Source: Selaginella moellendorffii (lineage: Eukaryota > Plantae > Lycopodiophyta). Taken from it: a stretch of DNA of 64,000 nt. The notes beneath the pieces were generated by a model. It searched no databases. It saw only the letters and a list, made by a program, of their open reading frames with translations, and was not told the DNA's origin. The stretch covers positions 1,354,330 through 1,418,329 of the forward strand of contig NW_003314283.1 of the NCBI RefSeq assembly GCF_000143415.4, given 5' to 3'. How positions within the stretch are numbered: the stretch's first letter is position 1; every line of letters starts with the position of its first letter. Made by a program: the position numbers and the translations under genes. Below are positions 1 through 64,000 of this stretch, piece after piece.

Positions 1-693
1 CTTGCAGCTTGTAGATGTCACCATGACCAAGAAGGTGCCACTTTTGCTGCAAAAAGAGCCTTGAACTTGCAGCCAAGACGCTCTGCACCATACCTCCTCT
101 TGGCCACAAGCTACTAGGCTATTTAAATTGTTGAAAATCTTCTAAATTACTTCTAAATTTTGTATAGCAAAATAAGAAATTGAGAAGGATTGTGGTTCAA
201 AAAACTTTTAAAGGCATAGAAAGGCTTGACAATATGGAACTTGTGTCATGTTGTATTTAAACTATATATGACAACTTGATCTTGAAGAATTTTGGAATAA
301 ACATGGTTTAAAAAATTAAAACCCTAAACCCGGACATATTCTTTCCGTATTTCTCGCATATCCCCTGTGTACGGTAGAATTTAATTTTCCCACCCACCGC
401 AGAAACATAAAACCTCACCGACCCGTGGCCTTCGCCAACCCCAGGCTGCCACGTGGCGATTTGAACGCTGTGAAAGAGTCCCTGGGGTTTTTGGAGAGCA
501 AACAAGAACACACCGGAGCATCGCAGCGCTCGCAAGATCTTCATTCTCTCTCTCGATTCATCGTCCTGCAGGGTGAGTGGTAAATTCTTGGACTGAAATC
601 TCGGGGATTTTGGCGCTGGAAGCAGGCATGGTGCCAAGAATCGTCGCCTAGGGATCCATCGCGCCGCGCCATCGACCGATCCCCTCCATCCCC

Positions 694-999
694 ATGGACT
701 GGAAAGATCCGCGGCTCACCGAGCAGATATTGCAGTACACGCTCATCTCCTCGGCGCTCATCGCGATCGCCGCGGGCTACCTCACCGCCTCGCTCAAGAC
801 GATGTTCCTCGTCTATGGCGGCTGCGTGTTCGTGACGCTGCTCGTCATCGTCCCCGACTGGCCCTACTTCTGCCGCCATCCCCGCGAGTGGATGACTCCA
901 AAGAGGGCCGACGCTCCGTTCCACCACCAGCAGCAGCGATCATCGCCGGGCCTGGAATCCATCCGAGAATCGGCGCTGGATGCCAGCAAGAGAGATTGA
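694..999 (+). CDS. SPCS1: Signal peptidase complex subunit 1 (SPC12/SPCS1)
   Basis: 101-aa ORF starting MDWKDPRLTEQILQ, two hydrophobic helices, then the VIVPDWPYF..HP..W signature of SPC12. Confidence 0.88.
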   Translation: MDWKDPRLTEQILQYTLISSALIAIAAGYLTASLKTMFLVYGGCVFVTLLVIVPDWPYFCRHPREWMTPKRADAPFHHQQQRSSPGLESIRESALDASKRD

Positions 1000-1022
1000 T
1001 TGATCGACGCTTTCCTCCTCTC

Positions 1023-1054
<32 letters not shown>

Positions 1055-1335
1055 AGAGCTTTCTAATCCGATCCTGGCAAGAATAATCACCAAGAAGGAT
1101 TCGATTTCTCTTCGTCTTCTCGGGGATTTCTCCTCCCCCCTCCTCCCAGCGCTCCAGATTCATTGATTTCTTCGCCCCAGTACCAGCGCATCGTTGTTCT
1201 CTTTTAATGCTTGGCAGCCTTTCGCTCTGGTGGCCACTACCTGACATAAATTCAATGGAACCTTTTTTTATTTTTCTTTGTGAACGTTAGAACCCTAGAA
1301 ATGCGAAAGAGGAAGAACCCTAAATTTCGTTGGCT

Positions 1336-3898
1336 ATGGCGGAGGAGGAAGAAGGCGCGGGCTTCCACCTAGGGCAGCGCGTCCGGAGCGCGAGAGAGGC
1401 GCAGCAGCTCGGCACGGTGAGGTATGTCGGGCCAGTGGAGGGCTACGACGGGGTCTGGATTGGAGTGGATTGGGACAGCGGACAATCTCGCCACGACGGC
1501 TCCGTCAAAGGCGTTCGCTACTTCACCGCCAGCGGCGAGAAGTCGGGATCGCTCGTGAGGCCTTCGAATCTCAGCGCTGGGTGGAGTTTGCTCGAAGCTC
1601 TTGTCTCTAGGTACAAGATCAGCATGAGCAAAGACGATGCAGGTACTACATTTTCTTTTCTTTCTTTGCCAAGTGTGAACTGTGTGTGTTCTTCGTGGTG
1701 GCAGAGGATATGTATCTCATGTCTGTGAGGCAGAGAAAAGTTGCTGTGGAGCTCGTTGGGCAGAGCAAAGTGGAAGAGAAGCAAAAGAAGCTCAACGAGC
1801 TCCGCGCCGCATCGCTAGTCTTTGCCGGTGTTTCGTCACTCGGACCACCTGGAGAGATATCTTCTTCTGCTCCAAGTATGTCTTTTTGGCTTGCTTTCTT
1901 TCTTATCTGACAGTTTCATTGGGGTTGTTATCATGTCAGATATTGAAGAACTCGACTTGACGGGGAATCTGATCTCCGACTGGAACGTGAGTATTTAGCT
2001 CTACTTCTTTTTCTAGCATCTTTATGATCTACAGCTTGTTGCGTATAGTTTGTCACTTGTCTCTGCGAGGAGCTGCCGCGTTTGAGAGCCGTAGACCTCA
2101 GCTATAATCGAATTGATATCCGGCCAGAGATGCCACGGCCTCCTCTTAATTTGAGGACTGTTGTGCTGAATTACTGCTCTCTCTCTTGGGAACAGGTGCG
2201 CAACAGCGTTAGCGTTAGACCTTTTGTGAAAGTTTTTTGTAGGTTGACATGCTGAGCAAGTCGCTGCCGTTTGTGGAGGAGCTCCATCTTCGACATAACA
2301 ATATCCGTCTCTTACAGGTTTGTGCTCTACGTTATTTCCTTGCTTTTCAATTCTGTGAATAATGCGTGTATGCTCTAGACTTCTGGCGAAGCAGTTGAGG
2401 GATTTGAGGAGCTCCGGGTTCTCAACCTTGAAGGCAACAGCCTTGAAAGTTGGGACGAAATGATGAAGCTATCAAGCCTCAGAAGGTAGTCTTCTGTTTC
2501 ATTTTCTTGGGAGTAAGCTGACTGGCCGTCTGCAGCTTGAAGACTCTAAACGTCTCTGGAAATGCGATCACCAAAGTTTCCTATCCGGAAAACATAAAAG
2601 ACCAGTGGCCTTTCTTGCAACTATCATGTCTTCTTCTAGGTATGTTTCTCGTTTCTTATTTCACTCCTAATTTACTTTATGTTCTGGATGTAAGGAAAGA
2701 ATCAATTGGCAGACTGGGAGTCTGTGGATGCTCTTGACAAGTTTCCCAATCTCACGGTAGTCATCATGCATTATACTTTGGATTTTCTTTTATAACAAGT
2801 GCCTGTAGGAAGTAAGGCTGAGCGAGAATCCAATAGCAGATACAAGCAAAGGTGGTGCACCAAGATACGTTTTAGTAGCCCGGCTCAGCAAAATAACTGT
2901 TCTCAACGGGAGTGAAGTAAAGCAATGTGTCAATTATGCTCGGTTGTAATTGGTATCTTACAGGTCAAACCACGGGAAAGGAAAGACTCGGAGATCAGGC
3001 GAGTATAATAACCAGTATGATAGACCTCACANNNNNNNNNNNNNNNNNNNNNNNNNNNNNNNNNNNNNNNNNNNNNNNNNNNNNNNNNNNNNNNNNNNNN
3101 NNNNNNNNNNNNNNNNNNNNNNNNNNNNNNNCTCACAGCTCAAGGTGTCTACTGCAGATATGTCCGTCACGTTCTCAATACTATGACGCCAGGCGAAGAC
3201 ATCAGAAGATCTCATCCAAGGCAAGCAGTGTGTTTTCGGCATCCGTGTTAGTTGTTGTTTTTTCTCTCTTTTTGTTTTTTTTTTTTTTTTTTGGTCTGCA
3301 GGTTCGAGCAGTTGAAGAAACAGTATGATATTTCAGAAGAATCGGTGCCACAAGCTGGGTCACAATCATCTCAAAATATGGCGGCTAGCCTCATAAGTAA
3401 GCTCGTCTTTTTACCTCGATTACATGTGACTTCACGTTTGCTATTTACTTGCAGCAATTACGATCAAATGCGTTGCTGCCAGCCTAGGAGAAATCGCACC
3501 AGTGACTAGAAAGCTTCCTGGTTCGATGACGGTATTGCGTGGTGCATATTTTGCAGCGAAAACGATTGCTTGCGTGTATTGCAGGTCGGTAAGCTGAAGC
3601 TGCTTTGCGAGGCTTTGTTCAAGCTGAAAGCAACAAAGCAACGTCTTTTTTTGGAGGAAAAGGTCGTGCTCTTCCTCGCTTTCATTCACGACAATTGTCG
3701 TACTGATTGCCGCTTCTACACAGGAGAGCCCGCTGCCGCTTCCTCTCGATGACGACCTGGAGAGCCTCGGAAACATTGGATTTGGACAACAGGGTGTTAT
3801 TCTAATGGAAGAATGTAAGCATCGCGTTGCAGGTCTTGGTATCATCCAAAGGACGTGCCAATTTAAACTTACCCTTTTTCATATTTCTTTCAGGTTGA
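1336..3898 (+). CDS. TBCE: Tubulin-folding cofactor E (CAP-Gly + LRR + ubiquitin-like), multi-exon
   Basis: N-terminal CAP-Gly (GTVRYVGPVEG..G.WIGVDWD...RHDG...GVRYF), then LRR exons (IEELDLTGNLISDW, LRVLNLEGNSLESW) and a UBL-like end (KLPGSMT/VGKLKLLCE.LFKL). Many ~50-bp GT-AG introns. Spans the N gap; last exon uncertain. Confidence 0.9.
3032..3131. other. Assembly gap (100 N)
   Basis: Run of N inside the TBCE gene. Confidence 1.
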
Positions 3899-4266
3899 AT
3901 GCGATGTGCCGTGTTGGTGAGTGCAACTAAATTTTCAGCACATCGTCATCATCCTCGGCATCGCATTGGTGTTGTTACTGTAAACAAAAGGATGACTCTC
4001 CGTGTGCAACGATGCTCGTGCTCTTTTTTTACAATTTTTTCTTTTCTTTCCGTGCCACAGATTTGTGTCCCTCCTCATTATTTACATGATCCGCAAGAAC
4101 CGGAAGCATATCCCGATGACCAGTTGCGCTGGAGGAAGTAAAGTTCCGAGTCCATTGGATTTCTACTCCAGCACAAATTTTCTTTCTCCATGGAAGGTAA
4201 CTGCTTCGCAAGCTCGACTTGCTCACACTTTTCGTTCTTGCAGCAGCGAGTGAAGTCTAGAGCAAC

Positions 4267-4617
4267 ATGTCTAGAGATCTCCGCGATAGTCACGCTCCAC
4301 CCTGTGGAGACAATCAAGACTCTTGCGTCGATTCGCCAATGCCGTACTTGGTGGCGGCACTGGGAGCCATGCTGCTGCTCGTGGTCCTCACACAGACACT
4401 GCGGCTTATTTCGTATCTCCGGACCTCCCAGAATCTTAGAGCCGCCGCTAGTGCCCAGCAGCATCTCCAGCTCCGGCCAGCCGCGGGAGATGACCACCAA
4501 CAGGTCGAGAGCAAGTTGACACCAGGCCAGTGCCGTGAAATCGTTGTCATCATGGCTGGTGACGAAGCTCCCACTTTCCTCGCAGAGCCAACGAGAGTGG
4601 AAACGCCTACTCGGTAG
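4267..4617 (+). CDS. GDU: Glutamine dumper (GDU) family protein, regulator of amino-acid export
   Basis: SPMPYL..ALGAMLLL transmembrane segment plus the diagnostic VIMAGD..PTFLA.P motif. Confidence 0.85.
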   Translation: MSRDLRDSHAPPCGDNQDSCVDSPMPYLVAALGAMLLLVVLTQTLRLISYLRTSQNLRAAASAQQHLQLRPAAGDDHQQVESKLTPGQCREIVVIMAGDEAPTFLAEPTRVETPTR

Positions 4618-4963
4618 TTCTTAACACTGGATCCTGTTCTTGACAACCAAAATCACGAAAGTTCCTCGTCCAAGAGGTACTTTTTGTCTTTCCATTGATT
4701 TCTCTTGTGCTATTGTTAACAACAATTACGCTCTTGTTTTGGAGGATAATCTGCCGACCAGAATAGTTTAAGAGCAAACAAGGCTGTGGCAGATGTTGGC
4801 AAGTTCTTGAGTGTCTTGGAGCTAGAATAGCCGGCCGAGATTTTCTTTGTCCGTTTTGATAAGTCTAAACCATTTAGAAACACTCGTTCGGTTTCCCAGG
4901 TCCTGTTCGTGCCTCGTGATTTATACCAGGCACCGAGGAGTTTACTTCTGTGCCTCTGCCAAA

Positions 4964-6169
4964 ATGCTTCCAGCACAGAGCGCGTTCTTGCGGATGTTTT
5001 GCTGCCATGGGCCTCTCACCAGGTAAGCTTCTTACTCTAGATTTCTAAATCGCCTAAAAAATCTTCTCTCCTGTCCTCATAGTTACCAGGAAGATCACAA
5101 AGGAGGCGGCTCGAGCTGGAGGATCTTCACATTCAAGGAACTTATCAATGCTACTAGCAACTTCTCGGACGATCGAAAGCTTGGAGAAGGTGGCTTTGGC
5201 AGCGTTTTTTGGGGACAACTTAGTGATGGTACTCAGGTAAGCTATCATGGCAAAAGAAAAGACTGCGCTAAACTCATTCGTATCTATAATAGATTGCAGT
5301 CAAGAGATTGAAGAACCTGACCACCACAAACGAGATGGCATTTGCGGTGGAAGTCGAGACATTGGGACGCGTCCAGCACAGAAATCTTCTAAAGCTCCGC
5401 GGCTACTGCACAGACGGCCAAGAGCGCATCATCGTCTACGATTACATGCCGAACTTGAGCCTCCTGTCACACCTCCATGGAAAGCTCGGCTCCAGCGCGT
5501 GCTTAAGCTGGCCGAAGAGGGTGAAAATCGCGATGGGATCCGCGGAAGCAATCGAGTAAGTTCATGGCTTTTCTTGATATCTTTGTCTAACTTTGCATTG
5601 CCAGATACTTGCATCACGATGCGAACCCCCACATCATCCACAGGGACGTGAAAGCCAGCAACGTTCTCATCGACGCCAACTTCGAGGCACAGATCGCCGA
5701 CTTTGGCTTCGCCAAGTTCGTCCCGGAGGGAGTGACTCACATGACCACCCGAGTGAAAGGAACGCTGGGATACTTGGCCCCAGAGTACGCGATGTGGGGG
5801 AAGGTGTCCGAGAGCTGCGACGTCTACAGCTTCGGGATCCTGCTGCTGGAGCTCATCAGCGGGCGGAAGCCGATCGAGAAGATGGGGTCGGGAATGAAGC
5901 GCACCATCGTCGAGTGGGCCGCGCCGCTCGTGTTCCAGGGGAAGTTCGAGGACCTGGTGGATCCCAAGCTCCAGGGGAAGTTCAGCATGCTCCAGCTCAA
6001 GAAGCTGGTTCACGCGGCCACCTTGTGCGCGCAGAGCAATCCGGAGAACAGACCCACGATGCGAGAGGTGGTGGCCATCCTGAAAGAAAAGCGTCTAGAC
6101 ATGACCTCTGGGAGTTTCCGGATGGACACTGTGAAGTATAGACAAGAACTCTTGGATGAAGAAGACTAA
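4964..6169 (+). CDS. Receptor-like cytoplasmic kinase (PTI1-like RLCK), 4 exons
   Basis: [14 protein letters not shown]...[36 protein letters not shown] and [10 protein letters not shown] motifs. N-terminal FCC; no ectodomain. Confidence 0.92.
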
Positions 6170-6392
6170 GAAGTAGTTCCTGGAACTCCTGGAAGAAACT
6201 ACTTCTTAGACTTCTTCCAGAGAGTTTTTTTGTTTCCAAGTCTATGGCTTTACAAAGGCCAGAACTCCTGGATGAAGAAGACTTAAGTTTGTTCTTCATC
6301 TAGAGAGTTTTTTCCCAAGTGTATAAGTTTGTCAAGCAAAGAAATTTTTTTTCCAAGTGTGGAACTTCGAGGGATTAGGGTTCTTGTTTGCG

Positions 6393-6728
6393 ATGGACAA
6401 CGCTGGTGGATCAGGCGCTGGTGGAAGTGGGGTCTTGGCTCCGCCACCGCCGATTGAGCCAGTGACTTACATGTGTGGAGGTGAGCGGCGCCATGTTTTA
6501 CTTCGCTTGGTGTGGGTTTTTAGATCTTTTTGTTTGCTAGATTGTGGAACCGACAATTCGCTCAAGCCTGGGGATGTGATACAGTGCCGGGAATGCGGCT
6601 ATCGCATCCTCTACAAGAAGAGAACTCGAAGGAGTAAGCGAATCTCTTGTTTGTTGTGGTTTTAGAGCTTTCCATTCGCTCATCTCGGCTCTTGGGTGAT
6701 TGCAGTTGTGCAGTATGAAGCACGCTAG
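6393..6728 (+). CDS. NRPB12: RNA polymerase shared subunit 12 (RPB12/RPABC4), 3 exons
   Basis: Spliced product VTYMCG|[31 protein letters not shown]|.VQYEAR*, the Rpb12 zinc ribbon. Confidence 0.95.
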
Positions 6729-7015
6729 GCGGCAAAACTCATCCTTTTCGCATGAATCTTAAAGACGATACTGTTCTTTCTCGATCTCCTCGATCTCTCT
6801 CACATCCTCTAGGTACTGTGCTGCGTGTTGTTTTGATAGTAATGGAAGCCCACTAAAGTGGAAGTCCACTTTCTGGAAAAATGCATGAAAGGTGTCACGT
6901 ATCAATCAAGTGTTTAGGTACTTCAAAATTGCCCAAGATGGGCATCTTTATTTTTTATAAAGAATGATGGAAGAATGAATATGATGGAGCAATCTTTCAA
7001 AACTTTGGTCTTGGC

Positions 7016-8578
7016 CTAGAGCTTTGACATCATGCTAACCTGCTTGTAGTGGCTGGGTCTGCTGTCTGGATACGTCACAAGCACCATCCTGTAGCCTTCA
7101 CGCTTGAGAAGCAACTGTTGACTCAACTCGAGTTGCTCACAGGCCATTTCTCCGGCATGCACACTTGAACCTCGGATGACTTTGGAGTGGAGGAGCATGA
7201 ACTTGCCATCTGCCAGCTCCACCACCGCGTTGTGCCATGGCGTTGGGATGTGGAAGTTCTTCTCCTCGGAAGAACGCTGGGCTGCCACAAGAGAGGAATG
7301 GATGATGTTGATACCATACTTGGGACCTCGATTTGGATGCGGATGGATGGAGATGCGCAGCTGCAACGGGAAGAGCCACTCCACCATGGCCGAGTATGCA
7401 CGGTTCCTGAGGATCATGAGGAAGGCAACCTGGCTGCACAGCTTCTTCTTGGCCGACTTTGACGGGAGATTCTTGCAACTCTTGTGTTCGTACAAGTCCT
7501 CGAGCATGAACCTGGAGAAGCCACGATAAAGATTGCGTGTCTCCGGGTCATCCTTGATCTCCTTGGTGACAGTTGACTCGTCACAGCCAAACAAGCACAT
7601 GAGAGCTCGCCTGGCATTCTCTGCATTGGCGGTGAGCTCGGTAGCAACAGGATGCTCCACGGTGGTGTTGGAGATGAGCTTCGTAATGCTGTCCTCACTG
7701 TGGTTGTCCAGCAGAAACTCATCCAGGCGAAAGAAATTGACCAAGCCCGGATACAAGTTGTGTGCCATCTCCCAAAACATCTCGCCATAAGAATCCACAG
7801 CAGCGTCGTCCGAGCCGACGAGATCGGAGAAGACATGGCCATCCGAGACGACGTTGTAATGCACGCCTGGAGCATACACGGCCTTGATGAGATCCGCAAC
7901 AATCTTCATGGAATGGATGGCCAGCTCCTCGGCCTTGTCGGGGAACTTTCCCAGAGTCTTGTCGGGATTACACGACTTGACTGGAAATGCCGGCAAGATG
8001 AACTCGAGTGGGATATTTCTTGCGACGTGGTACCTCACCTTGTCCGCAAACCTCTGCTTGCCCCCACTTGTGAACCACTGGTCGTGCTTTGGAAAGTGGA
8101 TGTAATTCCTCTCGATGATGTCCACAATTTGGGAGGTGATATCGTCCACCTCTTGAGGTGTGTGCGAGCTGAAGGACTCCAGGAGGCAATCTCTGGTCAT
8201 GACGCTAGTGTCCAGCAGCAGAGAGGCCAGGTAGCTCATCTCGCTCTCCACTGTGCCCGCGGGATCCTGCATGAAGGCAACGCCCTCGAATCCGTTGCCA
8301 ATATATCTCTCGTAGACAGTGGCTGTCCACTCCTGATCATCTGCTGCTCCAAGCATGGAAATCGTGTATCTGTTGATCTCTGGAGCAATAGACCGTGTGG
8401 CTTGCTTGGCCGCCTCTAAATCTTCTTCTGTGCTCACAACCATGGAGGAAAACATGAAGTCACTACTCTGAGCGGTAGAAACAGGGACATATCTTGACGC
8501 AGACTGTGAGATGAATGCAACCTCGCCATTCTCCCTGTGAATATACAAGAATGCAATCTTGTCCTTGGGATAAGCCAT
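7016..8578 (-). CDS. Isocyanide synthase (DIT1/PvcA family), copy 1, 520 aa, intronless
   Basis: Family motifs LPAFPVKS.N..K.LG..PDKAEELA, SDGHVFSD, RNRAYS, LRISIHPH, KYGI and HIPTPWHN. First ATG is 8578 (MAYPKDK), matching the starts of the paralogs. Confidence 0.9.
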   Translation of the reverse strand: MAYPKDKIAFLYIHRENGEVAFISQSASRYVPVSTAQSSDFMFSSMVVSTEEDLEAAKQATRSIAPEINRYTISMLGAADDQEWTATVYERYIGNGFEGVAFMQDPAGTVESEMSYLASLLLDTSVMTRDCLLESFSSHTPQEVDDITSQIVDIIERNYIHFPKHDQWFTSGGKQRFADKVRYHVARNIPLEFILPAFPVKSCNPDKTLGKFPDKAEELAIHSMKIVADLIKAVYAPGVHYNVVSDGHVFSDLVGSDDAAVDSYGEMFWEMAHNLYPGLVNFFRLDEFLLDNHSEDSITKLISNTTVEHPVATELTANAENARRALMCLFGCDESTVTKEIKDDPETRNLYRGFSRFMLEDLYEHKSCKNLPSKSAKKKLCSQVAFLMILRNRAYSAMVEWLFPLQLRISIHPHPNRGPKYGINIIHSSLVAAQRSSEEKNFHIPTPWHNAVVELADGKFMLLHSKVIRGSSVHAGEMACEQLELSQQLLLKREGYRMVLVTYPDSRPSHYKQVSMMSKL

Positions 8579-9386
8579 GACTCTGAGTTCGTCACTGAGA
8601 AATTCAGGTCGAGCTAAATCGTCAAGTGCCAGTGGTGTGGATCTTAGGAGCCCGAGTCTTTTATACGGGAAAACCAAAGGTTCGTCTATCTTTGACTGAC
8701 GTGATATTTGAAAACGTCTTGTCGAGGGAAGATTCCCTGTAAAGTAACGTCAAAGTCGGCTCCTTCAATGCATGTTTTGTGATAAGCACATTGGATCCTG
8801 CGTATAAAGAATTGCAAAATGAATGTTCTTCGAAGCCAAGATTATGCTTCAAGCTAGAACTAGGTCTCTAGCAAGCGATCACAGTAAAAGTTGTCAAGCA
8901 TTACCGTGTTGCTTGTACCATTTTTGGGAATCATCCTCTTTCGCTATAAGCACGTGTAAAATAGTTTATGCTTGCCTTAAAGGACCATTAGAACCATGCA
9001 AAGTTTTGCAAACACATGGATCCAACGTGCTTATCGCAAAACCATTTGTTTCGAATAAGCAACAGGGATGTCCTGCGTGGGCCATCCCAATGCAATGGAT
9101 AATTCAACGTTCATTCAGCCGAGTAAGTTATGGAAAGTTTTGTAATGCTTCAGATTCAAACTTCCTAGTGTCCAAAAAGATTTTATTTTTCTACCTTACT
9201 GTAGGCCCAAGTATATCTGATATCTCATCTGCGTAAGCTGTAGGATGTCTTAAGCCCTCTTGCTTTGCTAATAAATAAACAACTGCGCAACAACACTGTA
9301 CATTTTGAAACTCTTAGATCTTTCCAATAGCACATTGCCCTAATTTTAGGGTTTCCTAGTGTTAAGCTTCCAAACTCCTGATTTCC
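8579..9386. promoter_or_regulatory. Divergent intergenic/promoter region between ICS copies 1 and 2
   Basis: Head-to-head ATGs ~0.8 kb apart. Minus-strand TATAAAA near 8660, TTGACTGACGTG at 8692-8703, CACGTG at 8951, and a 25-bp inverted repeat at 8774-8798 / 9018-9042. Confidence 0.6.
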
Positions 9387-10932
9387 ATGGCTTTTCCAAA
9401 GGACAAGATTGCGTTCTTGTATATCCAGAAGGAGAATGGCGAGGTGGCATTCATTTCACAGTCTGCCATATGTCCCCCAAGTTGCCACTCAGAAGAGCAG
9501 TAGTGACGAATTCATGTTTTCTTCCATGGTTGCGAGTACAGCAGAAGATCTAGAGGCAGTCAAGCAAGCCACACGCTCAGTGGCCCCAGAGGTGAACAGG
9601 TACACCATTTCCATGCTTGGAGCTGATCCATGCTCCTCGTGGGAAGCCACCATCTACGAGAGATACATTGGGAATGGATTCGAGGGCGTGGTTTTCATCC
9701 AGGAGGAGGATAGCGAGAACATGAAGTATCTGGCCTCTCTGCTGCTGGACAACAGCGTCATGACTAGGGATTGTCTTCTGGAGCCCTTCAGCTCGCACAC
9801 ACCTCAAGAGGTGGACGACATCACCTCGCAAGTTGTGGACATCATAGAGAAGAATTACATCCACTTCCCAAAGCACGACCAGTGGTTCACCAGCGGGGGC
9901 AAGCAGAGGTTCGCGGACAGGGTGAGATATCATGTCGCAAGAAATATCCCACTGGAGTTCATCTTGCCGGCATTTCCAGTCAAGTCGTGCAATCCCGACA
10001 AGACTCTGGGAAAGAGCCCTGACAAGGCCGAGGAGCTGGCCATCCATTCCATGAAGATTGTGGCTGATCTCATCAAAGCCGTGTACGCTCCAGGGGTGCA
10101 CTACAACGTTGTTTCGGATGGCCATGTCTTCTCCGATCTCGTCAGCTCGGACGATGCTGCTGTGGATTCTTATGGCGAGATGTTTTGGGAGATGGCACAC
10201 AACTTGTATCCGGGTTTGGTCAATTTCTTTCGCCTGGATGAGTTTCTGCTGGACAACCACAGTGAGGACAGCATCGCGAAGCTTATTTCTAACACCGATG
10301 TGGACCACCCCGTTGCGACCGAGCTCACCACACATGCAGAGAATGCCAGGCGAGCTCTCATGTGCTTGTTTGGCTGTGACGACTCAACAGTCACCAAGGA
10401 GATCAAGGAGGACCCGGAGACACGCAATCTTTATCGTGGCTTCTCCAGGTTCATGCTCGAGGACTTGTACGAACACAAAAGCTGCAAGAATCTCCCGTCA
10501 AAGTCGGCAAAGAAAAAGTTGTGCAGCCAAGTTGCCTTTCTCACGATCCTCCGCAACCGCGCATACTCGGCCATGGTGGAGTGGCTCTTCCCGTTGCAGC
10601 TGCGCATCTCTATCCACCCGCATCCAAATCGAGGTCCAAAGTATGGCATCAACATCATCCACTCCTCTCTTGTGGCAGCCCAGCATTCTTCTGAGGAGAA
10701 GAACTTCCACATCCCAACACCATGGCACAATACGGTGGTGGAGCTGGCGGATGGCAAGTTCATGCTGCTGCACTCCAAAGTCATCCGAGGTTCGAGTATG
10801 CATACCGGAGAAATGGCCTGTGAGCAACTCGAGTTGAGTCAACAATTGCTTCTCAACCGTGAAGGCTACAGAATGACACTGATGAGATATCCAGACGGCA
10901 GACCCAGCCACTACAGGCAAGTCAGTGTCTAG
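9387..10932 (+). pseudogene. Isocyanide synthase copy 2, with a 5-bp frameshifting deletion near the 5' end
   Basis: Same ATG as copy 4 (MAFPKDK), but AGGAG is missing after position 9467 (length 1546 vs 1551 bp). The downstream frame is intact with all ICS motifs. Confidence 0.82.
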
Positions 10933-11038
10933 AATTGCTCGGATTATATTCTTTTTAGGTCAAATTAAATCAAATTTGAAATAAGTGAATACCATATTTT
11001 ATTTTCCACGTCTTGAATTAGAGTTCTAGATTAGTTTT

Positions 11039-11503
11039 TGTCGCTCCTCGCGACAACACACCAGCGACGTGGAGAATCACTGCTGCCTAGCCTCGTCTCT
11101 AGCCTCGTCAGCGACCTTTGCTAGAACCTCTGCCAACATCCTAACCCAGGGCTGCCCACAAGTTGGACAACTCACACAGATTGGTTGATCTTGAGCAATT
11201 CTCGCTATGATACGCTCCTCCAACAACCGTAGTCGCCGCTGCACTGCCAACCTCCGCTCCACGCACTCCAAGGCTGTTGGACGAGGCATCCTTCCAAGAC
11301 CTTCTCTTTAATTCACTCCCTTCCCTTCTACACACATGCTATGCCTCCAATTGGCCGTCCCCCCTATCGTCAACCTCTGGCACCAAGGGACGCACCCTGT
11401 TTTCAGCAGAATATTCCCTTATTCCCCCCACTATAACCAAAAAGAAGGAAAAAACCCCGACTTGGACCAAGTCTTATTTTTGAGCTAGCTCTGGCCTTCG
11501 ACA
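11039..11503 (-). repeat. 3' LTR
   Basis: TGTCG...CGACA. Differs from 18557-19022 by about 8 substitutions and 1 indel (counted by eye). Confidence 0.95.
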
Positions 11504-11515
11504 TCACCCCGGCAA

Positions 11516-14470
11516 CTATTGTGCTCTGTCCCTGGAGCACTCCTCGCCAGATGGAACTTGGTAGCACTGCAGTTGAGCTCCGTTCACTGGTGTGGGCAAA
11601 GGATTACCAGCAAAATCCTCCAGCTTGACTGAGCCATTGATATTCACAGCCTTCACGCGATAAGGCCCAATCCAGCGGATCTTAAGCTTTCCCGGACGCT
11701 TCCAGTACTTGCTCTCATACAGTAGCACGAGATCTCCTTCCTGAAAACTCTTAGCCCATAAATGACGATCATACCACTTCTTGCGTTGACGTTGGAGAAC
11801 TTCACGGGCTTGGAAAGCAAGGAGGCAAGTCTCATCCAGCTTCTCCAACTGCTCCAGCCGCTGCTGAACAGCTCCATCCCAGTCATAATTGTGAGCTACC
11901 GCTGTCCGCAAAGAAGGAACTTCCAGCTCGAGAGGAAGGATCGCCTCCTGGCCATAAACCAATTGAAATGGTGAGAACCGTGTAGTTACCTTGTAGGCAA
12001 CCCTGTAAGCCCATAACGCATCAAGAAGCTTGGTATCCCAGTCACTAGCACTTGCATTGCAAAGCTTAGTCATGGTGTCGCATAGTGTCTTATTGGTTCT
12101 CTCAACTTGGCCGTTTGCTCTTGGATGATATGGCGTCGAACGTCGATGGGAAATGCCATACTTGGCTGTGAGAGCTGCAATGACCGCATTAATAAAATGC
12201 GTACCTCGATCACTCACAAGCTCAAGTGGGCATCCGAAGCGCGTGATGATATTCTTGTAGAGGAATCCTGCTACCTTCTCTACCGTGTCCTCAGTAAAAG
12301 CCTCAGCTTCCACCCACTTGGTCACATAGTCTGTGCAGACCAAGATATAACAATTCTGGCGATGTCGCGTAGGCTTGAACGGCCCCATGAAGTCGATTCC
12401 CCACTTCTCAAAAGGTAGAGCTGGAATAATCGGATGTAACGGCATTGCATCTCGTCGAGTAGGACGCCCAACACGCTGGCATGGATCACAACTTCTCACA
12501 AATTTCGCCACATCCTGCTGGAGCGTTGGCCACCAATAACCAGTTTGGAGCACAAGCCGTATAGTCGCTGCTGCCGCATAATGCCCACCGTAGGGAGAAT
12601 CATGGCAAGAGCCAATCACCTGCTGCACCTCATGAGGAAGAATGCAGCGCCTCAGAACACCATCTCTTCCCTCCTTATAAAGCTGGCCAGCAATCAGGGT
12701 GAAAGCTCGTGACTGGAAAAGAAGCCTTTTCTGTGCCACCTTCGGCATATCATCAGGAAATCTGCCAGCAGCCAGAAACTCTGCAATACCTTGATACCAC
12801 TCCGGCACAGCTACAACCTGGTATAACAGTAGCTCCTCAGCTTCTGCTCGAGTTGAGAACATAGCTGGAATTTCTGCAGAAACCTGCCCGCCCTCCAACA
12901 AGAAAAGAGGAGCATCGGGCAGCTCATCATAAACTCCTTCCCTGGCAGGTTCTCCTGGTAATCTCGAAAGATGATCAGGCATTACATGAGATTTTCCCAG
13001 CTTCAACACGATCTCGAATTCGAATTCTTGAAGCAGAAGCAACCAGCGAGTGATTCGGCCGTGTCGACAGGGCTTATTGATAAGATAGCGCAGCGCCTGG
13101 TGATCCAGATAGAAGAGGAATGGCTTTCCCAGCAGATAGTGGCGATATTTGGAAATAGCGAACACCATTCCCAAGCCCTCACGTTCAGTGGCTGTATAAT
13201 TCTTCTCAGCCAGAGATAACTGCCTGCTCGAATAAAAGATGGGATGATCCCAACCATTAACTGGCTGGCATAAAACAGCACCAATAGCAAAAGCTGAGGT
13301 GTCGACATGCACATGGAATTTCAAATTCCAGTCTGGTGGCTTAAGAATTGGAGCGGTCGTCAAGGCTCGCTTCAACTGTACAAAGGAAGCTTGGCACTCA
13401 GGGGTCCACGCAAAAGGAACGTTCTTTTTCAAGAGGCCCGTCAAAGGAAAAGCTACATCGGCATAATGCCGGATAAAGCGTCGGTGATAACCAACATGGC
13501 CGAGAAAAGCTTGTAGCTCCCTCACGGTCTGTGGTGCCTCAAGCTCTTCCACTACGTTCACTTTTGCAGGATCCACCTCCAAGCCTCGAGCCGAGACGAC
13601 CCCGCCAAGCAACACGCCGTGCGTTACTCCGAATTGGCACTTCCCAGGATTAAGAGAAATACCAAACTTCCGGCATTGCTGGAACACTGCACGGAGTTGC
13701 TCCAGATGTTTTCCACAGCTTCCAAAAGCTGAGAAGTCATCCAAGAAGACTTCCACACTCTCATGAAGAAGAGATCTGAATGCTGAAGTCACCACACGTT
13801 GGAAAGTAGCCGGTGCGTTCGTCAAACCGAATGGCATAACACGAAAAATATAGCAGCCCCACTCTGTAACGAATGCTGTCTTTGCTCGATCCTCAGGAGC
13901 CACCTGGATCTGGTTATATCCACTATAACCATCCATAAAGCTGTACAACTCCTTCCCTGCGACCCCATCTAGCACCACATCTGTGAAGGGAAGAGGAAAT
14001 CCATCCCGCCTCGTTGCAGCATTAAGGCGGCGATAATCCACGCACACTCTAAGTTTTCCATTCTTCTTCCGGACCACTACAATTGGCAAGAGCCAATCTG
14101 TAGCCTCCACTTCTTCAATAAATCCTGCATCCAACAGCTTCTGAAGCTCTTCACGCACAGCCTTAGCATAGCTTGGATTCATCTTATAAGCTCTTTGCCG
14201 CTGTGGCACTGCATCTGGAAGCAAGGGAATCTTGTGTTGCACCAGCTCCGGATCTACTCCAGCAAGTTCAGCATAGCTCCATGCGAACACATCTCGAAAC
14301 TCCAAAAATAGTTGACAATAAGCTTCCACCTCCTCCTTGGTGAGTTGGTGTCCCACCAGTAACTCACGTCGCTCGTCACCAACCTGCTCCATAAACACAG
14401 CCTGTGTCTGGGGTGCCCTTCCAAAATAATCTGAATCGACTTGAGAACGCCTTGAGTGGAAGATCAGCAA
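11516..14470 (-). CDS. Retrotransposon Pol (RT, RNase H, integrase)
   Basis: LRVCVDYRRLN, DGYSGYNQI, MPFGLTNAPATFQR, VFLDD, RNase H DTSAFAIGAVL, integrase H..H..C..C, GIDFMGPF, SDRGTHF, TPYHPRANGQVE, WIGPY. Out of frame with the upstream protease ORF. Confidence 0.93.
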   Translation of the reverse strand: MLIFHSRRSQVDSDYFGRAPQTQAVFMEQVGDERRELLVGHQLTKEEVEAYCQLFLEFRDVFAWSYAELAGVDPELVQHKIPLLPDAVPQRQRAYKMNPSYAKAVREELQKLLDAGFIEEVEATDWLLPIVVVRKKNGKLRVCVDYRRLNAATRRDGFPLPFTDVVLDGVAGKELYSFMDGYSGYNQIQVAPEDRAKTAFVTEWGCYIFRVMPFGLTNAPATFQRVVTSAFRSLLHESVEVFLDDFSAFGSCGKHLEQLRAVFQQCRKFGISLNPGKCQFGVTHGVLLGGVVSARGLEVDPAKVNVVEELEAPQTVRELQAFLGHVGYHRRFIRHYADVAFPLTGLLKKNVPFAWTPECQASFVQLKRALTTAPILKPPDWNLKFHVHVDTSAFAIGAVLCQPVNGWDHPIFYSSRQLSLAEKNYTATEREGLGMVFAISKYRHYLLGKPFLFYLDHQALRYLINKPCRHGRITRWLLLLQEFEFEIVLKLGKSHVMPDHLSRLPGEPAREGVYDELPDAPLFLLEGGQVSAEIPAMFSTRAEAEELLLYQVVAVPEWYQGIAEFLAAGRFPDDMPKVAQKRLLFQSRAFTLIAGQLYKEGRDGVLRRCILPHEVQQVIGSCHDSPYGGHYAAAATIRLVLQTGYWWPTLQQDVAKFVRSCDPCQRVGRPTRRDAMPLHPIIPALPFEKWGIDFMGPFKPTRHRQNCYILVCTDYVTKWVEAEAFTEDTVEKVAGFLYKNIITRFGCPLELVSDRGTHFINAVIAALTAKYGISHRRSTPYHPRANGQVERTNKTLCDTMTKLCNASASDWDTKLLDALWAYRVAYKVTTRFSPFQLVYGQEAILPLELEVPSLRTAVAHNYDWDGAVQQRLEQLEKLDETCLLAFQAREVLQRQRKKWYDRHLWAKSFQEGDLVLLYESKYWKRPGKLKIRWIGPYRVKAVNINGSVKLEDFAGNPLPTPVNGAQLQCYQVPSGEECSRDRAQ

Positions 14471-16715
14471 CCTGCTCCTTAAAAAAATAGCTGGGATAAT
14501 TTCCTGCTTCCAAATCAGCTGTTGGCACCACGTCCACGGAAAGTTGATGACCAGCTAGATCTTGAGGTCCATTCCCGATCTCAATTAGCTGAGTTGGTGA
14601 TGACTTGAGCATACTACGATCCTTGCATGTTGTCACTTCCTTGCTTTTTAACCTTGAAGCCTTCTCGACTTTCAGCATGTAAGAAAAGTGATAATCAAAT
14701 GCACTGATATCAGACAAGATGATTGTCCGATATCGATGATTATCATCTTCCACCACCAGAGTACCAGTCACATAGTCGTGACTAGCCTGTACCTGGAAAA
14801 GCCAAGCTGCTCCCAAAGTAACTGGTACGCTGGTCACAGTGCCCTCGATCACATAAAAAGGCACCTCGTGAAAGTCTCCCTCACCAATCACCATGTTGGA
14901 ACTCACGAGACCCAGCACTGGAAAAACTCCACCATCGGCACAAACGGCAATGTAATGCTCAGGAAGAGCTGTAATCGCCAAGCTTGCTTGAGCTGCTCCA
15001 TCTTTTGTCAAAAAGTTGCCAAGTGCTCCTGGATCCACCATTGCTGTGAGTTCCACATTCTCCAAAGATGCTGTGAGATGCATCGCTTTGGTTCCTCCCA
15101 TCCAAACCTCAGAACTGTCCACTGTCTGGAACGCCACTGCCATTGGCATAGCTTGATTTTCAGCTCTTGATTCCAACACCGTGATAAAAACTTGCTCTCT
15201 GGGCTCGTCCCCTTCTTCCATGCCGATCTGCACTCTGTCACTGCCATGTGGATTTGGAATCCACAAGTGAAGCGGATCATTCCACTGATGAGACACTCTT
15301 GCTGCCTTTAAGAAATCTTGTCCTAGCAGGATATAGTTGTCCATTTTCCAAGGTGCCACCAGAAAATCCAAGTCGACTGGAAATTCTGGTATCTTGATTG
15401 TCAAACCTGGAACTCTATATACTATCCGCTTCAACTCCCCTGCTCGCATAGCCCAACATGGCTGCTCCACTGGAATAGCTTCGAACTGGCAAGTGGCAAC
15501 TAGTTCCTCGCTCAAAAAATTGTTCCACACATCAGGATTCAAAATGCCGTCCATCCACTTCTCGTGTAGCACCGTAGCGATGTAGCGAGGAAAAGGGCTC
15601 CGTCCTCGCCACTGTCTGGCACCAGTCTCTTCTTCCACCACCTGTACGCTGCCGAAAGGCAACTCTCCATCCTTTCCCCACAGCCAGCTCTCAAGCTCCT
15701 CAGTGTTGCATGCCGAAAGAGGCTTACCCCAGGAATTCTTGGTGATAGCAGCCACATCCACCATTTCTAGCTCCTCACAACTGGCTGTGCTGCTGCTATC
15801 CTCCTCATCGTCCTCACTGCTTGTCTGGCTACTAGAATTGGATGTATCAGAGCTGTCTTCATCCTCCTGTTCTGCCCCAAGTACTCGCCGTGCCCTATGG
15901 CGAAAATGAACTTGGACTTTAACACGATTATTGCCATCGCCAATGGCAAGAATTCCTGTACGCCAATTATGCACAGCTGCCGCCTGGAGAAGCCAAGGAC
16001 GTCCGAGCAGCAGTGGATAGCCCAACATGCCCTCCTTCATCCTCAAAACCACGAAATCGATGTGGAAAACTAGACCAGCAATCTGAGTGCGAACACTGGT
16101 CACGATTCCTCTTGGCTGGACACGTCTCTGGTCGGCCATTTTAACCATAAATGGCACTGGAACTGGTTCTGGAAGATTGAACTTTCGCCAGGTCTCCTCA
16201 GGCAAAATATTCACCCCACTTCCACCATCGATCACAGCACGACGGATCAGCTCGCCTTGCGTCTCCACATCTATACAAGGGGAACTGAGATCTGTGATAA
16301 GGGGCCAAGCTGAATTAACCAGTACTTCTCGATGTCCCTTCATGGCCACGGCCAACACCTTCCTCATGCCTGGAGCCAATTGCAAAAGCTGGGCGAATGT
16401 GATGTTCGGGCGTTGACTATCCAAGTCTTGAAGAATATTGTACGACTGCGTTTCCAGATTCAGCACTCGTTTCCACTTTTTACGTAGCGCCTTGGCAACT
16501 CCCTGGCCCTTGTCAAGAGCCCTAGCTGGGGTAGTTATTTCAGAATCAGGGACTGGTTTATCTTGGTCATTTGTAGCCGGTGGATCTGATTTGGGCTGCT
16601 TGCTCTCTCTTTTCTCCTTGCGGTTCTTTCTTGCAATTTTCTCTGGGTCATCCTTTTCCTCAGCATCCTCAATTACAGAGTTCTCCATCTGTTGACGCCT
16701 CCATGCCCGTGTCAT
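14376..16715 (-). CDS. Retrotransposon protease region with repeated retropepsin-like domains
   Basis: AVIDGGSGVN...LLLGRPWL, then DLDFLV...ILLGQDFL, then AMVDPGALGNF...VTLGAAWL. Confidence 0.75.
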   Translation of the reverse strand: MTRAWRRQQMENSVIEDAEEKDDPEKIARKNRKEKRESKQPKSDPPATNDQDKPVPDSEITTPARALDKGQGVAKALRKKWKRVLNLETQSYNILQDLDSQRPNITFAQLLQLAPGMRKVLAVAMKGHREVLVNSAWPLITDLSSPCIDVETQGELIRRAVIDGGSGVNILPEETWRKFNLPEPVPVPFMVKMADQRRVQPRGIVTSVRTQIAGLVFHIDFVVLRMKEGMLGYPLLLGRPWLLQAAAVHNWRTGILAIGDGNNRVKVQVHFRHRARRVLGAEQEDEDSSDTSNSSSQTSSEDDEEDSSSTASCEELEMVDVAAITKNSWGKPLSACNTEELESWLWGKDGELPFGSVQVVEEETGARQWRGRSPFPRYIATVLHEKWMDGILNPDVWNNFLSEELVATCQFEAIPVEQPCWAMRAGELKRIVYRVPGLTIKIPEFPVDLDFLVAPWKMDNYILLGQDFLKAARVSHQWNDPLHLWIPNPHGSDRVQIGMEEGDEPREQVFITVLESRAENQAMPMAVAFQTVDSSEVWMGGTKAMHLTASLENVELTAMVDPGALGNFLTKDGAAQASLAITALPEHYIAVCADGGVFPVLGLVSSNMVIGEGDFHEVPFYVIEGTVTSVPVTLGAAWLFQVQASHDYVTGTLVVEDDNHRYRTIILSDISAFDYHFSYMLKVEKASRLKSKEVTTCKDRSMLKSSPTQLIEIGNGPQDLAGHQLSVDVVPTADLEAGNYPSYFFKEQVADLPLKAFSSRFRLFWKGTPDTGCVYGAGW

Positions 16716-16739
16716 AACTCCAGATTCTGGTGCAGCTTG

Positions 16740-18443
16740 CTAGACAAAAATTGCATTGCTTTCTACAACCCCCTTTCCCTTGCTTGGCTTGAGCTTATGC
16801 GGGCAATTGTCCTGCTCGTGCAAACCCTGTGTCTGACAAATTCCACATATGGGCTGGTACCCAATCTGCTTCCTGGGATGTGGACAGTTTGGTGAAATGT
16901 GGCCCATCTCATCGCAATTCCAGCATTGAACAGGTCCTCTACGGGGAGCTCCTCGTCCACGGCCGCCTGGAATTGGTGCTGTTGCATATACTGGAATCAT
17001 ATCTGGCGTATACCCCTGAATCACTGGCTCATAGCTCATGGTCTGGACTGGAGGAGAAAATGGGCGTTGAAAGAAGGTCGGTGCTCGAGCCGAAGATGGT
17101 GGTGATGATGGCGCAGTCTGGATGTAACTTGCAGGGATTGCTGGATTTCCTGGCTTGTAAAAACAATCCTCTGAGCGATGATTAGTTCGCCGGCAATACT
17201 AACACTTCTCTCGATTCACCACTGGCTGTGGACACTCATTTGGGTAGTGTCCATAATTGTTGCATCACACACACCAGATGTTTTCTCACTGCCGCACGGG
17301 CTGTGGCCTGCTCTGTACCCCTCTGACCCAGTTCAATTGCAAGTCACTCATCTTTTTTGTCATGGCTTCCACCATGTCTTCCTTTATTTTCTTCATCTCT
17401 GCTTGGATGTCCACTGTAGTTGCCGTTGGATTTGGAACTGCACTTGTTGAAGCTTGCCATTGTTGCTGTTGTTGGCGGCTATAGTCCATCATCCCAAGAC
17501 CTGTTCCAAAGACTCCAAAAGGCTGCTGTCCAGTAGGTATTTGTTGTTGCGGTGTGCTTCCGAGTCCTCCCATCATGGGATTCATCATTCCATCGCCGAA
17601 AGCTCCCAGTCCAAGATTACTGAAGTGGTGTCTCATCTTGAGTTGCGCTTGCTCCCAGGTTCCCGCCAGACGAATTGCATCGGCCAAAGTTTGTGGATTA
17701 TGGCACGAGACATGAAAGCTAACCGCATGAGGCAAGCCATTTGTGTAATACTGTGCTTGCTCTTCTTCGGTCGGTTGTGGCTGCTTCTTGAGGATCAATC
17801 CCTTGAACCTTAATGTATAGCTTTGTAAACTCTCGCCAGGCAAGAGTTGAAAATGACTCAGATCACTCATGAGTCGCTGTGAAAAGCCTACTGGCCGAAA
17901 GGTAGCCAAAAAGGATGCTCTCAATGCTGCCCAATCTGTCGCTGCTGGAACTTGAGCCATCCATTCTGCAGCTACGCCCTGTAATATGGCTGGAAAAAGT
18001 TTCCTGCGATCTGCTGCATCTGCCTCATCATTTGCTGTAGACGTATTCTCAAACGCCGTCACATGGGCATCTGGATCTCCCATACCATTAAAGATGGTAT
18101 ACTTCATTTTTGTCGTTGCCATATTGCCTGCTTGTTGCTGTCGAGGTTGTTGTACTTGTTGGATTGGTGGTTGCTGTTGCTGCTCTATTGGCTGTTGTCG
18201 TGGCGGTGACGACTGGAACTCCTGCCACTCGTCTTCTTGTTCCTGATTGTTCTCCTGCTCGCTAACAGGACTGCTTGGCCGAGGATTTGCACTCCTCGCT
18301 CTTGGACTCTCAGGCTCATGAACCAGTGGCAGATTTCTCGCAAGAATTCTTGCCTCTCTCTCACGTCTCTGCTTTGTTCGTCTTTCCTCTCGCTCTTGTG
18401 CTTCTACAAGTCTTGCCAAATACTCTTGTCTTCTTTGGCTCAT
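16740..18443 (-). pseudogene. Retrotransposon Gag with three zinc knuckles, interrupted by two in-frame TGA
   Basis: Retrotrans_gag-like core (F.G.GDPD.H..AFE, W..LR..FL..F). In the same frame: WCV*CNNYGHYPNEC, CWNCDEMGHISPNC and CGICQTQGLHEQDNC. Stops at 17286-17288 and 17265-17267. Confidence 0.85.
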
Positions 18444-18534
18444 ACACCAAGAAGGAACGGCCTCGATTTGGTAAGGGCAGCCCGGCTTCTCCTGGCGCTC
18501 ACCCTTCTACCACAATCTCCACGCTCGCTTCGCT

Positions 18535-18551
18535 TCCCGGGCAGTGCACCA
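18535..18551 (-). other. Primer-binding site (TGGTGCACTGCCCGGGA), probably tRNA-Gly type
   Basis: Begins TGG 5 nt inside the 5' LTR. Complementary to a 3' end ...UCCCGGGCAGUGCACCA, which resembles eukaryotic tRNA-Gly acceptor/T arms. Confidence 0.65.
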
Positions 18552-18556
18552 AAAGA

Positions 18557-19022
18557 TGTCGCTCCTCGCAACAACACACCAGCGACGTGGAGAATCACTG
18601 CTGCCTAGCCTCGTCTCTAGCCTCGTCAGCGACCTCTGCTAGAACCTCTGCCAACATCCTAACCCAGGGCTGCCCACAAGTCGGACAACTCACACAGATT
18701 GGTTGATCTTGAGCAATTCTCGCTATGATACGCTCCTCGAACAACCGTAGTCGCCGCTGCACTGCCAACCTCCGCTCCACGCGCTCCAAGGCTGTTGGAC
18801 GAGGCATCCTTCCAAGACCTTCTCTTTAATTCACTCCCTTCCCTTCTACACACATGCTATGCCTCCAATTGGCCGTCCCCCCTATCGTCAACCTCTGGCA
18901 CCAAGGGACGCACCCTGTTTTCAGCAGAATATTCCCTTATTCCCCCCACTATAACCAAAAAAGAAGGAAAAAACCCCGACTTGGACCAAGTCTTATTCTT
19001 GAGCTGGCTCTGGCCCTCGACA
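18557..19022 (-). repeat. 5' LTR
   Basis: TG...CA, followed by the TSD GTTTT at 19023-19027. Confidence 0.95.
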
Positions 19023-19068
19023 GTTTTAGTGGTGCTGTGAGTGACGACGCCACGGCTAAGGTCACAAG

Positions 19069-20830
19069 ACAGGTGGATTGGAGCGAAGCTCTTCGACTGC
19101 CAGAAGAAGTGCAGGGCTTTCTACTTGGAAGGTCAACTTTCACTTCCTGTAGCTAACAACTGTGGTGTCTCTATCTCAAGATGCCCATTATGCTACCTTT
19201 CCGGATTGGTCAGTCGGACTATTCCCACTGTGCTCAACTTAAAGAGCAGCTCGAGAAGGCTGAAAGTATAGGCCGCCGTTGCGTTATCGTCTCCGGTGCC
19301 TATGGATGCGGGTTTTCTGTGTAAGTAGCTTCATAATGACTTGCATGAGATAGATTTTATTTCGTTGTCGCTGGTAACAGTGGGTCTCAAGATCTCGAAC
19401 ACTTAATCACCTTGGTGAAGGCCGAAAGCTTTTTGTTTTGTGCTCCATACCTGGAGCTGTCAAGGCACCGAAGGAAAGCCTTGAAGAGTTCGCCTTACCA
19501 TCGTCCGGGTGCTTATGACGTTGCTACTGCCTGCAGAATGAAGATTTACCTCTACTGCAAGAGTAAGGAGATCATGTCGCGGCAGTGGCTGCCATGCAAA
19601 GGTCTAGTACAGGGAGATGACGTTCCTCTACTGCCTTTTACGAGTTTTTCAGGAGCGTGGTGATGAAGTTCTGATGTGGGCTCTCAGTTGGAGCCTGTCC
19701 CACGCTAACTCGCCTCCGTACCCATACCAACTATTGCTCTTGAAGGCGATGCTCAACGAGGGCTACAAGTATTGATCGACGTCAAGGGGTGGCTACGTGC
19801 CTCTTGCACACTGCCTGGAAGATCCCTGCAGAGTGAATGCAAGTCGAAAGCATGTAGTCCTACTCTCAGGCACAGGGTACATATTGGACTTCGAGCTTAT
19901 GTCAGATACCGACTTTATGAACTTTGGCATATGGAAGAGCGCCCCAGACATGGTAAGCTATGCTGGACAGGCTATAGAACTAACAGAAGAGGAGGAAGCT
20001 GGAGAATGGATAAAGTCTTTTGAGGAAAGTTTCAGCCACTGGCATCTGTTTTGGAAATCATGATCTTTAAGGACGTGAGCCTGCGGGAGGCCGCTGCTTA
20101 TGTCGCTGTGGGGAGTTACGTCAGCCAATGAAGATATTCACGTTCTATGATGGGGTTTCCATGTTGGGGGAGACGGAAGGCATTGCCGATGGAGTAAATC
20201 TCATTGAGGAACTCGAGACGGTTGTAGTGCAATACTTCTGTGCTGGAGAGGGCTGCGTTTTCAGGGGCAACAAGGCTGCATTGTCTGAGGCTGGCCTGGA
20301 TGGACAGCTGCGGGGTTTAGTGTTCACCTGGATGAGTACCTGACTCTTGCTGCACCCAGGAGCTACTTTCAATATCAATACCAGGCAAAGGGATTTTTGC
20401 TGCAATGAAAGTGGTTGCGGTTGTCAACTGTTGTGCCTTTCCCGTCAGGCCCGGGTTTGTGCCTGAAGAACTTGGTAGCTCTATCACTCGAGAACATGTG
20501 GGTTAAATACGGGGGACAGCCACTTATCAGACGCTGAAGGCTAACGGCTGCCCTCAAGCGTTTGAAGAGGAAGGGTCGAGTCATGAAAGGTTGGATGGAT
20601 GCATTCGTTTGTTTTAATGTCGACGACTCAGAAGTCTTTCTTGCGGATGAAGCAATCTGCACAACATGGATCTCAGGAGAAAACACTATAGTGCAAGGCA
20701 TCCGATCTGAAAGGGATGAAGATCCGGAGGTGTATGTGATACACATTTTGGAGCAGTATGAGTTTGTTACAAAGCCACTGAGCTTGTGAAGACCGGTTCT
20801 GACGTAAGATTTCTACTTACGGGAATTTAA
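19069..20830 (+). pseudogene. Degenerate coding region of unknown family (copy A)
   Basis: Coding-like GC content and fragmented + strand ORFs (GYILDFELMSDTDFMNFGIWKS; VFLADEAICTTWISGE). Near-identical to 25141-26869 but with different frameshifts. Confidence 0.5.
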
Positions 20831-22177
20831 CTTAAACCTATCATACATAAGCACTGATTTTGCTCGTTGCGGATGCTCATGAAAGATTAACATGGGTCAT
20901 TTTTTTATTAGTTTGAAAATAATTCTAGAGACCCTATAAAAGCAAAGTGTTCAAACTATCAAAAGCTTGCCACCAAAAAGAAGAATAGATCCAAAGTAAA
21001 ACAGAATGATGATTTGTATAAATTGAATTTTGTAAATGCTAGAGCCACCATATTAAGATTAAATTTCTAAATTAGTTTAATCTTGGACTAAATTAATTTC
21101 TAAAAACACTATAAAAATAGAGTTTCTAGGACTTTATGTCCAACACATTCTTCTTTTCCTTTGTCCATTTTCAATACTTTTTATCATGCGTTCTTCTTTT
21201 TACAACGATGATAGTTTCAACACTCTCTGATTGATGGCTTTTCCTATCAAGCATTGGAGTAATCAAACACAGCTATTTACTTATAATTCTAATTGTCAAG
21301 TGCTCTTTATTGATAAAAGTGGATTCTACAAAAATATTAATCAAATATCAAAATAATGAAGAAAAAATGAATTTGTATTAAATAGTCTACAAAATTATCA
21401 AAAACTTAATTTTATGGCTCTAAAAGTAATATAATCCAACCCTCAGCTAATTCATAAAAACTTAATATGTGTATGACCAAGTAACCTTAGCCCTTTGGTA
21501 ATGGGCTCAAGATTTATTATAGATGGGCATTTAAGATTACTATTAACCTATATAATCCTCAATAAATATAAAGAAATGGCAAATATATAACATTAGCAAT
21601 TGATATGCCAATAAAGTTTTATGGTATATAGTATGAGTTCTATTGCTTCCTCAATTAAGTAAGATTTTAGATTGATATACAACTTAGTCAATATTCCACT
21701 TCCAACAAGATTGAGAAATGTCAATAACCCACATCAAGAATTAGGTCAATATTACATGGATGCTTATAGATATTCAAGTGTCTGGGGGAGTCTAGCAATT
21801 CATTATGCTTAGATTCAATCTTAGATCTTAGATTCAAGCTTGGATGAGCTGCTGGTTATGGTTATGAGTGGAAGTGTTAAAGGTAGAAATGTGGCAGTAA
21901 CTTTCTTTCAAAGCTTATATCTACTTATGATGGTGTTTATGCTAATGGTTTGTTTCTTTAATTAGTGTTTTTACCTCTGCCTTATCTACAAGGATGTGCA
22001 TGATTTGATGTTTTCACTCATTTCCATCTTTCTTATAGACATGAAGCACGATGTTTTTATGCTAAGGTTAGCAAACAAATAATGGACAGCAATGACTACA
22101 ACATTCCAGGCTCCTTAGAGATCACAAGCACTAGGCCGTTTATCTTAAGTTTCTCTTTTTTGCAGGCAGAAAGTTTC

Positions 22178-22322
22178 TCCAATGTACTTGATCTTCCCTT
22201 CTTGGACGAGCTCGCCTATCAATAAAGCCAATGCTTCAAGATCAAAACACGAAAATTTCTGTGAACCATTGGCTTTGTTGATGGGTGAGCTCGTCCAAGA
22301 AGGGAAGATCAATTACATTGGA
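22178..22322 (+). repeat. Foldback inverted repeat derived from an aldo-keto reductase exon
   Basis: Arms 22178-22233 and 22267-22322 are near-perfect reverse complements. The right arm translates as LMGELVQEGKINYIG, matching the AKR motif L..EGK.+YIGLSE. Confidence 0.8.
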
Positions 22323-22637
22323 TCCCTGCATGAAGGCAACGCCCTCGAATCCGTTGCCAATATATCTCTCGTAGACAGTGGCTGTCCACTCCTGATCATC
22401 TGCTGCTCCAAGCATGGAAACCGTGTATCTGTTGATCTCTGGAGCAATAGACCGTGTGGCTTGCTTGGCCGCCTCTAAATCTTCTTCTGTGCTCACAACC
22501 ATGGAGGAAAACATGAAGTCACTACTCTGAGCGGTAGAACCTGGGACATATCTTGACGCAGACTGTGAGATGAATGCAACCTCGCCATTCTCCCTGTGAA
22601 TATACAAGAATGCAATCTTGTCCTTGGGATAAGCCAT
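22323..22637 (-). pseudogene. Isocyanide synthase copy 3, 5' fragment only (~105 codons), truncated at the duplication junction
   Basis: Near-identical to the 5' part of copy 1 up to GVAFMQ, then reads into unrelated AKR-hairpin sequence. Confidence 0.88.
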
Positions 22638-23446
22638 GACTCTGAGTTCGTCACTGAGAAATTCAGGTCGAGCTAAATCGTCAAGTGCCAGTGGTGTGGA
22701 TCTTAGGAGCCCGAGTCTTTTATACGGGAAAACCAAAGGTTCGTCTATCTTTGACTGACGTGATATTTGAAAACGTCCTGTCGAGGGAAGATTCCCTGTA
22801 CAGTAAAGTCAAAGTCGGCTCCTTCAATGCATGTTTTGTGATAAGCACACTGGATCCTGCGTATAAAGAATTGCAAAATGAATGTTCTTCGAAGCCAAGA
22901 TTATGCTTCAAGCTAGAACTAGGTCTCTAGCAAGCGATCACAGTAAAAGTTGTCAAGCATTACCGTGTTGCTTGTGCCATTTTTGGGAATCATCCTCTTT
23001 CGCTATAAGCACGTGTAAAATAGTTTATGCTTGCCTTAAAAGACCAACACATGGATCCAACGTGCTTATCGCAAAACCATTTGTTTCGAATAAGCAACAG
23101 GGATGTCCTGCGTGGGCCATCCCAATGCAATGGATAATTCAACGTTCATTCAGCCGAGTAAGTTATGGAAAGTTTTGTAATGCTTCAAATTCAAACTTCC
23201 TAGTGTCCAAAAAGATTTTATTTTTCTACCTTACTGTAGGCCCAAGTATATCTGATATCTCATCTGCGTAAGCTGTAGGATGTCTTAAGCCCTCTTGCTT
23301 TGCTAATAAATAAACAACTGCACAACAACACTGTACATTTTGAAACTCTTAGATCTTGTTGTATTGCCCCCGGTTGGATTTTTCCAATAGCACATTGCCC
23401 TAATTTTAGGGTTTCCTAGTGTTAAGCTTCCAAACTCCTGATTTCC

Positions 23447-24997
23447 ATGGCTTTTCCAAAGGACAAGATTGCGTTCTTGTATATCCAGAAGGAGAATGGC
23501 GAGGTGGCATTCATTTCACAGTCTGCCAGGAGATATGTCCCCCAAGTTGCCACTCAGAAGAGCAGTAGTGACGAATTCATGTTTTCTTCCATGGTTGCGA
23601 GTACAGCAGAAGATCTAGAGGCAGTCAAGCAAGCCACAGGCTCCATTGCTCCAGAGATCAATAGATACACCATTTCCATGCTTGGAGCTGATTCATGCTC
23701 TTCGTGGGAAGCCACCGTCTACGAGAGATACATTGGGAATGGATTCGAGGGCGTGGTTTTCATCCAGGAGGAGGATAGCGAGAACATGAAGTATCTGGCC
23801 TCTCTGCTGCTGGACAACAGCGTCATGACTAGGGATTGTCTTCTGGAGCCCTTCAGCTCGCACACACCTCAAGAGGTGGACGACATCACCTCGCAAGTTG
23901 TGGACATCATAGAGAAGAATTACATCCACTTCCCAAAGCACGACCAGTGGTTCACCAGCGGGGGCAAGCAGAGGTTCGCAGACAGGGTGAGATATCATGT
24001 CGCAAGAAATATCCCACTGGAGTTCATCTTGCCGGCATTTCCAGTCAAGTCGTGCAATCCCGACAAGACTCTGGGAAAGAGCCCTGACAAGGCCGAGGAG
24101 CTGGCCATCCATTCCATGAAGATTGTGGCTGATCTCATCAAAGCCGTGTACGCTCCAGGGGTGCACTACAACGTTGTTTCGGATGGCCATGTCTTCTCCG
24201 ATCTCGTCAGCTCGGACGATGCTGCTGTGGATTCTTATGGCGAGATGTCTTGGGAGATGGCACACAACTTGTATCCGGGTTTGGTCAATTTCTTTCGCCT
24301 GGATGAGTTTCTGCTGGACAACCACAGTGAGGACAGCATCGCGAAGCTTATTTCTAACACCGATGTGGACCACCCCGTTGCGACCGAGCTCACCACACAT
24401 GCAGAGAATGCCAGGCGAGCTCTCATGTGCTTGTTTGGCTGTGACGACTCAACAGTCACCAAGGAGATCAAGGAGGACCCGGAGACACGCAATCTTTATC
24501 GTGGCTTCTCCAGGTTCATGCTCGAGGACTTGTACGAACACAAAAGCTGCAAGAATCTCCCATCAAAGTCGGCAAAGAAAAAGTTGTGCAGCCAGGTTGC
24601 CTTCCTCATGATCCTCAGGAACCGCGCATACTCGGCCATGGTGGAGTGGCTCTTCCCGTTGCAGCTGCGCATCTCCATCCACCCACATCCAAATCGAGGT
24701 CCAAAGTATGGCATCAACATCATCCACTCCTCTCTTGTGGCAGCCCAGCATTCTTCCGAGGAGAAGAACTTCCACATCCCAACACCATGGCACAATACGG
24801 TGGTGGAGCTGGCGGATGGCAAGTTCATGCTCCTCCACTCCAAAGTCATCCGAGGTTCAAGTGTGCATGCCGGAGAAATGGCCTGTGAGCAACTCGAGTT
24901 GAGTCAACAGTTGCTTCTCAAGCGTGAAGGCTACAGGATGGTGCTTGTGACGTATCCAGACGGCAGACCCAGCCACTACAGGCAAGTCAGTGTCTAG
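23447..24997 (+). CDS. Isocyanide synthase (DIT1/PvcA family), copy 4, 516 aa, intronless
   Basis: Complete ATG-to-stop ORF with all ICS motifs (LPAFPVKS, SDGHVFSD, RISIHPH, HIPTPWHN). Confidence 0.9.
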   Translation: MAFPKDKIAFLYIQKENGEVAFISQSARRYVPQVATQKSSSDEFMFSSMVASTAEDLEAVKQATGSIAPEINRYTISMLGADSCSSWEATVYERYIGNGFEGVVFIQEEDSENMKYLASLLLDNSVMTRDCLLEPFSSHTPQEVDDITSQVVDIIEKNYIHFPKHDQWFTSGGKQRFADRVRYHVARNIPLEFILPAFPVKSCNPDKTLGKSPDKAEELAIHSMKIVADLIKAVYAPGVHYNVVSDGHVFSDLVSSDDAAVDSYGEMSWEMAHNLYPGLVNFFRLDEFLLDNHSEDSIAKLISNTDVDHPVATELTTHAENARRALMCLFGCDDSTVTKEIKEDPETRNLYRGFSRFMLEDLYEHKSCKNLPSKSAKKKLCSQVAFLMILRNRAYSAMVEWLFPLQLRISIHPHPNRGPKYGINIIHSSLVAAQHSSEEKNFHIPTPWHNTVVELADGKFMLLHSKVIRGSSVHAGEMACEQLELSQQLLLKREGYRMVLVTYPDGRPSHYRQVSV

Positions 24998-25140
24998 AAT
25001 TGCTCGGATTATATTCTTTTTAGGTCAAATGGGTAAAGCACCCAGCCCTTACATCAAATTTGAAATAAGTGAATACAATATTTTATTTTGAATTAAATGG
25101 TTTTTCCAATGGGAAATCCAATGGGAAATGGACGACGCCG

Positions 25141-26869
25141 CAGGTGGATTGGGGCGAAACTCTTCGACTGCCAGAAGAAGTGCAGGGCTTTCTACTTGGA
25201 AGGTCAACTTTCACTTCCTGTAGCTAATGACTGCTACTCTTCCGGATTGGTCAGTCGGATTATTCCCACCGTGCTCAACTTAAAGAGCAGCTCGAGAAGG
25301 CTGAAAGTATAGGCCGCCGTTGCGTTATTGTCTCCGGTGCCTATGGATGCGGGTTTTCTGTGTAAGTAACTGCAAATACTTCATAATGACTTGCATGAGA
25401 TAGATTTTATTTCGTTGTCGCTGGTAACGGTGGGTCTCAAGATCTCGAACACTTAATCACCTTGGTGAAGACCGAAAGCTTTTTGTTTTGTGCTCCATAC
25501 CTGGAGCTGTCAAGGCACCGAAGGAAAGCCTTGAAGAGTTCGCCTTACCATCGTCCAGGTGCTTATGACGTTGCTACTGGCCTGTAGAATGAAGATTTAC
25601 CTCTACCGCAAGAGCAAGGGGATCATGTCGCGGCAGTGGCTGCCATGCAAAGTCTAGTACATCCTCTACTGCCTTTTACGAGTTTTTCAGGAGCGTGGTG
25701 ATGAAGTTCTGATGTGGGATCTCAGTTGGAGCCCGCCCTACGCTAACTCGCCTCGGTACCCATACCAACTATTGCTCTTGAAGGAAGCGATGCTCAACGA
25801 GGGCTACAAGTATTGGTCGACGTCAAGGGGTGGCTACGTGCCTCTTGCACACAGCCTGGAAGATGCCTGCAGAGTGGATGCAAGTCGAAAGCATGTAGTC
25901 CTACTCTCAGGCACAGGGTACGTATTGGACTTCGAGCTTATGGCAGATACCGACTTTATGAACTTTGGCATCTGGAAGAGCTCCTCAGAGATGGTAAGCT
26001 ATGCTGGACAGGCTATAGAACTAACAGAAGAGGAGGAAGCGGACTTGTGGAGCATGGATAAAGTTTTTTGAGGAAAGTTTCAGCCACTGGCATCTGTTTT
26101 GGAAATCATGATCTTTAAGGACGTGAGCCTGCGGGAGGCCGCTGCTTATGTCACTGTGGGGAGTTAAGTCAGCCAATGAAGATATTCACGTTCTATGATG
26201 GGGTTTCCATGTTGGGGGAGACGGAAGGCATTGCCCATGGAGTAAATCTCATTGAGGAACTCGAGACGGTTGTAGTGCAATACTTCTGTGCTGGAGAGGG
26301 CTGCGTTTTCAGGGGCAACAAGGCTGCATTGTCTGGGGCTGGCCTGGGATGGACAGCTGCGGGGTTTAGTGTTCACCTGGATGAGTATCTGGCTCTTGCT
26401 GCACCCAGGAGCCACTTTCAATATCAATACCAGGCAAAGGGATTTTTGCGGAGTTCCTACCTGCAATGAAAGTGGTTGCGGTTGTCAACTGTTGTGCCTT
26501 TCCCGGGTTTGTGCCTGAAGAACTTGGTAGCTCTATCACTCGAGAACATAAATACGGGGGAAAGATGGAGACATGCCACTTATCAGACCGCTGCTGAAGG
26601 CTAACGGCTGCCCTCAAGCGTTTGAAGAGGAAGGGTCGAGTCATGAAAGGCTGGATGGATGCATGCGTTTTAATGTCGACGACTCAGAAGTCTTTCTTGC
26701 GGATGAAGCAATCTGCACAACATGGATCTCAGGAGAAAACACTACAGTGCAAGGCATCCGATCTGAAAGGGATGAAGTTCCGGAGGTGTATATGAGTTAC
26801 AAAGCCACTGGCTCGACTGAGCTTGTGAAGACCGGTTCTGACGCAAGATTTCTACTTAAGGGATTTTAA
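25141..26869 (+). pseudogene. Degenerate coding region of unknown family (copy B)
   Basis: Paralog of 19069-20830. ORF pieces at 25712-26071, 26176-26469 and 26573-26869. Confidence 0.5.
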
Positions 26870-29800
26870 CTTAAACCTATCATACATAAGCACTGATTTT
26901 GCTCGTTGCCGATGCTCATGAAAGATTAACATGGGTCATTTTTTTATTAGCTTGAAAATTAATTCTAGAGACCCTGTAAAAGCAAAGTGTTCAAACTATC
27001 AAAAGCTTGCCACCAAAAAGAAGAATAAATGGCAAGAAAGACCAAAGAAAGACAGAAGGATGATTTGTATAAATTGAATTTTGTAAATGCTAGAGTGTAT
27101 TTCTGCCACCATTATCCATAATGACATTTGAATCTAAACCTAAGACTTTATAGATTAAATTTCTAAATTAGTTTAAGCTTGGACTAAATTAATTCTAAAA
27201 ACAGAGTTTCTAGGACTTTATGTCCAACATCCTTTGTCCATTTTCAATACTTTTTGTCATGTGTTCTTCTTTTTACAACGAGCTTTTTCAACACTCTCTG
27301 ATTGATGGCTTTTCCTATCAAGCATTGGAGTAATCAAACACAGCTATTCACTTATAATTCTAATTGTCAAGTGCTCTTTATTGATGAAAGTGGATTCTAC
27401 AAAACTATTAATCAAATATCAAAATAATGAAGAAAAATGAATTTGTATTAAATAGTCAAAGTACAAAATTATCAAAACCTTAATTTTATGGCTCTAAAAG
27501 TAGCACGACGTTCACACGTGTCGTCTTTCTGGCCTATAGCCAGCAATCTACAGCAACTCGCATTACTTTTTGTGATATAATCCAACCCTCAGTAATGATA
27601 AAAATCCACTTTAATAAAAACTGGCAAATATGTGACATCAATGGCTGCCATAATCTAATATTATAAGATTAAACCCACTTCTCCCTCTAAATGTGCCAAT
27701 TTTGAGGATTTTTTGATAAGAAGAGAGATAATGTTTTGCATCACAATTTATAACCATTCCATCAATTTTAAAAAGAGAAAATTACCACCATTTGATCCCA
27801 CTTACAATCTTTCATCAACTAAGTGGAAGTATTATGTACATATATTAAAGAGAATCTTTCTATTCAACATTCTTAATCTTTAGCTGATGCATTTGTTTTC
27901 TTTGTATCTAAGAAGGATGGGTTATTTTGTTTGGTGGTTGATTATTGTAACTTGAATATAATAATTATCTTTAATCAATATTTACTTTCAGTCTTTTTTG
28001 AGATGTTAGAGTGGCTCTTAATAAAAGCTCAGTTCTTCATTGGAAAATTGATGTATGTAGCATTTAAAACATCTGGATAATAAGTGAAATTAAACTTTTC
28101 ATACTTATTATGGATATTTTGAATATATGATGATACCTTTTTGTTTGATCAATATACATGTTACTTTTCAATATATGGCAAATAACATTTTCTCTGATTT
28201 CTTTAATTTCTTCATTATCATTTATCTTGATGACATTCTCATTTTCTTTGAGACTTAATAAGAACATGATTGTCATGTTCACTTTATTCTTCAATGCCTT
28301 TAATAACACTACCGTTTTGCAAAGTTGGAGAAATATATTTTCAATCAAGATTCTGTGGAGTTTTTAAGTTTTATTATTTCCTTACATAGCATCATCATGG
28401 ATTTTATTGAGTGGTAATGCCTAACCTTTATTCATGATATCTAATATTTATTTAGGTTTATAAATTTTTATTAGTAATGGTTTATTTGAAGCTTCTCCAA
28501 AATCACTTTTCAACCTTTAATATTAGACTATTTTTGTATTTAAATCATTTTTTTTTTGTAAAATTCTCTACCTCTTGATCATTTACTAATATGTTAACTT
28601 TTGCATAGACACAGTTAAGTTTAAAAAATCTCCTAACCTTAATACCCATTGTTATATTTCTTACATAATTGTTCTAAGAAGTTAATATCATAATAGCTGT
28701 CTAATAGACAATAAAGTATGTCTTAAGCTAGAAAGATAAAAAAAAACTTCACAAATATTAACAATAAGGCCGCCAATACTTTTAACTTCAGTAGGCAATC
28801 CACTAGTTTGTGCTATTAAATCTTGATAATCCTTAAAATCTGAAAACATGGTTTATTGCAACTAAATCCAGCTATAGAGGTGGATTATTCACAATAAAAA
28901 CATGATATGTCATAAATACTACAGATTAGCAATATTTTTTATGTTATTAATCAGGCTTGGTTCTTAAAATAATAATTGCATTTGAAACTTATCATTTTCA
29001 TGATGTTATTATCATTAAATTATTAATTGTCATCTTCTTGTGATTGCTAGGGTGAAAGATATGCTTCCAATATGACTCCAAATAGATCCTCTTTAATTGT
29101 TCAAACTATTATCAAGTTTAATCAATTCAGAAAGAATTTACTCAAATGTCTTACAATTTGAAATTGACTAAAAACTTCATAAGCATATTCATCACGTAGT
29201 TCATTCTTAAAAGTTACAAGATTAGTTTTACCATCTTTATTACCAATAACAATTTAATTATCTTATGCAGTCTTGCTCAAATCCAAGTGACTGTGATAAA
29301 TCTTTAGCCCTCTACCACAAGAATTCTAAGGGCTTTGATCTCATGCTTTAATATCACAATAGAATTTTGAAAGAATCCATCAATAACATCTCACAAATTC
29401 TTTTAGATACAAGTGAGTGGAAATCTACCAATTATGAAAAACAATATTATTATAATGACAAAGATATAATGTTCATAAAAAAAAGAAGCTAAAGCAACAG
29501 AAAACAAGCTAATGGAATTTTAACTAATTTAACTCTTTACATTCTTATTGGTTTTGTAGGACGCAGTAACAGTAGAGTCAACAATGTGACAGTTAGTGCA
29601 TCTCAAAAAAGTAAAATAGACATTGTTGTATCTTAGGGTAATGTTGGTTTGGTGTAGAATATGATTGGTGCATTTTAACTTGATGACACCTTTTAGAATG
29701 AATTATAGAGTTGTTCAAGATAGACAATCTTTTCAGAGATTTATGTGTGAGTCACACATACATTACAAAGGATAGTTTCATGTCATTGAATCAACATTTA

Positions 29801-31176
29801 GACATAACAAATGATCATATCATTTTGAATCTGCTTGGTAAGAAGTTCTTTGACTATGCAATTTCAGGTGATTTTTGCACTCTACTGATTCAAAAGATCC
29901 ATAGGGAAGGGCAATGTAGTCCACTCAAATCAAGTTTGGTGTGAGTAGCTTGTTATAAACTAGATCCAAATAGGTTAGCTATACAGGAATTTAGTGATTG
30001 AAAGTGCCAAACATAGAAGAAAAAATATAGAAAGAAATATACAACCCATGATTGAAAATTAGCCAAGCATTGAATTCATCAAATAACTAAAAATAAGAGG
30101 CATAACCATCAGCCAACCGACTTAGTAGAGGCATCACAAGAGGTTTCTATTGTTGTACCTTGGGAAGGATAGATAACAACTTTTATCATAGTGTATTGCT
30201 TCTCCTATGCATTTGCAGCATATAACAACTACACTAGAATTTAAAGGTGGTGTTATGACCTTTATAAACAACTTGTAATGCTACTGCACCATACCCTAGT
30301 TTGTTGACTTGCTCTTGTGGTGTTGAACTTGTTAGAGCTAGGGATGATGTAGCATGTAATTATGCCCATGTGGCAATAGTTTCTATATATATGTACAGTT
30401 GAGATATAAGACTCTTCCTATATGTATCTTTCCACTACTTTCATAGTATTGGAGCCAATTAACTCCTTGGTGCTTGTTGGTAAGAGGCTAGTGACAAGGA
30501 GGAGGATGAGTCTATTAATTGCAATCCCTCTTGTAATGTTTGTGAGGCATTGGATGTGTTAGATGATTAAAGCATTGCATTATGGCACCAGGCTGTGCAA
30601 AGGCACTAAACAACAAGCAGAGCATAAAGTCAGTGGGAGATTGAGAAATTTAAACAACCCGCATCAAGAATTAAGTCAATATTACATGCAGAAAATTTTA
30701 GCAATTAGAAAGGATGCTTATAGATATTCAAGTGTCTGGGGGAGTCTAGCAATTATGCTTGTGGCAAGTTTTAAACCATAGTAATGAACAAAAGTGTCCA
30801 AAGAAGGCCAAGACAAAAACTAAGTTTTGGGTAGTTTTTCGTATGCTTTTCTCATTCTCTCCATTTTAGATTAGTTAAACATGATTTAGGCTTAGATTCA
30901 AGCTTGGATGAGCTGCTGGTTATGGTTATGAGTGGAAGTGTTAAAGGTAGAAATGTGGCAGTAACTTTCTTTCAAAGCTTTTACCTCTGCCTTACTGTTC
31001 TGCTGTCTCTACAAGGATGTGCATGATTTGATGTTTTCACTCATTTCTGTCTTTCTTATGCTAAGGTTAGCAAACAAATAATGGACAGCAATGACTACAA
31101 CATTCCAGGCTCCTTAGAGATCACAAGCACTAGGCCGTTTATCTTAAGTTTCTCTTTTTTGCAGGCAGAAATTTTC

Positions 31177-31635
31177 TCCAATGTACTTGATCTTCCCTTC
31201 TTGAACGAGCTCACCCATCAATAAAGCCAATGCTTCAAGATCAAAACACAAGAATTTCTGCTGATTTTAATCTTGAACCATTGGTTTTTGTATCAACCAA
31301 AAACCCAGGCTCAGGGGACTCTGACCTTGAACCCAGGGCTGCATTGGAGCCATAGATTGGATCATGCACAGCATATACCATTCATTCACATATGCTAGCA
31401 ATTAGAACCGTCAGCCTTTCAAAGGGGGAATCCGAATTGTGAATCCTCATTTCCATTCATCATTTTTTTTATCAATACACAGCATTCATCCTTCTTCTCA
31501 GCCCTTCCTTTTCCTTTCTATTTTCTTACTAGCAATAGATATCTAGCGAAGAGGAGTATCCACACCTCTTCAGCTTTGTTGATGTGTGAGCTCGTCCAAG
31601 AAGGGAAGATCAATTACATTGGACTCTCAGAACAG
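31177..31635 (+). pseudogene. Aldo-keto reductase exon remnant with an inverted copy (paralog of the 22.2-kb hairpin, longer spacer)
   Basis: From 31576 reads LMCELVQEGKINYIGLSEQ followed by GT. Inverted arm at ~31177-31232. Confidence 0.65.
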
Positions 31636-31818
31636 GTGTTGTTCATAGAGATGTTTCAATCAATAACATCCATGTGTGGGACTGTGCAACAAGATCCCTA
31701 CTTGAACTTTGACTTTGCAGTTGCTTGTCAAGCGACTTGGAGTGCAATAGTTTACAATTCAATCTGAAAGTGTTATAGTAAAACAAACTAAGCTATCTTG
31801 CAGAAGTGTCTGACTGCT

Positions 31819-32330
31819 TCAAAGATGTACGACCCTGTAACCGTCGGATTGAAGAAAGTTTCTATATACAAGGGAGGAGAGGCTTGAAATAGCGACTCCT
31901 TCAGTGCGCCGGCGTCTGAAGAACTTCTTTGCGTCTTCGTCACAAGCAGAGGCAGAGGGGTCTAGCCTGTCTCTGTCCGTTACCAGCCAGATTACCTTAC
32001 CTTTCTGTGAACGCTGATCAAATGCATCCTGTGAAGTCTGTATCACTCAACACCTCGTCACTCGCCTAGAAGGCGAAATAAAGGGCATCCCGAATCTGTT
32101 CCGCCATGACGATCGCATGCATGTCAAAGATCCAGATACCAGCCGCGTCAGCATTTCCTTAACGTCGTCTTCCGTTTCATCTTCGTAGTTTATCATGTAC
32201 AAGATATGCACTGCAAGATTTCTAAGAAGACAGCTTTTCCCTCCGCCTTTGGGTCCTGTCAGCACTTGAAGAGCATGAAGTATGATGTCTTGAAACACGC
32301 TACGCTCACAATAAACAAACTCTTGCGGCC
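31819..32330 (-). pseudogene. P-loop NTPase gene remnant
   Basis: Walker A VLTGPKGGGKS, then a Walker-B-like KVIWLVTD in another frame. Fragmented. Confidence 0.5.
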
Positions 32331-32434
32331 TTCGAACCGCAACTTGAGAGACCTGGAAATGGCAAAATCATCTTCTCCTCCAAGCCCTAAAAATGTTTTA
32401 TTTCAAAATTGCATGGGCCAGCATTTGGCACAAT

Positions 32435-34042
32435 TCAGCAGACGCTGACCTGCTTGTAGTGGCTGGGTCTACCGTCTGGGTATCTCACCAGTGTCATTCT
32501 GTAGCCTTCACGCTTGAGAAGCAACTGTTGACTCAACTCGAGTTGCTCACAAGCCATTTCTCCGGCATGCACACTTGAACCTCGGATGACTTTGGAGTGC
32601 AGCANNNNNNNNNNNNNNNNNNNNNNNNNNNNNNNNNNNNNNNNNNNNNNNNNNNNNNNNNNNNNNNNNNNNNNNNNNNNNNNNNNNNNNNNNNNNNNNN
32701 NNNNCGTTGGGATGTGGAAGTTCTTCTCCTCGGAAGAACGTTGGGCTGCCACAAGAGAGGAATGGATGATGTTGATACCATACTTGGGACCTCGATTTGG
32801 ATGCGGATGGATGGAGATGCGCAGCTGCAACGGGAAGAGCCACTCCACCATGGCCGAGTATGCACGGTTCCTGAGGATCATGAGGAAGGCAACCTGGCTG
32901 CACAGCTTCTTCTTGGCCGACTTTGACGGGAGATTCTTACAACTCTTGTGTTCGTACAAGTCCTCGAGCATGAACCTGGAGAAGCCACGATAAAGATTGC
33001 GTGTCTCCGGGTCATCCTTGATCTCCTTGGTGACAGTTGACTCGTCACAGCCAAACAAGCACATGAGAGCTCGCCTGGAATTCTCTGCATTGGCGGTGAG
33101 CTCGGTAGCAACAGGATGCTCCACGGTGGTGTTGGAGATAAGCTTTGCGATGCTGTTCTCGCTGTGGTTGTCCAGCAGAAACTCATCCAGGCGAAAGAAA
33201 TTGACCAAGCCCGGATACAAGTTGTGTGCCATCTCCCAAAACATCTCGCCATAAGAATCCACAGCAGCATCGTCCGAGCCGACGAGATCAGAGAAGACAT
33301 GGCCATCCGAGGCGACGTTGTAGTGCACGCCTGGAGCATACACGGCCTTGATGAGATCCGCAACAATCTTCATGGAATCGATGGCCAGCTCCTCGGCCTT
33401 GTCCGGGCACTTTCCCAGAGTCTTGTCGGGATTGCACGACTTGACTGGAAATGCGGGCAAGACGAACTCGAGTGGAATGTTTCTTGCGACGTGGTACCTC
33501 ACCTTGTCCGCAAACCTCTGCTTGCCCCCACTTGTGAACCACTGGTCGTGCTTTGGAAAGTGGATGTAATTCCTCTCGATGATGTCCACAATTTGGGAGG
33601 TGATATCGTCCACCTCTTGAGGTGTGTGCGAGCTGAAGGGCTCCAGAAGACAATCCCTAGTCATGACGCTGTTGTCCAGCAGCAGAGAGGCAAGATACTT
33701 CATGTTCTCGCTATCCTCCTCCTGGATGAAAACCACGCCCTCGAATCCATTCCCAATGTATCTCTCGTAGACGGTGGCTTCCCACGAAGAGCATGAATCA
33801 ACTCCAAGCATGGAAATGGTGTATCTGTTGATCTCTGGAGCAACGGAGCGTGTGGCTTGCTTGGCCGCCTCTAAATCTTCTGCTGTGCTTGCAACCATGG
33901 AGGAAAACGTGAATTCCTCACTGGTGCTCTTCCGAGTGGCAACTTGGGGGACATATCTCCTGGCAGACTGTGAGATGAAGGGAACCTCGCCATTCTCCTT
34001 GTGGATATACAAGAACGCAATCTTGTCCTTTGGAAAAGCCAT
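32435..34042 (-). CDS. Isocyanide synthase (DIT1/PvcA family), copy 5, spanning an assembly gap
   Basis: MAFPKDK start and all ICS motifs up to HIPT. The 100-N gap replaces about 15 codons. C-terminus is intact. Confidence 0.85.
   Translation of the reverse strand: MAFPKDKIAFLYIHKENGEVPFISQSARRYVPQVATRKSTSEEFTFSSMVASTAEDLEAAKQATRSVAPEINRYTISMLGVDSCSSWEATVYERYIGNGFEGVVFIQEEDSENMKYLASLLLDNSVMTRDCLLEPFSSHTPQEVDDITSQIVDIIERNYIHFPKHDQWFTSGGKQRFADKVRYHVARNIPLEFVLPAFPVKSCNPDKTLGKCPDKAEELAIDSMKIVADLIKAVYAPGVHYNVASDGHVFSDLVGSDDAAVDSYGEMFWEMAHNLYPGLVNFFRLDEFLLDNHSENSIAKLISNTTVEHPVATELTANAENSRRALMCLFGCDESTVTKEIKDDPETRNLYRGFSRFMLEDLYEHKSCKNLPSKSAKKKLCSQVAFLMILRNRAYSAMVEWLFPLQLRISIHPHPNRGPKYGINIIHSSLVAAQRSSEEKNFHIPTXXXXXXXXXXXXXXXXXXXXXXXXXXXXXXXXXXLHSKVIRGSSVHAGEMACEQLELSQQLLLKREGYRMTLVRYPDGRPSHYKQVSVC
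32605..32704. other. Assembly gap (100 N)
   Basis: Run of N inside ICS copy 5. Confidence 1.
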
Positions 34043-34401
34043 GGAAATCAGTGCAGAAGTTGCTAGATTGTGTGCGTAGAAACCGCTGCTGCTGTGGATG
34101 AGCTAGCAACTGTATGAATGATTTGTTGAAGCTGTGGCACCACTAGAGCTTTATATAAGGGGAGTTGAATGGACCATCTTTGACAAGAGTTTCTACATTT
34201 GAAAACGTGTTCAACTTAGATTCCTCTTTGGAAGACAAAGTCACATACCTCTCCTTTTTCTATTGTTCCTGGGAAGCTTCGCATGTTTGATCATTCTTGA
34301 TATTCCCTCGCTCTGTAGTTTTTTCGTCCTGAAACACATGACGCCAATAGAAGAAAATGTAAAGAATGCTAGAGTCTCTTTCTTACGGCTAAGTCGTGCC
34401 A

Positions 34402-34516
34402 CGTTTCTCAGTACTGGAACAGGACTTCGGCAGGGCTCGCGTTTCTCAGTACTGGAACAGGACTTCGGCAGGGCTCGCGTTTCTCAGTACTGGAACAGGA
34501 CTTCGGCAGGGCTCGC
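34402..34516 (+). repeat. Three exact 38-bp tandem repeats overlapping the karyopherin stop codon
   Basis: CGTTTCTCAGTACTGGAACAGGACTTCGGCAGGGCTCG at 34402, 34440 and 34478. Confidence 0.95.
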
Positions 34517-37500
34517 CGCCTGAAGGACTCGAGAAAAGTCCAAGACTAGCTCTGGACAAGGACACTGTCGTCAGTCTTTTCGAAACTTCGCTCACCAACA
34601 AAGATGACCTTGAAAAGCTCGTCTCAGGTGTGTTCGCATGACTGCTGCTACGAATTGCCGCTTGCTTGCTTCGTCCATGACTCCATGCCTTGCTGGTAGC
34701 TCTGGAGAGGTGACAAAGGCACGAAGTACAGGTTCCGTGCTGGCTGGGTGTTCCAGAGCTAGACTGTATAGGATGTCTGCTAAGGCGTCTCTGAAGATCA
34801 CGGTCAGTTGTCCGTAGGCCACGTACCTGACGACTGTCTGTAACGCTGTTAAGTGGCTTGAAAGTGAGTACCACTACAAATGTACCTCTACCAGTCTTGG
34901 TATGCTGGGGACGACAATTTCATTGACATATGGTTTAAGGTCCTGAGAAATCCGCCACGACTCCGTCTCGCTCAATCCTCCCAGAAAAATAGTACTTGTT
35001 ATGAACTTAGCAGCATAAACTGCAGGCTCAGAATCACCTCTTTGCAAAACACCTGCCAGAGCTGAAGTCGTAAAAAAAGACACCCAGGAAACTTTAAAGC
35101 TTACCAATGGCACACCCGAAAAACTTTGCCAGCGACTTTGACGGAACAAAAACGAGAGGGATGTCCCGGAGGCAGCTGCTGCCGAGGCTACAAATCGCAC
35201 CTAGCGATTCAAAGGCATTGTCTTTGCGCTGTCGAGATTCTTGGTGACTTAAAACCACCAGCTCCAGGAATTCAACGACATCACTGACTTCTTGTAGGCA
35301 GTTTGACAAACAGAAGTGTAGCTCATCGTGCATTGTCTTAGACGACGATACCAGGACAACAATCTGTAAAAATCCACCAATATAAGCGCGACGAAGAAAA
35401 AAACATCAAGAACTTACGCTGCACAAACATTGGATGCAAGAAGGAACGAGGTGCTGCTTAAACATGCCCGTGACAAGTCCCAGCACACGGGGAAGTACAT
35501 CCTCCATCATGACGCCCATTCGAGTAGCCAAAGCTCCCCATAAGTCGCACAAACTTCTAGCAACATCAATGCTTGTCGCCCAGTTTGTCGCTAGAACATC
35601 AAGACTACTCCAAATTTCTCGCAAAACTGGCACCGCAGGATGTGCGTCTGATTTTCTCCCAAAGTCCACAACAGCTTTTATCGTTCTCAAGGCACTTTCC
35701 AAAGGTTTGCCATATGCATCAGTAACCTGTAAATAAGCACACGTCATTTCAAGTCAAAACCATCTCCATGCTAGCAAAACTTACTTGCATCACTGAGCAT
35801 TGTTTGATTGTAGCCACCGCCGAGGCTGTTAAGCCCTGGATAGTTGCTTCCGATTCATGGACTGGCAATGCAGCGGCAACGGCTGCAAGTCCTTCGATCA
35901 GCATAACGCTCTCCTTGCTTTGCAGCCCTCCTAATGAAGTAGTGATTGCTGTTTCGCAAGCTCCCATCAGTGGAGACAGAGCACGCGCAGCGGCTAACTG
36001 CGATGCTGATGCTCGGCAAAGTTCACGTAAGGATTCAGCACCGGATGCCTTCGCTGTACACAAGAATAAACCAAAATAGTAAGGTGAAAACTTTAACGAG
36101 ATAAGGAATTTACCATCAGGAACAGCAAGAGCTGTAATGCTGTAGCTCACAGCTTTCTCAAGTGCTACAGGATCGGCAGCAATCCATTCTGAGAAGCTTT
36201 TGAGTAGCCTTGCAGCCGTATTGACAAGCTTCCCAGACGGCCATCTCGCACTGACTGTTAAGACAATGGTCAGCAGAAAATTGGTAGCTAAAGCCACGAA
36301 TGCATACCTGATTCCAGAAGATTGTGTCCTCCAAAAGCTCCGGAAAACAAGCTCCTCAAAAGTTCTACGGCAGCCTTTTGAGTGTCAACAGCGGAAGTAA
36401 TCTGTTCTCGTAGACAAGAAACTGCATACAGATAGAATTCCGCGTGTTGCCAACAAGAGGCTTGCAGTAAATTTTCAGAAATATACACTATAAGGTCGCA
36501 CCTTAGCACCTTGAAACAGGAAGCAATAGCATCCTCAGCTATGCCATAGCGAAATCTATATCGAAGTACAAAAGTTAGTATCTGCAACAAAAACTGACAG
36601 CTTTTACCCGCAAAAATCATCGTCGTCTATGTCAAAATCGTCAGAGGGATGCTTTGCAACCCTTGCAAGTGCCTGTAAAAGCACGAAGACTTACTTGTCA
36701 TTTTCATGGTTAAGATAATTGATAACCAGACCTCAAAGATAGCCAGGAATATCTTCTCTCGAGGAACATTTACCGAGGAGATGGTGGCGAAACGGGGCCA
36801 CGCCACTGCCACCATTGCCGCTCCATCAATACCAAGACCACCGCCGCCGCCGGTTGCATCGATCATCCACTCGATCAAGAGTAAATCTTCCGGACCTCCT
36901 TTACAAATCAATGCGGGTTCGGAAGCCCCGAGAGCAGCAAGAACGCAGCACAAAGCATGCGAGCGTCGTTGGGAGGAGCTGTTGAAGTACCTTTTGTAGC
37001 TGAGAAGAGCTGCAAATCCGAGTTAAACCAAAACCAATTAACAGGTAATCCTCACCGGAAATAACTGCTCGCACTGCAGCATCCCTGCCTGGAAGGCAAT
37101 CGACAGCTGAAATAAGCTCGGACAGCGCTGCAGACGACGCAATCACACAGGACTCGTTATCGGATCCCAGGGAAGCCAGCAGCACATTGAAGATTTTCGG
37201 ATAATCCGAGTACGTTTCAGACAAAGTGCCACCACCTTGCAACCTGGAACATCTTAAAGATCAGCTCAGAATGGAGCTTGTTACATACCATCTCTCGAAG
37301 CACGTTAGCGTTTTCTCCAGAAGTGGGACGCTAGTTACATTTTGAAGAAAGCCCAGAACTCGCGGGTAGGATAACTGGATGCATTGCATAACCTGACAGA
37401 GAACCTGCATTAGCTCAAGAGATACAAAGAAAAAGAGAAGAGAACTTACTTCCCACGCAAGAGCTCGAGACCTGTGTAGCGTTTCTTCCGCGAGCGCGAT

Positions 37501-38033
37501 CAACAGTTCTAGCGCCAGAGACACCGCTACCTCGTTTGTCATGTCTGTTTTCTCGATTACATCTGCCACCAGCTAGAAGATCAATCGAAAGATTAAAACT
37601 GGAAGAAAGAACGAAGAAGAAAGAAAGAACGAACCTGGGAGCACGCCTCTCCTCCAGCAACAGCAGCAGCAGCGCTCAAAACGACGCACACCCGGCTCGC
37701 CACGATTCTATCTCCTACATTTTTAGGCAATTGCCAGAGAAGAAGATCGAAAATCTCGTGCGCGTCAATCTCATCCAGCTGGACCCAGTCCGATCGCAGC
37801 TTGGACAGCAGCAGATTGAGCACGAAGAACTTCACCTCCGCTGATCGTCCCAGCGCGGAGCCATCGGGAGGGAAGGCGAGATACAAGGCCACAGTCCACA
37901 TTTGCGGCCTGGAAACGAAGGCGCTCACCCATTGATTGGCCTCCTGCTGCCGCTGCGCGTCCCTGGCATCGAGAGCCGCAGCAATGGCGGCCTCGAGCAT
38001 TCCCGCATTCTTGGCGAGCTCTTCCTCCTCCAT
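34484..38033 (-). CDS. Importin-beta family karyopherin (transportin-3/importin-13-like), multi-exon
   Basis: N-terminus MEEEELAKN...QQEANQWVSAF...W.VA...EVKFF.LNLL.SK.R.DW fits IBN_N/Xpo1, followed by HEAT-like helical exons. Predicted last splice gives RRAFQ|ELVLDFSRVLQAASPAEVLFQY*. Confidence 0.78.
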
Positions 38034-38109
38034 TCTAGCCCTAAAACAGAGGCCTAGACCTAAAATAAAATAAGAAGATTCCCTGAAATTAGGGTTCTTC
38101 GTTTCTTCC

Positions 38110-39300
38110 ATGGTAAGTGATGGAATGCGTGCGATGTGACTCTCTGATCGATCACTGCGCAGGCGGATCCGGCTTCCGTGGCGCAAATCATCGATGGGAA
38201 GGCAATCGCGAAGGCGATTCATCAAGAGATCGCGGAGGAAGTCGCTCAGCTCAAGGAACAGCACGGCAAGGTAGAACACAGGGCATTTTCTTTCGTTTTG
38301 TAATGTGTTTGTTTCCTTGGTTTGCTCAAGGTCCCTGGATTGGCTGTGGTTATAGTGGGCGAGCGAAAGGATTCGCAGACTTATGTGAGAATGAAGAGGA
38401 AGGCCTGTGCTGAGGTTGGAATTAATTCCATCAATGTGGATCTTCCGGAGAACATCTCTCAGGAAGAGCTCCTGGATCAAGTTCTAGAGCTAAACGAGAA
38501 TCCTGACGTCCATGGTATGTGTTTTCTTTCATAGTTTTCGTATTGCTCACAAGTTTTAATCGGCAGGGATTCTCGTCCAGCTTCCACTTCCCAAGCACAT
38601 CAACGAGGAAGCCATCCTCAACGCCGTAGGCCTCGACAAGGACGTGGATGGCTTCCATCCTTTAAACATTGGAAAGCTTTGCATGAAAGGAAGAGAGCCA
38701 TCGTCCATTCCATGCACTCCCAAGGTATGATCATAGAATGATAATGGTGAGTTTCTCATCTCTTGGGACTCGCAGGGGTGCATCGAGCTTCTCAAGAGGA
38801 GCAAAATCCCGATTGAGAAGAAGAAAGCTGTTGTTGTTGGTCGTAGCAACATCGTTGGAATGCCTGCTGCGTTGCTCTTGATGAAGAACGACGCTACCGT
38901 CACTGTGGTTCACTCGAGAACACCCGAACCGCAAGATATTGTAAAGGAGGCTGACATCGTTATTGCAGCAGCTGGCCAGCCACAAATGGTACTTCGTTTG
39001 CTCGCAATCTTTGTTCTTTTCTCTAACTTGGTAGAGTTTTTCTTTTTCTTTTCTTTTTTCCAGATTAAAAGAGACTGGATAAAACCCGGTGCTGCGGTTA
39101 TCGATGTTGGGACAAATGCCGTGAGTGATCCATCGAAGAAACTCGGCTATAGAATTGTCGGTGATGTGGATTTTGAGGAAGTGAAAACTGTTGCTGGCTG
39201 GATTAGTCCGGTTCCAGGAGGTGTTGGTCCCATGACCATAGCAATGCTGCTACGTAACACCGTCGACTGTGCGAAGGCAGCCTTTGCAAGTGGTGCCTGA
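38110..39300 (+). CDS. FOLD: Bifunctional methylenetetrahydrofolate dehydrogenase/cyclohydrolase (FolD)
   Basis: ATG-only first exon (ATG|GTAAGT), then [56 protein letters not shown] and [17 protein letters not shown]. Confidence 0.95.
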
Positions 39301-39552
39301 TCACAGAAGAAGGAACTGGATCTTTCCAGCAATAATCTCATGAAAGTTCTTGTATCGGCTAGTCGGTCCGGTGAGTTGAAAGGAGGTAAACATTTCATGT
39401 CTGCCTGATTTCGTGGTGAATCTTCTCGAAGCTCTTGCAGTGGAACTGAAGAGCGTTCTTCGCAAAAAGTCTTCCGAGAAGTTGACGATTTTTCACTCCT
39501 TGGCTGACATTTGATTTTCTACAGTGTTTTCTTGGCATTGCGAAGCAAGTGG

Positions 39553-39900
39553 CTATGGCGTGCGGATCCGAGGCTATTGTTGCTAAGTTGCGTGATGGAA
39601 GATCTCTTGCTTACGACGAGTATGGCAGATTGAAAGAAACGTGATCGTCATCCAGGGCCTTCGGAGTTCTCGGCACCATCGTCTCGCGTGCTCAGAGGTT
39701 CTTTTCCTAACTTTTCTATCAGCCTCTCAGGGCCTTGTGTTTTTCTGTTTGTCCAGAAAGAGCTCGGAGTTTACTTGGTCGAATTCCAAATCCACAGCTC
39801 TCGATCAGCAAGTTATGTGCGCAAGCTCTACTTCTACTTGGACTAGCCTTGTCTTTCAGATGATGATTGAAACGCAGGGTATGGTTTTTTCATCCTTGCA
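39553..39900 (+). pseudogene. Alpha/beta-hydrolase 5' remnant (paralog of the gene at 46711)
   Basis: Clear similarity to 46705-46950 (KLRDGRSLAY.EYG; VIQGL.SSRHHRL), with deletions. Confidence 0.75.
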
Positions 39901-40124
39901 AACAATTGGATGGGGATATTTCAAGAGAAATTCAAGCGGTTGGGTGATCCCTGTGATAAGCACCTCTGTAGAGAGGGACCGAGGTGGCAAAGAAATGTCC
40001 TCATTCCCCACAACTGCAGCAAATCCAAAAAGCTAGATTTGAAGCTGAAATGGTCCACAGCATCACACTTATTGACTTTCACCATCACACAGGTCTTAGT
40101 TTTATTAACATAAATTGCAGTATC

Positions 40125-41538
<1,414 letters not shown>

Positions 41539-41837
41539 GGCGCCGAGTGATGCTAATGGCCTGCCATAACTAATTATATAACCCCGGCTGGAGAACTCCA
41601 AATTGGATTTCGTATTCCTGTGTAATGACATGACTCCTCCTCTCATCCAACGACAAGGATGGATCCACGACGCTTCCAGCGCAGCTTCGCGTCAGTGTCC
41701 TTGGAATCTTATGTCGAGATCTGGATTGGACTTATGCAAACATAAAATTTATGCCTGGAAATTAGGGTTCTTCGTTAAGTCTGTATGTGTAGGTGGATGG
41801 CCATCGCAAAAGTGATTCATCTTCTTTGTTGTTGCTC

Positions 41838-42640
41838 AAGGTCCCTGGTGTGGCTGTGGTCGTGGGCGAGTGAAAAGGTTCAGACTCACGTGAGGAAAGA
41901 GGTTGCATCAATGTGGATCTTCTACACTTCTCAGGAGAGCTCAAACAAGAACATGGACGTCTATGGTATTCGTTTTCTTTTCTCTCTTTCATGTTTCTCC
42001 CAAGTTTTAATCCACAGGCCACTTCCCAAGCACATTAAAGAGGAATACACTTGCATAGTTTACATTGGAAAGCTTTGCATGAATGGAAGAGGGCCATCGT
42101 CTATTCCATGCACTCCCAAGGTATGGTGTTCCTTTTAGGGTGTATCGAGCTTCTCAAGAGGAGTGAAAACCTGGATAACACCTCTCCATGAGATCTTCCC
42201 AGGTTTCTAATCTAGTTCCTAAATCTAAAGCTACACTCCAAAAAGATTGCTCTTACCTGGATGTGCCAATCCAAGTAGAATCTGTAAAAGACAAGTTGAA
42301 AGATGTTAGTCCCATGCCTTTGATCCCTTGAAGGTAGTGGATAAGCTAGGCATTGCAGTGAAGAGTCAAAAAGATAAGCAGTATTGCAATGTATTTTGTA
42401 TAAGGGATGAGTCTAAAAACATTTTAAGTCCTATACTTTTATAGTCACTATTGGTTAGGAACACATTCCTAACTTTGATCCTCTCAAGTTTGCATTCCTA
42501 AGCTTAAGTCTCCAAAGTGCAGGTTCTCCAAAGAGCAAAATCCCAATTGAGAAGAAGAAAGCTGTTGTTGTTGGTCTAGCAAAATCGTTGTGTTGCTCTT
42601 AATGAAGAATGGGGCTACTGTCATCTGGTTCACTCAAGAA
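41838..42640 (+). pseudogene. FolD pseudogene, interrupted by insertions; 3' remnant at ~46440-46480
   Basis: Exons and introns are collinear with 38330-38920 but carry deletions and frameshifts. Insertion at ~42170-42520. Confidence 0.85.
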
Positions 42641-44849
42641 CAACTAGTCTTCTATTACTCTACATTTTTTATAAACTATATTTATATGTTATCTCTTTTG
42701 TTAAGAGAAAAATAAGCCTCCAAATAAAACACAAGATTAATAAAAACATGAAAAACCAACTATTAACCAAAAAACATTTTACCTTTACGTAGCAATGACA
42801 GTTGTAATCTTAAGACTGACACAATGTTTCAAAACAAAAGCAATGAAAGAGGATTTGTAAAAGTATCACCTACTATATCCTAAGTAGTAACTAATTTTCC
42901 CACAACATTACATCAAATAAAACATATTGATAGTGTATGTTAACATACTTAGACTTCGAGTGAAGTTGACCAAAGCAATACTAAATTGATTATCATAGTA
43001 TAAAAACATGGGAGTGACAGAGGATATCCCAATTTAGTAAGTAGTTTATGAAACTATATAATTTCTCGAGTGGCTAAACTAGCTATAACATATTTTGCTT
43101 TTGTAAAAAATAATGTTATCCAATGTTTACACTTAAAAAAACTAAAAGACAACACTAGAATTTACATGAAAACATAAGCCACTTCTAGATTGACAAGAGT
43201 CATAAATTACACCAGCCCAATTTAAATCAGTGTAAACTGTTAATATCATAGAATGATTTTTAAATGCATATAAGTGATCCCATGATTAATAATTCCTTTA
43301 AGATATCAAAGAACTCATTTTTCCTCCCAATGGATAATTTATGAAGTTGTAAAATATTGTCTGAAAGAATTAGTAATATATATGATATCAAGCTGAGTAA
43401 CATTACTATGTACATTAAACTTTGACACTCTAAAACATTAGTAAAGGTAACAAAAAGAAATGTAAAGCTTTGGAGATGTAGGAATCAACTATAGTTTACA
43501 ATTCATCATTTTAAAATATCATTATTGATATAGTTAATAAAACATGAAAAATCATGTTTTAGAGCTGCTCCAAACCTAGTACCTCCTTCAAATACCAACT
43601 ACAATTTGACTACACTAAGATTTGAAGAGCTATCTTATAGATAAATATTAATTACCTTTCCTATTCCTCATTAATAATTGGTGTAGATTTTACACTTGCA
43701 AGTTTCTCTAATACCATACATAGTTCTCATGCTAATAAGTGGTGTGATTCTAAATATTATTCTTTAATTGCCAAAAATATATTCATTTTAAGCGGTTGTG
43801 AATGTAGGGGGTCTTAATCCAGTTTTATCTAATCTTTTTTGGTAAAAAAGATAAAATTCACTGTGCAAAGTAACATTTGTGGATCCAGCAGCTGGAATCA
43901 AGATGTCAGCCTACGCTTGACGTGAAGTTAAAGGGGGATTTAGTCTATTTTGTCTTTATTTGGATATATTTAATTAAGGATTACGTATTAGGGATTTCAT
44001 CAACTAAGGATTAAATTATATGTTCATTTTCATAGTGGCTCTCTTAAACATCATGTAAAGAGAGGATGGTGCCTCTATGAATTGATATTGTTAGGTGGTA
44101 TTGCATTTTTTTTTATATTCAATGTTTCTTTAATTTTTAGATTTCATAATAGTTAGAGCTTTTGAGTTCTTTCACAATATCTATTTTGAATATCTTGGAT
44201 TTTGAGTGGGGCTAAATTATCTTTAATTTTGATGATCAAAGTTATCTAGGCACGTTTTGAGTATTGTTTGATATCAAAGATTATCATTCAGTTGACAAAG
44301 ATTGTTAGAATAGGTCACAAAAGATAATAAATTGTCAAAAAAACTTATTAAAAAAGAGACAATTTTTGTCAATTGAACAACAATGCTCTTTGATATTGAA
44401 CAATACTCAAAATATGGTCTAGATCATCTTAATCATCAAAATCAAGGATAGTTTGATACTAAAGAATTTGGAAAACTCTCATAGCCACTATGAAATCCAA
44501 AAATGTTAGAACAAAGCCAAATATTAAATCTCAGAAACATATGGAATGCCAAATCATTTAACAAGATCAATCTGTGAAGGCACAATCCTCTCTCTAGAGA
44601 AAGGATAATGATGTTTGAAAGAGCCATAATGAAAACTAATATATCCAAAATAATCACTTCAACCAGATAAAAGCTGTCATGTCCACCCTAAAAAATCACC
44701 ATAACAGATCAATCATGGTAGTATTCAAGGTACATGAGAGTGATGATGTAGTCATCAAAAAAAAAAAAAACAGAATGGTTAAAAAAGATATAAACCTAAG
44801 TACCTTTGTGAATTATAGTAATTTTCAAAAAGCACGAATCTCGTTATGT

Positions 44850-46340
44850 GAACTGAATTCCTAAGGATTCAGTAAGTGGTTCAAAATTTTACTATTCATA
44901 TGTTTCTTGCTATAGCTGTTGAATTTAATTACAACATTCATCAAATAAATGTGAAGTCAATGTTTATTAATGTGATTTACAAGAGGAGATATATATACAA
45001 CAATCAGAAGGATATGTTGTCTTTGCTAAGAACATTTAGTATGTAAGTCTTATGGACTAGAATAAGTAGCATGTGCTTAAGATTTATTTATTTTTATATG
45101 GAGAAAAGTTTCAAAACTAAATATTTATATGTAAATTCAAATATTATTTTAAAGGGGCACCGTGCTTATTGCTTTTTATATCGATGATATTATTTTTATG
45201 ATGAATAACTTGAGTTTTTTTTTAATCAATTTTAAGTCTCAATTTAAGCATAACTTTTGATATGGTCAATAGTGGCTCTATACACTATTGCTTAGACATT
45301 GAGTTCATACATAATCTTGATCAAGGTATTTCCTTTAATTTTTTTTCTGAATTTCATTAAGGTTATCTTATTTAATCTGGCTCTATTGCACTACATTCTT
45401 CTATGAAACTTTCCTATATTTTGGAATGATGGATTATATTGTAGTCAAATTTTACATCTCCATATTTTATTCACTTTACTATATTAGGGTTATTTGGCTT
45501 AGATTCTTAGGGCAATGATGGAGCAAAATTAGTTCTTCAATACTTTTAATCATGGCCTATACTCGTTTTGGAACTTGTTCAATGATATTAATAGTTTATA
45601 TTGATTCAGATTGGGCTAGTGCAATTTATCAATCTGCAAGTGGCTCCTATATTTACATAAATTTTTGTGTTCTTTTTAGTTTTTATATGTGAACATTATA
45701 TAGCAATATTTGCTATAGAAGCAGAATATGTTATAGTTAGTATGGCCACTCAAGAAATCATATAACTTCATAAATTACTTATGACTTCAAACATCCTTTA
45801 TCACTCCCTAAATCTTTATATTGTGATAATAAATTTATTATTGTTTTGGCCAAATATCTAAATTTTCACTCAATTTTAAATATATTAATACACATACTAT
45901 TTCTATATTCATGAAAGAAGGTTGCCATTATGGAATTAGTTACTACACAGGATATAGTGGCTAGTATTTTTACAAAGTCTCTTTTGTTATCTTTGTTTTT
46001 GATTTGTATATAACTTTTTCTGGTATGATATTTTAAATTAGTTTTTAGTTATTAATTGGCTACAATCAGATTGGTTTCAATATTGTTGTTTTATATAAGC
46101 TAGGGTTTCAGGCTAATCAAATATACACATTTTTATAATTCATTTCCATACACTCTATATTATATTTTTAAAGAGAAAATATAAAGAAAATATAAAATTG
46201 TGCTCATAAAAGGTGCTTGATAACTCCTCCAGAACAAAAAGCTATCAAGTCTAAATGGGTTTTAAGGTTAAAACTCATGCTAACAGTTCTTTTGATAAGT
46301 TTAAAGCTCGGTTAGCTGCAAAAGGATATTTGTAAGTTGT
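44850..46340 (+). mobile_element. Highly degenerate Ty1/copia RT-RNase H remnant within an AT-rich block (~42.65-46.4 kb)
   Basis: Ghost motifs: VKS.F.N.DLQEEIYIQQ.EGY, YIDSDWA, EAEY, YCDNK, IFTKSL and KAIKSKWV...FKARL.AKGY. Confidence 0.8.
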
Positions 46341-46710
46341 TAGTGTTGATTTTTTATTATTTCCAACTAAAGATTAATCCTTAGTTGACGTGGACTTAAA
46401 TATGTCCAGATATATTATCAATCACATCGGAAGAAAATAGGGTATAGCGTTGTCAGCCAAGTGGATTTTGAGGAAGTAATATTCGATGGATCATTCATGC
46501 ATTTGTCCAAACCCAAGGTAGCAATCAAGAAGGAACAGGAACTTTTCCGAGAATAATCTCACTTGTATTGACTTGTCGGTCCAGTGAGTTGAGAAATCTT
46601 CTCAGTGGAACTGAATCTTCTTTTTGGTGGACTGAAAGCGCGTTCTTTCGTAATAAAGTCTTCCGAGGTGAGCTACTCCTTTTGATTTCTACAGTGTTTC
46701 TTCATTGGCT

Positions 46711-47776
46711 ATGGTGTGCGGATCCGAGACTACTCTTGCTAAGCTGCGTGATGGACGATCTCTTGCTTACATCGAGTATGGCATTGAAAGAAAACTGGCC
46801 ACCCACAAAGTGATCGTCATCCATGGACTTGCGAGTTCCCGCCACCATCGTCTCCCCTGCTCAGAGGTTCTTTTCCTAAGTTTCCTATCAATCTCTCAGG
46901 GCTTTGTGTTTCTCTGTTTGTCCAGAAAGTTGTCAAGGAGCTCGGAGTTTGTTTGGTCGGATTCGACAGGGCTGGCTATGGAGAGAGTGATCCAAATCCA
47001 CAGCGCTCGATCAGATCTGATGTCTCGGATATCGAAGAGCTAGCAGATCATCTGCAGCTTGGTGACAAGTTCTACATTGTAGCCACTTCCATCGGCGGCT
47101 ACTCTGCTTGGGGATGCCTGAAGTACATACCGCACAGGTTCTATCCTCTAGATTTTTCTCCGAGTCTTCTGAGAGTTTTTGTACTTTCCAGAATTGCTGG
47201 AGTCTCGATGATCGCTCCAGCAGTGAACTTCTGGTGGCCAGGCTTGCCACAAGATCTGTCAAAACAAGCACTTAGCTCTCGAGTGCTTTTGGATAGCTTG
47301 ATCTTGAATGCAGTCCATCATACTCCATGGCTTCTCAACTGGTGGAGCTTTCCATCCGGTCCTATGCATCTCGACGAGGTAGACATCAAAATTCTCACGG
47401 AATCTCCAATCATAAAGGTGAGAACTTTTGCTACAAAACATTCCAATCCATATGACCATTTCTTTTTTCTTCTCAGGAGATAAGTTTGCAAGCTACGCAG
47501 CGATCTCATCGTCAATCTCTCAACAAAGACATGCTCCTCCAATTCGGAAAGTGGGAGTTTGATCCGCTCGAGCTCCAGGAGCCCGGAGATTTTCGCGTCT
47601 CGATCTGGCAAGGCGATCGAGACTATCCAGTCCCAGTGGAGCTGCAGCGATTCGTCCACAAAAAGCTTCCATGGCTCGACTATCACGAAATCGCGGGCGT
47701 CGGCCACTTGGTCGTGCTTGTTCCAGGCTATGGAGACGAGATCATCTCCAATCTCGTGCTCCCTCGCGAAATCTAA
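46711..47776 (+). CDS. Alpha/beta-hydrolase (plant esterase/lipase-like family), copy 1
   Basis: KLRDGRSLAYIEYG, HGLASSR, FDRAGYGESDPNP, nucleophile elbow ATSIGG, IWQGD.D..VP and GVGH. Confidence 0.88.
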
Positions 47777-47860
47777 ACGATTTAAAATTTTAAATTAACT
47801 TTCGCGCTCTAGTTTGAGTGTTCTTACTATTTCTCTAGGTCTAGAGTAGAGAGCTCGGCT

Positions 47861-49159
47861 ATGGCGGTAGATCTTCTCGCTTCAGTCGGAGGTATGTGCA
47901 TTTCAATCCCATCCAGGAATCGCGATCCAGTAGCTTCTCAGGTCCCTGGCCGACAGTGGTGGCGCTAGCCGCTGGAATTATCATACCCTGGATCTACTTG
48001 CTGCTCAAGCCGCCGCCGCCCAAGATCTGTGGAACGCGGCGCGGCCCTCCCATCACGGCTCCTCGAATCCGACTTCGCGATGGCCGATACATGGCTTACA
48101 AGGAGCAGGGAGTTCCAAAGGATCTGGCCAAGCACAAGGTGATCTTTGTGCATCCATTCTCGGGATCTCGGCACAGCTTGTTGCAAATCTCACAGGTACG
48201 CAAGCTACATTTTTGCTAGCGGGGAAAGCTCTTGAAATTCTTCGTGCTTCTTTGCTTTCTGGTGGCCACGAACGAACATACGCAACTATCACAGGAAGTT
48301 TTGGAGGGACTAAGTGTGTATATGGTAGCTTTCGACAGGGCTGGCTATGGCGAGAGCGATCCATTCCCAGAGAGAAGCGTCAAGAGTGAAGCTCTGGATA
48401 TCCAGGAGCTCGCGGACCAGCTCCAGCTCGGGCAGAAGTTCTACGTTGTTGGGCTTTCCATGGGAGGATATCCGTGCTGGGCTTGTCTCAAGCATATACC
48501 ACACAGGTAAGTAGTTCTATCGCATCGAGAGAGATCGATCTAAGTTCTTCCTTGTTTGGTTTTCTAGGCTGGCTGGAGTTGCTATGATGGCTCCAGTGGT
48601 GAATTACTGGTGGCCTAGTGCTAGCAAGGAGATCTCTGGCGAGGCCTTCTCCTCGCGGCCCCTGGGTGACAAGATAACTCTCCGGATCGCTCACTACGCG
48701 CCATGGTTGATGCATACCTGGTCCAAGCAAACTTTTCTTCCATCGTTCCTGAATGGCATCGGCAAGGAGAAGTTCATGAACAAGATGGACTTGGAGATCA
48801 CAGCAGCCAGGAAGAACGCTGGAATTCCTGTAAGTTATTGGGATCACTTTGATTGACTTAGAACTTACTCTCGGTTTTCCTAGCATCAAGAGACCGCGAT
48901 CCAGCAGGGAACATCCGAGTCACTGCACAGAGATCTCGCCGTGGGGTTTGGAAAATGGGATTTCTTCCTCGCAAACGCCGGCGTTCCAGTTCACGTATTC
49001 CAAGGCGACGAAGACAATCTAGTCCCAGTGAGTATCCAGAGACACGTCGCGGAGAAACTTCCATGGATCAACTATCACGAGCTCCCTGGCGTTGGACACT
49101 TGCTGGATTTCGTTCCAGGATTAAACGACAAGGTTCTTACAACACTTTTAGCTTCGTGA
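47861..49159 (+). CDS. Alpha/beta-hydrolase (plant esterase/lipase-like family), copy 2, with N-terminal membrane anchor
   Basis: PPPPKICG..GPPITAPRIRLRDGR..AYKE.G, FDRAGYGESDP, GLSMGG, FQGDED..VP and GVGHL. Confidence 0.9.
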
Positions 49160-49213
49160 TCGATCGACTTGTTTATAAGTTTCGTGTAAACAAAGACTAT
49201 GAGGAACACTAGA

Positions 49214-49918
49214 CTATTCCGTCCAAGGCTTGCGCGGGGTGGAATCATCCTCCACTAAACAAAAGCTTGGATCCACCTTTCTCATTTCTTTGAGGCCAAG
49301 CTCGTAAATCTCCCGGGAATTGGTCTTCGATTCAAGGTAGAGTTTCTCCATAGCTTCCACCAGTGTCAACTTTTTCCTCCAGCCGTGAGAGTCTTCCATA
49401 CACTTGAGAATTATCCCCAAGGCACGAACAAGGTTGTTCTTCCTCCTCATCTCATACACTTTCGCAACATCTGTGATCACCTCATGCTCGTTGTAGATTC
49501 GCTCGTAAACTTTGAGCAAATTCCTCTCTTCTCCAATCCGAGCGTTTGCCTTTGTATCATCCACCAGGATTGCCCTCTCCATACAAAGGCCCTCCACACG
49601 ACCCTCGAGAATCTTAGCTTTAAGGGGAATATCCATCACCACCCCGAGCTTGGACAAGGCATGTCCAAATCTCTCCCTGGCAATCGAATCAAGCCTGGAA
49701 ACCAGCTCCATGCTTCTCTGTACGTGGCCCAAGCTATAGAAATGGATGCAAACATTGGGCATCTTGTCCAGAGCCACTAGAAACTCGAGAGCTCCATGAG
49801 CAAACTGGTAAGAAAGTTCCCCCATTACAAATGGCCCTCTTGGATAGAGTAGTGTTTCGTCGATGTCGACGAACACATCCACCCTCTTGGGTCGCCAAAT
49901 CTTCCTGAGTAGATCCAT
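49214..49918 (-). CDS. HAD-superfamily (FCP1/NIF-like) phosphatase-domain protein, intronless
   Basis: Motif I VFVDIDETL, motif II-like HFYS.G, motif IV ILVDD. Telo-box repeats lie directly upstream. Confidence 0.65.
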   Translation of the reverse strand: MDLLRKIWRPKRVDVFVDIDETLLYPRGPFVMGELSYQFAHGALEFLVALDKMPNVCIHFYSLGHVQRSMELVSRLDSIARERFGHALSKLGVVMDIPLKAKILEGRVEGLCMERAILVDDTKANARIGEERNLLKVYERIYNEHEVITDVAKVYEMRRKNNLVRALGIILKCMEDSHGWRKKLTLVEAMEKLYLESKTNSREIYELGLKEMRKVDPSFCLVEDDSTPRKPWTE

Positions 49919-50093
49919 ATCAACTCGCAAACCCTAACCCTAAATTTATAGCGTAGCCAACCTAAAATCTATAATTAATTAAAGGTAAACTTAAAAGCTA
50001 CCTCATCATGCCACATCAGCATGTGCTAGGGGTCTCTCTCTCTCTCTCTCTCTGTGCTGTCTCATGACAAGTGGATGATCGTACCTCCGTTCC

Positions 50094-52844
50094 TTGATTC
50101 TGGCATCTCGCATTTTTTGGAATGATCTTCGCCTCTCAGGATCGCGGGATCCATACCACAGTTGCGTCCAGCTACTGCGGGAGAGCAGCAGCGCCAGAGC
50201 TTTGCTCGCCGGGAAGCGTGTGCACGAATTCATCCAGGAAAGAAGATGGAGCCACGATCGATTGCTGGGGAATCTCCTTGTCCAGATGTATGGAGCTTGC
50301 GGCTGCGTGGAGGAGGCCAAGGCTGTGTTCGAGGGGATTCACGGGAGGAACGTTTTCTCGTGGAATCTCATGCTTCTGGCATATGCCCAGAATGGGTATT
50401 TTCTGGGTGGAAGAAAAGCATTCGACCAGATGCCCAGCTGGGACGTTGTCTCTTGGAGCACTTTGGTGACGTTTTTCTGCCAAACAGGTGACATTCATTC
50501 AGCAAAGAATGCATTCGATTGCATGCCTCAGAGAGAACTTTTGTCGTGGAACACTTTACTTGCAGCAAATGCCAGAAATGGGCAAATACACGACGTGCAA
50601 GGGATGTTTGTTCGAATGCCCGCGCACAGCCTAGCTTCGTGGAACTCAATAATCACTCTCGTCTCGGACAGCACGAACGCTAACTATGCAAGCTATATAT
50701 TTGCGGCAATGCCCAGTCGAGACGAGATTTCCTGGAATTCTATGCTTTCTGTATATACCCAAGCCGGGCATATGGACTCGGCAAAAGCGCTCTTTGATTT
50801 TTTCCCTGCATGGAACTTGAGGGCTTGGAACGCGATGATCACAGCTTACGCTCAGATTCCTGCTTGCTCCCAGGACTCGAGACTGACCTTTGAGAGCAGT
50901 CCGCAGCGAGACTCTGTGTCGTGGAACGGATTGATCCGAGCTCTTGCAGACGATCACGTTGCTCGGCAGGCCGTGTTTGATGCAATGCCACAGCGAGACG
51001 TTGTTTCGTGGACCTCCATGGTCCAGGCGAGCTTGGATCAAGGCTTGTTTGATCCTGCTAGAGAGCTCTTTGATGCTATGCCTTCCAAGAATGTTGTGAC
51101 TTGGACGATGGTAGTCACAGCGTTTGCGGAGTGGAGCAGCGAGCTTCTGGATCGAGCGGAGTGGATCTTCCACCGGATGCCGCAGCACAACTTAGTGACT
51201 TGGAATGTGATGCTCTCGGGTTTCGCACAGAACGGGAAAGTTGACAATGCCAAGCTCATGTTTGAGAGCCTTCCAGCGAGAGATACTGTTTCGTGGAACA
51301 CGATGATGAGCTCGTACAGTGCCACCGGTGGGTTTCTGGAGGAATCGAGGGACTTGTTCTTCCGGATTCCTCGCAGGGATTTAGTTTCTTGGAACTCGAT
51401 GCTTGTGGCTCTCGTCTTAAACGATGATCTTGCTGGTTCGAGGACGGTGTTTGATTTGATGCCTCGAAGAGATGTCGTGAGCTGGAAGATCTTGATCCAG
51501 GGTTATGCTCAAGAGGGCGATATGGATCGAGCGAGAGGCTTGTTGGAGAGCGGGATTTATGCTCTTGGTTCATCATCCAGTGGACTGATTTGGTCGATCT
51601 TGCTTCGAGGATACAGCTCCAATGGCTTGAGTATAGAGGCGTTCGAGCTCTTGAAGAGGATGGACCTGGAAGGTGTCAAGCTCATTAGCAGTTCTTACAC
51701 TGCTCTTCTCGACGCTTGCTCGGGCCCCGAGTTCTTGGAACTCGGCAAAGAAACTCATGCTAGAGTTTTGTTCTCGGGACTCGACAAAGATCCCTGCGTG
51801 GTGAGCTCGCTCATCGTCATGTACGGGAAGTGTGGAAGCTTGCATGACGCGGTGACGACGTACAGCCGGCTTGATCGACCAGACGTGGTTTGCTCCAACT
51901 CGATGATCACAGCTTACATCCACAATAGTCGCATGGCAGAAGCTCAGGGCGTCGTCGAGAGTATGGTTGATCCGAGCGTGGAGAGTTGGAACATACTCCT
52001 CCACGGCTATGGCCAGAACAGAAATCTCGAAGAGGCAAAGCTTTTGTTCGACAAGCTTCACGAGCGTGATGCTATGTCGTGGAGCTCGATCTTGTGTGCG
52101 TACGTAGCAGCCGGTCTTGGAGCCGAGGCTTTGATGACCTTCCGAGAGATGGACTTGGAAGGCTTCAGGCCTAGCACGAAATGCTTGGTCGCTGTTCTAG
52201 ACGCCTGTGGCTCTCTCCTGGGTGATTTTGCTCACTGCAAGATCGTCCACTCGAGCATAGCCGAGGCTGGATTGGATCGGCTCAAGGGCGTGGAGACCTC
52301 GATCATCAGCATGTACTCAAGGTGTGGAAGCCTGCGAGTTGCGAGAGAGATCTTTGACAAGCGCCCTCAAGAGCTTCGAGCTCGCTGGAGCTCGATGATC
52401 GCCGGCTACGCTCAAAACGGCCATGCGCGCGAAGCTCTCGATCTATTCAGGCAAATGCTGCTCGACGGAGTGGAGCCAAACTCGATCACGCTCGTCTCGA
52501 TCATCTCCGCGTGTAGCCACACCGGAGCTCTGGGAGATGGTCTCCGCTGCTTCGGAAGCTTGAGGCAAGACTTCAACATCGTTGCCTCGGATGATATCTA
52601 CAAGTGCGTGGTGGACGTTCTGGGACGAGCCGGGATGCTGAGCGAGGCCGAGGAGTTCATCTCTGCGATGATGCCATTCGAAGCCGATAGCTGCACTTGG
52701 ATGAGCTTGCTGGGGAGCTGTAGAAGCCATGGCGATGTCAGGAGAGGCCAAAAGATCGCGGCTATGGAGTTTGAAGCTTGGTCGCCAACTTCTTCCACCT
52801 TTGTGCTTCTTTCCAACTTGTGTATTCCTGGGAAAAGTTTATAG
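50094..52844 (+). CDS. PLS-class pentatricopeptide repeat protein with C-terminal E domain, no DYW
   Basis: Many MP.RD.VSWN short PPR motifs; ends in ACSH.G...VD.LGRAG...EAE.FI..MPFE.D...W.SLLG.CR.HGD. The true start is uncertain because the ORF opens on TTG. Confidence 0.9.
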   Translation: MILASRIFWNDLRLSGSRDPYHSCVQLLRESSSARALLAGKRVHEFIQERRWSHDRLLGNLLVQMYGACGCVEEAKAVFEGIHGRNVFSWNLMLLAYAQNGYFLGGRKAFDQMPSWDVVSWSTLVTFFCQTGDIHSAKNAFDCMPQRELLSWNTLLAANARNGQIHDVQGMFVRMPAHSLASWNSIITLVSDSTNANYASYIFAAMPSRDEISWNSMLSVYTQAGHMDSAKALFDFFPAWNLRAWNAMITAYAQIPACSQDSRLTFESSPQRDSVSWNGLIRALADDHVARQAVFDAMPQRDVVSWTSMVQASLDQGLFDPARELFDAMPSKNVVTWTMVVTAFAEWSSELLDRAEWIFHRMPQHNLVTWNVMLSGFAQNGKVDNAKLMFESLPARDTVSWNTMMSSYSATGGFLEESRDLFFRIPRRDLVSWNSMLVALVLNDDLAGSRTVFDLMPRRDVVSWKILIQGYAQEGDMDRARGLLESGIYALGSSSSGLIWSILLRGYSSNGLSIEAFELLKRMDLEGVKLISSSYTALLDACSGPEFLELGKETHARVLFSGLDKDPCVVSSLIVMYGKCGSLHDAVTTYSRLDRPDVVCSNSMITAYIHNSRMAEAQGVVESMVDPSVESWNILLHGYGQNRNLEEAKLLFDKLHERDAMSWSSILCAYVAAGLGAEALMTFREMDLEGFRPSTKCLVAVLDACGSLLGDFAHCKIVHSSIAEAGLDRLKGVETSIISMYSRCGSLRVAREIFDKRPQELRARWSSMIAGYAQNGHAREALDLFRQMLLDGVEPNSITLVSIISACSHTGALGDGLRCFGSLRQDFNIVASDDIYKCVVDVLGRAGMLSEAEEFISAMMPFEADSCTWMSLLGSCRSHGDVRRGQKIAAMEFEAWSPTSSTFVLLSNLCIPGKSL

Positions 52845-53691
52845 TTTGGTGGAGTTTCCAATTGGAAAGGTAGAACCACTGACATCTATTATGACGGAAA
52901 TAACGCTCCATGAAGAACGTTCTAAAAATCTCCACCACTTGGTTTGGTGAAGATCACGGGCGAGAGAGTTATTATGTTGTCGATTTAGCTGGATACCAAA
53001 AGCGATAGCAAGCCTCACCATTTTATTTGAAAAATGAGAAGAGAAAACTTGTTGATCTCAGCTAAAAACTTTTTACTGACTAGCAAAGAGTCATCAACAT
53101 ATAGACATAGAATCATCTCCCACTTTCTCATAAACATTTTTTAAGCTTGTTTTAAGGCTTTGTGTTCCTCACAGTTTCACTTGATAGCCCTTAGACTCTA
53201 TCTAGAGTTTTTCCTCAAGATCTAGCTGTTTTATATGTTGCTCCACTTGGTTGAATAAATTCATATTTCACCTCGCCCTCATTGTCATAAACTTTGAACA
53301 AATTCCTCTCTTCTCCCACAAAATTTCATCCATCACAAGAGAATACTAGGGTTACGCGTCACCGCCTCAAGCTTGCGCCACTAAGAAAGTTCAAAAGATG
53401 TGTTAGCCTAATCCTAGCAAAGCCAAACCTATATTAAAAAGTGACGATATTTGTGTGAAGCTTCAAACAAATGACACGCGGTAAATTCTCATTCACCCGT
53501 TTAATTTTATCTTTGACCCCGTCCTTTTTCTTTTGAGAGGCAGGCTTTCGCGAGCTCAGTCACGGATCCCTTGGCGACGATTCAGCTGGACCGAAAAGCT
53601 TCTCTAGTCCCGGGCAAGCACAGCGCGATAGGTGTGCTCGATCAATCGCTCGCTCCATCGCTCAATCGCGCGCTCTCCGTGCGATTGATTG

Positions 53692-55449
53692 ATGGGTTCT
53701 TCTTGCGATGGTGGAGGCGGAGGAGGAGGAGAAGTGAGCTGCTGTAGATCGCCCAAATCGCCCGGCTTGTTCCTCGTGACAGGGATCAAATCCAAGCAGA
53801 TGCTCGTCTCGCTGCTCGCGATCGTTTGTGGCCTCCTGCTGCTGCTCAAGAACCCATCCTTGCTCGAATCCGAGCGCTGGAGACCCGGTAAGCGCGTAGC
53901 TTGTTACCGTGCTTCACATTGCCATCCCTGGATCGATCGAGAGCCTTTTTGCTCTCGATCTTCCTTCCAGCGATGGTCCAACTCACCGATCTTGTGGGCT
54001 TGTTTGTTTTTCTGGAGCAGTCATATTCCAGCAGGACCATCACCTGGACCTCGGCAGTGGTACGTACCTTCATGTTCTTCGTTGTCTTCTCTTTAAAACC
54101 CTTTTTCTTCTTGTCCTTCTTCCTCTCCCTCTTTGTATTTTAATGGCGCAGCTTTAAAGAATGACCGAGCCGTTCCCATCGCGGCTTCACACAGCTCACA
54201 CTCCACGAACTTTGGAATCTCCCCATCTATCGACGATGACACCACCAACACAAGTAAGCTCTCAAAGTTACAGAAACTATGGCGATAACTTTGATCTCGC
54301 AGATGGCAGTGGTGATCGCTGCGATTTCTCGCGTGGGCGATGGGTTTTCGACGAGACAAAGCCGCGCTACACTGGCCACCACTGCCGGGCATGGCTTTCC
54401 AAGCCCTGGATGTGTAGATTGGATCGACATCACAACTTAAGTTACGAGAGCTACCGCTGGCAGCCGCGCGGATGTGACTTGCCAGGCTTTGATTCCACAC
54501 AGCTCCTCCACAGGTCAGTACACAATCATTTCCTCCACTTCGCTCGCCACGGGTACCGCGCGGTACCGCACGCTACTGCGCATCACAATCTACCGTGCTG
54601 TACCGCGCGGTGTGCCGTGCTAACGGGGCCGTGTCTAGATTGAGGAACAAGACGATAGCGTTCGTGGGCGATTCGCTGGGGCGGCAGCAGTACCAGTCGA
54701 TGATTTGTATGCTGGTGGGCGACGCTTCCATGCCCAAGATCACGGACGTTTCGATCGAGTATGGGCTGGTGACCAAGGGCGAGGGCGCGCAACGATTCGC
54801 CGCCACCAACACGACGGTCCTCTTCCACTGGTCGGCGTCGCTGGGCGATCCGCAGCCCCTCGAGGCCGGGCTATGGGCGCTCCACCTCGATCGAGCGCCG
54901 GGGTTTCTCGCCAGGAACGCGCAGAGATTGGATGTGGTGATCGTCAACACTGGTCACCACTGGAATCGGGGAAAGATCCGCGCGAACAAGTGGGTCCTCC
55001 ATGTCGATGGCAAGGTCGCGAATTTGCGAGTGGATGCCGCGAGGAGGATCGCGCTGACGAGCGCGGCGCGGTGGCTGGGCGAGCAGCGGGAGAGGATCCG
55101 GGGATTCGTGAGGAGCTTGTCGCCCAGGCACTTCCGGGGCGGGGACTGGAACTCTGGCGGGCGATGCGATGGGATTCGAGAGATCGAGGAGGAGGAAGAG
55201 CTTGGCGGGGATTTGATCGCCCAGGAAGCCGTGAGGAGCACGAATGGAGCAGTGACGCTGCTGGAGATTAGCAATCTCTCCAGGACGAGGGGCGAGGCTC
55301 ACATCTCCTCGGCATTCGTTGGATCGTCCTCTTCTTCTTCTTCATCCTCTCCCAGGCAGCAGGATTGCTTGCACTGGTGCTTGCCCGGCGTCCCCGATAC
55401 TTGGAACGAGCTCTTGTTCGCCCATCTCATCGATGATCGTGCCCCTTGA
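53692..55449 (+). CDS. TBL: Trichome birefringence-like (TBL) O-acetyltransferase, multi-exon
   Basis: N-terminal TM segment, PMR5N-like CDFSRGRWV...YRWQP.GC, GDSLGRQQ and DCLHWCLPGVPDTWNELL. Confidence 0.92.
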
Positions 55450-55800
55450 TTCTTTCCACGCTGGGATATCGCAGTTTTCCTCGCAGATGGAATGATCTGT
55501 GCCTCTCGAGCTCGCGGATCCGTGGGGAATCTCTTTTTCCGGATGGGTGTATGGATCTTGCGGCTGCGTGGAAGAGGCCGAGGCCTTTTCTCGTGATTTT
55601 AGAGCGATCACGTTGCCCGCGTTTGATGCACTCACGGATTGTTTTTGGAATGCCCAGGAAAAATCAAATGCAACTAACATTGCCCAGTGGAGACGATATT
55701 TCTTGGAATTCTGCAGTTGCTGCATACGGGTATATATGCTTTTGGCATATGCCCTCTTTCCTGAGAGAATGTTCTCAGGAACGTCAAATCTTTTTCGTGT
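55446..55800 (+). pseudogene. PPR gene 5' remnant (paralog of the gene at 50094)
   Basis: Matches 50092-50400 in pieces (TGGAATGATCT, GGGGAATCTC, YG.CGCVEEA.A), with deletions. Confidence 0.7.
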
Positions 55801-55949
55801 GTGCTTTCGGTTGCGGCAAATACGATGAGATGAGGACTCTGAGAGGAGCTTGGTGTGATCGTCAAGTCCTCAACTCCCAAAGAAATCAAAGAGTGATTTG
55901 AGAAAATGCCTGGGCCCTTTGGTTCCATCTGGGGCTCTGGATTGAGAAC

Positions 55950-57400
55950 AAGTGAGAGAACGTGCAATTCTGTAGCTCCGTACTTTTGTTCCATCCCTTG
56001 GCTCAAATGCTTTTGTTTTTTGCGAAGTGGTGAATCAGGATCCAGCTGAAATTTGGGAAGCTCAGATGTGTCGGGTGACGCACAAGTAAAACCAAACTGG
56101 CATGCCAGCTTTTCGATCAACCTGGACTGCAAAAAGCGGCCACAGCAACTCAACGCCGTTGAGCAAAACTGTTTGGACAAGAACACCATCGTCAATTGCC
56201 TTGAGCAGTGTGTCCATGTTGAGAACTGGAGTTATGCCATTAGGCCTTGTGCCCTCGTGTCAAAGAGTATATGTCGAGCACAGGCTCTCTCAGCACTTCT
56301 TCATGCTCGTATATGCACAGAGAACCCTCTGTCTTTGAGAAAACTACGTCCCAGTCAGAGCCATACTTCGAGAGCATCGACCGTCAGGTTCCTGTTTCCT
56401 TTGCTTACGTCCCACTTAAGAGGTGCTTAGGACCTATAAGCCTCGCCAACCGTGGTAGACCGCACAGACAGAAGCTCAGTGTCCCCTGCATTGTCGCTGC
56501 AGATCAAATCCGATACAGTTGCTGCACCGAAAGCCACTGGTGTGGAATATCTCGGTCAGCCTGGATGCATCGTCCACTAACCATATCACCCGTTTCCCTG
56601 CGTGACGCAATACGTCTGCCACTCTATTCCACCCGGATGATGGTGCCTTGAGCTCGCCATCACTTTCCTTCACCAATTCATCCAGTAACGGAGCGAAAAA
56701 CTCCCGTGCCGCTTCTAGCTCCATCTTGTTTGCGTACTTGACGTGCATATTCTCAAGATTACCAGGTAACCCCTCGTCAGCTCCTGACGAAGTGCTTTGA
56801 GCAAAGTCATCTTTCCGGATTGCCAAGCTCCTGTCAGCGTAAGTTGTTGACAAGATCATCCAGATGAGGCCATGGAACGTAGTAATGTGCCGAAAGATTC
56901 TATGCACTTCCAGAAAAGAAATCCTGTCTTTGCGTTCGCGAGCTTCTCCCCCATACGATTTAGCCAAACACTTGGGAACCTTTTTATTTTACTAATGTTT
57001 TTCTTTCACCGCCTTCGATATTGCAGCTATTGGGTGCGAGAGCTTTTCCGGGAAGCGCGCAGCTTTGCTATGATCTAGTGGCTGCTTGGGAGGAGCATTG
57101 CCTTAACCACGGACGAGCTGGTTTCTTTTGATATTAAAAGAGGTTTTCTCGTGGAACACTTTACTTGCAACGGTGGGCAAGTTTATCACTGGCAACGATG
57201 CTAAAATCTTGCCTCAAGCTCTCAAAGTAGTGCAGCCCATCGGCTAGGAGACATGAACGAGACAAGCGTGATCAAGTTACCTTTCGATGCAATTCTGGCC
57301 GATAGTGTCAGGCAAACTCGAAAACATAATAGCAGCTGATGGGTCGCTTGTATTCATGCTGCATAAGCTCCTCAAACCACTGGTGTGCTAGACCAAGTTC
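55950..57400 (-). pseudogene. Probable degraded NTPase-like gene related to the 31.8-32.3 kb remnant
   Basis: ORF 56476-56967 contains GKRVIWLVDDASRL, similar to GKVIWLVTDRDRL at 32 kb. Coding-like GC content but fragmented. Confidence 0.35.
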
Positions 57401-57449
57401 CACAACATGAAGCAGCCCAATGTAATTTGCTTAAAAGCCAAAACTCACA

Positions 57450-60400
57450 TTATTCATTTAGATTAATCTCATATTTATACCTAATAAATATGTAATAATT
57501 TCTAAACTTTCTTAAGCACCTCTTAATATATTCTAGTTTATTCTAGATTGGATTTGTGGCCATAAATAATCATAATGTTACTTCTTTGATCTAATGTATC
57601 AAAATAGTTTTTATGGAAATTAAATCAATTAAAAAATAAATTTAAGTTTGAAAACAAGAAATATTTGTATATATTGGTCATGCTAGTGTAATCTTGTAAA
57701 AATGATAATTAAAAAAAATCTATAAAATCATCACATCAATTAATAGATGATCTTTAATGCAAAAGCAAATATTCCTATTAAGCTTCATCATAAAATGAGG
57801 CCCCAAGGACTTTGAGACTTATAGATAACATATTTTTCCAACATCTTTTAGACATTTGGTCATAAGATCTTAATTTCATTGGATGATATGTTGCAATTTT
57901 AACCCTAGATAACAAATCAAGATTGGGGAAATTAGTATACTTTTACCTAAGTTAATCAATTGTCACATTAGAAGGACTATCTAAAGGATTTAGAGAGGGA
58001 ATAAAACATAAAGGAAACAATTAAAAAAATGATGTGATGGAAGTAAAGGTAAAAACAAAAAGATGAAACCTCAAAATCATATTTGGCATTTTTGTGCTGT
58101 AATGAATTCATACCAAATATAAAGTTCAAAACCTGACTTGGCAGTACTCACAAGGAGTGGATCTCATGCTCAAGATCACCTACATGCATAATTAGGTTTG
58201 CTCATTCTATGTATAGCTGTTGCTATAGAGAATAAAGATTAACTTTACCACAAAAATTAAGATTGAAAAATAACCACTAAATGAATTTCTTGTGAATATG
58301 ACTATTAGTATCAAAATTTACTTGAAAGTTACTTGTTGGCAAAAAAATTTTAAATGTTCTTTTTTTACTACTATAATAGTAGGAGGCTGGTATTTCTTAA
58401 CCTTTTATTAATATTTAATTAAGCTAGTTGAGAAATTACATTTGGGCCAAATAAACATAATGTAAAAACTCTCATATGTTTCTTATTGTACTTGGATTGG
58501 ATGAGAAACTTATATATTAGTTTGTATTTACTATTGTTGGAAACCCTTATAATAATAAGCTTAGTTCCTCAATATTTGCTATAGCTTACTATGTTTATTA
58601 GATATTCTCACTATGTGTTGGTCTTGTTTTGGTCTTAATAGCTATTTATGAAATTTACAATTTAAACATATCTATAAAATATAAAAAATATCCTAAATAT
58701 GATGGTGTTATTTCCTCATAATCTAACACCATTCTATATAGCATGTTTATCTTTGTTTTGCATTCAGCTTAAGTCTAAGCTTAAACTCTATACCATGCTA
58801 GCTGATGAAGTACTCAAATCCTTGCATTAATCCACTAGTATGTTAAAATAATGCTAAACACTATTTAGTGTTGTTTAAAGCTACTTTTTATCTCCACATA
58901 AAATACAGAAATGTGTATATTTAATTAGCCCAAGAACACTGGTTTATATATAGAAACAAGTGGTCTAAATTAAAATTAATCTAATGGCTATCAAAATCTT
59001 ACTATGCTAATATTAGTATACTACATTGTACAATTCTACATATCATCCTCCTTAACCCAGCATTGATTCTACTTTTAGTAAGAATGGATTAAGAAATATG
59101 AAGGGAAGATTAAAAGATTTAGCATTTACTTTACTACCTTACATTTATAATATGACCTTTCTCAAATGTGGAAAAGAATCAAGGTGATCCATGGGAACAC
59201 CACACTATTTCCAGCCATCAATGCCTTGTCTTAGAATGTATTAAGCAAGATAATAATTGGCAAAGATGTTCCACATGAATTATGATAGCATTACAATTGA
59301 GGCACATTATTGAGTTGGGATCTCACATAGATGATCTTGGGTTACTTGATAAAAAAATATTCTAAATAGAAACACCAATGCTATAATGTTATTACTATCA
59401 CTTAGTGACTTATGTTGTATTATTAATTAAAGATTAAATAATAACATTTAACATATTATTAATATTTATTTCTAAGATTTAAAAAAACTAAATATTATTG
59501 TAAGTGTAACAAAATTTTGTTTTTTGAAAGTATATCTGTAAATAATTAATTCAATTACACTTACGAAAGACTCATCTTCAATGTTACTGAATTAACTTGA
59601 ATGAAATAGAAAATCTCAAAATCTTTTGAATAGAATAAACACTTATTTTCTGGAATTCAATGCATTTGCCATACCTTATAGCTTCTAGAACTTCTGGAGT
59701 TTTCATGAACCTTATAAAAGGGTCATATTGCTCATATATGAGTAGAGGTATGGACATTATGGATGGAATGGACATATTAAATCTAGACAAAGACATGAAG
59801 ACTATTATTCCTTCTAACTTCATAAAGTTTATGATTTGAATTATTTAATGAAGGGGCAGATTATTTTAGGAGCAAAAATAAGCTTTCTTCATTATTAGTA
59901 TTTTGCCATCTTACTTTTGCTCTACTTTAGCAATTTCCTTTTCTATATCACTACTGGTATAATCATCTCTTGAGCTCAAGTCTACTATCCTATTGTATGC
60001 ATCCCTACAAGTTATATAAATTAGAGATTTCTCATGTATCCCAAAAGCAAACTCTTGCATCAGTAGTTGTAAAGACATTTTTTCCTTAATAGCCATATAT
60101 GATCTCATATAACCATCCTTTCATAAATATCTTTTCAATCCCTCTAACATTTTTTATTGTTATGACAAAAACATAAAAATCATTGATGACTCAATGATAG
60201 AGGGAGTGACAATTTAATATGTGAATATCCTAAAAAGATATATATATTAAAATTTTGTTATAACATTCTTATTTATTTGTAAATATTTGAATGTCAAGTG
60301 ATATTAATTTCTCAAATTATCATTTGTATAACTTTCTTATTTGGCTATAACATTCAATCCAATTCCTTCTGAGAAGTTGTAACACTAATAATGGCTATAC

Positions 60401-61800
60401 ATTTAATCTTTCTCTATAATGCAATAATGTAGCTATAATCAAAATATTTATAATGTTTGTAGTGGTGATATTAGCATACTATAATTAACCAAAAGAACAA
60501 CTTGAGAGAGCATCCATTAGAGATTAAATATAAAAGGAAAGAGCCCATAAATAAAAGTGTAACCTTTTTTTCTATTAGTTAAAGGTTTTGGGATATTTAG
60601 AGTTAACTGTAATTATATTTAAGTTGTTATGGGTTTTTCAAAATTTAGGAGTTTACATTTGGTATCAAATAAGACTTAGATTCAAACTCTATTTTACAAA
60701 CAAATTCAGAAGCTATTCATAGCAATTTATAGCAATCAAGAAGGGGTGATGGATTAACAAATAAGGGCTACCATAATTATAAATATTTTAGGAAAATATT
60801 AGTGGATATATATATTAAATTTCATAGCATAGAATACTATTAAGAGTTTTTATTCAGTATTATAATAGGAAGCTGATACTTTTATATAGCTGCTTATATA
60901 GATGAAACTGTCACAATAGGGTATTTTTGCATAGATTATCTAAACTTCATTTGTGTTTTTCAAATTATAATTTAATTTAGGTTTTAATCTCTCAACTCAA
61001 CATTTTCTATCTTTTGTGGTTTTGCCCAAAATTAATTTCTTCAAAAAGCTTCTCTCTATCTATCATCTAAATTGATTTCTTGATAGATAGAATTATAAAA
61101 AAAAATGTGTCTTAAAATATCTTTAAAAACAAATAAATAGTATAACAATAATTTATCTTTTACATTTTGATCATTTGTTTTTGACATATGTATATTTCAA
61201 TATAAAATATATCAACAATTTCTGTATAAATATATGGTTTTAAATTTTTCATAGAAAAATAAAAGTATCACTTATTATGATTGAAAACCCAACAAAAACA
61301 GTTTTTAAAATAAATGAATTTTAACTATAATAAAATAAACTATTATGATGCCATTAAAATAGGGGCTCTATTGACTACTACTTTTCAAAGAGTAAAGAAA
61401 GAGAAAAAACAACAGAAAAATCATAGAAGAAATTAAGATTAACAAAAAATATATGTAATAATAATTTATAAATCATAGTTAATATTTAAACAATATATTT
61501 TGTTTTAAAACATAAATTTTATTCATATATATTGGAAGAGTTGGTTAATTTAGAGTGAGGCCTTGACTAAAGAGAAGTCGTTAATTCACCAAGTTAAATT
61601 TTGCTTATGGGTACTAGCCGAGAAAAATATTTCAAAGTCTGCTTTTCATACACCATTTAGTTTATATGAATTTTTGTTGATATTGTTTGGTTTAAATTAG
61701 GAACTTTTAATAGGCCGATCCTCCAGAAATTCTACATGTGTAATAATTGAAATGCTTCGTATAAAGGGATTAAGAATAATTGGCACCACCTACAGATCCA
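57450..61800. mobile_element. AT-rich block, probably decayed retroelement sequence
   Basis: Very low GC, no credible ORFs. Composition and some local similarity resemble the copia-derived block at 43-46 kb. Confidence 0.35.
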
Positions 61801-61934
61801 CTAATGTCTCTTCCTGATGTTCCTCTAGATCGTGGTCCGTCCACGAGAGTGTAAGGAACCAACTCCCCAAGGTGTCGTAGGCTAAAGGATCCCCGAAAGC
61901 ATGACCAAAATGACAAAGAGTTCATCAGATGGGA

Positions 61935-62335
61935 CCGAGTCTAAGATCGAGTCCAAGATTGACTCTGAGATTGAGTTTGAGATAGAGTTCGGAATCGAGT
62001 CCGAGGTCGAGTCCGAAGTTGAGTCCGAGTTCGAGACCGAGTTCGAGACCGAGTCCGAGGTCGAGTCCGAAGTCGAGTCCGAGTTCAAGACTGAGTTCGA
62101 GACCGAGTCCGAAGTCGAGTCCGAGTTCAAGACTGAGTTCGAGACCGAGTCCGAAGTCGAGTCCGAGTTCAAGACTGAGTTCGAGACCGAGTCCGAAGTC
62201 GAGTCCGAGTTCAAGATTGAGTTCGAGACCGAGTCCGAAGTCGAGTCCGAGATCAGGTCCGAGATCATGTCCGAGATCAAGTCCGAGACCGAATCCAAAG
62301 TCGGGTCCGAGATCGAGTCTGAGACCGAGTCCAAG
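61935..62335 (+). repeat. Hexamer-based (CGAGTC/CGAGTT/CGAGAC) minisatellite with ~30-bp higher-order unit, inside the LTR
   Basis: GAGTTCAAGACTGAGTTCGAGACCGAGTCCGAAGTCGAGTCC-type units repeated in tandem. Confidence 0.9.
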
Positions 62336-63192
62336 TACTAATACAAGTCAAAGGGTGAAAACCCAAAGTGTGTGTCTCCGGGGGGGGGGGGGGGAGGGCT
62401 GGAGGGGGTTCCAAAAGTATAGTAGGGATAGTGAGGTCCAAGAACCAGTCTTGAAGGAACTCTCCAGTGGTACTTCCAAACTGACTTGAGGTTGAGACTG
62501 GGGCCGAGGGGCTTTAGGTGGGAGTGAGCATAGACTTGGGTGGTGCCGGAGGGGCCACCCCAGAAAGTGCTCAAGAGCAGCTCCCACTCCCGAAAGGGAA
62601 ACCGACTACAATGCTCCCAGCTCATGTGGAATGGTGCCCCATTTGAGTACCTTGTGGCTCATCAGTCCTTGCCCTTCCTAAAGGCTTGGGCCTTCCCTTC
62701 GGGATGGAGGTGGGGGGGTAGAAGTACCCATACCGAGCTGTTAAGCCACGGTGTTTCGCCCCGGCGTCCCGAAGCAAGTGTTGCACCCAAGACTTGGGAT
62801 TTAGAGGGTCCTATGATCAAGTCTTGTGGTACCAAGGGATGTTAAGAACCTAGAGGTTTGGTGTGCTTGGCTGCTTGTGCCTGCGGGGAGTGTAGCCGAA
62901 CCTTAAGTCCAATCTAACCCGGGGAGGGGGATTGGGAGAGATTTGGGAATCTATGGATGGATGACTAACATTCCGTTGTTTGTGCAGTGAGTAGTTGAAA
63001 CCAAGTAGGACCAAGTAGGAGCTAGTACCATAGGTGGGAACCTTGGTGAGGGAACTTAGCAAAAGCTAGGGTAGTGTTGGACGGATAGACGAGGTAAGCT
63101 GGCAAATTGGAAAGGAAAAATTTTTGGCTTACAATTTGGTATCAGAGCCTTTTCCTCAGTTCTAGCGAAGGATAGAGGCAGATTGCTGAGAG

Positions 63193-63965
63193 ATGGCAAA
63201 GGCAGGGTGCAAACGAACCAAGGCAAAGATAAAACTTCCGCTAGAGCTGGAGCCTCTGGTTGAACAAGAGGCTATGGATGAGGAATCCTTGCATGAGGAG
63301 GACTCCAGTGAGGAAACTTCCAAACAGGAGTCTGGTGGCAAGGTTTGGTCGTCCAAGTCTCGATTGGACGTTTTAAAAGGACAATTGGCACAGACCAATG
63401 CCTTGTTGGAGACTCTCGTATGCAAGCTAAAGCGTGACGAGAAGCGGAAAAAAAAGCGAAAGACTGCGGATGCTAGCAGCGCAGAAGGTGCGGACCCTTT
63501 GGTAGAGATTGAGGCAGAACCAAACAAGGTCGAACAAATCGAAGTGGAATCAGTCCCTCAGGCAGTTCCCAAGTACAAACCAAAGCCCCCACTGGTCTTC
63601 AAGGGAGTGAACGACTATAAAGTGGTGGAGGATTGGTTTTACGATATGGAGGATTACTTTCGAGCGTTGCAGTTACCGAGGTCCCATGTGCAAAACCATA
63701 CTTGGCAGATAATGCCAAGTCTTGGTGGAGAACGATAGAGGCCAACAAAAGACCAGTGGCCACTTGGGAAATGATGAAGGTGAGGATCTGCACGACATAC
63801 GTTCCTCCGAATGCTACTCTGCATCTAAGAGATGAGCTGAGTAGGCTGAAGCAGACCGGAACCATTCAGGAGTATGTGAATGGGTTTATAGCAAAGAGGA
63901 TACTTATCACGGACATGGGGGATATGGTTGCGTTCCATGCCTTCATATCTGGCTTGCAAACCTAG
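63193..63965 (+). pseudogene. Gag of the gypsy element, frameshifted near 63685 and stopped at 63963
   Basis: VEDWFYDMEDYF in one frame; YLADNAKSWW...W..MK...L..LKQTGTIQEY...F..GL in the next. Confidence 0.8.
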
Positions 63966-64000
63966 GTTCGCGATGAGGTGATGCGTTGGAACTCGACCAA

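What the first reader, a model, noticed from the sequence alone, without database searches (positions are those of the whole stretch)
7016..34042. Five-member isocyanide synthase (DIT1/PvcA) array in a land-plant genome: candidate plant isonitrile pathway of microbial origin
Seen: five intronless paralogs (7016-8578, 9387-10932, 22323-22637, 23447-24997, 32435-34042) carry the ICS motif set LPAFPVKSxN, LGxxPDKAE, SDGHVFSD, RISIHPH, KYGI, HIPTPWHN (copy 3 is only the N-terminal part). Copy 1 ends ~290 bp from the intron-containing NRPB12 with no gap between them, and a plant LTR element sits inside the array. Established: PvcA/IsnA/XanB/CrmA-type enzymes convert an amino acid's amine to an isocyanide using ribulose-5-phosphate, and yeast Dit1 of the same family makes the precursor of spore-wall N,N'-bisformyl dityrosine. 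The family is characterised in bacteria and fungi, and isonitrile biosynthesis is not a recognised plant pathway. Inference: the long N-terminal extension and the SIHxHxNxGPKxGI...HIPTPWHN tail look closer to fungal Dit1-type enzymes than to PvcA. With the lack of introns, this suggests fungus-to-plant horizontal transfer followed by local amplification. Possible roles are metal-chelating antimicrobial defence or spore-wall chemistry. No transit peptide is apparent, so the enzymes are probably cytosolic.
Basis: partly seen in the sequence, partly recalled or inferred. Interest (0 to 1): 0.95.

Follow-up and report, generated by a model that had tools for sequence, protein, structure and literature searches.

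The report
Fungal-type isocyanide synthase genes in spikemoss
This stretch of the spikemoss Selaginella moellendorffii genome holds a locally duplicated, transcribed cluster of genes for a Dit1-type isocyanide synthase, an enzyme family otherwise found in fungi and bacteria; the genes most likely came from a chytrid-like fungus and may give this plant isonitrile or N-formyl-tyrosine chemistry.

Summary
The window carries three intact DIT1_PvcA genes (c1, c4, and c5, which has an assembly gap), one frameshifted copy (c2) and one truncated copy (c3). They sit among ordinary plant genes, with a Ty3/gypsy LTR retrotransposon inside the array.

- **Genome and family:** the genome is Selaginella moellendorffii (GCA_000143415.2). 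It has at least six more intact family members elsewhere, and NCBI already names them "spore wall maturation protein DIT1".
- **Origin:** full-length collinearity, shared terminal motifs and trees place the plant clade (100/100) inside the eukaryotic, fungal-type clade, next to chytrids. The exact branching is unresolved.
- **New here:** the two earliest-branching Selaginella paralogs keep one GT..AG intron at exactly the position and phase of an intron shared by chytrid and ascomycete Dit1 genes. The intronless coding sequences in this window are therefore a secondary loss, not a sign of transfer.
- **Function:** c5 is transcribed with two spliced 5'UTR introns. dN/dS among paralogs is 0.11-0.30. 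The predicted fold matches PvcA and PIsnA at Z about 33.
- **Gap:** one RNA contig bridges the gap with exactly the 46 letters predicted from paralogs, but its far side resembles another copy.
- **Partners and product:** no Dit2-type P450 or TauD-type partner lies nearby, and the product is unknown.
- **Earlier work:** the scan had already reported this family on other DNA of the same genome.

The parts
7016..8578 (-). c1: intact Dit1-type isocyanide synthase gene, 520 aa, no intron in the coding sequence
   Evidence: ORF. PF05141 at E=4e-83. dN/dS against other copies is 0.14-0.30.
9387..10932 (+). c2: copy with a 5-nt deletion after codon 27 (about 9468). The frame is restored only from the internal ATG at 9436 (public model P0001, 498 aa). 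It is either N-terminally altered or a pseudogene.
   Evidence: tblastn match split across two frames. DNA alignment A2. 97.2% nt identity to c4.
22320..22637 (-). c3: truncated from the start. It holds only the first ~318 nt of a c1-like gene, because the breakpoint of the segmental duplication lies inside c1 (at 8262).
   Evidence: Self-BLAST: 8262-10965 matches 22320-25030 at 96.2%; c1-c3 identity 98.7%. Translation diverges after ~135 aa. No Pfam hit.
23447..24997 (+). c4: intact gene, 516 aa. Used as the query, and as the sequence modelled, in the homology searches and the structure prediction.
   Evidence: AF2 model with pLDDT 80.6. Z=32-33 to PvcA and PIsnA.
32435..34042 (-). c5: intact apart from the assembly gap at 32605-32704, which stands for about 46 nt. 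Transcribed.
   Evidence: RNA contigs at 100% identity over 33615-34192 in three runs from three studies; a gap-bridging contig with 46 letters. The far side of that contig resembles c1/c4.
34043..34398 (-). c5 5' leader: exon 34043-34192, intron 34193-34248 (56 nt), exon 34249-34327, intron 34328-34385 (58 nt), exon from 34386. It runs into the 3' end of the upstream gene.
   Evidence: Spliced joints with CT..AC on the plus strand (GT..AG on the minus strand) in RNA runs X1, X2 and X4. Sequence read.
8262..10965 (.). Duplication unit A, first part: 5' end of c1, the shared divergent promoter region, and c2. It continues at 19191-21428 beyond the retrotransposon.
   Evidence: Self-BLAST: 96.2% to 22320-25030; 19191-21428 matches 25232-27502 at 89.5-91.5%.
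22320..27502 (.). Duplication unit B: c3, intergenic region, c4 and downstream sequence. It has no retrotransposon (empty site).
11039..19022 (-). Ty3/gypsy LTR retrotransposon, inserted into unit A after the duplication.
   Evidence: Pfam gag, protease, RT, RNase H and integrase domains. LTRs 98.07% identical. TG..CA ends and GTTTT target-site duplication at 11034-11038 and 19023-19027.
6357..6665 (+). RPB12/RPABC4-like gene with an intron, convergent with c1. It anchors the array to plant DNA.
   Evidence: PF03604 at E=1.8e-14. Translation.

Best explanation
The region is one of several loci of a Selaginella moellendorffii gene family that encodes Dit1-type (fungal-type) isocyanide synthase-family enzymes.

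**Origin.** The family most likely descends from a single old acquisition of an intron-containing gene from an early-diverging, chytrid-like fungus. It then spread through the genome. Synonymous divergence (dS) between the deepest paralogs is about 1.

**History of this locus.**
- A divergent gene pair (c1 and c2) was duplicated as a block of about 5 kb. The breakpoint lay inside c1, so the duplicate consists of c3 (truncated from the start) plus c4.
- A Ty3/gypsy element later inserted into the first block.
- c2 acquired a 5-nt frameshift.
- c5 is a further copy. Its transcripts carry two spliced 5'UTR introns.
- The subfamily of seven genes that includes the window copies lost the single ancestral coding-sequence intron.

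**Function (inferred).** The proteins have an N-terminal PAS-like domain and a PvcA/PIsnA-like catalytic domain, with every residue that is invariant across the fungal sequences retained. By homology they are expected to condense the amino group of an aromatic amino acid, probably L-tyrosine, with a carbon from ribulose-5-phosphate in the cytosol. The product would be an alpha-isocyano acid, which may persist or hydrate to N-formyl tyrosine.

**Shown versus inferred.** Shown here: family membership, fold, expression of c5, purifying selection, the structure of the array, and the shared intron position. Inferred: the donor, the timing, the substrate, the product and the biological role.
For: **Family and fold**
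- PF05141 at E about 1e-83.
- Sequence matches to solved isonitrile synthases 9DHM/9DH4 (E=3e-28) and PvcA 3E59.
- The AF2 model aligns to them at Z=32-33, rmsd 2.2-2.6 A, over 301-311 residues.

**Real plant genes**
- The flanks hold kinase, RPB12, THF dehydrogenase, PPR and PC-esterase genes.
- Other paralogs lie on five further scaffolds of 0.64-4.1 Mb, and those with gene calls around them sit among plant genes.
- GC3 is 0.67, against 0.62-0.82 for neighbouring plant genes.

**Fungal source**
- The best non-plant hits are chytrids at 43-49% identity over the full length. Bacteria reach 28-34%, over the catalytic domain only.
- The N-terminal [YF]PKD..F.Y motif, SIHPH, SDGHVFSDL and the C-terminal DGRPSHY[RK] motif are shared with chytrids.
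- In the careful tree the eukaryotic clade has 100/100 support against bacteria, and Selaginella is monophyletic at 100/100. Selaginella plus chytrids is the best topology (59/84 in the careful tree; SH-aLRT 88-91 in the quick trees).
- P0005 and P0006 have one 57/55-nt GT..AG intron, phase 1, directly after SDGHVFSDL. Introns in three chytrids and in Colletotrichum sit at the same position and phase.

**Restricted distribution**
- In the exhaustive 1.84-billion-representative search, every hit above 50% identity is S. moellendorffii.

**Functional genes**
- dN/dS is 0.11-0.30.
- c5 transcripts are present at 100% identity, with spliced leaders, in three RNA runs.

**Chemistry lead**
- Phycomyces, which encodes a Dit1-like protein, makes tyrosine isonitrile (PMC13005658).
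Against: - The AU test does not reject a tree with all fungi together and Selaginella outside them (p=0.086). Nesting within fungi, and therefore the donor, is not proven.
- The shared intron would also fit very old common ancestry.
- I could not query other Selaginella species or other lycophytes directly. The 50% clustering of the representative library could hide their orthologs. The 90%-cluster search showed none.
- No enzymatic or metabolite data exist. Yeast Dit1 is reported not to act as an isocyanide synthase in vivo (PMC7345447).
- No partner P450 or dioxygenase lies nearby.
- Only c5 was checked for expression.
Confidence: 0.75

Rival explanations
1. Vertical inheritance. The gene is an ancient eukaryotic gene kept in fungi and, among plants, only in the Selaginella lineage, and lost everywhere else.
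For: The AU test does not reject fungi as one clade with Selaginella outside (p=0.086). The backbone of the careful tree is a polytomy. The shared intron position is compatible with common ancestry.
Against: This needs losses in all other sampled plants and algae. No hit above 50% identity exists outside S. moellendorffii among 1.84 billion representatives or in the 5.8-billion-cluster search. The best trees group Selaginella with chytrids rather than outside fungi. Derived N- and C-terminal motifs are shared specifically with chytrids.
Confidence: 0.08
2. The enzymes are Dit1-like N-formyl-tyrosine synthases that feed a cross-linked dityrosine-type wall polymer, for example in spores, rather than making free isonitrile metabolites.
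For: The nearest characterised relatives are the fungal dit family: the Colletotrichum homolog sits beside a P450 and a DJ-1 gene. Yeast Dit1 is cytosolic and gives N-formyl tyrosine, and PvcA cannot replace it (PMC7345447). NCBI names the plant genes after DIT1.
Against: No Dit2-type P450, DJ-1 or transporter gene lies in the window or within 10 kb of five other paralogs. The chytrid relatives also lack a neighbouring P450. A family of about ten genes looks more like specialised metabolism. Phycomyces, which encodes a Dit1-like protein, releases a stable tyrosine isonitrile (PMC13005658).
Confidence: 0.25
3. The array consists of decaying relics of a transfer and has no present function.
For: c2 is frameshifted and c3 is a fragment. 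Several degenerate family members exist elsewhere: P0007, P0009, P0014 and P0048.
Against: c1, c4 and c5 have full open frames. dN/dS is 0.11-0.30 even for recent pairs. All columns invariant across the fungal sequences are kept. c5 is transcribed and spliced.
Confidence: 0.05
4. Contamination or a chimeric assembly, or a direct bacterial origin.
For: The family is otherwise microbial, and there is an assembly gap inside c5.
Against: Plant genes and a plant LTR retrotransposon with a target-site duplication lie on both sides and inside the array. RNA contigs splice the c5 leader with plant-sized 56-58-nt introns and run into the neighbouring plant gene. An independent 2024 DNA run covers the region. 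Paralogs lie on six scaffolds. Bacteria form a separate clade at 100/100 and lack the N-terminal domain.
Confidence: 0.01

Closest known systems
Chytrid Dit1-like proteins (Blyttiomyces, Cladochytrium, Phlyctochytrium, Powellomyces, Geranomyces)
   Same: They align over the full length at 36-49% identity. They share the N-terminal [YF]PKD..F.Y motif, SIHPH, SDGHVFSDL and the C-terminal DGRPSHY motif. They share the phase-1 intron after SDGHVFSDL.
   Different: The chytrid genes examined have two to four introns. They sit beside an OPT transporter, usually with AMP-binding and beta-lactamase-fold genes and, in Geranomyces, an NRPS-like gene. The plant genes have one intron or none, and none of these neighbours. 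Selaginella has LPAFPVKSCN where fungi have LPAFPCKSSN.
Saccharomyces cerevisiae Dit1 and the ascomycete dit cluster (Dit1, Dit2/CYP56, Dtr1)
   Same: Same Pfam family and two-domain layout, at 29-31% identity. Yeast Dit1 is a cytosolic, tyrosine-modifying enzyme (PMC7345447).
   Different: No Dit2-type P450 or transporter lies next to any plant copy. Ascomycete proteins have SIHAH and SDGHVFSDC and lack the DGRPSHY tail. The plant family has about ten members, not one.
Bacterial isonitrile synthases PvcA (3E59), PIsnA (9DH4/9DHM) and IsnA
   Same: The catalytic domain has the same fold (Z=32-33, 28-30% identity over about 300 residues) and the same core motifs. These enzymes make tyrosine- or tryptophan-derived isonitriles with ribulose-5-phosphate as the carbon donor (PMC7949033 abstract).
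   Different: The bacterial enzymes are about 300-350 aa and lack the ~135-residue PAS-like N-terminal domain. By established knowledge they work with an Fe/2OG partner (PvcB/IsnB), which is not seen here. They form a separate clade at 100/100.

Membership tests
DIT1_PvcA / isocyanide synthase family (PF05141) | Pfam profile match above the gathering score | tested here: met
   279.5 and 275.1 bits against a cut-off of 26.4, covering profile positions 1-266 of 273.
DIT1_PvcA / isocyanide synthase family (PF05141) | PvcA/PIsnA fold of the catalytic domain | tested here: met
   AF2 model (pLDDT 80.6) against 3E59 and 9DH4/9DHM: Z=32.2-32.9, rmsd 2.2-2.6 A, 301-311 residues aligned; Foldseek TM 0.84-0.87.
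DIT1_PvcA / isocyanide synthase family (PF05141) | Conserved core motifs (LPAFPxKSxN, PDxxE, SDGHVF, LYRxxxRF, R[IL]SIHP, KxGI, TPWH) | tested here: met
   All are present in c1 and c4. 58 columns are invariant across 25 plant and fungal sequences. The motifs are shared with PIsnA in the HMMER alignment.
DIT1_PvcA / isocyanide synthase family (PF05141) | Forms an isonitrile (or N-formyl product) from an amino acid and ribulose-5-phosphate | not testable with these tools
   Needs an enzyme assay.
Fungal Dit1-type subfamily | N-terminal extension of about 130-180 residues before the catalytic domain, collinear with fungal Dit1 | tested here: met
   Alignment from residue 1 with chytrid proteins, 99% query coverage for P0013 and P0015. 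Predicted PAS-like fold for residues 1-131, Z about 10-11.
Fungal Dit1-type subfamily | Groups with fungal rather than bacterial sequences in a rooted tree | tested here: met
   The eukaryotic clade has 100/100 support against 5 bacterial outgroups.
Fungal Dit1-type subfamily | Shared intron positions with fungal genes | tested here: met
   The phase-1 intron after SDGHVFSDL is in P0005 and P0006 and in Powellomyces, Phlyctochytrium, Geranomyces and Colletotrichum. The window copies have lost it.
dit gene cluster (Dit1 + Dit2/CYP56 + Dtr1) | Adjacent P450 (Dit2) and/or transporter | tested here: not met
   No P450 appeared among the window ORFs scanned. tblastx with the Colletotrichum dit2 and DJ-1 genes and with the chytrid neighbour genes found nothing in the window or in five other Selaginella loci. 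Gene tables of those loci show no P450 or MFS gene.
Bacterial ICS operon (PvcA/IsnA + PvcB/IsnB) | Adjacent TauD-type Fe/2OG dioxygenase | tested here: not met
   None in the window. Only plant DOXC-type 2OG oxygenases lie 4-9 kb from paralog P0005.

The most novel reading that the evidence does not exclude
Selaginella moellendorffii uses a fungus-derived, expanded Dit1-type enzyme family to make tyrosine-derived (or other aromatic) isonitriles. To my knowledge, and in the papers searched here, this would be the first isonitrile biosynthetic route described in a land plant. The compounds might serve in metal binding or antimicrobial defence.
Probability: 0.35. Interest if true: 0.8.

Novelty: new member of a known kind. 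Interest (0 to 1): 0.6.

Why it matters
Isonitrile natural products and Dit1/PvcA enzymes are known from bacteria and fungi. To my knowledge, and in the papers searched here, none has been described from a land plant.

A transcribed family of about ten genes under purifying selection in a model lycophyte makes the question directly testable: does a plant make isonitriles or N-formyl-tyrosine compounds with an enzyme taken from a fungus?

The retained fungal intron position is an unusually concrete trace of eukaryote-to-eukaryote transfer of genomic DNA. The locus also records step by step how a transferred gene is domesticated: amplification, intron loss, gain of 5'UTR introns, and death of individual copies.

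Tried and rejected
**Literature.** Seven searches for any paper linking Selaginella or lycophytes with DIT1, isocyanide synthase, PF05141 or dityrosine found nothing relevant. A search for "PIsnA" found no structural paper, so I could not check named catalytic residues.

**Conserved partner genes.**
- The unnamed ~575-aa genes upstream of P0005 and P0006 are not homologous to each other.
- The BAHD transferases near P0003 and P0006 are only distantly related.
- Fungal cluster neighbours have no counterpart near any plant copy.

**Closer donor.** No unnamed environmental sequence was a closer sister to the plant clade; the added representatives joined the chytrids or other fungi.

**Fungal monophyly.** The AU test for rejecting it was inconclusive (p=0.086).

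**Upstream gene of c5.** It gave no Pfam hit on the pieces tried.

Full report
**1. What is in the sequence**

- c1 (7016-8578, minus strand, 520 aa) and c4 (23447-24997, plus strand, 516 aa) are intact. They hit Pfam PF05141 at E=4e-83 and 9e-82.
- c5 (32435-34042, minus strand) is intact apart from the 100-N gap.
- c2 (9387-10932, plus strand) is 97% identical to c4 but has a 5-nt deletion after codon 27. The original frame is broken. The public model (P0001, 498 aa) starts at an internal ATG at 9436.
- c3 is only the first ~318 nt of a c1-like gene (98.7% to c1). After that its ORF runs into unrelated sequence.

**2. The gap**

The flanks of the gap at 32605-32704 correspond to positions that lie 46 nt apart in every paralog. 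Both 46 and 100 leave remainder 1 mod 3, so the frame appears preserved.

One RNA contig (run X2) bridges the gap with exactly 46 inserted letters. It has no mismatch over 268 nt on the 5' side, but 12 mismatches in 161 nt on the stop-codon side, and its 3' end is unlike the window. With the listed substitutions applied, that side is closer to c1 and c4 (96.9%) than to c5 (93.8%).

The gap size and frame are therefore supported. Continuity of this exact copy is not proven. The contig may be a graph chimera between paralogs or may come from another allele.

**3. Context and history of the array**

The array lies among ordinary plant genes:

- CAP-Gly gene (1330-1728)
- protein kinase gene (5609-6169)
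- RPB12-type zinc ribbon gene with an intron (6357-6665, PF03604, E=1.8e-14)
- THF dehydrogenase gene (38860-39300)
- PPR gene (50094-52844)
- PC-esterase gene (54595-55449)

.

Self-comparison shows that 8262-10965 matches 22320-25030 at 96.2%, and 19191-21428 matches 25232-27502 at 89.5-91.5%. One block, made of the 5' end of c1, the divergent promoter region, c2 and downstream sequence, was duplicated to give c3 plus c4. Because the breakpoint lies inside c1, c3 was truncated from the start rather than decayed.

A Ty3/gypsy element (11039-19022) sits only in the first block. It has gag, protease, RT, RNase H and integrase domains, LTRs 98.07% identical, TG..CA ends and a GTTTT target-site duplication. 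It therefore inserted after the duplication.

**4. Whose genome, and how big is the family**

The window's own protein and the other top hits lie on scaffolds of assembly GCA_000143415.2, Selaginella moellendorffii.

Intact paralogs elsewhere are:

- P0002, present as two identical copies 14 kb apart on GL377593
- P0003
- P0004
- P0005
- P0006

Degenerate models also exist: P0007, P0009, P0014 and P0048. NCBI already names several of these genes "spore wall maturation protein DIT1".

I found no paper that discusses them. The scan itself had already reported the family on other pieces of this genome, with the same reading.

**5. Origin**

*Sequence similarity.* After Selaginella, the best hits are chytrid fungi at 43-49% identity, and some align from residue 1 to the end. 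Ascomycetes follow. Bacterial homologs reach 28-34% and cover only residues ~180-515. Alignment A1 shows features shared with chytrids but not with ascomycetes: the N-terminal [YF]PKD..F.Y motif, SDGHVFSDL, SIHPH and a C-terminal DGRPSHY[RK] motif.

*Trees.* In a careful ML tree (47 rows, LG+C20 PMSF) rooted on five bacterial sequences:

- the eukaryotic clade has 100/100 support;
- the nine Selaginella rows are monophyletic at 100/100, on a long stem (0.94);
- Selaginella plus chytrids is the best topology but is weakly supported (59/84).

The quick trees give that grouping SH-aLRT 88-91. An AU test does not reject fungi as one clade with Selaginella outside (p=0.086).

*Gene structure, an independent line of evidence.*

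- The two earliest-branching plant paralogs, P0005 and P0006, each have one canonical GT..AG intron (57 and 55 nt), phase 1, immediately after SDGHVFSDL. Read-through gives in-frame stops.
- Exact splice mapping shows an intron at the same position and phase in Powellomyces, Phlyctochytrium, Geranomyces and the ascomycete Colletotrichum.
- Two further intron positions (before RNxAYS, and after SIH) are shared by two of the three chytrids mapped, the ascomycete Colletotrichum and the basidiomycete Violaceomyces.

The plant family therefore descends from a fungal-type, intron-containing gene. The clade of seven intronless genes that includes this window (support 97/96) lost the intron later.

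*Distribution.* In an exhaustive HMMER scan of 1.84 billion representatives, every hit above 50% identity is S. moellendorffii.

*Conclusion.* A single fungus-to-plant transfer is the most economical reading. dS of about 0.9-1.1 between the deepest paralogs shows it is not recent. The exact donor lineage and the date remain open.

**6. Are the genes alive?**

Pairwise dN/dS is 0.11-0.30 among window copies and 0.12-0.20 against distant paralogs.

Runs X1, X2 and X4 behave as RNA. They show spliced joints and no intergenic cover. They carry contigs at 100% identity over 33615-34192, including the c5-specific leader.

That leader is spliced twice, with introns at 34193-34248 and 34328-34385, both GT..AG on the minus strand. 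It continues into a 3 x 38-nt tandem repeat that holds the stop codon of the upstream multi-exon gene. c5 transcripts therefore either start in, or read through from, the 3' end of that gene.

Expression of c1, c2 and c4 was not tested.

**7. How it probably works**

The AF2 model (pLDDT 80.6) has two parts.

- Residues ~139-514 superpose on PvcA and on PIsnA, solved with L-tyrosine and with an isonitrile product, at Z=32-33.
- Residues 1-131 adopt a PAS/LOV-like fold: Z=10-11, rmsd 2.2-3.3 A, 95-118 residues aligned.

All columns invariant across the fungal sequences are retained. The N-terminus aligns with the chytrid N-terminus without any extension, which argues against an added transit peptide.

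By homology, the enzymes should couple an aromatic amino acid, probably tyrosine, with ribulose-5-phosphate to give an isocyano acid or its hydration product, N-formyl tyrosine. The literature is split on Dit1-type enzymes:

- Yeast Dit1 is reported to give formyl tyrosine and not to be replaceable by PvcA (PMC7345447).
- Phycomyces, which encodes a Dit1-like protein, releases a stable tyrosine isonitrile (PMC13005658).

No partner gene is conserved next to the plant copies, so downstream chemistry is unknown.

**8. Verdict**

The "plant isonitrile pathway" remains a testable hypothesis.

The enzyme kind is known and the genes are already named in public annotation. I therefore file the finding as a new member of a known kind in an unexpected host.

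Noticed in passing
window 34403-34516 (minus strand): Three tandem copies of a 38-nt unit. They contain the stop codon (34484-34486) of the upstream gene and lie in the c5 leader. A DNA contig skips 76 nt (two units), which suggests a copy-number polymorphism. RNA contigs break here.
   Followed up: partly
window 34484 to beyond 36297 (minus strand): A multi-exon plant gene directly upstream of c5, with 48-58-nt introns and a transcript of about 2.8 kb. It has no Pfam hit on the pieces tried. Its 3' end overlaps c5 transcripts.
   Followed up: partly
L084, L085, L091 (Powellomyces, Phlyctochytrium and Geranomyces loci): The chytrid Dit1-like genes share a neighbourhood with an OPT oligopeptide transporter. 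Two of the three also have AMP-binding and beta-lactamase-fold genes, and Geranomyces has an NRPS-like gene. This may be a chytrid isocyanide gene cluster. It has no P450.
   Followed up: no
c4 protein residues 1-131 (window 23447-23839): The N-terminal extension typical of Dit1-type proteins is predicted to fold like a PAS/LOV domain (Z=10-11 to many PAS structures). No Pfam family covers it.
   Followed up: partly
L081/L082 (scaffold GL377593.1, about 1.750 and 1.764 Mb): Paralog P0002 occurs as two identical protein copies 14 kb apart, a second very recent local duplication of the family.
   Followed up: no
L086 15331-20999: Two plant DOXC-type 2OG-Fe(II) oxygenase genes lie 4-9 kb downstream of the intron-bearing paralog P0005. 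This is probably coincidence, but it is the only oxygenase neighbourhood seen.
   Followed up: no
window 28000-30000, 44000-46000, 58000-62000: Blocks with G+C of only 0.27-0.28, against about 0.5 elsewhere. A short internal repeat lies at 61968-62336. None of these was examined.
   Followed up: no
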